Positions 1 through 64,000 of a stretch of DNA of 64,000 nt are shown here, in pieces. The stretch's first letter is position 1. Every line of letters begins with the position of its first letter. The DNA is taken from NCBI GenBank assembly GCA_945881775.1, contig CAMCVE010000012.1, positions 8,073 to 72,072 of the forward strand, in the 5' to 3' direction. Source of the stretch: Bacteriovorax stolpii. Lineage in GTDB: Bacteria; Bdellovibrionota; UBA2428. The notes under the pieces were generated by a model. The model did no database searches. It had not been told where the DNA came from and worked only from the letters and a program-made list of their open reading frames with translations. Position numbers and translations under genes: made by a program.

Positions 1-1003
1 TAAAACGATCTGATGCGATGACTGAGCTGAGGCGGGGGAAGTCGGCATACGCTGTGTTGGCGGCAAAAACCAAGATGAGTGCCGTAACAATTTGGAAAAT
101 ATAATAGAAGACTCCGTGTCCAAAGGTGTGCCTGGCGACTTGAGAGATAACTGTTTCGCCCTCTTTGGGCATGATGCCAAAATGCTGGGTCAGGAAAGTA
201 ACTCCAACAAAGAAGATCACGAGCATAACGACCATCAAAGAAAGTGTGGTCTTAGCGCGAGCGGGTGCAGGATCACGGAAGGCCGTGACACCATTGGAGA
301 TCGCTTCGATGCCCGTAAGGGCGGCGCAACCGCTGGAGAATGCTCTTAGTAAAATGAACCAGGAAATGGGCTCGAGGTGGCTCGGATGCAGAATCCGATC
401 GTCGATGTGGACAGCGTCGTTTGTAAAAATTTTCCAGACGCCGATTGAAATCATCACGGTCGTGAAAATGATGAAGAGATAGGTCGGTATCGAGAAAACT
501 GTGCTCGAGTCCTTAAGGCCACGCAAGTTTGCAAAAGTTAAAATGGAAATGACCACCACGCCCATGATGACCTCGTGATGTCCGAGCGATGGATACGCCG
601 AGGTGAGTGCCGCAACGCCAGCGGACACAGAAACAGCTACGGTTAGGGTGTAGTCGATAAGAAGAGCGGCTCCTGCGACAAGTCCCGAGCTTTCGCCGAG
701 GTTGTCCTTCGCGACAGAGTAAGCTCCTCCACCATTGGGATAGAGGGAGATTGTTTGGCGGTATGAGAGAGCGACGATTATGAGCAGTGCCGCAATGGTG
801 AGAGCGATGGGCACGCTGTAGAACGAAGCTGCCATGGAAAGGGCGACGAGAATGAGTAAGATTTCTTCGGTCGCATAGGCGACCGAACTCAGGGCATCGC
901 TCGAAAACACGGCGAGCCCTCTCCAAACGGGGAGTTTTTCGTGTTCGAGGCTGTTTACGGTGAGGGGTTTTCCAAAAAGAATCTGCCTAAGCTTGAGTTT
1001 CAT
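1..1003 (-). CDS. APC-superfamily permease, KimA/YdaO-like K+ transporter (3' end runs off the window)
   Basis: Missing from the ORF track because it has no stop in the window. Manual translation from the ATG at 1003 gives MKLKLRQILFGKPL...LAVFSSDALSSVAYATEEIL...YPNGGGAY...LLIDYTLTVAVS...FSSGCAALTGIEAISNGV...AANTAYADFPRL, which are KimA/YdaO family motifs. Confidence 0.85.
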   Translation of the reverse strand, partial: MKLKLRQILFGKPLTVNSLEHEKLPVWRGLAVFSSDALSSVAYATEEILLILVALSMAASFYSVPIALTIAALLIIVALSYRQTISLYPNGGGAYSVAKDNLGESSGLVAGAALLIDYTLTVAVSVSAGVAALTSAYPSLGHHEVIMGVVVISILTFANLRGLKDSSTVFSIPTYLFIIFTTVMISIGVWKIFTNDAVHIDDRILHPSHLEPISWFILLRAFSSGCAALTGIEAISNGVTAFRDPAPARAKTTLSLMVVMLVIFFVGVTFLTQHFGIMPKEGETVISQVARHTFGHGVFYYIFQIVTALILVFAANTAYADFPRLSSVIASDRF

Positions 1004-1175
1004 ATGGAGTGGGTCTCGATTCGCAAATCTCTAAAGACGTGTAAATCTTCCCTCCAGCCCGGACCATTGTCAAAGGCGATTTCATCGTAGGGTCCCTGAA
1101 ATATTTTGAATAGGGTCGATGTATCTGAAAATGCGACACGTGCAAAATGCAAACGAAGGCGATTTATTATTTGGA

Positions 1176-2456
1176 TTATGAATTTTTGACGATGCGGGCG
1201 TGAAAGGCCGTGACCTGGGGGTCGGCAAATATTGAGCGAGCGTCCCAGCCGTCGATCGAAAGACCTTGGGAGCTGCGCACGCGACTCAGGGCTACATAGG
1301 CTTGTCCCGGTTCCCAGAGATTCCTTAGAGACACGATCATCTTGTCGAGAGTAGCCCCTTGGGCTTTGTGAATCGTAACGGCATAGGCAAGGCTTAAAGG
1401 AAAATTACGTGCGGCTGCCGTCTCATTGCCTTCGGCATCCAGGAGCGAGAATTTGGACCGCTCGAGCTCGATGCTACGGCCCGTGGACAGCTTGATCTCG
1501 ATGTCCTGACGGCCAAAGCGTTTCACGTGGCCGAGACTGCCGTTGACCCAGCGGCCTTGGGGGTCGTTCTGGCGAAGCATCACGAAAGCTCCAGGCTTGA
1601 GCTCGAGTGTTTGTGGGATCGGCAAGTTATTTATGAGCGACTTAACGGCTCGCTCTTCTCCGGAGAATTCGGTCTCGAAAGTTTTCATGTCTCCTTCGAG
1701 TTGAGCGAGCTTGTGTTGATTGATTCGGTCGACGTCGATCTTGCGCGCGTAGAGGACCGACCCTTCGAACTCTTCGTCGCTCTCAAGAGCCGAACGCCAA
1801 TCGAGGAGGTGTTTCACGCGCTCAGAGACGAGTCCCACGCGCACGTCTGCAAGGATCTGACAAAACTCCGGATCCTCGGCGGCTCTCATCATCTGTCGCA
1901 GGTGGACCGACTTGAAATTTGATCTTTCCCAGGCGGGACTCAGGAACGCCCAGTCACGGCGGCTCGAATCACGAGTGACCGGAGGAAGTTGGGCAAAGTC
2001 ACCGACGGCCACGACCTTGAGGCCGCCCCAGGGGCTCATATCACCCCGCGCTCGGCACGCGATTCGTTCTGCTGCGTCGAGGGCCACGCCAGGAATCATT
2101 GAGACTTCGTCGAGAACAAAGCCAGCTGCCTTTTTGAGGCGCCGAGCAACGCGACGATCCTTTGCGGCGCGATCGATCGTCGCTTCGATGCCACCCTCCA
2201 TGATACCGAGGCCAAAAAAGCTGTGAAATGTGCGCCCCCCGATAAGAACTGCCGCAGCCCCGGTGCTCGCGAGAACGGGGAGTTTCGCTGGATCTGTATC
2301 TTGCAGGAATTTTCGGAGTAGAAAACTCTTTCCAGTACCGGCCCCTCCGGTGATGAACACGTTGTCCTCACCGTTGAGAAGGCGCAGGGCCTCTTGTTGC
2401 TCGTCGTTGAGGTCAGCGTGCCTTGAGGCTAAAAGATCGGGAAGCAGCGAACTCAT
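1176..2456 (-). CDS. Pif1-family (SF1B, RecD-like) DNA helicase
   Basis: Walker A GGAGTGKS, ASTGAAA...GGRTFHSF, DEVSM, GDFAQLPPV, AYAVTIHKAQG, GQAYVALSR. Confidence 0.9.
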   Translation of the reverse strand: MSSLLPDLLASRHADLNDEQQEALRLLNGEDNVFITGGAGTGKSFLLRKFLQDTDPAKLPVLASTGAAAVLIGGRTFHSFFGLGIMEGGIEATIDRAAKDRRVARRLKKAAGFVLDEVSMIPGVALDAAERIACRARGDMSPWGGLKVVAVGDFAQLPPVTRDSSRRDWAFLSPAWERSNFKSVHLRQMMRAAEDPEFCQILADVRVGLVSERVKHLLDWRSALESDEEFEGSVLYARKIDVDRINQHKLAQLEGDMKTFETEFSGEERAVKSLINNLPIPQTLELKPGAFVMLRQNDPQGRWVNGSLGHVKRFGRQDIEIKLSTGRSIELERSKFSLLDAEGNETAAARNFPLSLAYAVTIHKAQGATLDKMIVSLRNLWEPGQAYVALSRVRSSQGLSIDGWDARSIFADPQVTAFHARIVKNS

Positions 2457-2501
2457 GCCTCCCGAACTTAGTCTAATATTTTGGCTCGCGACACTGCGAT
2501 C

Positions 2502-3554
2502 TCAGTGATGGCTCGGGTGCTGCGCCCTAAGAGGGCTTGTGATCAGATCGCGCGTGAAGTCCGCGTTGCTCACCCCATCCCACGTTTCTTTGCTCCAGCC
2601 GCTTTTCTCGATGCTAAAGACGTGTTTTGTGGTGTCGGGTACCCACGACGAACAGTTGTCATTTGGGTTCCACAGAGTTTGGTGGATCCCGCTCTCGCCC
2701 ATCACTCGGAAGTAGTGTTGTATTGGAGTGAGTTTCCCAAAGAGTGCGCTCATCACCATGTCCCGAGTGGACTGTGTGACGCCTATCTTCCAGCTTGGGT
2801 TGGCATCGCAAAAATTTCTCATCTGAGGCGCGAGAATGCCAGAGTTTCGCTCTCGTTTCATGGAGTTCGACGCGAGACTTCGGTCGATGCCCTTAAGATA
2901 GTCTGAGTCGAAACGGTTCCAGATACTGTCGTTGAAGTGCAGGCCGGGAGAATCGATGAGGGCCACTTTGTTGGCCTGTGGTCCCGCGATAGCGGCGACT
3001 TGATCGAGGTTCATGAGCACGCCCAGGGCCCCAGCAGACTCCCCGTAGAGGATCACTTCACTTGCGCGCTCAACAATCCGGTCTGTGTTGTCTTCGAGCC
3101 AGGCGAGAGCCTTTGTGAAATTGCTCCGACCAAAATGGTAGACGATTTTCTTGGATGTGTAGGTGGCCTTGTGGGAGGCGCCATGCATGTCGCCCGTGCA
3201 GTAAGGAAGGTACACGTAGGTCTGGTCCTGGAATGTCGTATCACCGACGTGGCTCCCGAGATATTTATTTTCGTAGATCCCAGGAGTGTCGTGAAGCGAG
3301 GTGAACTTCACTTTCCCAAAACAACTGCCTTTGCTCCAACAGGCGCCGCCGCCTTCGAAGTGCAAGAGCACCTTTGCGGGATCACCTTTTCGCACGTAGA
3401 TGGAATAGGGTGTGCCGTCACCACAGAGGGCGTCAGGGATGATCATCTGCTCAAAAACGTCCCCGCTGGGGGTTGGAGAGCGCTTCCCTCCAAGGGCTTG
3501 CGCCTGGAGCCCGGTGAAGAGGAATGCACCGAAGAGAACACTTTGAATACGCAT
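2502..3554 (-). CDS. Secreted pectinacetylesterase-family hydrolase
   Basis: Signal peptide, CGDGT, FEGGGACW, YLPYCTGDMH and nucleophile motif GESAG. Confidence 0.8.
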   Translation of the reverse strand: MRIQSVLFGAFLFTGLQAQALGGKRSPTPSGDVFEQMIIPDALCGDGTPYSIYVRKGDPAKVLLHFEGGGACWSKGSCFGKVKFTSLHDTPGIYENKYLGSHVGDTTFQDQTYVYLPYCTGDMHGASHKATYTSKKIVYHFGRSNFTKALAWLEDNTDRIVERASEVILYGESAGALGVLMNLDQVAAIAGPQANKVALIDSPGLHFNDSIWNRFDSDYLKGIDRSLASNSMKRERNSGILAPQMRNFCDANPSWKIGVTQSTRDMVMSALFGKLTPIQHYFRVMGESGIHQTLWNPNDNCSSWVPDTTKHVFSIEKSGWSKETWDGVSNADFTRDLITSPLRAQHPSHH

Positions 3555-3639
3555 AGAGCACTCATCGGTACGCAGCGCGTCATAACCTGTTAAACTAGGG
3601 TGAAGGGCCGATGAAGACTTGTTGTGTTACGCTGAGTTA

Positions 3640-4560
3640 ATGGGTGGTTTAGGGGCAAAGCTCGGGTTCCGGGCGCTTGGCGCTGTTCTCTTGGTCGCAT
3701 CAAGTGGGCTGGCGGCAGCTCCTCAATGTCAAAGTTATGTCTCTAAGATTCGCGGGGGTGCGGTGGGTTTCTGTGTCCATCGCAGTCGTCCCGACATTGC
3801 GCCGATGCAGAATGAGCCCGTGGTTTATTTCTTTCATGGGATCGGCGGCGATTCGAAGTCTTGGATCGACAATGGCTACGCGGAGGCTCTCGACGTTCTG
3901 TCGCCAGAAGAGAATTTTCCCCCCTTCACAGTGGTGAGCTTTGACACCGACAAGATGAGCTTTTTTAGCGACCGGGGCGAAGTGAAGAGTGGGCCGAGGG
4001 CTTACGAAACCTGGTTCATCACCGAGTTTATGCCCTACATCGAAAAAACCTTCAGCGTCTGCGGCACTCGAAAGTGTCGTGGCACCGCAGGTCTCTCCAT
4101 GGGCGGCTACGGCGCTCTGAAGACGGTCCTAAAACACAAAGAACTTTTCAGTTTTGTGGGAGTGAACTCGGCGGCGATCGCTCCCTTAAACGTCTGGGAA
4201 AATCTGGGTGACTGGAACGCCTACTTCAACCGACATCCCATCGGTCCGTGGCAGGGTCACCTTCTCTTGCAAGAGATTCGGCGGATCTTCACGAACAGAG
4301 AGATGTATGAGCGCAATGACCCCACGTTCTTGCTGGGCGGTCTTCGCAGCGAGTCCGAGATGCCTAAGATCTATCTGGATGTTGGCGGCCAGGATTATTT
4401 CGGTTTTCAAGAAGGCTTTTTCCGCATGACAAAGATTCTCGACGAGCGTCGTTGGAACTACGCGAGTTACTACGAGCCCAATGGCGGACATGACATCTAT
4501 CAGGACCGCCGTTGGTGGCTCATGAGATTTATTCGCGACCGCATCAACGAATCTTTTTAA
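3640..4560 (+). CDS. Secreted alpha/beta-hydrolase (putative esterase, FrmB/XynZ-like)
   Basis: YFFHGIGG, GLSMGGYGA nucleophile elbow, DVGGQD acid and GGH His. ATG at 3640 chosen; the ORF track starts at 3619. Confidence 0.8.
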   Translation: MGGLGAKLGFRALGAVLLVASSGLAAAPQCQSYVSKIRGGAVGFCVHRSRPDIAPMQNEPVVYFFHGIGGDSKSWIDNGYAEALDVLSPEENFPPFTVVSFDTDKMSFFSDRGEVKSGPRAYETWFITEFMPYIEKTFSVCGTRKCRGTAGLSMGGYGALKTVLKHKELFSFVGVNSAAIAPLNVWENLGDWNAYFNRHPIGPWQGHLLLQEIRRIFTNREMYERNDPTFLLGGLRSESEMPKIYLDVGGQDYFGFQEGFFRMTKILDERRWNYASYYEPNGGHDIYQDRRWWLMRFIRDRINESF

Positions 4561-5446
4561 AGTCGTGGAAGAATGTTTGAGCGCCGACGGGGTCTGAGGC
4601 AAAGCTTCCGTCTTCTAGAAGTTTTTCGGTATCCGCGGGGTTTTTCGCAACGAGAACGGTGCCTCGATACGCGCGACTTCCGGAATTGTTAAATATTTGT
4701 TGCAGGGGTATTTGGTCGACGACCACTTCTCCGACTTCGCTTTGGACGTCGCCGAGTTCGGGCACTTGTATCGACCAGCGAGGGTTCAGGAAACTCCAAC
4801 TAAAGAGCGAACAGTTCTCGCAATCGACGTCTTTCATTTCGGGGCTCAGGGGGAGGCGCTCATAGCGCGGCCGCCACTTTGCAAGTCCCTCGTGATAGTG
4901 CCAGGTCCGGTCGTGGAAAAATTTGCTGAGCGCTGCGAGCGACGACTCGGAGACTTCGTAGAACTGGGCCACGAGGAAAGGCGTTTCACTGGAGTTCATA
5001 AAAAGAGCTGCAACGTCTTTGACGGGAATCGAGCACATCGCTTCGGGGCCGAGGTCGTCTGAGAGACGGTTGAAGAGCGCATCTCCAATAATGATCGAGG
5101 CATGGCCTGTGACGAGGCGCTGTCCCGCAGGACTAGGATTTGTGATCATCCAAAAGCCTTTGGTTTTGAGTTTTTGATGAAGCGTCGCAAACGGGACGGG
5201 CCCTGAGACTTGAATCTTCAAAGCTCCGTGCTTAGCGACCATCACTTCGGCGTTGGGCTTTAGGAGGCTGGCCACTTCAGGCCGCTCGGGTGCGACGGAG
5301 TTGACAGAGCCAGGCACAAAGCGCTTCGCCTCGTCGGCGGGAGAGATGCGGCCCATTACTTTCATGATGCGCAATTGGCATTCGGAGAGGGCGGCCTCGG
5401 CGCGAGCTGAGACGAAAATGAACGTAAGAAGAATGAGAGAACGCAT
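4544..5446 (-). CDS. Secreted hypothetical protein, possibly a permuted papain-like fold
   Basis: 300-aa ORF with a signal peptide and GHASIIIG...ENCSLF motifs. Its 3' end overlaps the convergent esterase by 17 bp. Confidence 0.55.
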   Translation of the reverse strand: MRSLILLTFIFVSARAEAALSECQLRIMKVMGRISPADEAKRFVPGSVNSVAPERPEVASLLKPNAEVMVAKHGALKIQVSGPVPFATLHQKLKTKGFWMITNPSPAGQRLVTGHASIIIGDALFNRLSDDLGPEAMCSIPVKDVAALFMNSSETPFLVAQFYEVSESSLAALSKFFHDRTWHYHEGLAKWRPRYERLPLSPEMKDVDCENCSLFSWSFLNPRWSIQVPELGDVQSEVGEVVVDQIPLQQIFNNSGSRAYRGTVLVAKNPADTEKLLEDGSFASDPVGAQTFFHDFKKIR

Positions 5447-5496
5447 GAGCCCCTGATTCTACTCCGGCCTTACGACTCTCCAGAGTCAAAAGCCTG

Positions 5497-7146
5497 TCAA
5501 CTTTGGGCGAGCTGTGCCTTTTTCGCGCGGTATTCGTCGTACTTAAGGTTGTAGATGCGCACTCCACCGCGGTCGACCTCGTAAACTTGATCGGCGAGCG
5601 CTTTGAGGAAGTGGCGGTCGTGGCTCACGAGAAGAACTGTCCCTTCAAAGCGTTGAAGGGCACTAAGGAGAACTTCGCGCGAACGAATGTCGAGATGGTT
5701 TGTGGGTTCGTCGAGGACGAGAAGGTTGACGGGGTTGGCGAGAAGAGTCGCAAGCACGACTCGACTTTTCTCGCCGCCGGAGAGCACCGAGATCTTTTTG
5801 TCGACGTCGTCTCCGCTGAAGAGGAAGGCACCGAGCAGATTTCGTACGAATGCGATCGACCCGTCGGGAATACGCCGCGAAACTTCTTCGAAGACGGTGG
5901 CTTTGGAATTCAGAACTTCGAGTGAGTGCTGGCTGAAGTAGCCCACTTTCACGTTGGCGCCGATTGCAACACTGCCGCTGGTGGCTTGGGCTTCGCCGAC
6001 AATGGTCTTGAGGAGGGTCGACTTTCCAGCGCCATTCACGCCCACGACCGCAATTTTCGCAAGGCGTGGAACGACGGCTGTGACGTTCGAAAAAACGGTT
6101 TTCTTCTGGCCGTCTTCTCGCTCCCAAATTTTTGTAAGATCTTTCATGATCACGACGTCGTTGCCGCTGCGTGGGGGAATGGCGAACTCGAAGTGCATGG
6201 TTTTTTCTTCGGGGGGAATTTCAATGCGGTCGATTTTGTCGAGTTTTTTGACGCGCGACTGGACTTGGGCAGCGTGCGAAGCTCGGGCGGCGAAACGCGC
6301 GATGAACTCTTCTTCTTTGGCGAGCATATCCGCCTGGCGCTGGTGGCTTGCAAGGAGTTGCTTGCGGCGCAGGTCGCGCTCGCGCTCGTAGAACTCATAG
6401 TTGCCTGTGTAAGAGGTGATCGACTTGTTGGCAACCTCGACAATGCGCGTGACGATGCGGTTCATGAACTCGCGGTCATGGCTCGTCATGATGAGCGCGC
6501 CTTTGAAAGTTTTGATCCATTCTTCGAGCCACTCGATGGTTTCGAGGTCCAAGTGGTTGGTGGGCTCGTCCATCAGAAGCAGGTCGGGACTCAGCGCGAG
6601 AATCTTCGCGAGGGCAATACGCATCTTCCATCCGCCGCTGAAGCTCTCCACGGGCCTTTCGAAATCACCGGGACCGATGCCAAGGCCTGTGAGGATCTCT
6701 TTGGCACGGGATTCAAGGTTGTAGCCACCGCGAGATTCGAATTCGGCCTGCGCCTCGCCGTAACGCTCCACAAGGGCCATCATCTCGTCGTCCGACGGGG
6801 GATTCAGGGCGGAGTCTTCGAGCTGTTTCTCGAGGTCTGCGACTCGCTTAGCGAGCTCTGAGACGCGTCCCGCTCCGGCCATGACTTCTTCTAAGGCTGA
6901 GCACCCCGCCATTTCGCCCACACTCTGCGAGAAATAACCCACAACAAGTCGATCGGGCATGCTCACGGCGCCAGAGTCGAGGCTCTCCTCTCGGGTTATG
7001 AGGCGAAAGATGGTGGTCTTGCCGGCTCCGTTTGGGCCCACGAGGCCAATCTTCTCTCCGGGATTGATCTGAAAACTAGCCGAGTCGAAGACGATTTGCT
7101 GGCCGTAGCGCTTGTGCATGCCTGACAAAGAAACCATGTCCACCAT
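5497..7146 (-). CDS. ABC-F family ATPase (YheS/YbiT-like)
   Basis: Two ABC domains (GPNGAGKT, FSGGWKMR, DEPTNHLD; GVNGAGKS, LSGGEKSR, DEPTNHLD) with a linker and no TM segments. Confidence 0.92.
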   Translation of the reverse strand: MVDMVSLSGMHKRYGQQIVFDSASFQINPGEKIGLVGPNGAGKTTIFRLITREESLDSGAVSMPDRLVVGYFSQSVGEMAGCSALEEVMAGAGRVSELAKRVADLEKQLEDSALNPPSDDEMMALVERYGEAQAEFESRGGYNLESRAKEILTGLGIGPGDFERPVESFSGGWKMRIALAKILALSPDLLLMDEPTNHLDLETIEWLEEWIKTFKGALIMTSHDREFMNRIVTRIVEVANKSITSYTGNYEFYERERDLRRKQLLASHQRQADMLAKEEEFIARFAARASHAAQVQSRVKKLDKIDRIEIPPEEKTMHFEFAIPPRSGNDVVIMKDLTKIWEREDGQKKTVFSNVTAVVPRLAKIAVVGVNGAGKSTLLKTIVGEAQATSGSVAIGANVKVGYFSQHSLEVLNSKATVFEEVSRRIPDGSIAFVRNLLGAFLFSGDDVDKKISVLSGGEKSRVVLATLLANPVNLLVLDEPTNHLDIRSREVLLSALQRFEGTVLLVSHDRHFLKALADQVYEVDRGGVRIYNLKYDEYRAKKAQLAQS

Positions 7147-7196
7147 CTAGATGCTGATGTCTTAGCTATCAACACATTCTGTGATATCTTCGCCGC

Positions 7197-8999
7197 GTGG
7201 CAGTTTTGGTGAATGGACACGACCTCTCTAAGGGCTTTTCGGGACGGCATCTCTTTGATGCTTTGGCCTTCGGCATTTCTGATGGCGAGCGCATTGGACT
7301 CATCGGTCCCAATGGTGCAGGCAAGTCGACACTCCTCAAGATGATCCTCGGCTCCGAAAAACCCGATTCCGGCACCATCGCCCGCAAACAAGGGCTTCGG
7401 GTGGCCTACCTCTCACAGACCCCCGAACTCGCACCCGAGTCCACAATTTTGGAGACGATTCTTGAGGGAGCGCTGGATCCCTATGAATGGGAGTCGACGG
7501 CGCGGGCGCTGGAGCTGCTCTCGAAGCTCGCGTTTGACGAGGCGGGTCTCAGCGAAGACACGCTCGTGGGTGCTCTTTCTGGGGGGTGGCGGAAGAAAGT
7601 CGCTCTCGCTCGGGAGCTCATGCGAGAACCCAACCTGCTTCTGATGGACGAGCCCACCAACCATTTGGATGTTGAAAGTATTCTTTGGCTAGAGGAGTTC
7701 CTCGCCAAAGTTCCCTTCGCGACGCTCACGATCACGCACGACCGACTCTTCTTAAATCGTATTTCGAATTGCATTTGGGAGCTCGATCGCCGCAACCCCA
7801 ACGGTCTCTTGCGAGTCGAGGGTGACTACGCAACCTTTTGTGAGATCAAAGAGCAGCACGTGAACGCCCTTGAGCGCAAAGAAACCGTCCTCAAGAACAC
7901 TCTTCGCCGCGAAACAGAATGGCTTCGCCGCGGTCCCGCTGCACGCACAACCAAACAAACAGCGCGCATCAACCGTGCGGGAGACCTCGCCTCGAATGTC
8001 GAGGCTCTGGAGGGGCTCAATAAAGTCCAAAGTGTGGGTATCGTGTTTGGCACAGCCGAAAGCACGCCCAAAAAGCTCATCGAAGCTAAGAAGATTTCTA
8101 AGTCCTATGGGGACCGCAAGCTCTTCAAGGATTTTAGTCTTCTGCTTCAACGAGGCAATCGCATCGGTCTTCTAGGGCCGAACGGCGCCGGTAAGTCCAC
8201 ACTCATCAAGCTGCTTCTGGGAGTGGAGCAGCCCGATAGCGGAAGCGTGGAGCGATCTGATCAGCTGCAGATTGCGTATTTTGATCAGAACCGCGAGCAT
8301 CTCGATCCCAATCTCACCGTGCTTAAGACTGTTTGTCCCCAGGGCGATCACGTTTTTTTCCGCGGGAACTACACGCACGTGCGAAGCTACTTGGACCGCT
8401 TCCTCTTTAACGTCGAACAGAGCGACAGTCCCGTCTCCAAGCTTTCTGGTGGCGAACAAGCGCGGCTGCTCATCGCTAAGCTGATGCTCCGCGAGGCCAA
8501 CATTCTGGTTCTCGACGAGCCCACCAACGACCTGGATCTTCCAACTCTCAATATTCTCGAAGAGCGCCTCAAGGACTTCGAAGGTGCGATTGTTCTTGTT
8601 TCGCACGATCGGTATTTTATGGACCAGGTGGTGGACCGTATCTTTGTTCCTGCCGACGGGCACATCGAAGAGTTTGTGGGCGTGGGTCAGTGGGAAGCGT
8701 GGCAGAAAGACCGTGCAAAACGCTCCAAATCAGCCCCTTTGCCCGCCGGATCTCAAAGAACTCCCGAGTTGCCCAAGAAGCTAAAGCTCAGCTACAACGA
8801 TCAAAGAGAGTTTGATCAGATGGAGTCCAAGATTCATGGCCTCGAGGCCAAACTGGAATCGCTCACTCTTGAGAGCCAGAAACCCGAGCTTGCTTCGAGC
8901 TCGTCGAAACTCACAAAGCTCACAGCAGAGATGGCTGAGCTCCAGACAGAAATTGATCGCCTTTATGCGCGATGGTCCGAGCTCGAAACCAAGGGATAA
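7197..8999 (+). CDS. uup: ABC-F family ATPase, Uup-like
   Basis: Two ABC domains, linker EWLRRGPAARTTKQTARI, second motif DEPTNDLD and a C-terminal coiled coil KLSYNDQRE...LYARWSELE, all typical of Uup. Confidence 0.88.
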   Translation: MAVLVNGHDLSKGFSGRHLFDALAFGISDGERIGLIGPNGAGKSTLLKMILGSEKPDSGTIARKQGLRVAYLSQTPELAPESTILETILEGALDPYEWESTARALELLSKLAFDEAGLSEDTLVGALSGGWRKKVALARELMREPNLLLMDEPTNHLDVESILWLEEFLAKVPFATLTITHDRLFLNRISNCIWELDRRNPNGLLRVEGDYATFCEIKEQHVNALERKETVLKNTLRRETEWLRRGPAARTTKQTARINRAGDLASNVEALEGLNKVQSVGIVFGTAESTPKKLIEAKKISKSYGDRKLFKDFSLLLQRGNRIGLLGPNGAGKSTLIKLLLGVEQPDSGSVERSDQLQIAYFDQNREHLDPNLTVLKTVCPQGDHVFFRGNYTHVRSYLDRFLFNVEQSDSPVSKLSGGEQARLLIAKLMLREANILVLDEPTNDLDLPTLNILEERLKDFEGAIVLVSHDRYFMDQVVDRIFVPADGHIEEFVGVGQWEAWQKDRAKRSKSAPLPAGSQRTPELPKKLKLSYNDQREFDQMESKIHGLEAKLESLTLESQKPELASSSSKLTKLTAEMAELQTEIDRLYARWSELETKG

Positions 9000-9003
9000 G
9001 TTG

Positions 9004-9495
9004 TCAGAGAATCTTTAGGATTTGCCATTCGACTTTGCGTCCGCGCATCTCGACGATCACATCTTCTCCTCGCGTGCGACCCATAAGCTCTCCACCGAGT
9101 GGCGATGCGGAGCTAACGATGCTCACCTTCTGACCGTCAATTTCAATGCTTTGTCCACCAGCAAACGGAACAAGGAAAACCCACTGGTGTCCGCTCTCGC
9201 TTTCGATTTCCACAAGGGCACTAATGCCGACGGCGTCGTCGGGAGTATAAGACCTTATAACCAACTGAGTGCAAAGACCTAAGACTTTGCGAATCTCGGC
9301 AGCTCGTTGAGCCTGTGCACCCGCGAGATACGAGGCCTCAAGGCCCCGAGTGTCGTATTTATTGTCGGCGCGACTCTCGGCGTGCGTGGCGGCTTCGTAG
9401 GCGGACTGAGCCGAATCCACGAGAGTGGAGAGGTCGCTCTCGAAGGCTTTCGTGAGACGCTCGAGAATGAAGGTCTTGTGCTCGTGGGAAAACAT
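9004..9495 (-). CDS. GreA/GreB-family transcription elongation factor-like protein
   Basis: N-terminal coiled coil with NKYDTRGLEASYLA and C-terminal SPLGGELMG...GEDV Gre motif. Confidence 0.8.
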   Translation of the reverse strand: MFSHEHKTFILERLTKAFESDLSTLVDSAQSAYEAATHAESRADNKYDTRGLEASYLAGAQAQRAAEIRKVLGLCTQLVIRSYTPDDAVGISALVEIESESGHQWVFLVPFAGGQSIEIDGQKVSIVSSASPLGGELMGRTRGEDVIVEMRGRKVEWQILKIL

Positions 9496-9591
9496 CTTCT
9501 AACTAGAGAGTTTAACTCATCCTGCTTTGTTAAGCTCTGATTAAGAGATTTTTGAGAACACGGTGCAGGCGCGAGTCGATACACTGTAGCA

Positions 9592-10494
9592 ATGCCTAGT
9601 TCCATAAGCCGGTCGGAGTGCCTGCTGCAAAAAGTTTCAAAAGTTCGCGACATCCCGACGCTGTCGGTGGTGCTAGGAACTGTTTTGAAAGCTTTGCGTG
9701 AAGAGGGAACACCTCGGCACAAAATTGCCGAACTCCTGAAGCGGGATCAAATTCTAACAGCACGAATTCTTCGTATGGTGAACTCGGGCTTCTATGCACG
9801 CTCTGTCGAAATCACCGACGTCAAACGCGCCCTGCATTTCCTGGGCGATCACACGGTGATGGCGCTTGTTCTGGGCACAACTGTGTTCAATGACGAGGAT
9901 CACGCCCCCTCGTCGTGTTTCGATGTTCAGAAATTTTGGACGCACTGTCTGGCAACAGCACTCGCCGCGGAGTTCTTGGCTCTTAAAATGGGACATCCCA
10001 ATCCTGCGGAGTGTTTCACGTGCGGACTCTTGCATGACCTCGGGAAGATGGCTCTGTTTAGGGCTGACAAAGAAACCCTCGAAGAGATCGTCGATAAGTG
10101 TCGTCGTGAGCAGCGCAGCTTTTTGAGCGCAGAACAAGAGCTCGGTTTGCCGGGGCATCATGTGATTGGTGAGCGACTTGCTCAGCAGTGGAACCTGCCA
10201 CTCGTGGTGCGGAAATCGATTCGCTATCACCACAAAGACGTCCGAGTTTTTGAGAGCATCGCGCCCGAGCACCGCAAGGTCGTGATGATGGTTTCGCTCG
10301 CAGACACGATGGCCAAGCGCGCGGGGCTCGGATTCTCCGGCGATGATCTCGTTCCTGCTTACAACCAGGACTATCTGACGGACCTTCGGCTTGCGCCCGT
10401 CTTCATCGAGGAACTCCAAGAGAGGCTTCCTCTTGAAACGGCGCTAGCGCGCGAGCTTCTCATTGAAAGAGGCCTTCAAAAGAAGGCTTCTTAG
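9592..10494 (+). CDS. HDOD domain protein
   Basis: IPTL...DQILTARILRMVNS, FWTHCLATA, CGLLHDLGK, HHVIGERLAQQWNLP...IRYHH. Confidence 0.9.
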   Translation: MPSSISRSECLLQKVSKVRDIPTLSVVLGTVLKALREEGTPRHKIAELLKRDQILTARILRMVNSGFYARSVEITDVKRALHFLGDHTVMALVLGTTVFNDEDHAPSSCFDVQKFWTHCLATALAAEFLALKMGHPNPAECFTCGLLHDLGKMALFRADKETLEEIVDKCRREQRSFLSAEQELGLPGHHVIGERLAQQWNLPLVVRKSIRYHHKDVRVFESIAPEHRKVVMMVSLADTMAKRAGLGFSGDDLVPAYNQDYLTDLRLAPVFIEELQERLPLETALARELLIERGLQKKAS

Positions 10495-10542
10495 GCCGCC
10501 TTTGGGCCTCAATAAAGTGCGGTGCATTAGGTGCTTTTGGGG

Positions 10543-10696
10543 TTATCCACAAGTTATCCACAGGCCGCCGGTCCCAAAACGGCTAAGTTTCTTGGTGCTA
10601 CAATCAAATCTTTGCCCAGTAATCCATGGTCTTGGCGCGCAGCAGTAAAAATATTTCAAAATTTCTTTCAAATCTTATTCACAAAGATGTGCATGA
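10543..10696. promoter_or_regulatory. DnaA-box cluster with an adjacent AT-rich tract
   Basis: TTATCCACA at 10543-10551 and 10554-10562, TTATTCACA at 10675-10683, reverse TCATGCACA at 10688-10696, and an AT-rich stretch at about 10646-10680, all in a 375-bp intergenic region. Confidence 0.65.
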
Positions 10697-10869
10697 GCGG
10701 CTAAGACGGAAAACTTTCGTTTTCTTTACCCCGTCAAAGTTTTGATCATTTCTCCCGTGAGTGTCGAGGGTGCAGGCGATTTCACGCACAAAAAGCCCTT
10801 TGCTGAGCTCCTCACGTTGGCGTCCAATTTGCACTCTTGGGGCGGCGGACATGCGGTTCGCATTGAAAA

Positions 10870-11898
10870 ATGCATTACGGAAGAACCAAAATTTTAGGGG
10901 CGATGTCCCTGACCTGCGCTCTGTTGTTGTCGAAAGACGTTTGCGCACAGGCGCGTGTGTCTCTCAGCTCACTCGATCTCGGGCCTCAAGCAGCTATCGA
11001 GAAGGAAATTTCTAGCGTCGAATCTTCCGATTATCTGCGCCGACTCGCCAACGCTGTGACATTTATTCAGGCGGGCTCCACTGCCGATTACTCCACTCCC
11101 TTTCGCTATATGATTCTCAACGTGGGAGTCGGTCTCGGCTACCAGGATGGCTATGCCGGGCTCGACGATGTCCTGCAGGGAAAGGCGAGTCCAGATCGCT
11201 TGGGGGCTTTCTCAGCTCAAGCAGCGCTTTCTATTGGGCTGCATTTTGCTGACGAGCAACGCTCTCGCTTCTTTGCGAGCTTCGCATCTTCGGACTACTC
11301 CAATCATTCTCTAGAGCTCGAGAACTCGGGTTGGGGAGTCTTGTGGCAGTACGATCTTGTGCGGGCGCCTGAGCGTCCTTCCCCCTTGCTGAGTTGGAAT
11401 GGACTTAAGGTAGGCACAGGGTTTCGCTGGAATCGCTTTCGTTCGCACTTTTCCAAACATCTGAGCGAGTTGAGTGCGGATGTTTCGGTCCCCGGGCAGG
11501 GAACACTCAAGGCGTCGATGACAGCAGATCTCGATGTCTCAGGCGACGTGCGTGTCATGAGTGTGCCGTTTGAGGTGGGCACTTCGCTGCGCTGGATGAG
11601 TGTGCTCAGTCTTTACGGGGTGCTAGGTGCGGACCTCAACTTCGGCGACGCGCGGGGATCTTTGCTCGTAAAAGGACCGCTGAGCTTCTCTACGACAATG
11701 GCAAATGGAGAGTCCGAGCAGTTGAAGGCCGACGCGGAATATGCCGTCACAAAGAGTGAGGAGCCGGATCCGTTCTCTCTCAGGGGACTGGTGGGCCTGC
11801 AGTTTGAACTCGGACGAGGTTCGGTTTTTGTACAGTATCAGCGCAGCAGCCTCGAAGATGCCGAAGCCGCCGCACTGGGCTTTAGAACTTATTTCTGA
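10870..11898 (+). CDS. Outer-membrane beta-barrel / Lsa36-like surface protein
   Basis: Signal peptide, alternating beta-strand pattern, VPFEVGTSLRWMSVLSLYGVLGADLNFG segment and C-terminal Phe (RTYF). Confidence 0.6.
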   Translation: MHYGRTKILGAMSLTCALLLSKDVCAQARVSLSSLDLGPQAAIEKEISSVESSDYLRRLANAVTFIQAGSTADYSTPFRYMILNVGVGLGYQDGYAGLDDVLQGKASPDRLGAFSAQAALSIGLHFADEQRSRFFASFASSDYSNHSLELENSGWGVLWQYDLVRAPERPSPLLSWNGLKVGTGFRWNRFRSHFSKHLSELSADVSVPGQGTLKASMTADLDVSGDVRVMSVPFEVGTSLRWMSVLSLYGVLGADLNFGDARGSLLVKGPLSFSTTMANGESEQLKADAEYAVTKSEEPDPFSLRGLVGLQFELGRGSVFVQYQRSSLEDAEAAALGFRTYF

Positions 11899-12278
11899 AG
11901 ACTGAGTTCGCCGATTTTGCTCGAGCCGTCCTCAGGAGCGTTGACGGTCCAGGCTTGAACTTCAAAGCGGCCGGCCCCATTGGTGTAGGCGAAGAAAGAA
12001 TAGTCACCAGCCTGATCGGTGAGGGCCGAATAGCTTTGGCCGCCGATACGTAGCGTCACATAGACAGGTCCGGGGCCGTCAAAGCGAACCGTGCCGCCCA
12101 CAGCGGCCATCGGATAAATACCCCCATTGCGATCAGCGGGGTAAATGCTCCGTGCATAGCGGATGAGGTTGTCGATAATTTGAGTTTCCTGGGTCTGAGG
12201 AGCGGCCACGGCCTCTGCGCCGCCGGCAAGCATCAGGGAGAAACTCAGGGTTTGGAAGATTCGTTTAAATGTCTTCAT
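11889..12278 (-). CDS. Small secreted hypothetical protein (beta-sandwich-like)
   Basis: Signal peptide from the ATG at 12278; the TDQAGDYSF motif resembles carboxypeptidase-regulatory/prealbumin-like folds. Confidence 0.55.
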   Translation of the reverse strand: MKTFKRIFQTLSFSLMLAGGAEAVAAPQTQETQIIDNLIRYARSIYPADRNGGIYPMAAVGGTVRFDGPGPVYVTLRIGGQSYSALTDQAGDYSFFAYTNGAGRFEVQAWTVNAPEDGSSKIGELSLQK

Positions 12279-12359
12279 GACTCTAAATCTACGCCCGAGC
12301 CAGGGAAATGACAACCTTGAGCACTGTTAGGAAGTCTTGGCCTAGGGCACAATGGAATC

Positions 12360-12935
12360 ATGTCAAAGTTGTTGAGCCCACCTAAGACTTCCCTCTTATT
12401 TGTTCTCCTGGCCTTGAATGCGCCGCTCTTTGCGGGCGAACTCGCGGGTGTGAAGCTCCCTGACACTGTAGTGCTCGAAGGACAGCCTAAGGTTCTCAAT
12501 GGACTCGGGCTTCGGCTGGCGACCTTTTTCAAGGTGAAGGTCTATGTCGCGGGTTTGTATGTGAACGAGAAGTCGACCGATGCGGCCAAGCTTCTTGGTG
12601 ACACCTCATCGAAGCTCGTACGCATGTCGTTTTTGCGTGATGTCGATGCCGAGACACTTGGGGAGGCATTCTCAGATGGTTTTGAGAAAGCTTGTAAGGC
12701 AGATGAGTGCAAAACTTTCGGCGAAGCCGTGAAGGCTTTTGTGAAACTTCAACCCGACGTGAAGCAAGGCGATACTTTGGACTTTGAGCTCCTTCAGGCG
12801 GAGATCATCGTGAAAAAGAACGACAAAGAGCTCGGGCGAGTCGCTGGCGTGGGACTTGGTCAGGTGGTGCTCAGGGTGTGGATTGGTGACAATCCCCCCA
12901 ACCCCGAACTCAAGGTGGGCCTACTCGGCAAATAA
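12360..12935 (+). CDS. Chalcone isomerase-like family protein
   Basis: LNGLGLR...FFKVKVYVAGLY and VWIGDNPP...LKVGLLG, with a signal peptide. Confidence 0.85.
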   Translation: MSKLLSPPKTSLLFVLLALNAPLFAGELAGVKLPDTVVLEGQPKVLNGLGLRLATFFKVKVYVAGLYVNEKSTDAAKLLGDTSSKLVRMSFLRDVDAETLGEAFSDGFEKACKADECKTFGEAVKAFVKLQPDVKQGDTLDFELLQAEIIVKKNDKELGRVAGVGLGQVVLRVWIGDNPPNPELKVGLLGK

Positions 12936-12952
12936 TTGCAGCGGAGCTTGAG

Positions 12953-13936
12953 TTAGGCCTTCTTCAAGTCGATCACGTCTCCGTCCATAGCGACGCGGAT
13001 TTCGACTTTCGATGAAGCGTGTTCTTTTTTAACGTAGTCCCAGGCGCGATCGAGTTGGTTCTGGATTTCGCGGTCTGTGTAGTAGGGATTCTGGTGGGCC
13101 AGGTAGAGCATCTTGGCGTTTTCGCGCACGCCGAAGTCGATCGCCTGGAAAAGATGGGCGTGGCCGAAATCTTCTTTGTTGATGAAGTCTTCGGGAGAAA
13201 AATGGGCATCAATGAATAGTACGTTTGCGTTTGAGTAGATGTTGTCTCCCGGTACGAGGTGAGGCCTATCGGTATTTTTGAGGTCGGTGTCGGTGGCCAT
13301 CACGAAAGCATGTTTGCCGTCGGAGAAACGATACGCGAAGCTGCCGCCCGGATGCGACTGCGGAAGGTGGTCCACCTTGATGCCGCCCAAGCGAAGGCTC
13401 TTGCCGAGGGCGATCTGATGGAATTGCACACGGGGTTCGATGATAGAAAAAGGAACTGGGAAATAGCGCGCATCAAAGAGGCCCTCGAGGCGGCCCCTAA
13501 GATCGGAGTGAACGCCGTAGAAATGGAAACGGTTGTTTTCCATGAAAAGTTGCGGAATGGTCACCAGCCCCGAGATGTGATCCCAGTGGGTGTGGGTGAA
13601 AAACATTGCGGCTTCGCCCTTGCCGCGCAGAAATTCGGGCGACTGAAGAGCAGAAGCCTTGTCCATACACGCCACCGTGAGTCCTGAACCCGCGTCGATA
13701 AAAATCGGCATGGGTGCAAGAGAGGTTTCAAGTTCCACACAGGTTGTGGCGCCACCAAAGGTTTGCGTGAGATGGCGTGGTTTGGAGTCGATGAAACGTT
13801 TGAATTCGTCCCAAGTATTGGCTTTGCTGTTTTGAGCAAGCTCCCAGATACTTTTATGAATCTCTTCGATTCGACTCTTAGAGGTTGGCACGGGGTGGGA
13901 CCCTCGAGCTCCGTGCACACGTACGATCATATGCAC
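12953..13936 (-). CDS. MBL-fold metallo-hydrolase
   Basis: GARGSHP, GGATTCVE, DAGSG, THTHWDHI, HPGGS, TDTD and GHA motifs. Confidence 0.88.
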   Translation of the reverse strand: MHMIVRVHGARGSHPVPTSKSRIEEIHKSIWELAQNSKANTWDEFKRFIDSKPRHLTQTFGGATTCVELETSLAPMPIFIDAGSGLTVACMDKASALQSPEFLRGKGEAAMFFTHTHWDHISGLVTIPQLFMENNRFHFYGVHSDLRGRLEGLFDARYFPVPFSIIEPRVQFHQIALGKSLRLGGIKVDHLPQSHPGGSFAYRFSDGKHAFVMATDTDLKNTDRPHLVPGDNIYSNANVLFIDAHFSPEDFINKEDFGHAHLFQAIDFGVRENAKMLYLAHQNPYYTDREIQNQLDRAWDYVKKEHASSKVEIRVAMDGDVIDLKKA

Positions 13937-13991
13937 CTTAATCTAAAACCGGTCTCTGGAATCCGCAACTCTGGGCTCGATATTTCCGAGC

Positions 13992-14909
13992 TTAAACAAA
14001 GTTACAAAACGGAACGATCAAGCGGCCCTGGGTCTCGGAATGTCTCTCGAGGGTGACCCGGACGCCGAGAGCCAAGGGGATGTGGGGCGCTTGGTGTCCC
14101 GCCCGAATTCCGCGGTATGTCGGAATGCCGACGCCCTCCGCCCAGAGCTTGAGCAGGGAGAACGCTTGGGGAGACTCGGTGAAGTGTCCCAAGAGGAGCG
14201 CGCGCACGTTTTTGATGTCGCGGTGCCCACCCAGTTGTTGGAGAAGGCGATCCAGCTTGTAGGAAGGTTCGTGGATGTCTTCAAAAAAAAGCAGCGTGGA
14301 CTCGGGGAGGCGGGGCTCCCACGGAGTCCCCATCATGGAGACAAAGGACGCAAGATTCCCGCCGAGGAGAGGGCCGCTGATTTCTGTGCGCTTCAGAGAA
14401 AGCTCTGAAGAGAGAGCCTTAACTACGAGTCGCTCGTGCGTGGTCTCAGCTTTTTGGGCGAGCTTCCACCAGCGTGCCTCGAGCGGATTTGGGGAGTGGA
14501 ACGACGCAGAGCTGAGCATCGGCCCGTGAACCCAAGAGCTCCCGCTGATCTCAAAGAGATAGTGCTGAAGCACCGTGAGGTCCGAGTATCCCCAAAGCAC
14601 CTTATCGTAGCGCTTCAGGAAACGGGTCTTGTCGAGTAGGGGCAGCAGGCGAATACCCCCATAACCCCCGCGAAGAGCGAGAATGTCGTGAATCTCTCGC
14701 GATGCCGAGAGCTCTTCTAGGGCCTCAATTTTGGCGAGGTCGGGGCCAGCCAGGAACTTTCGCACAGCTGAGTCGGGACGACTCGCCCAGCGACGGCTCT
14801 GCTGAGGGTAAACGGCAGCAACTCCCAGCGCATCAAGACGCTTGAGGCCTTTTTCGATCTCGCCCTTGGCGACCGGAGATCCCGAGTTCCAGAGTCCAAT
14901 AACTTTCAT
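13992..14909 (-). CDS. LD-carboxypeptidase (peptidase S66)
   Basis: RGGYG, GYSDLT (catalytic Ser), GGNL, FFED and GH motifs. Confidence 0.88.
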   Translation of the reverse strand: MKVIGLWNSGSPVAKGEIEKGLKRLDALGVAAVYPQQSRRWASRPDSAVRKFLAGPDLAKIEALEELSASREIHDILALRGGYGGIRLLPLLDKTRFLKRYDKVLWGYSDLTVLQHYLFEISGSSWVHGPMLSSASFHSPNPLEARWWKLAQKAETTHERLVVKALSSELSLKRTEISGPLLGGNLASFVSMMGTPWEPRLPESTLLFFEDIHEPSYKLDRLLQQLGGHRDIKNVRALLLGHFTESPQAFSLLKLWAEGVGIPTYRGIRAGHQAPHIPLALGVRVTLERHSETQGRLIVPFCNFV

Positions 14910-14913
14910 CGTC

Positions 14914-15540
14914 TTAGAAGGGGTACGATGCGCCGAGAGCGAGCATGTAGAGGCTTTTGCGAAGGCTAATGCCGAACTCAGAGTAGAAACTCCAGGGTGC
15001 GGTTTCAGTGACTTTCCAGTGCGCTCCCAGGGCCAGACTCATCAGGAACTCGCTGTAGTCGCTACGAAACACAAATTCAGGCTGGAAGGCTGCGTAGGGA
15101 GAAATGGAGCCGAAGTCGGCTTGCAGGTCTTTGGAAGCCACGATACCAAGCGAGATCAGACCGCGACTCAAATCCGACGTGGCTCCTTGAGGTTTGTCCT
15201 TGAGAAGGGCGAGACCTCCGAGGAAGGAAAGGCCCATTTGCTCAGGCAGATCGGGCAGCAGATTGTACTTGGTGGTGGCTCCAAGCATGAAGCCTGTCTT
15301 GCCTGTGCCAAAAAAGGCGTCAACATCGAAGAAGTGTTCGACCAGTCCTGTCCGAAAATGGGGCGAAATGTTCACGCCTCCACCCGAGTTAAAAATCACG
15401 TCGGTTTGAAGCTTCATCTCGTACTGGCCCGGGGCAATGACGGGAGTCGTTTGCATCAGAGAAGTGGCGCTGCCCGCCATTGCCGTCTGACACGTCAAAA
15501 CGGAGATCATAAAAAGGTAGAGATTCTTCTTGAAGTTCAT
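14914..15540 (-). CDS. Putative outer-membrane beta-barrel protein
   Basis: Signal peptide, amphipathic beta-strands and C-terminal GASYPF; lies 4 bp upstream of the S66 gene. Confidence 0.6.
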   Translation of the reverse strand: MNFKKNLYLFMISVLTCQTAMAGSATSLMQTTPVIAPGQYEMKLQTDVIFNSGGGVNISPHFRTGLVEHFFDVDAFFGTGKTGFMLGATTKYNLLPDLPEQMGLSFLGGLALLKDKPQGATSDLSRGLISLGIVASKDLQADFGSISPYAAFQPEFVFRSDYSEFLMSLALGAHWKVTETAPWSFYSEFGISLRKSLYMLALGASYPF

Positions 15541-15579
15541 AGGAACTCTTATCATCCTTTATGAGAGTTTTGTCGAAGC

Positions 15580-16644
15580 ATGGAAGCGAAAAAATCCCAC
15601 ATCAAGCTCCCTGAAAGTCTGAAGGATCTACCTAAAGACTACTCGGGCTACGTCGTGATTTCGGACATCGATAAGACCTACCTTGCCACTCAGATCGATT
15701 CGATCGGAGGGCTCCTCAAAACAGCGTTTGAGACCGCCGAGGCAAAAGACAATATTCCCGGATTTTCGATTGTGCTGCGAGCGCTTCGCCGCGGAGCCGC
15801 AAGCGAAGCGCAAAACAACCCCATCTATTTCGTGAGTGCCTCTCCGCCGCAGATGCAAGAAACGCTTATGGCCAAAATGGAGCTCGATGGCATCGAACAC
15901 AATGGCATTGTGTTTAAGGATCAACTCCAACACGTGCGTCGTCGGGACTTTAAAAAATTAAAGGAGCAAATCGGTTACAAGCTCGAGGCTTTGTTGCTTT
16001 TGTGGCTGGCTGTTCCGCACACCTCCAAGATTATTTTGTTTGGGGACGACAGCGAAAGCGACCCAGCGATCTACTCTCTGTTTTGCGACATTCTCGGGGG
16101 AGTGCTTCGAGGTCCCACGCTTCAAAGCCTGCTGATGTCGCTCGGAGTTTTTGCGGAAGAGTTGGAAAAGATTTTAAAACTCGCGGACCGAATCACCGAT
16201 GTTTCGTTTCCGGTTGAGTTTGCGTTTATCAATCTCGTGACCGGCTCACAGGCGCCCTACTACTCGCGCTTTGGTCCACATTTCTACGCCACTGAAAACT
16301 CTCTTCAAGTTGCGCTCACTCTGTACGAAAGGAACTTGATTCGAGAGCAAGCCGTGCGCTCTATCGGTCGCGATCTCGCCCTTTATTACGATCTGAGTCC
16401 CCATAGGATTCTGGAGAGTCTCAAGTTCGGTGCGCAGCGCGGGCTCTACGGCCACTCAACTCTTCGCAAGCTTTGGCTGATGCTGGCGCAGGCTCGTGTC
16501 CTGCCGGAGCCGCAGACGGAGGATCTTGAAGACACCGAGGTCGGCGAAGTCACGCGCTTAAATCGTCAGCGCTGGGTGGAAGAGATGGGTCGTGGGGATC
16601 TCAAGAGTCTCAAGCTTCGCTATAGCGACGAAGGTCGCTATTAG
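15580..16644 (+). CDS. App1/DUF2183-like HAD phosphatase domain protein
   Basis: ISDIDKT (DxDxT), YFVSASP and ILFGDDSESD motifs. Confidence 0.75.
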   Translation: MEAKKSHIKLPESLKDLPKDYSGYVVISDIDKTYLATQIDSIGGLLKTAFETAEAKDNIPGFSIVLRALRRGAASEAQNNPIYFVSASPPQMQETLMAKMELDGIEHNGIVFKDQLQHVRRRDFKKLKEQIGYKLEALLLLWLAVPHTSKIILFGDDSESDPAIYSLFCDILGGVLRGPTLQSLLMSLGVFAEELEKILKLADRITDVSFPVEFAFINLVTGSQAPYYSRFGPHFYATENSLQVALTLYERNLIREQAVRSIGRDLALYYDLSPHRILESLKFGAQRGLYGHSTLRKLWLMLAQARVLPEPQTEDLEDTEVGEVTRLNRQRWVEEMGRGDLKSLKLRYSDEGRY

Positions 16645-17468
16645 CGGCCCTCTTCCACAGAATTTTTGAGCCACTCTTCTACGGACCTGTTCAGATCTTT
16701 GCGATCTTCACCGAATGAATAGAGATGCGTTGCACGGGGTTTCCACTCAAGACACAGTTGGGCAGCGTATCGCTTGATGAGATCGGGAAAAAGTTCTCCA
16801 AATTGCTTTAGGGCGTTGAAGCGGAAAGGCGAATCGCCCGTATAGATCCATAGGCACCGGGCCCCGCGCTTGAGCGTGGCCTCGAGCGCGTTTTGGATTT
16901 GTGCGACGCTGAGCGAAGCAGACTCTGGGTTGAAGATGATGTTCTGGACGCTCGCGCGTTGTCTGGTGGGACCGAAGTGGCGAATCAGGAGGTTTCTCCA
17001 TTTTCTCCAATGGGTCGCCTGAGCGATTCGTCGTAGCCAGTAGTTCTGCGATGCTGGGATTGGAAGATCGAGGAGTACGAGACCTTGGACTCGAGGGTCC
17101 CGGGGTGCGTAGAGAAGAGCCGTGTAGGCTCCGGCACAAAGTCCTATGAGGACAAATTTTCGGTAACCAAATTCTTGTTCTAAGGTCTCGAGAGTTTCTG
17201 CAATGTCGACGAACGTGCGCTCGATCGGATCTGAGGGAGAGCTACGCTCGCAGCTGTCTCCTAGCTTGGCTTGATCCAAGCGAAGATGGTCAAAGCCCAA
17301 ATTCGTGATGTGTCGACCCAGCGTTACGTGCAGCCTAAAGGGCCCGACTCGCGGGAGCATCCCGGCGTTGAGGAACACGACGAGAGTATCTGACGGAAGC
17401 TCTGATCCTTGTGAGAGTACGGCGACCATGCCTTGGTGGGATCCAAGAATGAGGACTCTTTCTTTCAT
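16641..17468 (-). CDS. Alpha/beta-hydrolase with Cys nucleophile (resembles exosortase-associated hydrolase 1 type)
   Basis: NAGMLPRVGPFR, RLDQAKLGDS, GLCAGA elbow and a C-terminal H. The ATG at 17468 overlaps the upstream stop (ATGA). Confidence 0.75.
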   Translation of the reverse strand: MKERVLILGSHQGMVAVLSQGSELPSDTLVVFLNAGMLPRVGPFRLHVTLGRHITNLGFDHLRLDQAKLGDSCERSSPSDPIERTFVDIAETLETLEQEFGYRKFVLIGLCAGAYTALLYAPRDPRVQGLVLLDLPIPASQNYWLRRIAQATHWRKWRNLLIRHFGPTRQRASVQNIIFNPESASLSVAQIQNALEATLKRGARCLWIYTGDSPFRFNALKQFGELFPDLIKRYAAQLCLEWKPRATHLYSFGEDRKDLNRSVEEWLKNSVEEGR

Positions 17469-18127
17469 TGGGATAGGCTCCGTATCAAAAGTTCGAGACT
17501 TGGGCCCGGCATCCAGGGGACCTCTCGACGCGTTGAGATCGTCCAATCTTCAGAAATGGGGTGAGAGACGTTTTTCTCGGGCACGCTACGTAGCTTTGGG
17601 ATGTCTTCTCGAAGTTGTGGGGGATACAAGTAGCCGACGCGCTCATCCTCAACGTGAAGCTGGCGAGCTACCAGGCTGAGGTTGCGAGCGTCGAAGTCGA
17701 GTCGATCGATTTCGTTCATCCACTGAGCGCCGGAGGCAGGCGCATGCCAACCCAGCACAGGGGTACTGCCTGGATGACTCTGAAGGGCGTGAGCGGCGAC
17801 AAGCGCACCCAGGCGCAAACCCACCACGATAATTTTGTGCTGTGGGGCCAATGACCTGAGCTCGTTCATTGCAAAATTGAAATCTTCGCTCAGCTGCAAC
17901 AAAGAAGTGGGCGCCTCGCCCCAAGAGTCGCCACAACCCCGCCAGTCAAAACGAAAAGCGGGTCCCTTCCAGCGTTCGGCGGCTATTCGTAGAGCGCGGT
18001 GGGCGCGGCCGTTCTCGTGGCCAATGCTGGGGCACAAGAGAAGTGCCACGCTCTGTTGGGTCTCTTGGGCCGCATGAAAAACTCCGAGCAGCGGTGTCTG
18101 GCTCGGTCCAAAGAAGTCGACTTTCAC
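17465..18127 (-). CDS. Alpha/beta-hydrolase-like protein lacking the Ser nucleophile (resembles exosortase-associated hydrolase 2 type)
   Basis: LLCPSIGHE, RFDWRGCGDSWG and GLRLGA elbow. The GTG start overlaps the NRPS/PKS stop (GTGA). Confidence 0.75.
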   Translation of the reverse strand: MKVDFFGPSQTPLLGVFHAAQETQQSVALLLCPSIGHENGRAHRALRIAAERWKGPAFRFDWRGCGDSWGEAPTSLLQLSEDFNFAMNELRSLAPQHKIIVVGLRLGALVAAHALQSHPGSTPVLGWHAPASGAQWMNEIDRLDFDARNLSLVARQLHVEDERVGYLYPPQLREDIPKLRSVPEKNVSHPISEDWTISTRREVPWMPGPSLELLIRSLSQ

Positions 18128-21100
18128 GTTCGCCTCCGTCTTAAGAGTCGCTGGAGCCAGTTCTGGGGCGGTGCTTTATGAAGGGCGGTGGCGAGCTCCG
18201 AGAGAGTGTGTGTGAGTAGAATCTGTGGATTCACCGTGCAACCGAAGACGTTTTCGAGGCGATTGAGCAACTGTATCGCGAGCAGGGAGTGCCCGCCCAC
18301 ATCAAAAAACGTGTCACTGCGCCGAACGGCAGACGCGCTGTGCGTGAGGGATCTCCAGATCTCGGCGACCGTAACTTCTGCAGGAGTCTGGGGCAATGAT
18401 GTGTCGGCGGGGGGGGCAGATTGAATGGCTTTTGTGGAAATCGGCGATTGGCTCTTGATGGCCGAGCAATGAACTTCGAAGTCAGCACCCTCGGCGATCT
18501 TTTTTAGAAGGACTTGGAACTCTTGCAGCAAGTGTTCTGCGGTCTGTGAAGTGAAGAGTTCAGTGGAGTAATCGAGTTCGGCGTGCAGACCCTTCCCCGT
18601 TTCTTTGAAGGCGAGTGAGATCTCTGTCGCAATGTGTCCCGAGTGCAGGTGAACCTGACCGAGCTCCAGGTTTCCGAAGGACTGGCTTCGGTTGCGTGTG
18701 TCTTGGTAAGAAAAGAATGCTTGATAGAGGGCCGCGCTGCTTGTGCGGCTGTTTCCTGGGAGAAGTTCAGAAATTTTTTCAAAGGGCATGTCCTGATGGG
18801 CTAGTGCCCCTAGGGAGGCATCCCGAACGTTTTTCAGCAGCGTTGAGAAAGTGGTACCCTTAGGAATTTTGTTACGAAGTAGAACTGTGTTCACAAAGAA
18901 ACCAATCACACCAAGCGTTTCTGGCCGCTGTCGGCCTTGCACGGGAACTCCCACGCAGAAATCTTCCTGCCCAGACCATTGGTGAAGGAGAACTTTGTAG
19001 ACGGCTAAAAGGAGCATTGAAAGCGTCGCCCCTTGTGATGTGGCAAAGCGTGAGAGGTTCTTCACGAGAGCCTCTGGGACCGAAAACTCCATCATCTTAC
19101 TTTGGTACTTGAGTGAATCGGGACGGACGTGGTCTGCGGGCAACCTGAGTGGAGGCATGTCCATAAGGGCTTGCTTCCAGAACGGAGCGTGCACATTCCT
19201 ATTGCGAAGTTGAGTCTGAGACTGCCACTGAGCAAAATCTCGGTACTGGATCTGGAGCGGCTGAACCTTAATCTCGGCACCTTGCTCGAGGGAGGCATAT
19301 CCCGAGCCGAGCTCATCGAGCAAAAGGTCAAAGGACCATCCATCGAAAATCAGGTGATGCACAACAATGGCCATGACATGTTCGTGTTCAGATGTCTCAA
19401 AGACCCGGGCCCAGAACAGAGGTCCTTGTTTAAAATCAAAAATGCGTCGGACTTCGGTGTCGAGTCGAGCCTGTAGCTTGGAGCTTCCAATTTTTTCAAA
19501 TCCTAGGTCGAGCTTAAATGGTTTTTGCTCAAGCCGAGCGCCTTGTGCGTCCTCAACGAATACGATTGAAAGTGCAGTTTGGCGCGTGAGAAGCGAATCG
19601 AGTGAGTCTTGCAGTGCTTTGCGGCTCAGCTTGCCTTTGAGTACAAACGCTGCTGGTAGATTAAACGCGCGGCTATCCGGAAACAAACGTGCAAGATAGT
19701 AGAGGCGGGCTTGCATCGGCGACAGCGACACGCGAGCAGAGGTCTCGACTCGAGGAATATCTTCTAAGGGTAGTTGTGAGCTCCGACATTTTTGAGCCAT
19801 GGATCCGAGGGTGGCTTGAGCAAAAATGTCGGGCAGCGCGAGTTCTAAGCCCTCTTTTTCCAGGAGTCCGATGAGTCTTAGAGCAAGCACGGAGTGCCCG
19901 CCCAAAACGAAGAAATCTGAATCTGGCTCGAGCTGATTCATCTCGATACCAAGCACTTGTGACCACGCCTGCGCGAGTTGGACTTCGGCGTCGCTGAGCC
20001 CTCGCAGCGCGGATCGAGGTGCCTGCGAAGGAGGGGGAGCTTCAGCCAATTTCTTCAGAGCAACTCTGTCGATTTTGTCGTTGGCCGTCATGGGTAGAGA
20101 GTCGAGTCGATGATACCGAGTCGGTATACTGTTCTCGGCAAGGCGGCCTAGTAGCTGAGACCGTACTCCGCTTGCTGCAAGCAAGGTGCTAGAAACATAA
20201 AACGCCACGAGCTCGATTCCGGCAGGACCCTGGGCTGCGAGCACTGCGGATTGGGTGAGATCAGCGATCGATGCGAGCGCCGATTCGACCTCTCCGATCT
20301 CAATGCGATATCCCCGAATTTTGACTTGCTGGTCGCTCCGGCCCAGGATCTGTAGGTCTCCATTAGGAAGACGCCGACCCAAATCTCCCGTTCGGTAAAG
20401 GGAAGTTCCAGAACTGGCGCCCTCAAAGGGAGCGGCGACGAACTTCTCGTGAGTGAGCGATTCATTTTTCCAATATCCTTTGGCAACGCCCCATCCTCCG
20501 ATGCAGATCTCGCCAACAACTCCGGCAGGCAGGGGTTGCAGATTTGTATCGAGGATATGGATCTGCGTTTGACGTATCGGAGAGCCAATCGGGATAGAGA
20601 TGGCCTTAAGATGCTCTGGAGTCACGCGGAGGCAAGAAGACCAGATCGTCGTTTCAGTAGGTCCGTACATGTTCCACAGCTCACGACTGGTTCTAAGAAG
20701 TTCGCTTGCCAGTTCTTTGGGAAGCGGTTCTCCGCCTGCGAGAGCTCTAAGGTTGAGCGAGGCATCTGAAAGTCCCGCGAGTTGAAGCAGGGTCCAGCTT
20801 GTGGGAGTTGCTTGCAGTGTGGTGATGCGTTGTTCGCGCAGGCACGCTACGAGCGCGCGACCATCTCGAGCCATTTCGCGATCAAGGACCACAAGTTGCG
20901 CGCCGCAAATCAGCGGGAGATAGATCTCGAGACCAGCGATATCGAAGGTTAAGGTCGTGATTGCAGCGATGCGATCCTCGGGGCTAAGGCCCGGACATTC
21001 TTTCATGGAGAGTAGGAAATTTACAAGCGAGCCATGCGTCACCACGACGCCTTTTGACTTACCCGTCGAGCCCGACGTGTAGAGGATGTAGGCAGGCGTG

Positions 21101-24100
21101 CTCGCAGGAACCAGTGGAAGTGCCGTCGGAGCTTGTTTGAGATCAAGGGGTGATTCGAGCAAATCCTCGACCCACACTACGTTTCGCTCAAAAGTTGAGG
21201 CAATTTTTTGGTAGGCGCGCGAAGCCAGAACGAGCGTTGGATCCGCATCGCGGAGAATATCTAGAACTTTTGTGATCGGATACTGAGGATCGAGTGGCAC
21301 GTACGGCGCTTCGCAGCTCAGCACACCTAGGAGCGTTGCGGGCAATTGAGCTGTGCGATCGAGCAAGAGCGCAACACGGTCGCCAGGCTTCAAACCCGCG
21401 CGAAGTAGACCCTGCCAGACCTGAATGGCTGCGCGAGTGAGGCCGTCTCGGTCGAGCACTCGACCCTGCAGATCACTCACTTTGAGGCGGGAATCAAGCA
21501 AGGAACTCAGTGCGGGCTGAGTTTCAAAGGATTCAAGGGAGGGCTGCGGGGGGTTGAGGCTCACCAAGGGGAGAGCCGCAACGGGAGAGGTGGGATCGGC
21601 GGCCGCGCTGGCGAGATAGTGGCAGAGCGATTGCATCAAAGCGGTCATCTGCTCGTCACTAAAGAGATCAAGGCTGTACTGCGTCTCCAGGGTCAGGCCC
21701 CCGTCGAGTGTTTCAACAGCGTTGATAAAGAGCTCGAAATTTTCCGAGACGCGAGGCAAAGACAGGAACCCTGCATGCAGGCCGCTCCAATCGAATTTTG
21801 TGACATCGAGTGTTTGGTCGAGATTGAAAAGCACGGGCATCAGAGGCACACGGTCCTCGTGGCGCGAAACCTTCATGTCCCTTAATATTTCTTGGAACGT
21901 CGTATCACCGTGTTCAAATGCATCCAGCAAAACGCTGCGACTTGCCTTGATGTTGTCGACAAACGAACGCGCGGTTGCGGGGCGCACGCGTACAGGAAGC
22001 GTGTTCACGCAGTGCCCAACGAGCGTTGGAAAGTCGCAAGAAGCTTGTCCGGCTTTAGCCACTCCCATCACAAAGTCATTTTGCCCACTCATCCGGGCAA
22101 ACCACGTTGTGACTCCGGTGAAGAGTGTCGTAAAGAAACTCGTCCCATTCTTTAGCCCAGCTTCTCGCAGGGCTTGGATCTGCCCAGGGGCAAGAGGCCA
22201 ATCGAGTCTTTTCGATTCGAAACTTCGATTCGCCGTTCGCTCTTTATCAATGGGGAGTCGAAGACGTTCGGGGAGCGTCGTGTAGACACCTCTCCAGTAC
22301 TTGCGGTTTCTATCTTGAAGCTTTGAGCGAGCCAGTGCGTAGTCGGTCATTGATCCGGCTGGCGAGAGAGCGGGTTCGAGTCCCTTGATAAATGAACCGT
22401 AGGCAAGGGCGAGTTCCTTTATGATAATTCCTAACGACCACCCATCGCAGACGATGTGATGCGCGCAGATTCTCAGGCGCTGCTGTGTTGGACCGTCTTC
22501 AATCAAAGAGAAGCGAATCAGGGGTCCGTGGGTCAAATCAAACGGCAGCTCCGTCTCCTGAATATCTTTGACGGAGATCAAGGGGCCTGCGGGCATCGGA
22601 GCTTCGTGAAGTGCGCCGGTCTTCGCATCAAAGCGCGCTCGCAAGGAAGCGTGACGTTTAAGAAGCCACTGGAGAGCTGCTTCGAGGGCTTTTTTATTGA
22701 GCTCACCACTGAGTCTCAGCTCGACCGCCTCGTTGTAGGAGAGGCTCGCTTGAGAACTCATCTGACTCGCCATCCAGATTTCTCTTTGGGCGGGAGTCGA
22801 CGAACGGTCTTCTCCTCTTCTAAAGAAGCCAGCATCTTGCATCTCAGCTACAGAATCTTCAAATGCCTTATGACATTGTTCCAAGTCGGCTTGGCTGTGT
22901 GATGCCGTGAGGAAACAGGGAAAGTTCTCGATGATGTGGATGCCCTTGCTGCGCATCAGCAGACAAAAGAGTTCCGAGTACGGGGTCTCTTCGAGAAAGC
23001 TCAATCTAAACATCGAAGCAAAGTGGTGCAACTCAAAGGGTGCCCCCACGGACTTGAGGTGCTCGTTCACCTGCTCGACGAAGTTCTGGGTGCGAGCATT
23101 CAAGCTTTTTTGAAGCTCAGGTCCCTCACTCTTAAGATGCTTGAGGACTGCAAAGGCCGCTGAGAGCGCAAGCGGATGTCTCAGGTAGGTGCCCGCAAAG
23201 TAAGTGACTCCCACTTCGGGACGCGACTCATCTCCGAAGCGCCAGTCACCGCCGTCCAGAGCGTCCATGAATTTGCGTTTGCCGGCGATCACGCCGATGG
23301 GATTGCTGCCGCCAACAACTTTGCCATAACTGGCCAGGTCGGCTTTGACGTCGAAGATCGCCTGGGCCCCCTGCGGATGCGCCCGGAGGCCGGTGATCAC
23401 CTCATCGAAAATCAGACAAATCTCTGTCTGCTCGGTCAGAGTGCGTAGCTCTTTCAAGAAAGCTGTGGGCTGAAGGCGTGGGTTTCGAGACTGGACGGGC
23501 TCTACCAGAACGGCAGCGATTTCTGAGGCACGGTCTCGAATAACTCGGAGGCTGTCAGAATTTCCGTACTCAAGAACGATCACGTTTCCGACACTCGAAG
23601 GCATGATTCCGGGAGCTGCGGCGTAGGCGCGACCATTCTTTCCACCGCGGACAATCACTTCGTCGACGATGCCATGATAGGACCCTGCAAAGACTACGAG
23701 CAGATCTCTCTTCGTCACGGTGCGTGCGATGCGGACGCATCCCAAAACGGCTTCAGAGCCAGTGCAGCAAAAAGCCGCCCGCTCATTTCCGGTGATCTCG
23801 CAAAAGAGTTTTGCAGTTTCCCCGGCAAGAGGCGTTGAGGGACCCACCTCAATTCCCAAATCGAGTTGAGCTTTTTGGGCCTCCTTTATAAAGTCTGGAG
23901 AGTGGCCAAGGAAGTTGGTTCCAAAGCCGTTCAGAAGATCAATGTACTCGTTGCCGTCGATATCCCAGAGTTTTGATCCCTTGGATCGAGAGACAGCGAC
24001 AGGATAAACAATCTCTTTGGTGGCTGGCTTGAAGCCAGACACCACCCGAGGATCCGCAAAGTGGGCGCGGTTCTCGCTAGCGTGCGCTTTAGAGCCGGCT

Positions 24101-27100
24101 GTGCGCTGGATGTAAAGAGATTTCCATCTATCAAACGCCAGCGCTTGCGCCGGAGTGAACTCTTCTGAGGTGCGGCTGACTCGAGCGATGGCTCCGAACG
24201 GGACTCGAGTGACTTCGGCTTCTTCATCGCCTATCGAACGCGCTGCCGCAGATTCAGAAAAGACGTGGGCCATCGGGGTCTCGCCCGCACTAGGCGCCGC
24301 TGCGCCGATGTAATCCGAGAGCGTGCCGAGCGTCGCGAGGTCCTCGGTGAGTCTTCTAAAGCTCAGCGGGATTTTAAACTTTTTCTCGAGGGCAGTGGCA
24401 GCTTGTGTGAGGAACAGTGAATCGAGACCCATTTCGGTAAAGCTCAAATCGCGTCCAAAAGATGAAATTTCAAGACCCGAGATGTCTTCGAAAAGGCCAA
24501 CAACTTGCTCCAAAACGGAGTTCGAAACACCGACTGGCTCAACATCACTTGGCCTTGCGGGAGCCGCCGCGTTTAGGGTGGCTTCGGCCAAGTAATGCTT
24601 GCGCTCAAAGGGATAGGCAGGCAGAGAGACTTTACGTGCGTCGGCATCAACGGGTGTGAGAATTTCAGATCCCAAACACCAGAGTTTTCCTTGGCACGAG
24701 AGCCACTCTAACGACTCGGCTTCGCTTCGGTCGGAAAGACTCGGAACGACGTGTGTGCTTGGAGGAAGGCACTGTCTCGCGAAAGTGGTCAGATTCTTTC
24801 CTGGTCCGAGCTCTAGCCAGACGACATCGGGATTGTCGTTGTGGGCTGCGGCAACGCAGTCTTGGAATTGTATGGAAGCTCTGATGACGTTCGACCAGTG
24901 ATTTGGACTGAGGGCCTCTTCATGAGCTAAGAGACGGCCCTTGGAGCCAGAGTAGAGGTCGATCTGGGGTGCGTGGAGTCGCACGTGCTGAAGCTTGTCG
25001 AGCAAGGTCTGAGAGACGGCGTCCATGGCTGGAGAGTGATAAGCGTAGTCGACGGAAATTCTCGAAGAGGGAACGTCTTTTGTGCTCAGTAGTTCGGCAA
25101 AACTCGAGAGCTCCGGAACTGATCCCGAGACGATACTCAGGAAGGGGCTGATGGAGGCCGCGACGGCTAGATTTGGGGGCAGTATTTTTTGCACCTCCAT
25201 GGTCGGCAGTCGGACCGAGAGCATGGAACCTTTTGAAATAGCCTGCAGTGCCTTCCACTGGGTTTCGAGGAGCGCGAAAGCCTCTTGGAGCGAGAAGACG
25301 CCGGCAATCACGGCGGCTGTAAACTCGCCCAGGCTGTATCCAAGCAAGGCGCGAGGCTGTACGCCGCGATCCATCAACGTGCGAGCGAGCGAGTATTCGA
25401 GTGCAAGCAGCTTTGCCTGCGGGGAGACAGCCGCAGCGTTTGCCTCTAAACAATGGGACATGTGCTGAGCAAAAAGAGAGTCGCTCTTAAGAAGTTGCTC
25501 GCCCATGCTCGTGTACTGCGTTCCGTCTCCAGGGAAAAGAAAGAGCACGTCACGAGTCGACTGGCATTGACCCTGTCCCGAGTAAGGGCTGCTCTCTTCT
25601 AGAAGAAGTCTCTGTGCCTCGGAGCGGGAATTGGCGACGACCCATCGTCTTTCAGAGAACTCTTTACGCCCGCGAGAGGCGCTCATTGCGATGTCTTGGA
25701 TTCGAGCTGTGCGCGTCTTTAGATCATGGGCCCAATCTTTGGACATTTGGCGGAGTGCGTGTGGGCTTCGTGCAGACAGAACAAGAAGTTGGGGTCCCCT
25801 ATCGAGATCAGGCACGATGGAATCGGTCGAGGGGGCCGATTCAAGAATAACATGGGCGTTTGTTCCTCCGACGCCAAAAGAACTCACTCCGGCGCGGCGC
25901 GCTCCCGTCCAAGCACGAAGCGAAGTATTTACAAAAAACGGTGAACGACTCCAATTGTGTTTTGAGGTGGGCTGCTTGCAGCCAAGACTCGCAGGAATCT
26001 GAGCATGTTTGATTGCTAAGACAGCTTTCATGAATCCCGCGACGCCTGCGGCAGCCACCAGGTGACCCATATTGCTTTTCACGGATCCGAGAGCACAGAA
26101 ACCTTCGAGTTCCGTGTCGGCGCGGAATGCGTTCGTCAGGGCTTCGAGCTCCATTGGATCTCCGAGAGGCGTGCCAGTTCCATGTCCTTCGACGTAGGAA
26201 ATGTCTTGCGCCCGCAGTCCCGCCAATCCGAGAGCTTGGCGAACGACTTCTGTTTGTCCTTCGATGCTCGGTGCCGTAAAGCTTGGCTTAAGGCCGCCGT
26301 CGTTGTTGAGGGCGGCACCTCGAATGATCGCAAGCACCTCGTCTCCGTCACGAACCGCATCGTCGAGGCGCTTTAAAAGAACAACTCCCGCGCCGTCGCT
26401 GAACACAGTTCCACTCGAATGTTCAGAGAAGCTTGCCGTGTGTCCATCTTTTGAGAGCATGGCACCTTCTTGATAGAGGTGCCCGGCATTCTGTGGGCTG
26501 AAGACCGTGGCACCCCCGGCAAGGGCCATTTCGCAGCGACCTTCGCGTAAAGCAAAAAAGGCTTCGCTAATGGCAACGAGCGAAGTTGAGCACGCGGTAT
26601 GAATCGAAAGGGCCGGCCCCTGAAGGTCGAGTTTATAGGCGACTCGGGAGGCGACATGGTCTCTTTCATTGAGAAGTTGTGCGCCGAAGAGTCCAATTTT
26701 CTTTAAGACGTCGGAATTCCGAAAAACGTTGTTAAGGAAGTAGGTGTTCGCAGACACTCCTGCAAAAACACCGATATTGTGCGGGCGCTGGCGGCCCACA
26801 TAGCCCGCTTTTTCGAGTGCCAGCCAGCAGATCTCTAAGAAGAGACGCTGTTGAGGGTCTAAAACCGACGCTTCAGATCCAGTGAACCCAAAAAATTCAG
26901 CGTCGAAGTCGAAGGCTCCCTCTACAATCCCGCGAACCGGAATATAGTTCGGGTCTTCGCGAGCTTCACTCGGGCATATTTCATCGGGCTTAAAGAATCG
27001 AAGCGTCTCGCGACCTTCAAGGAGTGCCTGCCAGAACTCCTCGACATTTCGTGCTCCGGGAAAGCGTCCCTCCATTGCAATGACCGCTACGGCAGACTCT

Positions 27101-28935
27101 TCCGGTCTCGGAGTCGCACGTATCTTCATTTTAGAGGACTGCACTTCTTGGCTTAGAAACGTAGCCATCGAAGAGACGCTCGGATGAGCCATGAGTTGAA
27201 GCATTGAAAGCTTTCGACCGGTGGCCACCTCAAGTTTTTCGACGAGAACCTCGCCTAGCAGCGAGGATCCCCCGGCATCAAAAAAGTTTTCGTCGCGGCC
27301 CAAATTGGGGCGCTGCAAAAGTTCGGACCAGATAGGGAGGAGTTGAGACTCCATTGATCCCGAGGAAACTGTCTGTGTTGTTTTGGAGTGATCTCGGGAC
27401 TCAAGCGAAAGTTTTGCAAGTTGGGCACGGTCGAGTTTGCCATGGGCATTCAAAGGGAGAGACGCAACGAAATGAATCCGCGCCGGAACCATGTAGTCCG
27501 GTACAAGATTATTTACGCGTTCTCTGAGCGTTCTCTCGGTCACAGAAGATGATTTTTCGGCGACAACAACCCAAGCCTCGATTCGAGCGGAAACTCCCTC
27601 TCCAGTAAGGCAGGCAGCGGCTTGTGAAACACCTTCTTGGAGGGCAAGCGCCGATTCAATTTCACCAAGCTCAATGCGGAAGCCGCGGAGCTTAATCTGA
27701 TTGTCGAGACGCCCAAGGTACTCGAGGTCGCCCGAAGGAAGGCGTCGGACTTTGTCACCGCTCCGGTAGTAGAGTTGGCCTTCGCGCTGAATATACTTTT
27801 CGGCGCTGAGCTCGGGGCGCTTAATATATCCGAGAGAAACGCCTGGACCCGAAATGATAAGCTCCCCGCTCTCCCCATCTGCGACGCTGTTAAGAGAAGC
27901 ATCGCAGATAGCGAGCCTCAGGTCTTTAATTTCGCGCCCTATGTTCGAGGTCGCACTCCCGGCGTCAGCGGGCCCAACAAACTTGAAGCTTGAGAAGATG
28001 GTGCATTCGGTGGGGCCATACCCGTTGATCAGGCGCGGGTTTTCAAAACCACGCTTTTCGAACCACGGCGCAAGAAGTCTGAGATCAAGCGATTCCCCTC
28101 CGAGAATAACATATCGCAGAGAAAGGTCTTCACCTGATCCACGCAGATGACGGCGCATCAGAGGCATGAATGCGGAGGGTGTTGCGTTGAGGATGCTGAC
28201 CTTTTCATTTACTAAGAGCTCATAGAAGTCAGCCGCGGAGCGACTGACTTCGCTTGGAACAACGCAGAGTCGTCCCCCGAAGAGCAATGCTCCCCAAATT
28301 TCCCAAACAGAAAAGTCAAAACAGTAGGAATGAAAGAGCGTCCAGACATCGGTCTCGCGGAATCCATAAAGATCTTGAGCGTGTTCAAAAAGTCGGAGCA
28401 CTGAGCGGTGTGAAGTCAGTGCGGCCTTGGGTTCGCCAGTGGAGCCCGAAGTAAAGATCGCGTAGGCAGGAGCATCGGGAGAGATCTCGACCTTGAGATC
28501 CGCCGTGGAGCTCTTCGAAACAGTGGTCTGCCACTCGCGCGAGTCGCAAATCTCCAGAGGCATAGTGACTGCCATAAACGACGCGCGGAATTTTTCCTGG
28601 CTCAGGATTCTCACGGGTTCAGCGTCTTCGAGAATCGAGCGCACTCGCGCTGCCGGATAGGCGGAATCCAGCGGGATGTATGCGGCGCCGGTCTTAAGGA
28701 TCGCCAGAAGGTTCACGATGAGGTCTACATTCTTGTCCAAGAGAAGTGCGACACGAGTGTTTTTTCCGATGCCGAGGGAGTGGAGATGGTTTGCAAGTTG
28801 GTTCGAGGCTTCGTCGAGTTCGCGGTAGCTCAGGTGCCGCATCTCAGAGTCAGAGACGGCAATCCTGTCGGGAAAACGGGCGGCGGTCTTCTTGAAGGAA
28901 GCGCTGAGGCCGAGGTGTGGATCAAAATAGGGCAC
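18124..28935 (-). CDS. Hybrid NRPS/PKS: A-T-KS-AT-ACP-aminotransferase(class III)-C-A-T-C-T, no thioesterase
   Basis: A1 FTSGSTGEPK; T GGSS; KS TACS/HGTGT/GH; AT GYSLG; ACP GLDS; aminotransferase FDEVITG/YGK; C HHIVCDG; A2 YTSGSTGKSKG; T GGHS; C HHLIFDG; T GGHS. Confidence 0.95.
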   Translation of the reverse strand: MPYFDPHLGLSASFKKTAARFPDRIAVSDSEMRHLSYRELDEASNQLANHLHSLGIGKNTRVALLLDKNVDLIVNLLAILKTGAAYIPLDSAYPAARVRSILEDAEPVRILSQEKFRASFMAVTMPLEICDSREWQTTVSKSSTADLKVEISPDAPAYAIFTSGSTGEPKAALTSHRSVLRLFEHAQDLYGFRETDVWTLFHSYCFDFSVWEIWGALLFGGRLCVVPSEVSRSAADFYELLVNEKVSILNATPSAFMPLMRRHLRGSGEDLSLRYVILGGESLDLRLLAPWFEKRGFENPRLINGYGPTECTIFSSFKFVGPADAGSATSNIGREIKDLRLAICDASLNSVADGESGELIISGPGVSLGYIKRPELSAEKYIQREGQLYYRSGDKVRRLPSGDLEYLGRLDNQIKLRGFRIELGEIESALALQEGVSQAAACLTGEGVSARIEAWVVVAEKSSSVTERTLRERVNNLVPDYMVPARIHFVASLPLNAHGKLDRAQLAKLSLESRDHSKTTQTVSSGSMESQLLPIWSELLQRPNLGRDENFFDAGGSSLLGEVLVEKLEVATGRKLSMLQLMAHPSVSSMATFLSQEVQSSKMKIRATPRPEESAVAVIAMEGRFPGARNVEEFWQALLEGRETLRFFKPDEICPSEAREDPNYIPVRGIVEGAFDFDAEFFGFTGSEASVLDPQQRLFLEICWLALEKAGYVGRQRPHNIGVFAGVSANTYFLNNVFRNSDVLKKIGLFGAQLLNERDHVASRVAYKLDLQGPALSIHTACSTSLVAISEAFFALREGRCEMALAGGATVFSPQNAGHLYQEGAMLSKDGHTASFSEHSSGTVFSDGAGVVLLKRLDDAVRDGDEVLAIIRGAALNNDGGLKPSFTAPSIEGQTEVVRQALGLAGLRAQDISYVEGHGTGTPLGDPMELEALTNAFRADTELEGFCALGSVKSNMGHLVAAAGVAGFMKAVLAIKHAQIPASLGCKQPTSKHNWSRSPFFVNTSLRAWTGARRAGVSSFGVGGTNAHVILESAPSTDSIVPDLDRGPQLLVLSARSPHALRQMSKDWAHDLKTRTARIQDIAMSASRGRKEFSERRWVVANSRSEAQRLLLEESSPYSGQGQCQSTRDVLFLFPGDGTQYTSMGEQLLKSDSLFAQHMSHCLEANAAAVSPQAKLLALEYSLARTLMDRGVQPRALLGYSLGEFTAAVIAGVFSLQEAFALLETQWKALQAISKGSMLSVRLPTMEVQKILPPNLAVAASISPFLSIVSGSVPELSSFAELLSTKDVPSSRISVDYAYHSPAMDAVSQTLLDKLQHVRLHAPQIDLYSGSKGRLLAHEEALSPNHWSNVIRASIQFQDCVAAAHNDNPDVVWLELGPGKNLTTFARQCLPPSTHVVPSLSDRSEAESLEWLSCQGKLWCLGSEILTPVDADARKVSLPAYPFERKHYLAEATLNAAAPARPSDVEPVGVSNSVLEQVVGLFEDISGLEISSFGRDLSFTEMGLDSLFLTQAATALEKKFKIPLSFRRLTEDLATLGTLSDYIGAAAPSAGETPMAHVFSESAAARSIGDEEAEVTRVPFGAIARVSRTSEEFTPAQALAFDRWKSLYIQRTAGSKAHASENRAHFADPRVVSGFKPATKEIVYPVAVSRSKGSKLWDIDGNEYIDLLNGFGTNFLGHSPDFIKEAQKAQLDLGIEVGPSTPLAGETAKLFCEITGNERAAFCCTGSEAVLGCVRIARTVTKRDLLVVFAGSYHGIVDEVIVRGGKNGRAYAAAPGIMPSSVGNVIVLEYGNSDSLRVIRDRASEIAAVLVEPVQSRNPRLQPTAFLKELRTLTEQTEICLIFDEVITGLRAHPQGAQAIFDVKADLASYGKVVGGSNPIGVIAGKRKFMDALDGGDWRFGDESRPEVGVTYFAGTYLRHPLALSAAFAVLKHLKSEGPELQKSLNARTQNFVEQVNEHLKSVGAPFELHHFASMFRLSFLEETPYSELFCLLMRSKGIHIIENFPCFLTASHSQADLEQCHKAFEDSVAEMQDAGFFRRGEDRSSTPAQREIWMASQMSSQASLSYNEAVELRLSGELNKKALEAALQWLLKRHASLRARFDAKTGALHEAPMPAGPLISVKDIQETELPFDLTHGPLIRFSLIEDGPTQQRLRICAHHIVCDGWSLGIIIKELALAYGSFIKGLEPALSPAGSMTDYALARSKLQDRNRKYWRGVYTTLPERLRLPIDKERTANRSFESKRLDWPLAPGQIQALREAGLKNGTSFFTTLFTGVTTWFARMSGQNDFVMGVAKAGQASCDFPTLVGHCVNTLPVRVRPATARSFVDNIKASRSVLLDAFEHGDTTFQEILRDMKVSRHEDRVPLMPVLFNLDQTLDVTKFDWSGLHAGFLSLPRVSENFELFINAVETLDGGLTLETQYSLDLFSDEQMTALMQSLCHYLASAAADPTSPVAALPLVSLNPPQPSLESFETQPALSSLLDSRLKVSDLQGRVLDRDGLTRAAIQVWQGLLRAGLKPGDRVALLLDRTAQLPATLLGVLSCEAPYVPLDPQYPITKVLDILRDADPTLVLASRAYQKIASTFERNVVWVEDLLESPLDLKQAPTALPLVPASTPAYILYTSGSTGKSKGVVVTHGSLVNFLLSMKECPGLSPEDRIAAITTLTFDIAGLEIYLPLICGAQLVVLDREMARDGRALVACLREQRITTLQATPTSWTLLQLAGLSDASLNLRALAGGEPLPKELASELLRTSRELWNMYGPTETTIWSSCLRVTPEHLKAISIPIGSPIRQTQIHILDTNLQPLPAGVVGEICIGGWGVAKGYWKNESLTHEKFVAAPFEGASSGTSLYRTGDLGRRLPNGDLQILGRSDQQVKIRGYRIEIGEVESALASIADLTQSAVLAAQGPAGIELVAFYVSSTLLAASGVRSQLLGRLAENSIPTRYHRLDSLPMTANDKIDRVALKKLAEAPPPSQAPRSALRGLSDAEVQLAQAWSQVLGIEMNQLEPDSDFFVLGGHSVLALRLIGLLEKEGLELALPDIFAQATLGSMAQKCRSSQLPLEDIPRVETSARVSLSPMQARLYYLARLFPDSRAFNLPAAFVLKGKLSRKALQDSLDSLLTRQTALSIVFVEDAQGARLEQKPFKLDLGFEKIGSSKLQARLDTEVRRIFDFKQGPLFWARVFETSEHEHVMAIVVHHLIFDGWSFDLLLDELGSGYASLEQGAEIKVQPLQIQYRDFAQWQSQTQLRNRNVHAPFWKQALMDMPPLRLPADHVRPDSLKYQSKMMEFSVPEALVKNLSRFATSQGATLSMLLLAVYKVLLHQWSGQEDFCVGVPVQGRQRPETLGVIGFFVNTVLLRNKIPKGTTFSTLLKNVRDASLGALAHQDMPFEKISELLPGNSRTSSAALYQAFFSYQDTRNRSQSFGNLELGQVHLHSGHIATEISLAFKETGKGLHAELDYSTELFTSQTAEHLLQEFQVLLKKIAEGADFEVHCSAIKSQSPISTKAIQSAPPADTSLPQTPAEVTVAEIWRSLTHSASAVRRSDTFFDVGGHSLLAIQLLNRLENVFGCTVNPQILLTHTLSELATALHKAPPQNWLQRLLRRRRT

Positions 28936-28977
28936 GTGCCTAGTATCTTAGTGCCTGGGTGGAGGGTCGTTAAGATG

Positions 28978-29688
28978 TCAAAATACATCGATGATTCGCG
29001 TCGTTTTTTCGGCCGCAACGCTTGTTTCGCACACGAAGAGATCGGCGAACTTTTTCCATGTTCCGGTGAGAGTCCGGGAGCTTTTAGAGTCGAACACTTT
29101 GAACAGTCCTGAAGAGTTTAATTCTCGCAAATCAAGATCTCGGAAATCTCTGAAGACGTTGTCCAGAGGGTTGAGGGCTTTGTAGACAGCTTCTTTGGCG
29201 GCAAAGGCGCAGCTTAGAAACTCTTCTGGACTCATCCATTTGGGGGCTTGGAGCCGTTCGCTCTCGCTCAGAACGCGTCCTTCAATCTCCAGGCGCAAAA
29301 GTGGAGAGACGCATCTTTCGGCGTCAACGCCCACCGAACTCAAAAGATCTGTGGACGAAATTATTACAATGGCAAAGTCTCGCGTATGGCTGATGGATCC
29401 CACAAATCCCCGAGGCCAAATGGGCCGGCGGTCACGGGCGCGCCCGACGCTCAGGTCTGTGGAGCCCAGCAGATCCAGCGCCAGGGCGGCGCACGCCCGG
29501 CCAGCGCAAAATTCTTGACGCCGCGACGTTACAGCTTGGTTCCACTCCGGACCTAAACGGAGCAGCTCTTGTGGAAGATTCCACGACAAGACCTGTCGGT
29601 CCGGATTCGAAAAATACAGAGCATTTTCGATGTCACTGAAAGGTCCCTCAAGCGAAACACAGGCCGTTCGGTTCGGGAAAATACTCAT
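28978..29688 (-). CDS. 4'-phosphopantetheinyl transferase (EntD-like)
   Basis: RRQEFCAGR, PIWPRGFVGSISHT, GVDAE and FAAKEAVYKA. Confidence 0.92.
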   Translation of the reverse strand: MSIFPNRTACVSLEGPFSDIENALYFSNPDRQVLSWNLPQELLRLGPEWNQAVTSRRQEFCAGRACAALALDLLGSTDLSVGRARDRRPIWPRGFVGSISHTRDFAIVIISSTDLLSSVGVDAERCVSPLLRLEIEGRVLSESERLQAPKWMSPEEFLSCAFAAKEAVYKALNPLDNVFRDFRDLDLRELNSSGLFKVFDSKSSRTLTGTWKKFADLFVCETSVAAEKTTRIIDVF

Positions 29689-29696
29689 CGGAGTCT

Positions 29697-30767
29697 CTAG
29701 CGATGCATCGCAAGCTCGAGCAGAAACGCGAGCGTCAGTCGAGTAAAGCGTTTGCCGTGCTCGAATGAGATCCGGTCGATTGTGTCTTGGGGAGTATGGG
29801 CGTAGGGGTTGTCTTTGCCAATGGTTTCAGAATACGGGAAGCCAACAGGAAATCCGCGCTGGCGCCAGGCGGCATGGTCGCTGCAACCATAGCCACAGGC
29901 CGACATCACAAATGGAACATCAAGATACGTTGTGACGAGTTGACCCAGAAATGCGCTGATCTCGGGGTGAGTGAAATCCGAAACCAATGCGATCTTAGGT
30001 TCTGCTCCGGGATACATGGTGCCTTCGAGTTGCAGCACCGCTTTGACGTCGGTGCCTTCCAGACGATAGCTCTCGGAGACGTAGTGACTGCCGATCAGGC
30101 CCAATTCCTCTCCGGCATAGGCCATAAATTCGAGAGTTCTCAGGGGTCGGATGTCGTTCTCAACAAGAATTCGAAAAGCCTCGAGGATCACGGCCATACC
30201 TGAAGCGTTGTCATCGGCGCCGGGGCACGGATCATTCACGTTGGCCATGCCCGTCACTGAGTTGATGCAGTCAGCAGGAGTCCCTACGACGATGTGTTCT
30301 GACGCCAAAGCATCACGTCCCTTAAGGCGAACAATGAGACTCGGCTGCACTCTTGGCGCGTCGGCCGAGACGTGTTCTTGAAGAATGACTTCGATGTCAG
30401 GGCGGTCTTTTGCGATCGCCTTGAATTTTTCTGCATAGGCGATCAGCGAGGCCCGGCCCGTGCTGGAACGGTAGTAGCGGTTGTTGAACTTGACGAGGTC
30501 CTCAACACTTTGACGAAGCCTTTCAGTCGAGATGTCTTCAAGTAGAGGCGCGAGGGTGAGCTGCTGAGAGAGCTTGCGTCCTGCAAAGAACCAGGGAAAT
30601 TTTGGAAAATTGTCTTGCTCGGGATAGCGTGCTTCGAAACTCACTTTGGGGTCTGGGGCACGAAAATAAGGTTCGAGAACCGCCGCCGTGATCATCTGAG
30701 GGCTGAGCAAACATACTGTAGCTCGCAAGAAGTTTTTGAAGATCCAAGAGCGTCGGCGCGAGTTCAT
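29697..30767 (-). CDS. M28-family (leucyl aminopeptidase-like) metallopeptidase with atypical metal ligands
   Basis: PGADDNASG, AGEELGLIGS, CGYGCSDHAAW and HTPQD. The usual GxHxD motif reads GTPAD. Confidence 0.8.
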   Translation of the reverse strand: MNSRRRSWIFKNFLRATVCLLSPQMITAAVLEPYFRAPDPKVSFEARYPEQDNFPKFPWFFAGRKLSQQLTLAPLLEDISTERLRQSVEDLVKFNNRYYRSSTGRASLIAYAEKFKAIAKDRPDIEVILQEHVSADAPRVQPSLIVRLKGRDALASEHIVVGTPADCINSVTGMANVNDPCPGADDNASGMAVILEAFRILVENDIRPLRTLEFMAYAGEELGLIGSHYVSESYRLEGTDVKAVLQLEGTMYPGAEPKIALVSDFTHPEISAFLGQLVTTYLDVPFVMSACGYGCSDHAAWRQRGFPVGFPYSETIGKDNPYAHTPQDTIDRISFEHGKRFTRLTLAFLLELAMHR

Positions 30768-30835
30768 AGTGAAAGTATATCCAATTGGGCAAGAAGGCGT
30801 CCAGAAGATTGACGATGTCTAGAAATCTTTGCGGA

Positions 30836-31660
30836 CTAAGTCGAATTTGTCTCTAAATCGAAACAGAATCCAGAATAGTTTTCGATGTCCAGACCCACCT
30901 CGAAGGGAATCGTCATCTTTTTCCCGACGTTGAGCCAGCTGTCGCGCAGGGAGTATCCCAGAGACTCGATCTCTTTTACAAAAACAGAACGATCATGAAC
31001 TCGGTAGACGCAAATCGCTGTTCCAATGTTGTTGAGCGTAAAAAAACTTTTTGAATCGTGCAAAGCTGCCGTGTTGATGACGATTCGACGGGGAAGATTT
31101 TGTCGTACTTCGAGAATCTCACGGAGAGTTTGTGGGAGATATTGGAGGGCTCCCGAGACATAGAGAATATCGACTCCGCTCACGGGAATACTTGCAGAGA
31201 ATTTAAGAGCAGAAGGCGCTTTGCGTGTCACTGCGAAGAGGCGACCTTCTTCGACTACGGCGGGCACATCAACAACCGTCCACAAAGAGTCTGTGGGGAA
31301 TGTGCTTAACTTCGAGAACGCATAGAATTTTATGCCTACGCTTCCGCCGACATCGACCACGTGACGAAGGCCTTGATCAAAGGCATCTTTGATCCAAAAT
31401 AGTGCAGGGTAGTCGTAGTCATCGATCTGAAGTTTCCCTTCGTAGAGTTTTGCGGAGTCGGAGTTGTCGTAGCCAAGCCGTCGTGCTTTCGGGACGGCGT
31501 TCTGCGCGGCCGACTGACTGAGAAAGTGACCATGGAACAGGTGTGTGTTTTTCGCCACCGCAAATCTGCGCCCGTAGGCCCAGCGTCCGAGATGACGAAG
31601 GCCTGGCAGCACGCGCAAAGAATCTACTGCTTGGTGAAGTCGTCCAAAGGGTCCCGCCAT
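30836..31660 (-). CDS. Putative SAM-dependent methyltransferase (TIGR04325-like)
   Basis: DYPALFWI...VVDVGGSVG, WTVVDVPAVVEEG and SGALQYL. Confidence 0.75.
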   Translation of the reverse strand: MAGPFGRLHQAVDSLRVLPGLRHLGRWAYGRRFAVAKNTHLFHGHFLSQSAAQNAVPKARRLGYDNSDSAKLYEGKLQIDDYDYPALFWIKDAFDQGLRHVVDVGGSVGIKFYAFSKLSTFPTDSLWTVVDVPAVVEEGRLFAVTRKAPSALKFSASIPVSGVDILYVSGALQYLPQTLREILEVRQNLPRRIVINTAALHDSKSFFTLNNIGTAICVYRVHDRSVFVKEIESLGYSLRDSWLNVGKKMTIPFEVGLDIENYSGFCFDLETNST

Positions 31661-31800
31661 GGCCTCTCTAGTGTATCTCGGGCCTCATCTTTGGAGAAGC
31701 CACGCACAATCGTCGCATAATTATATGGTTTTATTGTGTTTTTATGGTGAGCTCTCTTTGTTGTTGTGAGGCATGGGGCTTTCGCGTACAAGATGCTGCA

Positions 31801-33186
31801 ATGCGTAAAATCTTTGTCCCCCTCCCCACAATCGGTTCATTCGTACTTCTCGCGGCGTTCTCAATGGGATCTGTTGCCCAGGCCGAGTCCACTCCCGAGA
31901 CGATCTGCGCGGTCCCTGTTTGTGATATTGCGGCTTATCTCACAGCTCTTCGTGAAGCGCCCAATGCGCAGCGCGAACAAAAGATTTTGAAGGACTTCCC
32001 GACCTTCCTTCAAGACAATCGCAAAACCACAGATCTCGCAGTCTGGCAGAACCTGGCTGAGCTCGGCGAGAAAGTGCAGGAGCTTTCAATCCAGCTCGGA
32101 GATCCCGACTACATTTTGCGTGAAGCGGCCAACATGATCGACGTTTCGATGCTCGGTCTCTTCCGCTTTGGACCCACGACATCTGAGAATCTTTTTGAGG
32201 CGTTTTCGAAAATTTCTTCGAGTGGTCGTCGTTACGAAGCTCTTAGTTTTTGGGATAAGCTCGAGCGCGAGCAGTCTCTAGAAGTTGTCGAAGTGGTTGT
32301 TGATTTCGCCATCAAGGCTGAAGCTCTTGCCCGCAAGATCGACGATCCCGAATGGATTATCGCCAAAGCTCGCCAACTCGCGACGACCGGTTCCACGCGC
32401 ATTGCTGCACTCGACCCGATCGTCGAAGGTCAGTACAAAATTCGCCTCCTGAAAGATCCCAACTTCGCGGAACTCTGCGGTGACATGGACAGCGTTGATA
32501 CGTTGATCGTTGCGAACTGGATGACCTCGGAAGGTCTTGTGGCCACATTGATGAGCCGCCGTCTTGGAATGCACAAAGCTTACTTCAAAAACTTGCTGGT
32601 TTCCGAAGGAGCAACGCGCATCCGCGGTCAGGCCCTGAGCCAAGGAACTTCGTCGCGCATCACTCTCAAGCTCGACAAGGACACGGGAGATATCCGTGGA
32701 TCTTTCTCCAGCACTCGCACGGGATGCACCTACCGCCTCGAAGGAACTCGCAAGCATTCTCCCGGCCTTTACCTCCGCGACGGCGCTCTCGAACTTCCAG
32801 AGAAACCCACTTTGAAATCAGTGACCGGTATCTACCAAGCTGTGCTCGTGCCCGACTCAGTCGAAGGCTCCAAGCCTAAAATGCTTGAAGGTCGATTCAT
32901 CATCCGCTCGCACGAACAGCCCAACGGTTCTGTGCTTGCAGCTTCGTTTGTTCGCAAGGATTTCACTCAGGATTTCCAATACGGATACCTGGTTAGCCCT
33001 CGCGGCTTTATGGTTTTCAATTCAGGATCTGGCGAACAGACTTTGGTTCGTTGGGACATGGCCTTCCGCCCCGATGACCAAGGCGTTTGGGCTTGGCGCG
33101 GACAGATGTTCAGTCTCTTCAATGGCGTGACCGGTCAGGTTGTGCTGAAGAAGGTTTCCGAGCTCGGCTCCGACGACGAAGAATAG
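31801..33186 (+). CDS. Secreted hypothetical protein
   Basis: Signal peptide after the ATG at 31801; helical N-half and beta-rich C-half; no motif recognised. Confidence 0.7.
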   Translation: MRKIFVPLPTIGSFVLLAAFSMGSVAQAESTPETICAVPVCDIAAYLTALREAPNAQREQKILKDFPTFLQDNRKTTDLAVWQNLAELGEKVQELSIQLGDPDYILREAANMIDVSMLGLFRFGPTTSENLFEAFSKISSSGRRYEALSFWDKLEREQSLEVVEVVVDFAIKAEALARKIDDPEWIIAKARQLATTGSTRIAALDPIVEGQYKIRLLKDPNFAELCGDMDSVDTLIVANWMTSEGLVATLMSRRLGMHKAYFKNLLVSEGATRIRGQALSQGTSSRITLKLDKDTGDIRGSFSSTRTGCTYRLEGTRKHSPGLYLRDGALELPEKPTLKSVTGIYQAVLVPDSVEGSKPKMLEGRFIIRSHEQPNGSVLAASFVRKDFTQDFQYGYLVSPRGFMVFNSGSGEQTLVRWDMAFRPDDQGVWAWRGQMFSLFNGVTGQVVLKKVSELGSDDEE

Positions 33187-33188
33187 GC

Positions 33189-33890
33189 TTACTGCAGCGT
33201 TTTCACGACGCGAGCAGGGTTTCCAGCAATTAAAGAATTCGGGGGGTAGTCTCCCGCTAGAACGACGGATCCGGTGGCGACAATGCAGCCGGATCCGATT
33301 TTGACGTTTTTAAGGATCGAAGACTGCGCACCAATCCATACATCGTTTCCGATTTCAATAGTTCCGGGTGTGGGTTTCCAGGCGAAGAGCGCGGCATTCT
33401 GGGGCGCGCCGAAATCCCAATTTGGGCGAAACCCGTGACACATGATCTCGCACTGTAGCCCGCGCTGAGTGGGGTCAGTGGGGTGAGTGTCGGTGTCCTG
33501 GATAAAGACTCCCCAGGCGCTGAGGAAACGATCGCCGATCACCACACGCCCCCTCGAATTGATGCGAATGTCTCCAAGAATGGAGTTCGCTCCGATCTCA
33601 ATGGAGCCGTTGCCAAAAGCTTCGAGTCGGGCATTTTCGTAGAGGATGCTATTGGCGCCGACCGAGATTTGAGCGTGAGGAGCTTCGGCCATGAGCACAC
33701 GTCGTTTCTGCACGCGCACGTTGGTCGACAATTTGACGCCCGCGACGGGCCAGATTTTCAAAAGATGATGTTGCACAAGAAAGCCCAGGACCGTGCGGCC
33801 CTGCGACCAAGCCTGAGAAGGACGGTGGCGCAGGATCCAAAGAGCTTTGCGAAAAAGGCCGTCGCTCGGACCCGGTTTTGCGTCATCCAT
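33189..33890 (-). CDS. Hexapeptide-repeat (LbH) O-acyltransferase
   Basis: IGNDVWIGAQSSILKNVKIGSGCIVATGSVV...IAGNPARVV. Confidence 0.9.
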   Translation of the reverse strand: MDDAKPGPSDGLFRKALWILRHRPSQAWSQGRTVLGFLVQHHLLKIWPVAGVKLSTNVRVQKRRVLMAEAPHAQISVGANSILYENARLEAFGNGSIEIGANSILGDIRINSRGRVVIGDRFLSAWGVFIQDTDTHPTDPTQRGLQCEIMCHGFRPNWDFGAPQNAALFAWKPTPGTIEIGNDVWIGAQSSILKNVKIGSGCIVATGSVVLAGDYPPNSLIAGNPARVVKTLQ

Positions 33891-33917
33891 ATGTTACAGT
33901 GATCATGGAGTCACGGC

Positions 33918-35078
33918 ATGAAGTCTGTCAATCCTCCTAAGATTCTCATTCTCACCCAAGGACTCGGTGTGGGCGGACTCGAAAAAACACTCATCCGAAT
34001 TGCGACGGGTCTCAAACGTCGTGCGAGTTTCGAGCCGCAGATCTATGCTTACGACCATGATCCTAAGAAAAATGTGTGGTCAGCGGATCTACAGCACGCC
34101 CAGATCCCATGTCTTGCCTCTTTAAAAGGTCCCGGACTTTCACGAAGCGTGCTTCAAAAAATTCGTGAACTTGTTCGAAGTGAAAATATTCAGATTGTTC
34201 ACACTCACGATCTCAATGCTCTTGTCTACGGAGCGCTTGCGAAGCTTAAGGGCGGCGGATTTAAGCTCGTTCACACGCAGCACACGTTTTTGCACTTGGA
34301 CAAGCTCAAGCACCGCATCTTTGAGAGAATTTTTCCTCGATTAGCAGATGCTCTTGTTTGTCCTTCTCAGTCTCTAAAAAACATTTATGCACGACACGGT
34401 TTCCCGGGTGCGCGCATTATTGCCAATGGAATTGATGTTCCGGATCTGGCCTATAAAAGGGAGGATCGGGGAGCTTGGCTCGAACTGGGTCCCTTGGGGG
34501 GCGAGGATGCCAGCAGCTTCGCAAAACTTAAAGCGCTCGGAGCCCAGCGTTGGGTGTTGGTTCTCGGCCGGGTGAATGTGGGCAAGGGGCAAGAGAATTT
34601 CCTGAGTCTTTGGGCTTCGATGGATCCCGCTTTCCGGTCTCGCACACAAGTGCTCTTTGTGGGACCGCCCAATGATCCCGAGTACCTAAAAGTTCTCAAG
34701 GAACGCGCTCGATCCCTTCCCGATGGGGAGCGCTTGCACTGGCTCGGTGGCTCAACGCGCCCTTCGCAGTGGATGGGTGTCAGTGATGTTTTTGTTTCGT
34801 TGTCTGACTTCGAGGGCATGCCGCTCGCTCCGGTGGAGGCGAGTCTCGCGGGCTTGCCGCTTGTGCTCTCAGACATCGGAGGGCACCGGGATCTCGGACT
34901 GCCAGCAACGAGATTTGTGGCGGCGACTGAGGCTCGGGAGGTGCAAGAGGCAATCGAGGGAGCCCAGGCTCCCACAGAGAGTGAATTGAGTGAGACCGAG
35001 CGACGCTACAAGCTCGAATCGATGGTCCAGAGCTACGAAAAAGTTTACCGGGACGTACTTGGTTTGGGTGTTTCTTGA
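33918..35078 (+). CDS. Glycosyltransferase family 4
   Basis: GGLEK, VHTH, IANGID and EGMPLAPVEA (Ex7E). Confidence 0.9.
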   Translation: MKSVNPPKILILTQGLGVGGLEKTLIRIATGLKRRASFEPQIYAYDHDPKKNVWSADLQHAQIPCLASLKGPGLSRSVLQKIRELVRSENIQIVHTHDLNALVYGALAKLKGGGFKLVHTQHTFLHLDKLKHRIFERIFPRLADALVCPSQSLKNIYARHGFPGARIIANGIDVPDLAYKREDRGAWLELGPLGGEDASSFAKLKALGAQRWVLVLGRVNVGKGQENFLSLWASMDPAFRSRTQVLFVGPPNDPEYLKVLKERARSLPDGERLHWLGGSTRPSQWMGVSDVFVSLSDFEGMPLAPVEASLAGLPLVLSDIGGHRDLGLPATRFVAATEAREVQEAIEGAQAPTESELSETERRYKLESMVQSYEKVYRDVLGLGVS

Positions 35079-36217
35079 AGATCATTCAACTTTTTAACTC
35101 GAGCCTTGTGAGTGGGCCCGAGAACCTTATCCTGCGAAATCTCAGCGCAAGCTCGTGGGACTGGGAACTTTGGAATCTCGAAGAAACGCGTCGTGGGGAG
35201 GCTGACTCAAACCCATTGGCTCTCGAGTGCCGTCGTCTTGGAATCAGGTATCGAGGTTTTTCCGTATCTTCGCGCTTTGATCGCCAGGCGATCGCAAAAC
35301 TTCGTGCCGCGCTCGACGAGGCTTCGCCCTCATTGGTGCACGCTCATGATGTCAAGGCTTCGAGCTATCTCAACTGGTCGGGCTACCTCGGCGCGCCACG
35401 AGTCTCGACTCATCATGGGATCCGAGGTCGCCCGGACTTTAAGACGCGTCTTCTCGAAAAATATTACCGCTTGTGGGTTCTGCGGAACTTTGACTGCGTA
35501 TTGAGCGTGTCTCGCGAAGACCAAGGTGTTCTGAGTCGGGGCCTCGGGAGCAAAGCCCGTCTGCTGAGAAATGGAATCCCTTTTCCCTCTGCTGAAGAGC
35601 TGCGGCGGTTTCAAGAACAACGAGAGCCGCTTCGAAGCGCCTGGGCCGCACGCGCGAAATGGGGGAGCCGTTCTCTATCGAAGTTCTGGGTTGGTTTTGT
35701 GGGCCGACTGTCGGCCGAGAAAAATCCCTTCTTTGCGCTCGATATCGCCACACAGTCCGACATAAATTTGGTCTTCATCGGAGACGGCATTCTACGCGCC
35801 AGCCTCGAAGAAGAAATTCGTGTTCGAGGCCTGGGATCGCGGGTTGCGTGTCTGGGATACGAGCCGGGCATGAATGAGAAGCTCTCAGCGCTCGATGTCG
35901 TTCTATCTGTGTCCGATGCCGAGGGTCTGCCGCTGAATCTTCTAGAGGCTGCCGGACAGTCGACGCCATTTTTGGCGAAGGCGGTGGGAGGCATCCCAGA
36001 AATATCCGACACGCCAGCATTGTCGGAAACCCTGCTCGACGCCAACGATCTTCCTCTTGTTTTTGCGGCGCGCCTCTCACAGTGGAATAAATATTCCGTG
36101 CGTCGGCAACAACTCGGTGCAAAGCTACGTGAGCGTGTTGTGGCTGAATTCTCAGACGTCGCTTGGCGCGCGCAACTCGAGGCCATCTACAAGGAGCTGG
36201 GTGTCAGCGTTTGTTAA
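35075..36217 (+). CDS. Glycosyltransferase family 4
   Basis: SGPE, VHAHD, FVGRLSAEK and EGLPLNLLEA; start overlaps the previous stop. Confidence 0.9.
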   Translation: MKIIQLFNSSLVSGPENLILRNLSASSWDWELWNLEETRRGEADSNPLALECRRLGIRYRGFSVSSRFDRQAIAKLRAALDEASPSLVHAHDVKASSYLNWSGYLGAPRVSTHHGIRGRPDFKTRLLEKYYRLWVLRNFDCVLSVSREDQGVLSRGLGSKARLLRNGIPFPSAEELRRFQEQREPLRSAWAARAKWGSRSLSKFWVGFVGRLSAEKNPFFALDIATQSDINLVFIGDGILRASLEEEIRVRGLGSRVACLGYEPGMNEKLSALDVVLSVSDAEGLPLNLLEAAGQSTPFLAKAVGGIPEISDTPALSETLLDANDLPLVFAARLSQWNKYSVRRQQLGAKLRERVVAEFSDVAWRAQLEAIYKELGVSVC

Positions 36218-37412
36218 AAAACGACAGGAAATACTTTCTGAGAGTCCTGAAGAAAACTCTTCGATCTCCTGGGTAAAAAAGATCGTCTCCAAATCCAGGC
36301 CTGAGAAACAGCAAGAAAAATTCCACAAGCTTCGAAATTTTTTTTGAGAAGTGCACGTTCTTGTCCTTGAGATAGCTCCACGTGTGCTGGATCTCTGCGG
36401 GAACTGTGAGGCGCGCTATGACGCCGAGAGGATACTCAGCTTGAGGCGTCACCTGAGCTCCGCGGGCAAGGTCGGCGAGCTTCAGAGGAAAGTCGACTCC
36501 GGCGTAGAGGGCTAAATGCAAGGATCCCCAGAATCTTGCGTTGAGCTCGAGCAAGCGAAAGACACCGCTCTGAGGATCTTGGCGGTACTCGAACATCGCA
36601 GGACCTTCCCAGTTGAGGAACTCTGCGCGGTGGAGTGCGTCCGCAAAAAGAGTTTCATCGAGACAGGTTTCTCGCAAGGACGAGTGCCCGCCGGTGTGGG
36701 GAACTTCGTGAAGGCGCTGGTGCATGAGCCGAGCGACGAGCTTCTTGTCCCAGCGGAGCATAAATGCACCCGCCCCGCGTCCTTCGGAGTATTCCTGAAT
36801 GAGCACACGCCGGTAGTCAGGACTGAGTCGCTTCAGGGTTTCATCGAGCTCGGTGAACGATTCCACACGAATCACTTGTGCTGCTGCGCCGGCTCGTGCT
36901 TCAAGAACATCGCATTTAATAAAGTAAGGAGACTTCCACCCGCCAACGGCGTCGCGCGTGAGTTGATGGGAGTCGAGTGAGGCCACATGAAATGCCGGCA
37001 AGTTGGCTCGCAAACGATCGTCGGTCGCTTTTGAAAACGCATCAAAAAGTCGGATCTTACTGAGCGATAGCTTGAGTGTTTCAAGAGAAACGCGAGCGTG
37101 TAGAAGCGGCATCAGGTGTTCGAGTTTGCTTCCCAGCGCTAGGAGAAAACGCTCTGTCGGCAGGACAAGACGGATTTTGTGCGATTCACAGAAGTTAAGA
37201 CACCATTCCGGAAACTCAGCACTTGAGTAAGGCGGACAAAGACTGCTCGAAAATTTGCAGGCTGAATCAAAGCACAACATGTCTAGAGATTCACCAATCA
37301 CATGAACGGGGTACCCGGCACGACTGAGTGAGCGCAGGCACGCCAAACCGGCCACGGTTTGGGCATCGGTGATGAGAATTGGAAACTCAGAGCGATCGAC
37401 TGTTATAGGCAC
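36204..37412 (-). CDS. ATP-grasp fold ligase
   Basis: LIQEY..G.G.G, HQRLHEVPHTGG.SS and LLELNARFWGSL. Likely GTG start at 37412 with a GAGGA RBS; the ORF track starts at 37424. Confidence 0.85.
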   Translation of the reverse strand: MPITVDRSEFPILITDAQTVAGLACLRSLSRAGYPVHVIGESLDMLCFDSACKFSSSLCPPYSSAEFPEWCLNFCESHKIRLVLPTERFLLALGSKLEHLMPLLHARVSLETLKLSLSKIRLFDAFSKATDDRLRANLPAFHVASLDSHQLTRDAVGGWKSPYFIKCDVLEARAGAAAQVIRVESFTELDETLKRLSPDYRRVLIQEYSEGRGAGAFMLRWDKKLVARLMHQRLHEVPHTGGHSSLRETCLDETLFADALHRAEFLNWEGPAMFEYRQDPQSGVFRLLELNARFWGSLHLALYAGVDFPLKLADLARGAQVTPQAEYPLGVIARLTVPAEIQHTWSYLKDKNVHFSKKISKLVEFFLLFLRPGFGDDLFYPGDRRVFFRTLRKYFLSFFNKR

Positions 37413-38001
37413 GGCGTTCCTCAAAAAGGCGCTTTAAACTCGCGTCGATCACAGCGTAGCAGGAGTCGAAGTAGCTCGCACCGAGCGAATAGGGATCTTG
37501 GATGTGGGGGCGACGTGGCCTCATCCAAAGGCCGAGCAAAATGACTTGGGGCACTGAGTCCGGACTGCGACGCTTGAGTCGAGCTTCGACTTCTCGCGCG
37601 TGCGGAATCTCAAAGACAACGGCCAGGTCACCCGGAGCCCAATCAAAGTCGTCAAAATGCGTGGCTCGGTGTGAATCGAGGGGATGCCCGTGCGCTCGCG
37701 CCGCCTGGAGTGCAGCCTCAGGTGAGGTGGAGCCTCCCGTGGCCGCGAGCCCGCAGGACGCACTGGAAATATTTTGGGCTCGACACAGCATTTCTCCGTA
37801 GGGACTGCGACAAATGTTGCCGAGACAGACAAAGACAATACGTTCCGCGCGAGTCCAGTCGACCCGCGCGTAGAGCTTTAGGAATCCCAGTCGCCAAAGT
37901 ATCCAAGCTCCTGCCGATCTGAGGGCGGCCTTCTTACCGCCGAACGAGGTTTCGATCCGCTCGGAGAACGGGAGAGTCTGAAGGACACGGCGTACGAACA
38001 T
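37387..38001 (-). CDS. Low-molecular-weight protein tyrosine phosphatase (Wzb-like)
   Basis: FVCLGNICRSP P-loop and IQDPY motif. Confidence 0.88.
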   Translation of the reverse strand: MFVRRVLQTLPFSERIETSFGGKKAALRSAGAWILWRLGFLKLYARVDWTRAERIVFVCLGNICRSPYGEMLCRAQNISSASCGLAATGGSTSPEAALQAARAHGHPLDSHRATHFDDFDWAPGDLAVVFEIPHAREVEARLKRRSPDSVPQVILLGLWMRPRRPHIQDPYSLGASYFDSCYAVIDASLKRLFEERRAYNSRSL

Positions 38002-38049
38002 ATTTTGACATCATAGTTCGCTACCAGGACATTTGCTATTCTTTGAGGG

Positions 38050-39702
38050 ATGGATTCCCGCGGGTTCTCGGCTCTATTTTTTGGCGACCTGGAGTCCGGC
38101 GGCTGGGTGCGCTCGTTGAACAAAGCCACTACAGTGAGCTCGTCCAAATGGACACTGCGGGATGCGGGCTACGCTTCATGGCTCAGGGAAATCTTAGATC
38201 CCTCGTCTTCAGCACGCACGAGTGAAGACCGGGTCTGGATCTTTGTGCTCTCACCGCGGGTCTTCGACGACGATGGCTTCGAGTCGCAGCTCGAGAGTTT
38301 CCTAATGAAGATTTCCGAAGCGGTCGGCACGCGAACAGTTTTCTTTTCTACGCTTTTTGCCGATCCCCACGGTGTGCTTCCGCTTTCGCAGGGACCTGCA
38401 AGGTCGCTGAGGGCGGAGCAGGCCAACTCTCGGCTCCAAGCCTTTAGTTCTCAGCATGCTTGGTTCCATTTGCTCGACGTTGCTGCCTACGTGCGTCGTT
38501 TCGGGTTTGAACAGCTCTACGACGCGCGTTTTGAATCGATGGCCCGTTACATGTTTCATCCCGGAGCTCTCGACGGACTCGCGACTTGGATACTTCGGCA
38601 CCTGAGTGCACTGGACCAAAGCCCCGTAAAGGTTATCGCTGTGGATTTCGACAACACGTTGTGGGGAGGTATTCTTGGAGAAGATGGCCCCGAGGGAATT
38701 CGTGTTGCACCCTCGGGAGCAGGCCTTCATTTTCGCAAATTTCAGTCACAACTGAAGGCCCTTAAGAATCAGGGCTTTCTGCTCGTCGCTCTTTCTAAGA
38801 ACAACTCCTCCGAAGCGGAAGCCGTCTTCAGCTCACATCCCGAGATGCTTCTTCGCTGGGATGATTTCGCGGCTCACGGGGTAAACTGGAGCCCCAAATT
38901 CGAAAACCTCTCACGAATCGCTGAAGAGCTCAGCCTTGGCAGAGATGCGTTTCTATTCATCGACGACTCAGCCCACGAGCGCGGAGAAATGCACGACCGC
39001 CTTCCCGAGGTCAAGATCTTCGACTTCCCCGCAGACCCATCAGGGCTTTGTCGGGCGCTTTCGGACTGCAGCGCTTTGGATCTTCTCAGGGTCACTCGCG
39101 AGGATCGTCTCAGGGCGAAGTCCTACGAAGACAATCGTGAAAGACAAAAAATTCAAGCCCAAGCTTCGTCTTTAGACGACTACTACCGTTCGCTCCAAAC
39201 TCGCGTCGAAATCCAGAAGGCCTCGCCAGAGAACGAAGCTCGACTCCATCAACTCATGCTTAAGACCAATCAGTTCAATCTCCACTCCGAGCGTCCCGAC
39301 CCCAGCGCCTTTCGTCAGAAGCTTTCTGACTCGAAGCGAGAGATCTGGGGCTTTCGTATTTCTGACCGCGTCGGAGATGCCGGGCTGACAGGCATGATCG
39401 AAATCGGCTTTGAAAAAGCGACTTCGTGGACGGTCCAAAACTTCCTGCTCAGCTGCCGAGTTCTCGGTCGCTCAGTGGAATACGCTGTCCTCCACTGGCT
39501 CGCCGATCGTGCGACTCAAGCGGGCATAGACGAGATCAGGTTTTGTTTTGTTGGCAATTCGCGAAATCAACCGGCGCTCGACTTTTTACAAAAGGCGGGT
39601 CTTGTCGTCGCGGGTCATGAAGCCGTGCTTAAGATCTCGGGACCTGACTGGAAACATTCCATGCCTTCTCACTACGCGACCGTTGTCGAGACAGGCGCCT
39701 AA
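38050..39702 (+). CDS. FkbH-like HAD-IIIC glyceryl transferase/phosphatase
   Basis: DFDNTLWGGILGEDG, SKNN, FIDDS..ER, KTNQFNL and LLSCRVLGR. Confidence 0.92.
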   Translation: MDSRGFSALFFGDLESGGWVRSLNKATTVSSSKWTLRDAGYASWLREILDPSSSARTSEDRVWIFVLSPRVFDDDGFESQLESFLMKISEAVGTRTVFFSTLFADPHGVLPLSQGPARSLRAEQANSRLQAFSSQHAWFHLLDVAAYVRRFGFEQLYDARFESMARYMFHPGALDGLATWILRHLSALDQSPVKVIAVDFDNTLWGGILGEDGPEGIRVAPSGAGLHFRKFQSQLKALKNQGFLLVALSKNNSSEAEAVFSSHPEMLLRWDDFAAHGVNWSPKFENLSRIAEELSLGRDAFLFIDDSAHERGEMHDRLPEVKIFDFPADPSGLCRALSDCSALDLLRVTREDRLRAKSYEDNRERQKIQAQASSLDDYYRSLQTRVEIQKASPENEARLHQLMLKTNQFNLHSERPDPSAFRQKLSDSKREIWGFRISDRVGDAGLTGMIEIGFEKATSWTVQNFLLSCRVLGRSVEYAVLHWLADRATQAGIDEIRFCFVGNSRNQPALDFLQKAGLVVAGHEAVLKISGPDWKHSMPSHYATVVETGA

Positions 39703-39716
39703 GTTAGGAAGTAAAC

Positions 39717-39953
39717 GTGACAAACTTTGATGAAACAACTTTTGAAAAAATTATCTGCACTGCACTCAGGGTGCCGCGCCCCGATGCCTCGTTGCGTATG
39801 GGCCACACGCCTTCGTGGGATTCAGTCGCTCATCTCGATATTGTTTTCCAATTAGAAAAGAGTTTTGGTGTGGCTTTTGATCTCGACGCCATCGCCGATT
39901 ACGACACAGTCGAGAAACTTCGCACAACACTCAAGGGACTCCTGGGGCTATGA
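39717..39953 (+). CDS. Acyl carrier protein
   Basis: 78 aa with a WDSVAHL phosphopantetheine site, directly after FkbH. Confidence 0.88.
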   Translation: MTNFDETTFEKIICTALRVPRPDASLRMGHTPSWDSVAHLDIVFQLEKSFGVAFDLDAIADYDTVEKLRTTLKGLLGL

Positions 39954-40888
39954 ACATTCGCTGGCCCAACGGCAAAAGTTTCGCCTTCTCTGTTTTCGAC
40001 GACACCGATCTTGCGGTGCCCGGAAATTTCGAGAAAGTTTATGCTTGCCTGGGCGAGAGTGGGCTCCAAACCACCAAGTCGGTTTGGCCGGTCACAGCTC
40101 AAGGATTTGAAGCTCGCTCTGAAGCCGGGTCGACCTGCGACGATTCCGAATATTTGGCGCAGGTGCTTCGTCTGCAGAAGTCTGGATTCGAGATTGGCTA
40201 TCATCTCTCATTCCATACAGGTCAGAAGCGGAATGAGATCCTCGGTGGGCTCGACCGTTTCAAAGAACTCTTTGGTCACGATCCCGTTTCGATGTCTAAT
40301 CATGCGAGCTCCGAAGAGGGGATTTATTGGGGTCCAGCTCGCATTTCTATGCCACTGCGAGCCGTTTACCGCACCCTCATGCGGCGTCCCTGGGGCAGTC
40401 CCCACTCTGGGGAACAAGAAAGCTCTCCTTACTTTTGGGGCGACCTTTGTCGGGATCGCGTTCGCTACGTGAGGAATTTTGTGTTCGACGAGATCGACAC
40501 CTTGAGCGCCAACCCCGAGATGCCTTATCACGACTCGAGGAGGCCCTACGTCAATGCGTGGTTCTCCTCGACCCATGCCCCCGAAATCAACACCTGCCTG
40601 CGAGCGCTTTCGGAGCCACGCCAAGATCTTCTCGAAGCTTCGGGAGGCGCGTGCATCTTGTACACTCACTTTGGAGCTGGCTTTCAGCAAGACGGAAGTC
40701 TCAACACGCGATTTAAAGAACTGATCGAGCGTCTCTCTCGAAAGAACGGATGGTTTGTTCCTGTTGGGACGATGCTCGACTACGTGGCCGCACAACGAGG
40801 CGGTGTCCAAAGTCTCGATAATGCTGCTCGGAGGCGACTCGAGTGGAAGTGGTTTAAGCATAAGATTTCTGTCGGAGGAACCTCATGA
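39950..40888 (+). CDS. Polysaccharide deacetylase-like protein
   Basis: FAFSVFDDTD, GFEIGYH and ILYTHF; coupled to the ACP gene (ATGA). Confidence 0.65.
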   Translation: MNIRWPNGKSFAFSVFDDTDLAVPGNFEKVYACLGESGLQTTKSVWPVTAQGFEARSEAGSTCDDSEYLAQVLRLQKSGFEIGYHLSFHTGQKRNEILGGLDRFKELFGHDPVSMSNHASSEEGIYWGPARISMPLRAVYRTLMRRPWGSPHSGEQESSPYFWGDLCRDRVRYVRNFVFDEIDTLSANPEMPYHDSRRPYVNAWFSSTHAPEINTCLRALSEPRQDLLEASGGACILYTHFGAGFQQDGSLNTRFKELIERLSRKNGWFVPVGTMLDYVAAQRGGVQSLDNAARRRLEWKWFKHKISVGGTS

Positions 40889-41991
40889 CTCTTGTTGTGA
40901 GACCTTATCTCGCACATGACATTGAGGGCGTGCGTGCGTTCAATCGCCGCCTTGCAATTGGGGGAATTGAGTTTCAGTTTCCCGAAACCCACATCTCTCG
41001 TGACTTCCCTCCCCTCCAAGGGCGACTCATCTCTCAAGAACATTTCGTCGCCGTCGACGAAACGGGAGCGGTGCGCGGAGCATATATCTTAAAAACCGAG
41101 CCCTTTTGGATAGAGGGCCGAGAACAGCTCGTTTGCAACTTCCAGCTGCCTCTATCTGAAGGAATAGTCGACAAGAAGTGGGCGATGGCCGGAGTGCGAC
41201 TCCTTACGGATGCGCTCAAAAGAAATCCGCTCTTGTATTGTCTTGGAATGGGAGGGACGGCCAGAGCACTGCCCCAGATGCTGGCTCGTTTTGGGTGGGA
41301 TCTTCTCGAGGTGCCTTTCTATTTCCGTGTTCTACGGGGAACGAATTTCGCTCGTGAACTACGGGCTGTCGGCGCTCCGACAGCCACGGCTTTGCGACTC
41401 GCGGGTCGGTTGGGGTTGGCGAGTGTGGGTACCAAGGGCTGGAATCTTTGGAGCCGAATCCGGGCTCCTTCGCCATCGCGTCGAAGTGACGTCGAGATCG
41501 TCGAAGAGTATTCCTCAGAAGTCGACGCAAATCGAATAGCCCTCCTTAAAAACATTTCCTGCGCAGCTGTACGCAGCAGCGCCACTCTTGCTGAGAGGTT
41601 CTTGAAAGCCGACAAGAGATTTTTGCGCGTGGTGCTGAGAGGCCCACACGCTCCGGTTGAGGGGTGGGCGCTCGTCGGGCTCTCCCAGCTTAAGAACCAT
41701 AAGCAGTTTGGCGATATGAGGCTCGGCTCGATTATCGATGGCATGGCCAGCGAGGGCGCTGAGGCCGCCTTGATCCAAGAATGTCTGCGAGTTCTTGGAG
41801 AGATGGGTGCGGATCTCGTGGTGAGCAATCAAACTCACAGGCACTGGTGCACGGCGCTGGAAGACAATTTCTTTGTCAGCGGTCCTTCGAATTTTGCTTT
41901 GGCTCGCTCGCCACAACTTGCTGCACTGGCACCTGATTCCAGTAGACTGCATTTTACTCGAGGAGATGGCGATGGCCCAATCAACCTCTAA
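40885..41991 (+). CDS. Hypothetical protein, probable GNAT/Fem-like acyltransferase fold
   Basis: N-terminal VRPY...D...RAFN, PLSEGIVD and C-terminal GDGDGP; coupled by ATGA. The fold call is tentative. Confidence 0.55.
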   Translation: MTLVVRPYLAHDIEGVRAFNRRLAIGGIEFQFPETHISRDFPPLQGRLISQEHFVAVDETGAVRGAYILKTEPFWIEGREQLVCNFQLPLSEGIVDKKWAMAGVRLLTDALKRNPLLYCLGMGGTARALPQMLARFGWDLLEVPFYFRVLRGTNFARELRAVGAPTATALRLAGRLGLASVGTKGWNLWSRIRAPSPSRRSDVEIVEEYSSEVDANRIALLKNISCAAVRSSATLAERFLKADKRFLRVVLRGPHAPVEGWALVGLSQLKNHKQFGDMRLGSIIDGMASEGAEAALIQECLRVLGEMGADLVVSNQTHRHWCTALEDNFFVSGPSNFALARSPQLAALAPDSSRLHFTRGDGDGPINL

Positions 41992-43165
41992 GAACGCGGT
42001 TCTTTGGGTCGCACCCCGATGGCCTTTCCCTCCTGATGACGGGGCCAAGGTGGCGATGGAGCGTTTGATTCGTCCCCTATCGGATTCTGGCGTGCAGGTG
42101 GAGCTTCTCTCGATTGTTCCAGCTTGGGAAACCGACCTCACTCCCAGTCCGCTGCGACTTGCGTCGTTGCACATCGAAAGACGTGGAGGCGCTTCTCGTT
42201 TTGCCACGCGACTGAGCTCGGCGTTCGCCAGTGTTTTCCTCGGCGGCCTGCCGTACTCTGTAAGACCATTCTCCAATAAGGCTCTAAGAGCGCGAACACG
42301 CAGTTGGCTCGAGCAATTCCCGACGGAAACCCCGATCCTCATTGATGGTCTCCATGTTGCGGCTGTGCTTCCCCCTGAAACCTCAAGTCGCTGGATCTAC
42401 CGAGCCCACAACGTCGAATGGCGCATCCTCGAGGACTTTGCCGTTCTTGTTCGGGGTCCAAAGAAGCTCTTTCTGCGTCACCAAGCGCAGCGGCTTCGAG
42501 CCTACGAAAAATACGTTATCGAATCAGCACGCGTGAGCTTTGCCGTGTCCCGCAGCGATGCCTTTGAGCTGGAAAAGCTAAGTTCGCGGGCGAGAGTCGA
42601 AGTGCTGCATATTGGCGCGGATTTTTCGAAAGAGCCGGAATACACTCACTCTCAAAGAACAGGTGTTACGCGACTGCTTTTTGTGGGCCGCTTGGACTGG
42701 GAACCCAACCGAGACGGCCTCATTTGGTTTCTTAAAGAAATTTGGCCTCATCTCACACCCGGGGCTTTCGAACTCGAGATTGTGGGCTCAGGCGATGGGA
42801 GCTACCTCGAAGCGTGGAGAGGGAGCTCGGGACTTTCACTTTGTGGAAGGGTGGAATCTGTCCAGAAGCACTACGCTGCTGCTGACCTCTGTCTTGTTCC
42901 ACTGCGCTGGGCATCGGGCACACGTGTGAAAATTATTGAAGCGCTGCAATTGGGCCGAGCGGTCTTAAGTACTAAGGCGGGTGCTCTTGGTCTCGAGTTG
43001 GGTTCCAAAGCACTAGAGATTGCCGAGACTCCCGAAGAGTGGATCTCGCTCCTTAACACAGGCAGTGCGAAAAAATGGGAAGATCTTGCCCGTCGTGCTT
43101 GGCCGACAGCAGCCGCCAGCTACGGTGAAAAAGCGATCGCTATGAAGTTGAAGGAATTTCTTTGA
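41972..43165 (+). CDS. Glycosyltransferase family 4
   Basis: PFPPDDGA, AHNVE, FVGRLDWEPNRDG and SGTRVKIIEA; AGGAG RBS at 41961. Confidence 0.88.
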   Translation: MAQSTSKNAVLWVAPRWPFPPDDGAKVAMERLIRPLSDSGVQVELLSIVPAWETDLTPSPLRLASLHIERRGGASRFATRLSSAFASVFLGGLPYSVRPFSNKALRARTRSWLEQFPTETPILIDGLHVAAVLPPETSSRWIYRAHNVEWRILEDFAVLVRGPKKLFLRHQAQRLRAYEKYVIESARVSFAVSRSDAFELEKLSSRARVEVLHIGADFSKEPEYTHSQRTGVTRLLFVGRLDWEPNRDGLIWFLKEIWPHLTPGAFELEIVGSGDGSYLEAWRGSSGLSLCGRVESVQKHYAAADLCLVPLRWASGTRVKIIEALQLGRAVLSTKAGALGLELGSKALEIAETPEEWISLLNTGSAKKWEDLARRAWPTAAASYGEKAIAMKLKEFL

Positions 43166-43166
43166 A

Positions 43167-45596
43167 ATGAGTTTTGATTTCTCAATCTTGTATCTCATTT
43201 TGTTTGCTTTGGGCTGTCTTGGAATTGCGCTGTCTACGTTCTTGATTCCCGTACTTGCATCATTAACGGCTCAGGAGAAACAGCTGCAGAAGCAGGGTGA
43301 TGCAAAGCCACTCAAGTCTTTGGATGTTCTGATTCCGGCTCACAACGAAGAAGACAACATCATCACGACACTGCAGTCGATACGCGAGAGTGCCCATCGA
43401 GCAAAGATCTCTGTTCGTGTTTGGGTTGGTGCGGATTCATGTACAGACAAAACGGTTGCTCGCGCAGAAGAATTTGGTGCCCAGGTCGTTGCCTATTCTT
43501 TTAGAAGTAAGTGGAAGACTCTTTCAGCCCTTGTTGCGTTGTCCGATGTTGAGCATATTGCTCTGGTCGACGCCGGAACTTCCTGGAGCGCCGAACTTCT
43601 CACCCAAGCGCGCGATGCTTGGACGGACGATGTGGTAGGTGTTGCGCCCACGTATCGCTCGCCTCGGGCCGGAGTCTTGCGTCGAATGCATTGGGCTTTT
43701 GAGGCTTTCCTCAAGAATCTAGAAAACCGAATGGGTGGGCCGATCTCTGTGCACGGCGCCACTATTTTCTATCGTCGCCAGGAGCTTGTCGAAACCTTAG
43801 CAAAGCTCCCAAAAGAAGAGATCTGGAAGAACGACGATGTGGTGATTCCCACGGCGCTGCGGATTCTTCATCCTCAGCTAAGAATCGTTTATCTTAAGGA
43901 CGCCGTTGTTCATGACCTCTGCGTTTTGCAGAATGCGGGGGAACGGGGTCGAAGACTTCGAATGGTTCAAGGCAATCTTGAGATCATGACGAGGCTGTTA
44001 CCAGCCCTTCCCGGCCCGGGTTTCACTCGCACATTTGTGCTCTATGCTCGCAGGGCGGGACGAATTTTTTGGGCTTGGTGGCTCGTGCTCGTGATGTGTG
44101 GGATCTGGGGTTATCTGGGATATTCCGTGGTGCCACTTCTTGTTGGAATTGCGGCGGTCTCTGCAGCAGGTGCTCTCGGAATCACGGGCTCATCGTCTGC
44201 TTTTTTTGCTTCGCTCGTGGCGCCGGTGGTGATCATCCCAAGTTTTGCGGGACGTATTGGCTGGCGAGACTCTGATGAATGGCTGAGGCGACCACCGCGG
44301 ATCCAGAATCCGGTCTCTTGGGCAACCTATGTCATTGTGATTTCCGCGGGGTGGGCTTCGGCGGCTCTCTACTTCCGCCCGGTCTACTCGATGGTCAGCG
44401 AAGCCTACATATTCGGATGGGCGGGCGTCACGGCGCTGACTACGGTCCTTTTGCTTTCGCTGATGAATTTCTTTGGACCTTTCATGGTGGTCCCTCGTCG
44501 GCGGGAAATGCTCACGCTTTCTCTTGTGGCGCCCATTCCGGGAATGTTCTGGAAGCTCTTCTTCTTCAATATCTACGGACAAGAAGTTGTGCGCCTTCGC
44601 GAAGTGTTGCTTGCGGCTCCGCTTGTGGCACTTCTGGCTGTGTTATTTAGGTACTTCGAACATCACCGTATTTTCCGAAAGGGCCCTTTGGTCCTAGCGG
44701 CAGCGCTCTCGCAAGATGAACTGGAACATCTCACCGACTATCTGATCGTCTCGGGTTTCCGCGAAAAGATCCGTCTCGTCGAGTGGAATCAGATCCTCTC
44801 AGGATCGCTTGTTCCATATTCTCTCGTCTACTCGCGAAGCGCGCTGAGGGACCTGCGTGCCGATGGTGCCGTGCTCGGGGCGATCTTTTCTGGACTTCCT
44901 GCCATTGAGCTCCGTAGGCTCGCTATGCAACTCACAGGTCGAGCGGATGTCAGCACTCTAGACACTTGGTTTTTTCTGCAGGTCACGGGCGAAAAATCGA
45001 TTGGCCTGAAGGCCTACGATGCCTTTAAGCGCTTCAATGAGCCGGTTTGCGCGATGCTTGCCCTTATTCTTCTTTTCCCATTTCTTCTTCTTGTCGGAGC
45101 TTTAGTTAAGCTTACGAGCAAGGGTCCGATGCTTTATTCCCAGTGGCGAAGCGGGCACATGGGAACTCACTTTAAACTGCACAAGTTTCGCACGATGCGC
45201 ACTGATGCCGAGGCTGCAGGCCCGCGTTGGGCTGCGAGCGAGGATCCTCGAGTGACTCGACTGGGTGCGATTCTTCGAAAGACTCGAATCGATGAACTCC
45301 CGCAACTTTGGAATATAGTTCTGGGCGAACTGTCTTTTGTGGGTCCACGACCGGAGCGTCCTGAGATCGTCGACGAACTCGTGAAATCGATTCCCGTGTT
45401 CCCGCTTCGACTCATCGTAAAGCCAGGAGTTTCGGGATGGGCGCAGGTGAACTACGGTTATGTCGGAAGCGTCGAGGAGTCTCGCACCAAGCTCGAGTAC
45501 GACCTTTATTATATTCTCCATCGTAGTCTTTGGCTGGATCTTCACATTCTTCTCAAGACCATTTCAACTTTCTGGAAAGGTGGAACAGGACGATGA
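43167..45596 (+). CDS. Fusion of a GT2 glycosyltransferase and a priming sugar-1-phosphate transferase (WcaJ/WbaP-like)
   Basis: N-half IPAHNEE, DSCTDKT, VDA, NDD. C-terminus KFRTMRTDAE, DPRVTRLGAILRKTRIDELPQLWNI..GELSFVGPRPE, KPGVSGWAQV. Single uninterrupted 809-aa frame. Confidence 0.88.
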   Translation: MSFDFSILYLILFALGCLGIALSTFLIPVLASLTAQEKQLQKQGDAKPLKSLDVLIPAHNEEDNIITTLQSIRESAHRAKISVRVWVGADSCTDKTVARAEEFGAQVVAYSFRSKWKTLSALVALSDVEHIALVDAGTSWSAELLTQARDAWTDDVVGVAPTYRSPRAGVLRRMHWAFEAFLKNLENRMGGPISVHGATIFYRRQELVETLAKLPKEEIWKNDDVVIPTALRILHPQLRIVYLKDAVVHDLCVLQNAGERGRRLRMVQGNLEIMTRLLPALPGPGFTRTFVLYARRAGRIFWAWWLVLVMCGIWGYLGYSVVPLLVGIAAVSAAGALGITGSSSAFFASLVAPVVIIPSFAGRIGWRDSDEWLRRPPRIQNPVSWATYVIVISAGWASAALYFRPVYSMVSEAYIFGWAGVTALTTVLLLSLMNFFGPFMVVPRRREMLTLSLVAPIPGMFWKLFFFNIYGQEVVRLREVLLAAPLVALLAVLFRYFEHHRIFRKGPLVLAAALSQDELEHLTDYLIVSGFREKIRLVEWNQILSGSLVPYSLVYSRSALRDLRADGAVLGAIFSGLPAIELRRLAMQLTGRADVSTLDTWFFLQVTGEKSIGLKAYDAFKRFNEPVCAMLALILLFPFLLLVGALVKLTSKGPMLYSQWRSGHMGTHFKLHKFRTMRTDAEAAGPRWAASEDPRVTRLGAILRKTRIDELPQLWNIVLGELSFVGPRPERPEIVDELVKSIPVFPLRLIVKPGVSGWAQVNYGYVGSVEESRTKLEYDLYYILHRSLWLDLHILLKTISTFWKGGTGR

Positions 45597-46600
45597 AGCG
45601 TGTTCTATGGAACTGGCTCAAAGCCGCAACACCACTGAGCCTGAGGGCGCAGCTCGATGAGCTTGTTCTACGTCGGGCCTATGAGCCCACACGCGATGAG
45701 AATCCGTCTCCTTTTTCAAAGCCCATCGTTGTATTTTCCGCAGATTTTGAACTCGCTTGGGCCTGGCGTTACTCAGAAGGCGGACTTCCTCTCGCGCTTC
45801 GCAAGGCCGAGATCGAGCGAGCCCAGACACCTCGACTCTTGAAACTTTTGGACGAGCATCAAGTTCCGATCACCTGGGCCACGGTGGGACTCCTCGCTGA
45901 TCGCGAGCGGGGTCAGGGAAGCTCTGCAGGTCCGCGGCCCTTGCTACCGGCCTATCAAAGCCGTTACTGGAAATTCCCTGGGGGCGATCCCTTCCGAGCA
46001 CTTCTCGAACACGTCGATCTCTCGGGGCCCGAGTGGTATGCGCCCGATCTCATCGAGCAGATCTTATCCGCAAAAGTGGGACACGAAATTGGGAGCCACT
46101 CCTTCTCGCATCACGCCAGCAGTGAGGAGCACTGCCCACACGACTTTTTTGAATGGGAGCTTCGCACCAGCGCCGCTGCACTCGAATCGTTTGGTGTGAA
46201 ACCTACAAGTTATGTTTTCCCGGGAAATCTTCCGGGTCATCACGCCTTGCTCGAAAAGCACGGCTACACCTGTGTGCGACATTTCCCGGACCGGCCCGAT
46301 GTCGAGCTCGCGGTTCCACGTCGAATCTTGCCGAAGCTCTGGGGCCTCAATCAGAGCGTGTGCCTCGAGGCTTATGGCTATGATGTTGCCTATGTGGGCC
46401 GCAAATCTAGAGAGCTCGTCCGCAAGTCGCTCTCCCACAACAGAGTCGCCTCGCTGTGGTTTCATCCGTCACTTGACGAGGCCGACTTCGAACAAAGTTT
46501 TCGCCCCATGATCGAATTGTGTGGCGATCTAAGAGATCGCGGACAAATCGAAATTCTGACGATGAAGCAATTGGCCATTCGTATGGATGAGGTGTCATGA
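45593..46600 (+). CDS. Polysaccharide deacetylase family protein
   Basis: SADFELAW, TWATVG, HEIGSHSFSH, VFPGN and LWFHP; ATGA coupling at 45593. Confidence 0.82.
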   Translation: MKRVLWNWLKAATPLSLRAQLDELVLRRAYEPTRDENPSPFSKPIVVFSADFELAWAWRYSEGGLPLALRKAEIERAQTPRLLKLLDEHQVPITWATVGLLADRERGQGSSAGPRPLLPAYQSRYWKFPGGDPFRALLEHVDLSGPEWYAPDLIEQILSAKVGHEIGSHSFSHHASSEEHCPHDFFEWELRTSAAALESFGVKPTSYVFPGNLPGHHALLEKHGYTCVRHFPDRPDVELAVPRRILPKLWGLNQSVCLEAYGYDVAYVGRKSRELVRKSLSHNRVASLWFHPSLDEADFEQSFRPMIELCGDLRDRGQIEILTMKQLAIRMDEVS

Positions 46601-49062
46601 GCCGTCTACTAGCGATTGTGCTTTGCTTGGCGCTCGGCGCTTGTCAGGCCAAGGCGACAGGTCCGACCGAGTGGTCCAAGAGCTACTACACCTGGACCTC
46701 TCCCCGCGACTGGAGCGATTCTGAATCTGTTTCGCTCGATCTTGAGAACGTTTCCACGGAGTCGTTCTCGCTGAGCGTTGAGATTCGCGATTCCGAAAGT
46801 CGAGACTACTGGAGTCGCTCGAATCTCAGTTTCAATCTGAGGCCCGGCAGACAGATCATCACTTTTCCGACGCGACTCTACGCGGGTGAATCTCTAAGGC
46901 CTGGGCGCGTGCTTGACTCGCGCAACATTGTTTCTGTGATCCTCGCTCGCGGCGACGCCCAGGAGGGGCGGCTCATTCGTTTGCATGCCCTCGGCCTCGA
47001 GGCTGGACTTAAGCTTTCAAAGCGAGGCATCCAGGCTTTTGATTTCGGTCCGGCGGGCTCGTCTGTCATGCCGGGATTTGTCGATGTTTCGGCGGAGCAT
47101 CTCTACACACCTCAGCGAGGATACGGATGGGTGGGAGCGAGGTTCTGGAATCCCTATGCGAGGTCCTGCTGGGTGAGTGGTCCAGATGCTTTGAGCGAAG
47201 ATTGTCTGATGCCTTACGCAGGGGAATTCCGTCTTGATCTGCCTGCGGGTGCCTATGAGCTCGCTCTCGCGATCGATCATCCGGGCCCCTTTTGGGGAGA
47301 GTTTCCGACTTGGGAGCGCAGGCGGGTTTTCGTGAACGGCAAAGCGCTTGTCGATGAGAGCGACGATGCGGCTCAAAGTTTGAAAAGGTACTTTCGCAGC
47401 GAGCAGCTTCTTCCACGAAATGCCGACGAGCTTGCTCTGCACTTCGGGCCGGGTCGTGTGCCCCTGCGTCGCTATGAGATAAATCATGCGGGTGGCCCAC
47501 TCCTCATGGCATTTGAAAACAAGGAATGTCCTGACAAGCCTTGTTTCGGGCTGGCGGTGTCGGCGCTTCTTGTGGCGCCCCAAGGAAAGCTCCGGCCCTT
47601 TCTTACTGAACTCGAGGCACTTCGTCGTGCCGATTTTGCTCAGCGTTTTCGATGGGTCCCCTCAAAGCCAAGGGGCGCTCCTGCCGAGAAGTTGCCGGAG
47701 CTTGTGGCCTCGACGACAGAACGGGATCAGGTGCTTGCAGAATTTGCTTTCGCGAAAGCGGCTCACGATTTGCGACTCGTTGTACATTCGGCTGACCCGC
47801 AGGTAGTGAAGTCTCTCAGCGCAAGTTGGGTGCAGCCTCGAATGCGTCGCCTTGATCCTTTGGGAACTTCGGTGGGACTTATCGACGATCTCGTGGTCCA
47901 GTCTTCCACCGCCCGCGCCGATGCCGGACAGGTGCTTGGAGCGCTTGTAGAGTGGAAGCCGGAAGCTCTCGAGGCGTCGAAGCGTCATCAGGCCGATTTG
48001 CGAGTGCTCGGACCCCAGGGAGAGATTCTCGCGACGCGGAGTCTCTCGCTACGCGTGAGGGCGAAGTCGCTTTCATCTGTTCCATTTGCGCTGGGTCCCT
48101 TTGGCCATGAGATTCTCGAACGGTGGTGGCCTGAGATCCAGTCCACGCCCCGACTTCAGGCGCTCCGGCGACAAAGTCTCGATCTGATGCGCTCCATCGG
48201 GCTTACGGGTTTTTCCTTTGAGCCCCGGATTGTTGTGAAAGGAAAGAGTTTTGATTTCTCGGAGATAACTCAGGTCATGGAAGAGGCGAGGGCTCGCGGT
48301 TTTGTCGCGCTGCTGGGCTATGGGGCTGTCTTCCGAGACGAAGACGCCTGTCATTCCAAACGAAGCAAGGCGGATTGGTCGCGTTTATTCACGCAACTTG
48401 AAGAAGAGTCGCTTCAGAAAAACTGGTTGCCCCTCACTTTGGTCATGTGTGACGAGCCCGAGGGAGATGAGCTCGGCAGAGTCTTGACGTGGGTTAACTC
48501 GCTGCCGGTGCGCTCCAAAAACGCACGAGTGAAATGGAGTGTGAGCACTCACATCGAAAAAGGCAGCAGTTCAGAGCACAAGTCGCTTGCGGGCAAGACG
48601 CCCACGGCACTCCTAGCGGATTTTGAAAACTCTGAGCTTAAAGGTCCCTGGATCTTCTACAACAACCTGAGTCGCTGGAACTTTGGCTACCGGACATGGG
48701 CCCTCTTTGAGGCCGGAGGTCTCGAGGCTCGCTTTGCATGGACTTGGAACCAGAACGCCGCAGATCCCTTCAATCCTTTGGATGCGCGCGAAGATGACTA
48801 TCGTTGGTGCACGAGCCTCGCCTCGTCGCAGCTCGCCTGCACTCTCGAGTTCTACCAGAAGGTCTCTCGTGGGGTGCAAGACATTCGTCGGGCCTTGACG
48901 CTTCAGCTTGTGGCCAATGATTCGCGGAGTCAGCGCCGCGCTGAAGCGCAGAAGCTCTTGAACGAAATTCGCTCGAAAATTTCGAGTAAGTCCCTCGATG
49001 ACAGCGTGCTCGCAACATGGACCGATCGCGCGGAAACACTTCTTCGCGAATCGGGCTTCTAG
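46597..49062 (+). CDS. Large lipoprotein, putative carbohydrate-active enzyme
   Basis: Lipobox LALGAC; carbohydrate-binding-like beta domains (AFDFGPAGS..MPGF...RGYGW); C-terminal CDEP and RGVQD motifs reminiscent of GH123-like barrels. Confidence 0.6.
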   Translation: MSRLLAIVLCLALGACQAKATGPTEWSKSYYTWTSPRDWSDSESVSLDLENVSTESFSLSVEIRDSESRDYWSRSNLSFNLRPGRQIITFPTRLYAGESLRPGRVLDSRNIVSVILARGDAQEGRLIRLHALGLEAGLKLSKRGIQAFDFGPAGSSVMPGFVDVSAEHLYTPQRGYGWVGARFWNPYARSCWVSGPDALSEDCLMPYAGEFRLDLPAGAYELALAIDHPGPFWGEFPTWERRRVFVNGKALVDESDDAAQSLKRYFRSEQLLPRNADELALHFGPGRVPLRRYEINHAGGPLLMAFENKECPDKPCFGLAVSALLVAPQGKLRPFLTELEALRRADFAQRFRWVPSKPRGAPAEKLPELVASTTERDQVLAEFAFAKAAHDLRLVVHSADPQVVKSLSASWVQPRMRRLDPLGTSVGLIDDLVVQSSTARADAGQVLGALVEWKPEALEASKRHQADLRVLGPQGEILATRSLSLRVRAKSLSSVPFALGPFGHEILERWWPEIQSTPRLQALRRQSLDLMRSIGLTGFSFEPRIVVKGKSFDFSEITQVMEEARARGFVALLGYGAVFRDEDACHSKRSKADWSRLFTQLEEESLQKNWLPLTLVMCDEPEGDELGRVLTWVNSLPVRSKNARVKWSVSTHIEKGSSSEHKSLAGKTPTALLADFENSELKGPWIFYNNLSRWNFGYRTWALFEAGGLEARFAWTWNQNAADPFNPLDAREDDYRWCTSLASSQLACTLEFYQKVSRGVQDIRRALTLQLVANDSRSQRRAEAQKLLNEIRSKISSKSLDDSVLATWTDRAETLLRESGF

Positions 49063-49070
49063 ACGAGGCC

Positions 49071-50138
49071 TCAGCCCAAAAGAGTTTTCGCGAGAAATTT
49101 GGCCGAACGCAGTCCACCCGGATCTGCGGCTCGCGCCCAATGCGAGCTGATTGCTCGTCCTCTAATCTTGGGGTGATGCTTGGCTATCGCATGACAAGCT
49201 TGCCACCATCTCAGCGAGAGGGATTTGTCCCAAGCCCTTGAATCAAAAAGACGGGTCTTCTCATTGGCCTCGCGAAGCTCTTGAAGACATTTTTCTGCGA
49301 GATCGAGAAAAGCGGGGTCTGCGGGAAGATCGAGACGTCCGAGTCTCGAGTGGGTGGCGAAGTTTTCTCCGCTTGGAGCGAGGCCTAAGGATTCTCTCCA
49401 GGCGGCACGGATGCGGTCTGCGATTTCGCGCTGCTTGACGTTTTCGCGTTGGCTCACCGAGCTTTGGTGCAGGCGCACTTCCTGGAGGGGTTCTTGGAGA
49501 CTGCGCATTTTGTGGCCGCGCTTAGCAAGGCGAGACCACAGTTCGTAGTCCTCGGCGTGCGGAAACTGGGCGTCGTAGAGGGCGGGATTTCCAAAGGCAT
49601 CTTTGGTGGTGATTGAATCCAGAACTTCGCGACGAAGCATGGCACTGCCATGACCGAGCGACGAGTAGAAGGGCAAGGTGGCGTGCATATCTTCTGATCG
49701 GGCGGGGTGCCGAAGGGGAGCTCTGGTGACATGTCCCCAGTTATTCTCAGACGAGAAAAAACGAATGCCAGTTCCGAGCACAGCGAGATCTTCTTCTTTG
49801 TTCAGAGCTTCGAGTTGTTTTCGCAGACGCTCGGGGTGGGCGCGGTCGTCGGCGTCCATGCGGGCGAGGAACTTGCCTTGAGCGAGCGCGCAGGCGTGAT
49901 TGAGCGTCGAAATGAGTCCTCGATTCTCGGGATTGCTTGCCACTTTGAGGCGAGGGTCTCTCAGGCTACCGAGCTTTTCGAGGGTGTTGTCACGGGAGGC
50001 ATCGTTGACCACGATCACCTCGATCGTTTCATAGCTTTGCGCCAAAAGGCTTTGAACGGCCTCGAGGACCCAGGGTCCGGCATTGAATGCGGGCAGCAGA
50101 ACAGAAACTAGGGGTGGCGTGTCTTGGGGTGATCTCAT
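49071..50138 (-). CDS. Glycosyltransferase family 2
   Basis: VSVLLPAFNA, VNDASRD, ARMDADD and AEDYELW. Confidence 0.92.
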   Translation of the reverse strand: MRSPQDTPPLVSVLLPAFNAGPWVLEAVQSLLAQSYETIEVIVVNDASRDNTLEKLGSLRDPRLKVASNPENRGLISTLNHACALAQGKFLARMDADDRAHPERLRKQLEALNKEEDLAVLGTGIRFFSSENNWGHVTRAPLRHPARSEDMHATLPFYSSLGHGSAMLRREVLDSITTKDAFGNPALYDAQFPHAEDYELWSRLAKRGHKMRSLQEPLQEVRLHQSSVSQRENVKQREIADRIRAAWRESLGLAPSGENFATHSRLGRLDLPADPAFLDLAEKCLQELREANEKTRLFDSRAWDKSLSLRWWQACHAIAKHHPKIRGRAISSHWARAADPGGLRSAKFLAKTLLG

Positions 50139-50231
50139 AATTCAATAAAAACGATATTTTAAGTATAGGCCTGCTCAGAGATAAAACAAGCTCTAGGAGG
50201 TTATGACGCGATGTGTTATAAGGGGGCGCTC

Positions 50232-51239
50232 ATGAACCTCAAATTCATCAAATCCAAGGCCCTTGTGCTGGCAACTTTGGCGATGCTCGCGGGCGCTTGT
50301 GCTTCGAAACCGCAACGCTTTTCGGGTTCAGCCGACAGTGAAGCCAGTTCCAAAGATCTTCGCAAAGACAGCGCGCCGTCGAAGGCGCCGCGAGTGAATA
50401 AGGACGCTGTCTATCCTGGGTATTCGATTCGCCTCACAAGTCTCGATGATCGCAAGCTCAATGGCCAGTTTCGGATTCGCTTCGATGGGAGCCTTCCTCT
50501 TCCGTACAATATTGTCCTGAACAAGGTCGACGGCATGACTCTTCCTGAATTGACCGAAATGATTCGCGAACGCTACCGGCCCTTTTTCACGGGAGCGGTC
50601 CAGATCGAAGTCTCCCTGGCAGAGCGCCGCGTGTGGCTCGATGTGCGTGGTTTGGTCATGAAGCCAGGAAAACAACTTGTCTCCACTGATGCAGGCCTTG
50701 ACGAGCTGATTGCTCTCGCCGGTGGGCTGCAGCCAAATTCTCAAGCGAGCGAAGTTTTTGTGAAACGTGCCGACGGTTCGGAGTCCTCATTTGGTCTGGC
50801 GCGCGTCTATGAAATGAGCCGTGGTATCGGTCCCTGGTCTGGCGGCGAAACGGTGTTCTTCCGTCCAGCGGAAGGTTCAAGCCTCTTTAGAGATAAGGAT
50901 CTGGAGTCGCGCTCGGTGCAAATTCTTGGCGAAGTTCGCAAACCTGGTCTTATTCTCTTTCGCTCGGAAGCTGACTTTCTCTATTACTTAACGCGCGCCG
51001 AAGGACCCACCGCAGCTGCAGACTTAGAGCGCATCGATGTGGTTCGCGGAGGCATCCCCAATGCTCAGGCCATCCAGGTCAAGTGGAGCGAGATCAATGA
51101 ACTCCCTGCTCTGCAACCTGGGGACATCGTGATCTTGCGCGCACGCGAGCCCTCGTGGTGGACCGAAAAAGCCCTTCCCGTTATTTCGAGCGTCTCAACG
51201 GTGCTTGGTACAATCCTGCTCGGAATCATCGTCTTGTGA
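50232..51239 (+). CDS. wza: Polysaccharide export lipoprotein (Wza/OPX, SLBB domains)
   Basis: Lipobox LAGAC, Poly_export segment FDGSLPLPY, SLBB repeats (GLVMKPG, GEVRKPG, LQPGD) and a C-terminal helix. Confidence 0.82.
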   Translation: MNLKFIKSKALVLATLAMLAGACASKPQRFSGSADSEASSKDLRKDSAPSKAPRVNKDAVYPGYSIRLTSLDDRKLNGQFRIRFDGSLPLPYNIVLNKVDGMTLPELTEMIRERYRPFFTGAVQIEVSLAERRVWLDVRGLVMKPGKQLVSTDAGLDELIALAGGLQPNSQASEVFVKRADGSESSFGLARVYEMSRGIGPWSGGETVFFRPAEGSSLFRDKDLESRSVQILGEVRKPGLILFRSEADFLYYLTRAEGPTAAADLERIDVVRGGIPNAQAIQVKWSEINELPALQPGDIVILRAREPSWWTEKALPVISSVSTVLGTILLGIIVL

Positions 51240-51249
51240 GGAAATGAAT

Positions 51250-51882
51250 ATGAATCTCATCCACTCCACACCTGCCACCTCCACAAGTGAAACGCGCGGT
51301 GCCGTTCAAAAGATGCTCCAGTACATGGAGATGAGACGCTGCATCGACCGCATTTTCGACCGGGTTGATTCGCCGAGGATTGTGGCTGTCACGAGTCTCG
51401 TGCCGGGAGAGGGTAAGACCACTTTTTGTCTCGCAGCCGCTTGGAGCCTCGCGGAACGTTTGGGTCGTAAGGTTCTTGTCGTTGATACGGCCAACATGGT
51501 GCGCTCAAAGTCGACCATCTTAAGCGACGTTTGCGGCGTCGAAATGGATCGTCCGTTTGAGGTTCAGAAAGTCCAAGGTGGTCCCGCATCGATGTCCTAC
51601 ACCTGGATACCTCCGTCGATGGGAAGCACCCGCGCTCTCAAGTCTCAAATCGAAAGACTTTCTGCGGATTTCGATGTTGTGATTATGGACACTGTCGCGC
51701 TGAGCATCAGCAGTCGACTCGAGAACGATCCCCTCGAAATGGCTTCGGTGGCCAATGCCATGGTCTTAGTGCGTGGTGAGACGCGCATCGAGCTCGATGC
51801 CAACATAAAGCTCGAAGAACTTCAAAATGCTGGTGTGCGAGTGCTGGGAATTGTGGCCAATCGCTTCGGGGGTGTGGCTTGA
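51250..51882 (+). CDS. Stand-alone BY-kinase/CpsD-like P-loop ATPase
   Basis: VAVTSLVPGEGKTT, VLVVD, FDVVIMDT and VLGIVANR. Confidence 0.8.
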   Translation: MNLIHSTPATSTSETRGAVQKMLQYMEMRRCIDRIFDRVDSPRIVAVTSLVPGEGKTTFCLAAAWSLAERLGRKVLVVDTANMVRSKSTILSDVCGVEMDRPFEVQKVQGGPASMSYTWIPPSMGSTRALKSQIERLSADFDVVIMDTVALSISSRLENDPLEMASVANAMVLVRGETRIELDANIKLEELQNAGVRVLGIVANRFGGVA

Positions 51883-53027
51883 GTTCTGTCTCCGGTGGAG
51901 TCGATGTTCGTGAAATTTTCGCGGTTATTCGTCGCTCGCGCAAGATGGTGGGCCTAATCGTCGGAATTTGCGTTCTCATTTTTGCCGTTGCTTCGCTCGT
52001 GGCTCCGAAGCGCTACAAGTCGGTCGGGCTTGTGGGCATTCAAACCGACTATTTCCGCTATCCTCTGATCGAGGAATTTGTCCCCGCTCCTCAAGACATC
52101 AGCGAACTCGCTTCGCGCCGCGATGCGCTCATTCGTGCCGCGCTCTCGGATCAGTTCCTCGAACCCATGGGACGCAAGTTAGGACTCGTGAAATCTCCCA
52201 AAGGGTCGCCGTCCGCTGAAATTGAAATCGAGTACCTTCGCAACCGCTTTGAGTACTACCCGCTCTCTCTCTCAACGATTCAGGTCGTATTTTCGGGAAC
52301 CAATGCGCGCTCAACTCAGGAATCCGTCGACCAGGCGATGCAGCAAATTCTTGCGGTCTTCGCGCAGCAGCGACGTGAGCGCATTCAACATGCCCGCGAC
52401 AATATCCAAACTCAGATTGAGTCGATGGCTCTTCAACAAGATCCTTCGAGTTCCTTGCAGGCGATCGGCAAGCCTGAACTGATTCAGTCCGAAATTGGTC
52501 GCATCGAAGCCGAAACAGAAATGATGAAGTCCAGACTCTCCGCGCGGCACCCCACGGTTCTTGCTCTCGTGCGTCGGGCGGAAACCCTGAAGCGCAATTT
52601 GAAGGCTGCCACGGGATCTGTCACGTCCTCGGCGCGGATGCCTCTGCTTGTGGGTGGAAGTCCGCAAAAAGCTTTTAACGAAGTCTATGAGGGCATGGTC
52701 AAGAAGCTTGCGTACCTGAACGTGGCGCTCGAGTTCGAGAGCGATCCGCGTTCTTCTTACGTGAGCGTGCTTCAGCCAGCGAGTTACCCCATCGGAGCGT
52801 CGTGGCCCAATCGTCCCCTCTTTCTTATTTGGGGTCTTCTGATCGGACTCGTACTTGCGGGTCTCGCGCTCACGGGCCTCGAGTTCTTTACGCTCAGTTC
52901 GACTCACGGGCGCCGTCTTGCAGATAGAACGGGTCTTCCTCTGCTTGGGGAAATGCCCACACTTCCTAAATCCTCTTCTGAATCTAAGACCGATTCCAAA
53001 GTGAAGTTGCCTGAGCAACCGCTATGA
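51879..53027 (+). CDS. Polysaccharide co-polymerase (Wzz/GumC/Wzc N-terminal-like)
   Basis: Two TM segments flanking a periplasmic coiled coil, HPTV, P..ASWPNR and GLPLLGEMP. Confidence 0.82.
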   Translation: MSSVSGGVDVREIFAVIRRSRKMVGLIVGICVLIFAVASLVAPKRYKSVGLVGIQTDYFRYPLIEEFVPAPQDISELASRRDALIRAALSDQFLEPMGRKLGLVKSPKGSPSAEIEIEYLRNRFEYYPLSLSTIQVVFSGTNARSTQESVDQAMQQILAVFAQQRRERIQHARDNIQTQIESMALQQDPSSSLQAIGKPELIQSEIGRIEAETEMMKSRLSARHPTVLALVRRAETLKRNLKAATGSVTSSARMPLLVGGSPQKAFNEVYEGMVKKLAYLNVALEFESDPRSSYVSVLQPASYPIGASWPNRPLFLIWGLLIGLVLAGLALTGLEFFTLSSTHGRRLADRTGLPLLGEMPTLPKSSSESKTDSKVKLPEQPL

Positions 53028-54442
53028 CCCTGCAACTTGCTTACGTCATCGCGATGATCGAGCAAGTCGGATTTGGACTCTTGGTCGTCGCCCTGGTTTT
53101 TGTTTGTTGGGATGATATCAAGCGTGGTCTTTTAGGTCTGCGTTCTCCCGGGACCTTTGCTCCTGTTGCGATTTTTGTTGGAGTCGGTGTTTCTGTGACC
53201 GGATTCATGGCCCTTAACTGGGACCTTTTGCCTCTCGCCATTTCCATCGGTGCCGCGGCTGTCTTTGGACTGCTTTCGACGCGTTTTGCACTTTGTTTTT
53301 CGGTGGGTGCTCTGCTTCTGAGACCCTGGGAAGTTTTACCAGAAAACGACTTTCTCGGCGTGCTGCCGCGTGGCCTTGCGCTCCTCTTAGTCGGAACAGG
53401 TCTGCTAAGGCTTCGCGGCACGCGAGATTGGCGCTTGCTTGTGACGCCTGAGGACGGAGCCGTACTGGGATTTGCTTTTGTGAGCTATCTCTCCACATTT
53501 GTGGCTCCTTCTCTTTTTAATTCTCAAGCCGATTGGATGCTTACATTTTCCAAGTCGCTCATGATCTTCGTGTTGATTCGTCTCTTCGCGCGCCGGAAGT
53601 CCGACGTGGCTGCTTTGTGTCTCACGCTCGGGATCGTTGGAATGACGCTTGTCGCGATCACCTTGTACCGCATGGAGGCCGACCCTCGGCTCGGACAGAC
53701 GGGCGCGCGTGCGGATCTTTTTGGACTCATAGGAGACCCTAATGATTTGGCTGCGACGCTTCTTCTTGCGGCGCCACTTCTTATGGGTGAGCTCAGACAC
53801 TGGATTCCCCTCAAGGCTGTGCGCATGGCGATCATCGCTGCTTTGTCTGTTCTCTCAATATGGGTGATTGTTCAGACGCAGTCCCGCGGAGCCTTTATCG
53901 GGGTTCTTGCAGCCATGGCTGCGCTCCTGTTCGTCGCTCTGAGAACTCCGAAGCGACTGCTCCTCGCGCTTCCGCTGATTCTGGCTTTGTCGGGAGGTCT
54001 ATTGTTCCGAACGATTCAACGAAGCGAGTCGGACCTTTCATCTTCGAGTTCGAGTCGAATGGCTTACTGGGTGGCGGGTTGGAGAATGGCGATTCGGCAT
54101 CCTCTCACAGGTGTTGGCTACGGGGCTTATCCACTGCGCTTCGAGGAGTACGCAGACTCTGACAAAGTCGAAGGCAAGCTTCGCACGGCGCATTCGACGT
54201 GGGTTCTAGCCCTTGCTGAGACGGGGCTCCTCGGCGGAGCTCTGCTCGTGCTGGCGGTGATCGGGTCGTTTTTTCGTGTTTTCAAAAGACGCTTCGATGA
54301 GCCCGCCGTTTTTGTGGCGTTTGTCGGGTATTTCGCGGCAGCGACTTTTCTTTCGCACACCTACCTGTTGCACCCCTACCTTTTGATCGGAATTGCATTG
54401 TGCGCTCGTGATGAGCGTCCCGAGGAGCTTAGGATTTTGTGA
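53024..54442 (+). CDS. O-antigen ligase/Wzy-like polymerase
   Basis: Multi-TM protein with DPNDLA, TQSRGA, HPLTGVGYG and AHSTWVLALAETGLLG. Confidence 0.85.
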   Translation: MTLQLAYVIAMIEQVGFGLLVVALVFVCWDDIKRGLLGLRSPGTFAPVAIFVGVGVSVTGFMALNWDLLPLAISIGAAAVFGLLSTRFALCFSVGALLLRPWEVLPENDFLGVLPRGLALLLVGTGLLRLRGTRDWRLLVTPEDGAVLGFAFVSYLSTFVAPSLFNSQADWMLTFSKSLMIFVLIRLFARRKSDVAALCLTLGIVGMTLVAITLYRMEADPRLGQTGARADLFGLIGDPNDLAATLLLAAPLLMGELRHWIPLKAVRMAIIAALSVLSIWVIVQTQSRGAFIGVLAAMAALLFVALRTPKRLLLALPLILALSGGLLFRTIQRSESDLSSSSSSRMAYWVAGWRMAIRHPLTGVGYGAYPLRFEEYADSDKVEGKLRTAHSTWVLALAETGLLGGALLVLAVIGSFFRVFKRRFDEPAVFVAFVGYFAAATFLSHTYLLHPYLLIGIALCARDERPEELRIL

Positions 54443-56052
54443 TGTCAAAGAGAAGTTGGTCGCGTGGTGTTTTGTTGCTAATTTTCATGGGGACGACCTC
54501 TTTTGCTCACGCTGCTTCAGAGGCCACATGGAAGATCAAAAAAGCGCAGTGGTCTGCGGCCGATGATAAGGCGTATTCCGACTTCATCCAAAAGCTCGGT
54601 GAAAGCTCCTGCTCGACGACGGGTGCCTGTCTGGACAGCGAAGCCAACCCCTACCGCGCGCGCAATCCGAGCTTTGTGAAGTCGGTGTCTTCGGACTGTT
54701 CGCGTTTTCCGTATCTTTTGAGACTCTACTTTGCGTTCATGAACGATCTGCCATTCTCGTACGTGGCTAAGGTTTCTGCTCTAGGGAGATCGGGCGACAT
54801 TGCTCAGTCTCCAGAGGGCAATACCGTTGTCGCGCGTCGTTCAATCAAAGGTGGAATCACGCTTCGCAAAGCGGTTTCCGAGATGATGTCTCTGACCTCA
54901 TCGGGGATGTACCGAATTTCCCCGCGCGAAGATGTGAAGTCAAAAAATGTATTCCCCGATTTCTATCCCGTGGCTCTCGAGCGATCCGCCATACGACCCG
55001 GGACTTTGATCTATGATCCCAACGGCCATGTCGCGATGGTTTACAAGGTCGATCCGTTTGGAAGAGTGCGTTTCATGGACGCGCATCCCGACAATTCCAT
55101 CACGCGTGGCACCTATGGCGAGCGTTTTGCGCGTAGCCGCCCGGCGCTCGCTGCGGGCCTTAAAAACTGGCGTCCGATCACACTCACCACGTCCGGCGAT
55201 ATTGTCGGCGCTAAGAATGCGGAGATCTCAGACTACAGCCTCATTCAGTATACGGGAACGCATCCCTCCACGGATCCCGAATGGGAATGGAGGCAGAACC
55301 GTTTTGTGGTCGAGGGAGTGGACTTTGAGTTTTACGACTACTTGCGCTTGAAGCTTGCTGAGAAAAAGTTTCGCTTTGATCCCATCCAAGAGACGCGCGA
55401 CTTGCTTGAGGGGCTGTGTTTCGATTTGCGGGACCGGGTCGAATCCGTTCAGGAAGCTCTTCAGAATGGCATTGCCGACAAGGAACATCCCGCGATGATC
55501 CCTGCAAACATCTATGGGAGCGAGGGCGAGTGGGGAGTCTTCTCGACGCCCTCGCGAGATGCGCGGCTCAAGTTGGCTTTCCTTGAAACTGAGCGGAAGT
55601 TGAAGCAATTTCTTCAGCTCGTCGCGGTCTCCTCAGACCGCGTGATTTACAGCGGCGGAGTCGAAGACTTGCGTCTCGAAATGCGTGCACTGGTTGAGGC
55701 TTCCCACGAGTCGTGTCGCTTGAGCTATCGGAATTCGCGCGGCGATGAGCAGAGCTTCGGAATTGCTGACATTGAGGGACGCCTCTGGGATTTGTCTTTT
55801 GATCCCTATCATTGCCCTGAACTTCGTTGGGGAGCCCGAGACGTTGAGCTCGAGTCGTGCCGCGATTCGAGCTTGAAGCGCGAATGGTACGACGCCGAGA
55901 TCCAGCTTCGAGCCCGTGTGGATCGAGGCGAGCCCGTCCGAGGGCGGGACAGATCGCTCTCGGATCTCTGGAACGAGGTCCGCCAGGGACCGGATTCTCG
56001 TCCCGCACGGGTTGATTTCCTGAAAGCCATCGAAACAGGTGGTGGGATATAG
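54439..56052 (+). CDS. Secreted hypothetical protein, possible NlpC/P60-like cysteine hydrolase
   Basis: Signal peptide; DCSRFPY...YDPNGHVAMV...FMDAHPD; start overlaps the Wzy-like stop. Confidence 0.65.
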   Translation: MMSKRSWSRGVLLLIFMGTTSFAHAASEATWKIKKAQWSAADDKAYSDFIQKLGESSCSTTGACLDSEANPYRARNPSFVKSVSSDCSRFPYLLRLYFAFMNDLPFSYVAKVSALGRSGDIAQSPEGNTVVARRSIKGGITLRKAVSEMMSLTSSGMYRISPREDVKSKNVFPDFYPVALERSAIRPGTLIYDPNGHVAMVYKVDPFGRVRFMDAHPDNSITRGTYGERFARSRPALAAGLKNWRPITLTTSGDIVGAKNAEISDYSLIQYTGTHPSTDPEWEWRQNRFVVEGVDFEFYDYLRLKLAEKKFRFDPIQETRDLLEGLCFDLRDRVESVQEALQNGIADKEHPAMIPANIYGSEGEWGVFSTPSRDARLKLAFLETERKLKQFLQLVAVSSDRVIYSGGVEDLRLEMRALVEASHESCRLSYRNSRGDEQSFGIADIEGRLWDLSFDPYHCPELRWGARDVELESCRDSSLKREWYDAEIQLRARVDRGEPVRGRDRSLSDLWNEVRQGPDSRPARVDFLKAIETGGGI

Positions 56053-56109
56053 GCTTAAATATCCGAATTAATTTAATTTAATTAAAGGACGAAACAGGCC
56101 TATAAAACA

Positions 56110-56139
56110 TTGACGCGGTGCAGCTTAGTCCGGTATAAG
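56110..56139 (+). promoter_or_regulatory. Putative sigma70 promoter for tolC
   Basis: TTGACG (56110-56115), an 18-bp spacer, then TATAAG (56134-56139), with an AT-rich TTAAT-repeat tract upstream at 56068-56085. Confidence 0.45.
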
Positions 56140-56175
56140 GGACACCGCAAAGCTCTCTACAAAAAAGGAAGTGCC

Positions 56176-57603
56176 ATGCTCTCACCTATTAGAAAAATTT
56201 CTTTCGTCGCGGTTGCTGTGTTTGGTCTTGTTGTTGTTCAGCAGGCAAAGGCTGAGTCGCAGTCTTCTGTTTTGACTTTGAACAAGGCCAAAGAAATTGC
56301 GGTCCAGCAGAGTCCTACACTCGGTGCCGCTCAGGAGCGCATCACGCAAGCTTCTTGGAGAATCCGCGAAGCAGCGGCCAAGTATTATCCCAATCTGCGT
56401 TTTGTGAGCAGTGCGACCGGATATCTGCGCACGCCCATAACCGATCGTAACGTTTCCCAAGGTCGCAGCTCCGATCCCTACGTTCTCTTTGGAAATTATC
56501 TCGAGTCGACCTGGGTCGTCTTCGATGGCTTCCAAAGGAAATTCGAAAAAATCAATGCTCAACATCAGGCTCGCGTCGCTCGCTCCCTGCTCGCCGATGA
56601 GCATCGTCTCTTGGCACTTTCCGTAGCCAAAGCCTACTCAGGCGTCATGATGGCGCGAGAGAACGTGCGCCTAGCTGGCGAGCGCCTGAAGCTCCAAGAA
56701 GATCTTGTGGAATCATTCTCGGGTCCTGTGGATGGTGTGGACACTTCCCGTAGTGTTGGTGATGTCGACAGCGAGTACGCGCAAGTCGCCGAACTCGAGC
56801 GTCTCAGAGAAGAAATCGTGACAGCCAAGCTCGACGAAGAGATCGCGCGCATGGTCCTTGCTGAACTCATGAACGATTCAAGCGGACGTATCGAGTCCGA
56901 AATTTCTGAAGTCCCCACTCTTTCGAAAGAATTCCGTAGCAAGATCGCCAGTACAGAAGACACCTATGCGATCTACTCAGCGCTCTCCAAGCGTCAAGAT
57001 CTCGAAGCTGCAAGCGCTCGTATCAGCGGTCGTGGTGCTCTCATTAAAGTTGAGAAGGCCAGTGGCATGCCCCGTGTGATTCTCGAAGCACGTGCGGGTT
57101 ACCAGTCTGTCGACAACTACTCCTTCAATAAGGACAATCAAGATGTCTACGGCGGTATCCGCGTTGAATGGGACATCTTCGACGGAAATCTGCGTCGTGC
57201 ACGCGTGAAAGAAGCTGAAGCTGCGGAGCGCGAAGCCACCCAGGAGCTCATGGCCAAGACAGCTCAAGTGAGACGGGAAGTGCTTGTCGCACGCGCCCAA
57301 GTTCGCTCGAGCATGGTGATCGTGGACGGTCGCCTGAAAGCGCTACAAACGGCAAGCAGCAAACGCGATCAAGTGCGCGAACGTCTCCAAGCAGGTATCG
57401 CTACCAATACCGAGATGGCATTTGCCGAACAGCTCTTGGTGAGCGAAAAAGCTCGCATGAGCGCCGCTAGCATCGAAGTCCTTAGCGCCTACGAAAACTA
57501 CATGGCCGCAATTGCAGAGAACCTTCCTGCCCCAAAGAAGGTTGCTATTGTGACTGTAGAACCTGCGAAGAAAGCTAAGAAGTCCAAGTCCGGCAAGAAG
57601 TGA
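56176..57603 (+). CDS. TolC-family outer-membrane protein
   Basis: Signal peptide, LTLNKAKEIAVQQSP, two OEP repeats (YYPNL...VFDG; MPRV...IFDG) and a Lys-rich tail. Confidence 0.85.
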   Translation: MLSPIRKISFVAVAVFGLVVVQQAKAESQSSVLTLNKAKEIAVQQSPTLGAAQERITQASWRIREAAAKYYPNLRFVSSATGYLRTPITDRNVSQGRSSDPYVLFGNYLESTWVVFDGFQRKFEKINAQHQARVARSLLADEHRLLALSVAKAYSGVMMARENVRLAGERLKLQEDLVESFSGPVDGVDTSRSVGDVDSEYAQVAELERLREEIVTAKLDEEIARMVLAELMNDSSGRIESEISEVPTLSKEFRSKIASTEDTYAIYSALSKRQDLEAASARISGRGALIKVEKASGMPRVILEARAGYQSVDNYSFNKDNQDVYGGIRVEWDIFDGNLRRARVKEAEAAEREATQELMAKTAQVRREVLVARAQVRSSMVIVDGRLKALQTASSKRDQVRERLQAGIATNTEMAFAEQLLVSEKARMSAASIEVLSAYENYMAAIAENLPAPKKVAIVTVEPAKKAKKSKSGKK

Positions 57604-57627
57604 TTTAAAGACCTACGGGTTCAGGCG

Positions 57628-58017
57628 TCAGTCTTCTGGAGACGCCTGACCTGTTCGAGCCGCATAGTGAATGCGGTCGTAGTGCTCTAAATCGAAGGCC
57701 TCAATGTTTTCAAGCTGGGCCTCCGAGAGACCCCGATAGATGTGCGAGCAGTTGTAACAAACCAGCGCGAGTTTACGAGTGTGAGCAAAGTAGCGGTCTA
57801 CCACCAGAGCTACGAGCATCGGGCTCATGAACGTGAACCACCCAAAACCCATCCCCATCAAAACAAAACTCACAAGTGAAGCCACCGTGACCACGCCGAC
57901 TCCAATAGAGCGGCGGAAGTCCGGCTGTTTGTAGAATGCGCTAGAGGCGCAGCTCTCGCACTTGGCGGGAACTGCGCTCACCTGAGAGGCGGAGCCTGAA
58001 AGCCCCAAGAGGCTCAT
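57628..58017 (-). CDS. Small membrane protein with a split CxxC/CxxC zinc ribbon
   Basis: CESC, two TM helices, then CYNC; start overlaps the bcp stop (ATGA). Confidence 0.7.
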   Translation of the reverse strand: MSLLGLSGSASQVSAVPAKCESCASSAFYKQPDFRRSIGVGVVTVASLVSFVLMGMGFGWFTFMSPMLVALVVDRYFAHTRKLALVCYNCSHIYRGLSEAQLENIEAFDLEHYDRIHYAARTGQASPED

Positions 58018-58754
58018 GCGCGGAGTTTTCCAAGAGTCGCGACAACGTCTTCAACGTGGCCTTCGACGCTAACGGGTTGCCATACGTGAGCCACGGTGTC
58101 GCCTTTGAGCAGGAGAGTCGTGCGCTCGACGCCCATGTATTCACGTCCCATATATTGCTTTTTGCGCCAGAGTCCGAAATGCCCAATCAACTTTTTATCG
58201 CTGTCGGAGAGAAGGGTGAAATTGAGGTCGTACTTCTCGATAAATTTGCGGTGATCTGCGGGTGAGTCGGGGCTCACTCCGAGCACTTGCACGCCATCGC
58301 CAACAAGGTTGTTCATATGGTCGCGGAAGGAGCAGGCTTGCTTGGTGCAACCAGGGGTGTCGTCTTTAGGGTAGAAATACAGAACAGTCCAGGGTGAGGA
58401 GAGCAGCTGCTCGCCGAGATCAACTTCGTGGTCGCCCTGGTCGAGCAAGGTCACGGTGGGCACTTGCGAGGAGACGGCAATCTTGGCGTAGCTGACTTCG
58501 CTAGCGGCCTTTTTAGGTGCTGGAGCTTTTGCGGGGGCCGTTGCTTTTTTTGCAGGAGCTTTTTTGGCCGGAGCTTTTTTAGCGGCGGCTTTTTTGGGAG
58601 CTGCTTTTTTTGCCGCGACTTTTTTCTTCGCGACTTTTTTTGCGGGTTTTTTGGAAGCCGTTTTTTTCTTGGGGGCGGCTTTTTTTGCGGGAGCTTTTTT
58701 GCTCGCGGTTTTCTTGGCGGGGGTTTTCTTTGTTTTCTTTTTCTTCGTGGCCAT
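58014..58754 (-). CDS. bcp: BCP/PrxQ peroxiredoxin with an N-terminal histone H1-like Lys/Ala/Pro-rich tail
   Basis: LYFYPKDDTPGCTKQAC, GVSPD and ERTT, preceded by about 85 aa of AKKAPAKK-type repeats. Confidence 0.9.
   Translation of the reverse strand: MATKKKKTKKTPAKKTASKKAPAKKAAPKKKTASKKPAKKVAKKKVAAKKAAPKKAAAKKAPAKKAPAKKATAPAKAPAPKKAASEVSYAKIAVSSQVPTVTLLDQGDHEVDLGEQLLSSPWTVLYFYPKDDTPGCTKQACSFRDHMNNLVGDGVQVLGVSPDSPADHRKFIEKYDLNFTLLSDSDKKLIGHFGLWRKKQYMGREYMGVERTTLLLKGDTVAHVWQPVSVEGHVEDVVATLGKLRA
58505..58745 (-). repeat. Low-complexity coding repeat (KKA/PAKK units)
   Basis: Repeated GC(T/G)TTTTT-type units on the + strand encode Lys/Ala-rich repeats on the - strand. Confidence 0.8.
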
Positions 58755-58772
58755 GATCTTTATGACTCCTCG

Positions 58773-59114
58773 TTATTTTTTTCGCTTGTCTTTGATTCTC
58801 TTAGGGTTGGGGACCCAGACAGTCGTCGACTTTTTTACAACAGCCTGACACGCGAGTCTTTCCTTTGTTATGAAAAACACATTCCCGAGCAAGGACTTCT
58901 CAGCCATCTCCATGGGCTCAAACGCCTCAGCTCCACCCTCTTTGACGATCACTCGGCAATCGGCACATGAAGGAGAGCCGCCACAAGTCTGCTGAATAAG
59001 AACGCCGGCACGGTACGCAACCTGTGCGACGGTCTCGCCTGCTGAGGCATCGGTGCTCAGGTCCCTATCGGGGCCAGAGTCTTGTTCACAGAGGAAACGA
59101 ATGCGTAGGGTCAT
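58773..59114 (-). CDS. 2Fe-2S ferredoxin (adrenodoxin-like)
   Basis: CGGSPSCADC...RLACQ. Confidence 0.88.
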   Translation of the reverse strand: MTLRIRFLCEQDSGPDRDLSTDASAGETVAQVAYRAGVLIQQTCGGSPSCADCRVIVKEGGAEAFEPMEMAEKSLLGNVFFITKERLACQAVVKKSTTVWVPNPKRIKDKRKK

Positions 59115-59164
59115 TTTTGAATCTCGGGATCTTGGGGTAGAATTCAACATGGGTGGGCTATCAC

Positions 59165-60346
59165 ATGCAAGTTAAAGCTTTGAAGATACGTAACGTTTCG
59201 ATTGCGGCTGTCGCGCTTGTTGTGGCGTGCGCCAGTGTCTCCAAATATCGCTGGCCTGAGACCAACCCCTTTGCGGCTCTTGTCGACAAGGACCTCAATG
59301 CTGCAGCCAAGGGACGCACGCCGCTTAGACTCGTTTTTGCGAGCAATGTGATGGGTGAAGTCGAGCCTTGTGGGTGTGCCGTTGGCCCCAAGGGGGGACT
59401 CGATCGTCGTCTGAATTTCCTCGAGACTCAGGTCGTGGCTCAAGCCAAAGAGTGGCCGTTTGTCGTGGCGGATGCCGGCAATGCGATTCTTCCCACGCCC
59501 CGCGTCGACGAGGCTCGTCTGGAGTCTTATCGCGAAGTCGCCCGCAGGCTTTTGAAGGCTCATAAAGAAATGGGCGTCGCGGTGCAGAACGTTGGCTACC
59601 TCGATCTTGGCTTTGGCGTAGATTTCCTGAAGAAAGTTTCAGAAGAGACCGGGCTCCCCATGATCTCGGCGTCGTGGATGGGCGAAGATGGGGTGCTTGT
59701 TTTTGCTCCGACCCACACCGTTAAAGTATCGGATGCGGTTTCTGTCACTTTTGTCGGGCTCTCTGCTGGGCTTGAGGGGGCGCGTCCCGATCTCAAACTT
59801 AAAGTTCGCGACGCCTCGGCAAGTCTTAAAGAGGCGCTCGCTTCGATCCCCGAAACGCACGTTGTGGTTGTTCTGAGTGATCTCGGGCAGCCCAAAGATG
59901 AAGAGCTCGCCCGCGAATTCTCAACCCGCTCTATGGTCTTTGTAGGATCGCGCGACATGGGCGGCGTCTCACTCCCCAAGCAGTCGGGTTTTTCGCTACT
60001 GGTGCAGGCGCAGTTCCGAGGCCAGCAGTGGGGACTTGTGGATGCGATGATTCAGCCCAAGGCTAAGGGTTGGGTCCTGCTCGAGAAAATGGCCGACTTT
60101 GAGAAGCTGTGGTCCCAGCTTGTCGCGCGTCGGGATAGGGACCGCGAACGTCTCAAGTCGAGTCATGAACTCACACTCGAAGAAGCGCGCCACTCCGAGA
60201 CGGCTAAGGATCTGATGACCTACGCACCCACGGATTACGCTGAGAAGTCGGTGTATCGCTATCGTCTCGAAGACCTCGGCGACGAGTATCGCAAGACCAA
60301 TCGTCTCAGTGAGCCGATGCGCCAAATGATCCGCCTTAAGCAGTAG
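59165..60346 (+). CDS. UshA/5'-nucleotidase-like lipoprotein with a CGC motif
   Basis: Lipobox VVAC, GEVEPCGC...GGLDRR, DAGN and NVGYLDL. Confidence 0.7.
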   Translation: MQVKALKIRNVSIAAVALVVACASVSKYRWPETNPFAALVDKDLNAAAKGRTPLRLVFASNVMGEVEPCGCAVGPKGGLDRRLNFLETQVVAQAKEWPFVVADAGNAILPTPRVDEARLESYREVARRLLKAHKEMGVAVQNVGYLDLGFGVDFLKKVSEETGLPMISASWMGEDGVLVFAPTHTVKVSDAVSVTFVGLSAGLEGARPDLKLKVRDASASLKEALASIPETHVVVVLSDLGQPKDEELAREFSTRSMVFVGSRDMGGVSLPKQSGFSLLVQAQFRGQQWGLVDAMIQPKAKGWVLLEKMADFEKLWSQLVARRDRDRERLKSSHELTLEEARHSETAKDLMTYAPTDYAEKSVYRYRLEDLGDEYRKTNRLSEPMRQMIRLKQ

Positions 60347-60349
60347 CCC

Positions 60350-61180
60350 TCAGATGATGGGACTAATCTCCCGAACGCTAATAGAATTCTTTTCTTTGAG
60401 ATCCAGGAGCTTCAGGAAGCGGTTGAGGCGACCTGGGGTATCAGGATTGTCTGTGAACACGAGGTCCATCGTGTGAGGGGCCTGACTCTTCTTTGAAGAG
60501 GCCAGCAGCGTGGCCACGAGAGGCTCGTTCCTAAGCGCTTCACCCGCGTGGACAAATTTCAAATGCGCGAATTCTCGACGGAGCGAATCGAGCAAGAACG
60601 GATAGTGCGTGCAGCCCAGGATCGCGATGTCGCCGGGCCGCGCTTCAGAGGCGAGATACTTCTGGATCACCCACTTGAGGGCGGGGCCTTCGGTGATGCC
60701 CTCTTCAACAAAGGGCACAAAAAGGGGACACGCTACCGAGCGCACTTCACCCGTAAAACCCTTAAGTCGGAGTTCTCTCTCATAGGCACCGCTCGAGACT
60801 GTGGCCTGGGTGGCGAGCACGAGAACACGTTGGGGTTTCATGCGGAGCGCCTCGCGGCACGAGGGTTCGATCACTCCGAGGAAAGGAATTTTACGTTCCT
60901 CAAGGAGCGGACGAATCGTGTCCAAGGCGTAAGCACTTGCGGTGTTGCAGGCGACAATGAGCAAATCAGGACGAGGGTAGCGAGACTCATCGAGGAGGTG
61001 GCGGATACTCTCTAGGGTAAGTTGCGAGATGCGACGTGCAGACTTTGGGCCGTAAGGAAGATTTGCCAGATCCCCAAGGTATGTGATTTGGCCCCCGTGG
61101 GAACTCGTGAGCAGCGGCGCCAAGGCGCTGAGTCCTCCGAGGCCAGAGTCAAAGGCGGCGAGCGTAAACGTCGGGCTCAC
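60350..61180 (-). CDS. murI: Glutamate racemase
   Basis: FDSGLGGLS, PYGPKS, VACNTAS and ILGCTHYP. Confidence 0.93.
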   Translation of the reverse strand: MSPTFTLAAFDSGLGGLSALAPLLTSSHGGQITYLGDLANLPYGPKSARRISQLTLESIRHLLDESRYPRPDLLIVACNTASAYALDTIRPLLEERKIPFLGVIEPSCREALRMKPQRVLVLATQATVSSGAYERELRLKGFTGEVRSVACPLFVPFVEEGITEGPALKWVIQKYLASEARPGDIAILGCTHYPFLLDSLRREFAHLKFVHAGEALRNEPLVATLLASSKKSQAPHTMDLVFTDNPDTPGRLNRFLKLLDLKEKNSISVREISPII

Positions 61181-62859
61181 CTGAGCACTCCTTTGGCGAG
61201 TGGCATGCGCCAGGCGGATCCAAAGGAGCGTGCGTGCACTTTCAAAAGAGGAGGAGCTTGGAAGCGCTTGTATTCCATCGCGTGGAAGACGCGAGTCAGG
61301 CGCTCAAACGTGTGATTTGAGCAGCTCGACAAGAATTTTTGGTTCGCTTCGCGGTTGAGGTTTTGGTTCTCGATAAGGTCCGCAAGCACAGTGTCGAGCA
61401 CAGCGTAATCCGGAAGCGAATCCTGGTCTTTTTGTCCTAGAGCAAGTTCTGCGCTTGGGGCGCGCTCCAGAATCGAGCGAGGAAAGATCTCCCCACGCAA
61501 CTGCATCCAGTAACAGAGACCAAAAACCTCGCTCTTGTAGAGATCCGCGATCGGCGCAAGCGCACCGCACATGTCGCCGTAGAGCGTGGCATAGCCCATA
61601 GCGAGTTCGCTTTTGTTGCCCGTCGAAAGCAGAAGGCGACTTTCTTGGGCGGAGACTGTCATGAGAAGGAGTCCGCGCGAGCGGCTCTGGAGGTTCTCGT
61701 AGGTGAGTCCCGATTCCTTAACGGCGAGCGTGGCACTGGCCGACCCAAGGAGTGCTTCGATCGAGAGCTCGCGGAATTCCATTCCGAGCTTTTTGCAAAG
61801 CGAGCGCGCGTCGTTTTTGGTCTCGGAGCTATTGAAGCGCGAAGGCAGCGAGAGGCCCAGCACATTCTCGGGTCCGAGCGCTTCACATGCGAGCGCAGCC
61901 ACGAGCGCCGAGTCGATTCCTCCCGACATTCCCAAGACGACTTTCTTGAAACCGGTTTTTCGGACATAGTCGGAAATACCCAGAGTGAGTGCTTGGCGCA
62001 CGCGCTCCCACTCGCCGACCTCAGAGGGCAAATTTTCTGCACCGAGTCCGCGAAGCCTCCGTGCGTTAGGCGAAAACTCCACAATGAGTTCTGCTTCAAC
62101 AAAGCGCGCTGCGCGCGCCACGATCCGACCCTCGGCATCCGTCGCGAAGCAGCCCCCATCGAAAACGATTTCGTCCTGTGCTCCCACGCAACTCGCAAAA
62201 ATAAGCGGTGCCGCGTGAGTTTGGGCATGGAGAGCGAAAGTTTCGTGACGACGGGAAATTTTTCCAATCGCGTAGGGAGAGGCTGAGAGATTGACGAGGA
62301 GATCGGAACCCACAAGCTGCTTGTCAAGCAGCTCGGCATAAGGGGAAAACCCTGCATCGTTCTTTCCGTAGCGACGGACCTCATTCCAGGCATCTTCACA
62401 AATGAAAATTCCAAGCTTCGCGCCCCTGAAAACCAAGGGCCGCTGCTCCTCGCCCTCGTAGCTTTCAAAGAAACGCTCTTCTTCGAAAATGTCGTAGTAG
62501 GGCATGCGGCGTTTGCGGATACGCCCGAGACAAAGCCCGGTGTCAAAGAGCGTTGCGGCGTTGTGCAGGGGTTTTCCGGGACCTGAGCGCGTCTCGGTGT
62601 GGCCTACGAGAATTCCCACGCCGTGTTGCTCGGAGAGGTGCGAAAGTTCTTCGAGAGCTGCGGCTTCGGCTGCGAGGAGCTCTGGAAGGCTCAGAAGATC
62701 GCGAGGCGAATAGCCCACAAGCGCGAGTTCGGGCGTCACGTAGAGATCGGCCCGACGAGGGTCTTTTTCAATGGCGCGGCGAATCTGAGAGAGATTGTGC
62801 TGGACGTCGCCGACGAGGGGATTGAGTTGCAGGATACAGATCCTGAGATGCGCGCTCAT
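61177..62859 (-). CDS. nadE: Glutamine-dependent NAD+ synthetase
   Basis: Nitrilase domain (PEL..GY, ICED, SASPY) plus synthetase domain (SGGIDS, ENLQSR, TGNKSE..MGYATLYGDM, PSAEL...QKD). Start at the ATG at 62859. Confidence 0.93.
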   Translation of the reverse strand: MSAHLRICILQLNPLVGDVQHNLSQIRRAIEKDPRRADLYVTPELALVGYSPRDLLSLPELLAAEAAALEELSHLSEQHGVGILVGHTETRSGPGKPLHNAATLFDTGLCLGRIRKRRMPYYDIFEEERFFESYEGEEQRPLVFRGAKLGIFICEDAWNEVRRYGKNDAGFSPYAELLDKQLVGSDLLVNLSASPYAIGKISRRHETFALHAQTHAAPLIFASCVGAQDEIVFDGGCFATDAEGRIVARAARFVEAELIVEFSPNARRLRGLGAENLPSEVGEWERVRQALTLGISDYVRKTGFKKVVLGMSGGIDSALVAALACEALGPENVLGLSLPSRFNSSETKNDARSLCKKLGMEFRELSIEALLGSASATLAVKESGLTYENLQSRSRGLLLMTVSAQESRLLLSTGNKSELAMGYATLYGDMCGALAPIADLYKSEVFGLCYWMQLRGEIFPRSILERAPSAELALGQKDQDSLPDYAVLDTVLADLIENQNLNREANQKFLSSCSNHTFERLTRVFHAMEYKRFQAPPLLKVHARSFGSAWRMPLAKGVLR

Positions 62860-62938
62860 GGGACTCGTCTTTCTGTCACTCTGAAACGTCTTTGTCGAGA
62901 TGTTTGCGAACTCTGCGAACATCCCGTAGATTAGGGAC

Positions 62939-63925
62939 ATGTCGGACACATCCTCGACCGGGGACAACAAGGAACAACTCAATTACAAGGGCTCGGTTTC
63001 GGGCCTGCGGGGACTTCTCGCCAATCGTCTCACAGACGGACTTGTTTCAGTCGCCTCAAGCGTCGCCTCTAAGATCGATCGCAAAATGGAAACGATCGCG
63101 AGTCAGAACGTCGGCACGAGCAAGATTCCGATCGCTCAGATTTATCCTTGTCCCGAACAGCCTCGGCAAGTCTTCGACCCGAAAGCCCTCGAAGAACTCT
63201 CGCAAACAATGCGTGAACTTGGCCAAGCGCAGGCGATCACCGTAAGAAAAACCGAAGAGGGTTATGAGATTATCAGCGGCGAGCGCCGCTACCGCGCCGC
63301 TAAGCTCGCGGGCTTCACGCATCTCGACTGCGTCGTGAAGAACTGCACCCAGAAAGACGCCCGCCTCCTCGCGCTCGTCGAGAACATGCAACGCGAAGAC
63401 CTCCTCCCGATCGAAGAGGCTCACTACCTTCGCAAGATTCTCGCCGAAAACAGCGACCTCACTCTCGATAAACTCGCCATGCGTCTCGGAACGCACAAAA
63501 GCACCCTGAGCGAGAAGATTCAGCTCACCGAAGTCCCCGCCGACTTGCACGGTCTCTTGCACGCCAAAGGCCGCACCTTTACGCACCGTCACTGGCGCGT
63601 GATTAGTCGCATTCAAGACGAGGCCTTCCGTCGCAACATGCTCGTCCAGGCCCTCGAAAATCAACTCTCGGTTTCGGAGCTCGAGCGTTCCCTCAAGGCG
63701 GCCGGCGTTTTGAAGTCAACGCGCCACCGCAAGAACCTGAATACATTGGACAAGCTTGACGTATCGGGACAGCCGGTTGAGACGCCCTATCGCCTTTATT
63801 CCCGCTCCGGCAACGCGCTTAAAATCCATGCGGCAACGCTTGTCCTTGGGCAGATCCCCGAGACCCAGAAGCAAGCCCTTTGCAACGAACTTGAGACGCT
63901 GCTTCAAGAACTCAAAAATCCTTGA
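62939..63925 (+). CDS. ParB/Spo0J-family protein
   Basis: PEQPRQVFD, EIISGERRYRAA, ALVENMQREDL.PIEEA and an HTH. Confidence 0.9.
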   Translation: MSDTSSTGDNKEQLNYKGSVSGLRGLLANRLTDGLVSVASSVASKIDRKMETIASQNVGTSKIPIAQIYPCPEQPRQVFDPKALEELSQTMRELGQAQAITVRKTEEGYEIISGERRYRAAKLAGFTHLDCVVKNCTQKDARLLALVENMQREDLLPIEEAHYLRKILAENSDLTLDKLAMRLGTHKSTLSEKIQLTEVPADLHGLLHAKGRTFTHRHWRVISRIQDEAFRRNMLVQALENQLSVSELERSLKAAGVLKSTRHRKNLNTLDKLDVSGQPVETPYRLYSRSGNALKIHAATLVLGQIPETQKQALCNELETLLQELKNP

Positions 63926-64000
63926 ACATCAGTTAAGGGCGTCAGAACTCCTGCCGATAGCGTCTCTACATGAGCCGTTCACTACGTAAAACGTCCGCTT

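What the first reader, a model, noticed from the sequence alone, without database searches (positions are those of the whole stretch)
16641..56052. Candidate new system: thioesterase-less NRPS/PKS linked to an exopolysaccharide cluster
Seen: a compact minus-strand unit (methyltransferase, M28, PPTase, 3603-aa NRPS/PKS, two hydrolases; gaps of 68, 8 and 42 bp, then GTGA/ATGA overlaps). One gene separates it from a Wza/CpsD/Wzz/Wzy-like cluster with four stand-alone GTs, a GT2-priming GT fusion, FkbH+ACP, ATP-grasp, GNAT-like, acetyltransferase and deacetylases. The NRPS unit has no thioesterase or reductase, exporter or regulator. Known: KS followed by a class-III aminotransferase (as in MycA and McyE) converts a beta-keto thioester to a beta-amino one. 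Inference: the line builds an amino acid + C2 diamino-acyl-Gly unit that is transferred onto the surface glycan or its lipid-linked intermediate rather than released, giving a cationic peptide-decorated EPS/capsule. Similar enzymes may exist in other genomes; I know of no characterised product.
Basis: partly seen in the sequence, partly recalled or inferred. Interest (0 to 1): 0.85.

Follow-up and report, generated by a model that had tools for sequence, protein, structure and literature searches.

The report
Peptide synthetase embedded in polysaccharide island
A lake bacterium of the phylum Bdellovibrionota carries one gene island that joins a surface sugar-polymer pathway to a small peptide-making enzyme line ending in an unusual two-protein release device, which suggests, but does not prove, that the peptide is attached to the sugar polymer.

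Summary
Genes, gaps and overlaps are as described. The 3603-aa protein reads A-T-KS-AT-T-aminotransferase-C-A(Gly)-T-C-T.

Three corrections:
- "Thioesterase-less" applies to this lineage only. 13 of 18 orthologous lines in other Bdellovibrionota carry a 254-296-aa tail after the last carrier domain; all 13 carry a GGS(M/F)GG serine motif, and Pfam names the one tested as a thioesterase. Here the two "hydrolases" replace it. They are distant relatives of the ACP-hydrolase 2-hydrolase 1 cassette of exosortase-A EPS loci. Hydrolase 2 has Arg at the nucleophile position; hydrolase 1 has Cys-Asp-His. They are predicted to bind each other.
- The last module has no A domain, so the product is probably a diamino-acyl-Gly-Gly.
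- The AT domain has non-canonical motifs.

The EPS link is supported:
- EPS genes adjoin 12 of 18 orthologous loci.
- 22 of 23 carriers in one family also hold a GH123-like EPS-locus gene.
- NRPS unit, EPS locus and a TolC-like gene form one ~41-kb island.

Covalent transfer to the glycan is unproven; I put it at about 0.4. This is a new variant of a known kind.

The parts
16641..17468 (-). hydrolase-1-like alpha/beta-fold protein (275 aa from the ATG at 17468), GLCAG nucleophile elbow; proposed acyl-accepting catalytic subunit of the release pair
   Evidence: The only NCBIfam hit is TIGR03100, 64.3 bits, below the 168.45 cut-off. Cys, Asp and His are conserved in 10-11 of the 11 close homologues, two of which are truncated before the His. 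Among 150 representatives, Cys is present in 149, Asp in 147 and His in 142. Model pLDDT 90.9.
17465..18127 (-). hydrolase-2-like alpha/beta-fold protein (220 aa) with Arg at the nucleophile position (GLRLG); proposed non-catalytic adaptor
   Evidence: Best NCBIfam hit TIGR03101, 44.3 bits, below the 202.75 cut-off. Arg at the elbow in 3 of 3 homologues and in the true TIGR03101 protein of G402. Fused after the last carrier domain in G262. Predicted to bind hydrolase 1: score 0.92, best control 0.00.
18124..28935 (-). 3603-aa hybrid NRPS-PKS, A-T-KS-AT-T-AmT-C-A-T-C-T; the only NRPS/PKS in the genome
   Evidence: Pfam/NCBIfam on the whole protein and on seven pieces; domain order by phmmer; tblastn of its domains on the genome.
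27436..28896 (-). A1, amino-acid adenylation domain (residues 14-500), specificity code DFWNIGGIFK
   Evidence: TIGR01733 412 bits; code read from alignment columns.
25978..27093 (-). KS domain (residues 615-986)
   Evidence: PF00109 219.7 bits, PF02801 134.1 bits.
24763..25542 (-). AT domain (residues 1132-1391) with non-canonical motifs GYSLG, Gln in place of the carboxylate-binding Arg, and YAYH
   Evidence: PF00698; alignment to solved AT domains 5yda and 8xjy.
22930..24006 (-). class-III aminotransferase domain (residues 1644-2002)
   Evidence: PF00202 138.5 bits; best NCBIfam hits are glutamate-1-semialdehyde aminomutase-type.
20074..21420 (-). A2, adenylation domain (about residues 2506-2954), code DILQLGMIWK (Gly type)
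   Evidence: TIGR01733 371.8 bits; code.
18184..18369 (-). T4, terminal carrier domain (residues 3523-3584) of an A-less C-T module, followed by a conserved Arg-rich tail
   Evidence: PF00550 44.8 bits in piece 7; tail in the consensus of six homologues.
28978..29688 (-). Sfp/EntD-type phosphopantetheinyl transferase
   Evidence: PF17837 78.6 bits, PF01648 36.4 bits. A PPTase homologue lies beside the NRPS genes in 14 of the 18 type I loci; three of the other four are cut by a contig end.
29697..30767 (-). M28 (LapA-like) aminopeptidase
   Evidence: PF04389 106.9 bits. An M28 homologue lies beside or in the locus in G133, G077, G129, G063 and G335.
30836..31660 (-). TIGR04325-family methyltransferase
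   Evidence: 166.9 bits, cut-off 80. Homologues lie next to the NRPS genes in G133 and G262.
31661..31743 (.). 83-bp divergent intergenic region between the NRPS unit and the EPS genes
   Evidence: Sequence. Promoter scan is at chance level. Related strains diverge here: loose ends at 31723/31755 in runs X3 and X5.
31744..33186 (+). 480-aa secreted protein of no family, a conserved member of the relatives' EPS loci
   Evidence: No Pfam/NCBIfam family. Homologues in the loci of G248, G236, G398, G283, G389, G133 and G335.
33189..38001 (.). hexapeptide acetyltransferase (33189-33890 -), two GT4 (33918-35078 +, 35075-36217 +), ATP-grasp (36204-37424 -), LMW phosphotyrosine phosphatase (37387-38001 -)
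   Evidence: Pfam/NCBIfam.
38050..41991 (+). FkbH (38050-39702), ACP-like (39717-39953), deacetylase-like (39950-40888), GNAT-like (40885-41991)
   Evidence: TIGR01686 285.1 bits; PF00550 20.3 bits; Atlas look-alikes. No FkbH homologue was labelled in any of the 26 relatives' loci.
41873..46600 (+). GT4 (stp1-like, 41873-43165), GT2 fused to priming phosphoglycosyl transferase (43167-45596), polysaccharide deacetylase (45530-46600)
46597..49062 (+). 821-aa lipoprotein (LALGAC lipobox), homologue of the GH123-like protein that follows the NRPS genes in family f9
   Evidence: Signal read. phmmer link to the 1057-aa protein of G129, which hits PF13320 GH123_cat at 23.9 bits, cut-off 23.1.
49071..56052 (.). 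GT2 (49071-50138 -), Wza-like (50211-51239), tyrosine-kinase-like (51205-51882), Wzz-like (51879-53027), Wzy/O-antigen-ligase-like (53024-54442), secreted 537-aa protein (54439-56052)
56110..57603 (+). TolC-like outer-membrane protein, last gene of the island
   Evidence: PF02321 101.6 bits. OEP homologues in the EPS loci of G283, G398, G133 and G335.
16645..57627 (.). ~41-kb accessory island (NRPS unit + EPS locus + TolC-like gene) between the APP1-like gene and the 129-aa/AhpC genes
   Evidence: In G002, G005, G012 and G014 the homologues of both flanks lie 0.7-5.5 kb apart on one contig. In G001 the matches stop at window 16515 (contig end) and resume at 57649. No tRNA and no border repeats.

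Best explanation
A ~41-kb accessory island of a lake-water Bdellovibrionota genome carries, as one unit, a Wzy-type surface-polysaccharide locus and the genome's only thiotemplate line.

The line works as follows:
- It loads an amino acid on A1 (code DFWNIGGIFK, substrate unknown).
- It extends it by one ketide unit.
- It transaminates the beta-keto group, giving a 3,4-diamino-acyl thioester.
- It adds Gly, and on an A-less C-T module most likely a second Gly loaded by the same A domain.

Orthologues elsewhere end in a thioesterase-type tail. Here the chain on the last carrier domain is taken over by a heterodimer. Hydrolase 2 has Arg instead of a nucleophile and acts as adaptor. Hydrolase 1 has a Cys-Asp-His triad. 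The pair is related to the ACP-hydrolase 2-hydrolase 1 cassette of exosortase-A EPS loci.

I propose that the peptidyl chain moves as a thioester to the Cys of hydrolase 1. From there it is passed, on the cytoplasmic side, to an amine or hydroxyl of the lipid-linked repeat unit, for example a de-N-acetylated amino sugar. The result would be an amine-rich (cationic) polysaccharide.

Shown: the genes, the domain order, the motifs, the replacement of the thioesterase, the linkage to EPS genes and the island.
Inferred: the substrates, the second Gly, the acyl-Cys intermediate and, above all, the glycan acceptor.
For: Anatomy.

Gly code: every downstream A domain of the 18 type I relatives and of P0003-P0007 reads DILQLGM(I/V)WK, and A-less C-T modules are common in the family.

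Thioesterase replaced:
- 13 of 18 orthologous NRPS2 proteins carry a 254-296-aa tail with a GGS(M/F)GG motif. PF00975 scores 88.2 bits for the one tested.
- The window, G283 and G262 instead have hydrolase 2 plus hydrolase 1. In G262 hydrolase 2 is fused after T4.

Pair signature:
- Cys elbow in 11 of 11 close homologues and 149 of 150 representatives.
- Arg elbow in 3 of 3.
- The same two motifs and the same order ACP-hydr2-hydr1 occur in a bona fide cassette: TIGR03101 297 bits, TIGR03100 337.7 bits, beside TIGR03097, TIGR03098 and TIGR03099.
- Fusions hydr2-hydr1, A-T-...-hydr1, hydr1-A and hydr1-T-KS-AT exist.
- Complex prediction: score 0.92, best of 3 controls 0.00. That mark was reached by 58 of 80 solved complexes and 2 of 110 mismatched pairs. 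The runs share at least 89% of their contacts and the partner's pLDDT is at least 90.

EPS link:
- 12 of 18 orthologous loci lie in or beside EPS loci, across 8 genera in 2 families, plus the window's own genus in a third family.
- In G129 ten consecutive same-strand genes run Wza-PPTase-NRPS-PKS-NRPS-GH123-like-cupin-cupin-priming transferase-827-aa protein-S41.
- In a 151-genome sample of family f9, 22 genomes hold both the type I line and the GH123-like gene, 1 only the line, 1 only the gene.
- The island has a single pair of boundaries.

Location: neither hydrolase shows a hydrophobic N-terminal segment of the kind seen in the secreted proteins of the island, so both are most likely cytoplasmic.
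Against: - No enzyme-acceptor link is shown. Nothing identifies a glycan as the nucleophile.
- 13 orthologues end in a thioesterase-type tail, which by default releases a free or cyclised product, and many of them sit inside EPS loci. So adjacency does not require covalent coupling.
- 4 of 18 orthologous loci have no adjacent EPS genes. In G133 and G077 the EPS locus lies about 75-95 kb away. In G381 and G363 no GH123-like homologue was found in genomes that are 99% complete.
- Both hydrolases score far below the curated cut-offs of TIGR03100/03101. The genome has no exosortase.
- The function of the exosortase-A cassette is itself unknown to me.
- No Wzx flippase was found.
- Related genomes are not independent, so the co-occurrence counts overstate the evidence.
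- The island contains a TolC-like gene that could serve export of a free product.
Confidence: 0.4

Rival explanations
1. The line makes a free, small, cationic peptide (diamino-acyl-Gly-Gly, linear or lactamised). It is released by hydrolysis or cyclisation: by the thioesterase in most lineages and by the hydrolase pair here. It sits with the EPS genes because both serve the same surface or matrix function or share regulation and export, for example through the TolC-like protein. There is no covalent bond to the glycan.
For: - Thioesterase-type tails in 13 of 18 orthologues.
- NRPS genes away from EPS genes in 4 of 18 loci.
- TolC-like genes in the island and in the relatives' loci; an ABC gene beside hydrolase 1 in G283.
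- The nearest solved relatives of hydrolase 1 are ordinary esterases.
Against: - Tight genome-wide co-occurrence with a glycan-related lipoprotein, 22 of 23 carriers.
- NRPS genes interleaved between Wza and the priming transferase.
- The thioesterase is replaced by a pair whose named relatives sit after an ACP inside EPS loci.
- A conserved Cys nucleophile and a dead partner are unusual for a plain hydrolase.
Confidence: 0.3
2. The coupling runs the other way. The peptide is the aglycone: an oligosaccharide built on the lipid carrier is attached to it, and the glycopeptide leaves the cell by the Wzy/Wza route. This is what was proposed for carenaemin of Collimonas arenae.
For: - PMC8313283 (passages of sections 9, 10 and 12 read): a secreted antifungal with a peptide core and sugar decoration requires a second locus predicted to encode the Wzy-dependent pathway. 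The authors propose attachment to a lipid-linked saccharide followed by export.
- The same linkage evidence as for the best explanation.
Against: - The locus encodes a polymerase-like protein (Wzy_C), a chain-length-determinant-like protein and an autokinase-like protein. These point to a polymer, not a small glycoconjugate.
- The carenaemin mechanism is itself a hypothesis.
Confidence: 0.12
3. NRPS unit and EPS locus are neighbours without a functional link. Variable surface and secondary-metabolite genes simply accumulate in the same plastic region.
For: - EPS loci vary among relatives. The GT2-priming-transferase fusion has only about 40% matches to its C-terminal domain in 18 of 19 family genomes.
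- The FkbH block was labelled in none of the 26 relatives' loci.
- Promoter and terminator scans are at chance level.
Against: - Linkage recurs across three families despite rearranged gene order.
- In family f9 the two occur together or not at all: 22 genomes with both, 127 with neither, 2 discordant, of 151.
- A 1-bp gap between Wza and the PPTase gene in G129 (coordinates).
Confidence: 0.1

Closest known systems
MycA/ItuA (mycosubtilin, iturin) and McyE: hybrid modules in which a KS is followed by a class-III aminotransferase (recalled knowledge)
   Same: KS-AT-carrier followed by an aminotransferase domain and then a condensation domain. This is the logic that turns a beta-keto thioester into a beta-amino acyl unit that enters a peptide.
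   Different: - The starter is an amino-acid adenylation domain, not a fatty-acyl ligase.
- The AT is integrated and has non-canonical motifs.
- There are only two further modules, both Gly, one without an A domain.
- There is no thioesterase.
- The line sits in an EPS island of a 2.3-Mb genome.
Exosortase-A (XrtA) system-associated cassette: ligase TIGR03098, decarboxylase TIGR03099, ACP, hydrolase 2 TIGR03101, hydrolase 1 TIGR03100. These are named families whose function I know of no test for.
   Same: - Order carrier protein - hydrolase 2 - hydrolase 1.
- Arg at the elbow of hydrolase 2 and Cys at that of hydrolase 1.
- Location in an EPS locus beside an O-antigen-ligase-like gene.
   Different: - Scores of 44.3 and 64.3 bits, far below the cut-offs.
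- No exosortase in the genome.
- No decarboxylase in the window.
- The single ligase/ACP is replaced by a four-carrier NRPS-PKS.
- Hydrolase 2 is shortened: 220 aa against 275-298 aa.
Dlt system (D-alanylation of teichoic acids): works-like comparison, recalled
   Same: An adenylation enzyme and a carrier protein supply an aminoacyl thioester that ends on a cell-surface glycopolymer and adds positive charge.
   Different: No DltB (MBOAT) or DltD family was reported for any ORF of the window. The unit is a tripeptide-like chain, and the transfer enzymes are of another fold family.
Carenaemin of Collimonas arenae Cal35 (PMC8313283)
   Same: A peptide-core metabolite whose sugar decoration and secretion depend on a locus predicted to encode the Wzy-dependent pathway (passages read).
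   Different: There the loci are separate. The product is a diffusible antifungal, and no KS-aminotransferase module or hydrolase pair is described in the passages I read.

Membership tests
Hybrid NRPS-PKS with KS-aminotransferase module (MycA/McyE type) | KS domain with the catalytic Cys and two His | tested here: met
   PF00109 219.7 bits and PF02801 134.1 bits. TACSTS, HGTGT and NMGH read by eye in the translation (motif identities recalled).
Hybrid NRPS-PKS with KS-aminotransferase module (MycA/McyE type) | Class-III aminotransferase domain in line after the PKS carrier domain | tested here: met
   PF00202 138.5 bits at residues 1644-2002, between T2 and C1.
Hybrid NRPS-PKS with KS-aminotransferase module (MycA/McyE type) | Fatty-acyl-AMP ligase starter (MycA/ItuA) | tested here: not met
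   A1 passes the amino-acid adenylation model: TIGR01733 412 bits, cut-off 317.4.
Hybrid NRPS-PKS with KS-aminotransferase module (MycA/McyE type) | Chain release by a thioesterase domain of the line | tested here: not met
   No PF00975 in the protein or in the unit. Orthologues do have it.
XrtA-associated hydrolase 2 / hydrolase 1 cassette (TIGR03101/TIGR03100) | Score over the curated cut-offs | tested here: not met
   44.3 against 202.75 bits and 64.3 against 168.45 bits. 27 of 27 representatives of the hydrolase 1 clade also fall below: 57-134 bits for the 25 whose TIGR03100 row was shown; the row was not among the 25 listed for the two fusions P0265 and P0382.
XrtA-associated hydrolase 2 / hydrolase 1 cassette (TIGR03101/TIGR03100) | Gene order carrier - hydrolase 2 - hydrolase 1 | tested here: met
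   T4, then 17465-18127, then 16641-17468 with 4-bp overlaps. ACP-TIGR03101-TIGR03100 in G402.
XrtA-associated hydrolase 2 / hydrolase 1 cassette (TIGR03101/TIGR03100) | Cys elbow in hydrolase 1 and Arg elbow in hydrolase 2 (features seen here, not part of the curated definition) | tested here: met
   GLCAG and GLRLG in the window; GLCDG and GLRLG in G402.
XrtA-associated hydrolase 2 / hydrolase 1 cassette (TIGR03101/TIGR03100) | Exosortase in the genome | tested here: not met
   PF09721: 0 matches in the 2.30-Mb genome, 94.9% complete.
Wzx/Wzy-dependent polysaccharide locus | Priming phosphoglycosyl transferase and Wzy-type polymerase | tested here: met
   PF02397 201.9 bits; PF04932 74.8 bits.
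Wzx/Wzy-dependent polysaccharide locus | Wza-type export protein, chain-length determinant and autokinase | tested here: inconclusive
   Only SLBB domains, and NCBIfam hits below cut-off: TIGR03027 33.2, TIGR01007 38, TIGR03007 55.1 bits.
Wzx/Wzy-dependent polysaccharide locus | Wzx flippase | tested here: not met
   None among the window's ORFs. In the genome, PF13440 gave one hit at the cut-off on contig C7, and PF01943 gave none. The relatives' loci do have one.
Dlt-type aminoacylation of a glycopolymer | MBOAT (DltB) and DltD partners | tested here: not met
   No such family among the Pfam/NCBIfam hits of the window's ORFs. The rest of the genome was not searched.

The most novel reading that the evidence does not exclude
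Hydrolase 2/hydrolase 1 heterodimers (dead Arg subunit plus Cys-Asp-His subunit) are a widespread, unrecognised class of carrier-protein off-loading acyltransferases. They graft thiotemplate-made aminoacyl or peptidyl units onto lipid-linked glycans. The island here is the NRPS-PKS-sized version. It makes a diamino-acyl-Gly-Gly-decorated, cationic polysaccharide in Bdellovibrionota. The same chemistry would explain the uncharacterised ligase-ACP-hydrolase cassette of exosortase-A EPS loci.
Probability: 0.25. Interest if true: 0.85.

Novelty: new variant of a known kind. Interest (0 to 1): 0.62.

Why it matters
If the peptide is attached to the glycan, this would be a thiotemplate-built, amine-rich decoration of a Wzy-type polysaccharide. 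It would come with a new release and transfer device.

That device has thousands of relatives: 4795 representatives at E up to 0.001. They include the function-unknown hydrolase pair that NCBI names after exosortase A. A single biochemical test on this pair would therefore bear on a whole family.

The cluster also recurs in cultivated-size, complete genomes of the same phylum, so genetics may be feasible there.

If the product is free, the finding reduces to an uncharacterised small cationic peptide whose genes travel with EPS genes.

Tried and rejected
- The search for related loci with the alignment of the six full-length homologues, on metagenome and genome contigs. The patterns chosen were generic A-domain motifs, and all 80 + 79 loci were ordinary NRPSs at 27-45% identity. 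PMC1569441 holds none of 'hydrolase', 'acyl carrier', 'ligase' or 'decarboxylase'. PMC8067016 mentions NRP and polyketide clusters in Bdellovibrionota only in one sentence that points to its Table S4, which I could not see.

Full report
WHAT IS THERE

The window is G000:C12:8073-72072 of a 2.30-Mb, 34-contig genome, 94.9% complete. Its nearest named NadE relatives are labelled Bdellovibrionota or Bdellovibrionales. Near-identical DNA occurs in lake-water metagenome runs of several studies.

On the minus strand lie six genes:
- a TIGR04325 methyltransferase
- an M28 peptidase
- an Sfp-type PPTase
- a 3603-aa megasynthase
- two alpha/beta-fold proteins.

The gaps are 68, 8 and 42 bp, followed by GTGA and ATGA overlaps. 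An 83-bp divergent spacer separates them from a plus-strand 480-aa secreted protein and a polysaccharide locus. The locus holds a hexapeptide acetyltransferase, three GT4, one GT2, an ATP-grasp, an LMW phosphatase, FkbH with an ACP-like ORF, two deacetylase-like proteins and a GNAT-like protein. It also holds a GT2-priming-transferase fusion, a lipoprotein of 821 aa, Wza-, kinase- and Wzz-like proteins, Wzy_C, a secreted 537-aa protein and a TolC-like protein. The Wza, kinase and Wzz calls rest on sub-threshold matches, and no Wzx flippase was found.

THE ASSEMBLY LINE

Pfam and NCBIfam on seven pieces, and phmmer with the protein's own domains, give this order:
- A1 (14-500)
- T1
- KS (615-986)
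- AT (1132-1391)
- T2
- aminotransferase (1644-2002)
- C1
- A2 (about 2506-2954)
- T3
- C2 (3069-3485)
- T4 (3523-3584).

It is the only NRPS or PKS in the genome.

A1 passes the amino-acid adenylation model (412 bits), so the starter is an amino acid and not a fatty acid. Its ten specificity positions read DFWNIGGIFK. The first six match what I recall as the Thr code; the substrate is open. A2 reads DILQLGMIWK, which I recall as a Gly code.

The AT is odd: GYSLG instead of GHSxG, Gln where solved ATs have the carboxylate-binding Arg, and YAYH. The extender unit is therefore assumed, not read.

The last module is C-T without an A domain.

THE RELEASE MODULE

The two 'hydrolases' have TIGR03100 and TIGR03101, the hydrolase 1 and hydrolase 2 families named after exosortase A, as their best NCBIfam hits. 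For hydrolase 1 it is the only hit. Both score far below cut-off.

Hydrolase 1:
- It has a GLCAG elbow.
- The Cys, an Asp and a His are kept in the close homologues.
- Among 150 representatives, Cys is present in 149, Asp in 147 and His in 142.

Hydrolase 2:
- It has Arg at the elbow in 3 of 3 homologues.

In a bona fide cassette of G402 the order is ACP, then TIGR03101 (297 bits), then TIGR03100 (337.7 bits). The record title of L101 gives G402 as Massilia atriviolacea. The cassette sits next to TIGR03097, TIGR03098 (778.7 bits) and TIGR03099 (630.6 bits). Its two proteins show GLRLG and GLCDG.

Fusions tie the pair to carrier proteins:
- C-A-T-C-T-hydr2 in G262
- hydr2-hydr1 (P0389, P0404)
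- A-T-...-hydr1 (P0382)
- hydr1-A (P0265)
- hydr1-T-KS-AT (P0341).

The complex predictor supports binding of the two window proteins: score 0.92, best of 3 controls 0.00. That mark was reached by 58 of 80 solved complexes and 2 of 110 mismatched pairs. The runs agree in at least 89% of their contacts and the partner's pLDDT is at least 90. My own alignments were used, so the calibration counts hold only roughly.

ORTHOLOGUES

Five metagenome proteins share the exact architecture at 83-54% identity over residues 1450-2500.

In 400 other genomes of the phylum, 26 have an aminotransferase match at E up to 1e-60. None of the 19 genomes of the own family does. Hydrolase 1 was not found in 40 relatives beyond four marginal hits.

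Of the 26, 18 are 'type I': A-T-KS-AT-T-AmT on one protein and C-(A)-T-C-A-T on the next. The other 8 are a different KS-AT-AmT-C protein of about 2000 aa with a type II thioesterase and a stand-alone A domain.

Every downstream A domain of the type I lines reads DILQLGM(I/V)WK. A1 varies: Pro-like DVQ(F/Y)xAHVxK in most, DPLFNGQIMK in two, DFWNIG... in the window clade and in G262. The conserved part of the product is therefore -Gly-Gly. One Gly A domain serves two condensation modules in most lines, which is why I infer a second Gly on T4.

Tails after the last carrier domain:
- 13 of 18 type I lines have a 254-296-aa tail with GGS(M/F)GG. The G063 tail scores PF00975 88.2 bits.
- Three are cut by contig ends.
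- G283 and G262 have the hydrolase pair instead.

LINK TO THE POLYSACCHARIDE GENES

EPS genes (Wza, Wzz, Wzy, Wzx, GT4s, priming transferase) adjoin the type I line in 12 of 18 relatives: G248, G169, G284, G236, G398, G305, G283, G129, G389, G063 and G299, plus G335 through a contig that starts inside an NRPS gene. These 12 span 8 genera in two families; the window adds a third family.

In G129 ten consecutive minus-strand genes run Wza, PPTase, NRPS-PKS, NRPS, GH123-like lipoprotein, two cupins, priming transferase, an 827-aa protein and S41 peptidase. The gap between Wza and the PPTase gene is 1 bp.

Four relatives lack adjacent EPS genes:
- In G133 the same EPS locus lies 75-95 kb away, with an empty slot between the lipoprotein gene and Wza. 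In G077 the lipoprotein gene lies about 78 kb from the NRPS genes.
- In G381 and G363 the flanks are kinases and housekeeping genes, and no homologue of the lipoprotein was found.

Two contigs are too short to tell.

In a 151-genome sample of family f9:
- 23 genomes have the type I line (identity 48% or more).
- 23 have the GH123-like lipoprotein.
- 22 have both, 1 has only the line (G465), 1 has only the lipoprotein (G414), and 127 have neither.

Related genomes are not independent, so this is a pattern, not a statistic.

ONE ISLAND

In four other genera of the own family (G002, G005, G012, G014), homologues of the APP1-like gene (window 15.6-16.4 kb) and of the AhpC-side genes (from window 58.0 kb) lie 0.7-5.5 kb apart on one contig. 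In the same-genus genome G001 the matches stop at window 16515, at a contig end, and resume at 57649. Window 16.6-57.6 kb, from hydrolase 1 to the TolC-like gene, is thus one accessory segment. It shows no tRNA and no border repeats, and its GC content does not stand out.

HOW IT MOST LIKELY WORKS

Shown:
- the domain order
- the Gly-type code
- the replacement of the thioesterase by the pair
- the Cys and Arg signatures
- the linkage and the island.

Inferred from family knowledge:
- amino acid, then Claisen extension, then transamination, giving a 3,4-diamino-acyl unit
- then Gly, then Gly
- a thioester intermediate on Cys111
- hydrolase 2 as docking subunit.

The acceptor is inferred only from context. 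Neither hydrolase shows a hydrophobic N-terminal segment of the kind seen in the secreted proteins of the island, so the partner must be reachable in the cytoplasm: water, an internal amine, or a lipid-linked or nucleotide sugar. I favour the lipid-linked repeat unit (0.4) over free release (0.3). My reasons are that the thioesterase was exchanged for a device whose named relatives sit after an ACP inside EPS loci, and that the line and glycan genes are gained, lost and moved together. The thioesterases of the other lineages are the main argument against.

LITERATURE

Six searches found no description of this cluster or of the hydrolase pair's function.
- The founding PEP-CTERM paper, PMC1569441, does not mention these genes.
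- PMC8067016 notes NRP and polyketide clusters in Bdellovibrionota in one sentence and refers to a supplementary table that I could not see.
- PMC8313283 proposes that a peptide-core metabolite of Collimonas is coupled to a Wzy-type pathway (passages read). This is the closest published idea.

VERDICT

A real, conserved, uncharacterised system. It is a new variant of known kinds: a KS-aminotransferase hybrid line, and carrier-dependent decoration of surface polymers. It offers a concrete, testable release device.

Noticed in passing
window 24763-25542 (AT domain): The active-site motif is GYSLG, Gln stands where solved ATs have the carboxylate-binding Arg, and YAYH replaces HAFH/YASH. Y1200, S1201 and the flanking Gly residues are invariant in the six close homologues. 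The extender unit, or even AT activity, is uncertain.
   Followed up: partly
window 18127-18183 (C-terminus of the megasynthase): After T4 the protein ends in an Arg-rich tail, consensus ...RLWRRRR, kept in the six close homologues. It may be a docking element for hydrolase 2.
   Followed up: no
window 31723-31755: In runs X3 and X5 (contigs 95-99% alike), contigs from both sides end with the same unlike letters at 31723 and 31755. Related strains therefore differ in the divergent intergenic region between the NRPS unit and the EPS genes.
   Followed up: no
G117, G348, G215, G103, G149, G368, G243, G334 (loci L196-L197, L216-L227): A second, unrelated Bdellovibrionota system: a KS-AT-AmT-C protein of about 2000 aa with a type II thioesterase and a stand-alone A domain. 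In G243 there is also a tryptophan halogenase. No EPS genes are nearby.
   Followed up: partly
P0265, P0341, P0382, P0389, P0404: Hydrolase-1-like domains are fused to an A domain, to T-KS-AT, to A-T and to hydrolase 2. The clade has 4795 representatives at E up to 0.001. All 27 tested fall below the TIGR03100 cut-off, i.e. they are unnamed by NCBIfam.
   Followed up: partly
window 38050-41991: The FkbH - ACP-like - deacetylase-like - GNAT-like block is a second carrier-protein-dependent module in the same locus. No FkbH homologue was labelled in any of the 26 relatives' loci. The cluster's PPTase is the only Sfp-type PPTase found by tblastn in the genome.
   Followed up: partly
whole genome / window: No Wzx-type flippase in the EPS locus. 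The genome gave only one PF13440 hit at the cut-off, on contig C7. The relatives' loci carry a Polysacc_synt_3 protein.
   Followed up: partly
G133:C3, locus L241-L242: In this genus the EPS locus keeps the order priming transferase - GH123-like - ... - Wza. The slot that holds PPTase and the NRPS genes in G129 contains a single 347-aa ORF, and the NRPS genes lie 75-95 kb away with the methyltransferase and M28.
   Followed up: partly
G129, G063, G389, G283 loci: One or two Cupin_8 (JmjC-like) genes accompany the NRPS genes. None is in the window. They may hydroxylate the peptide in those lineages.
   Followed up: no
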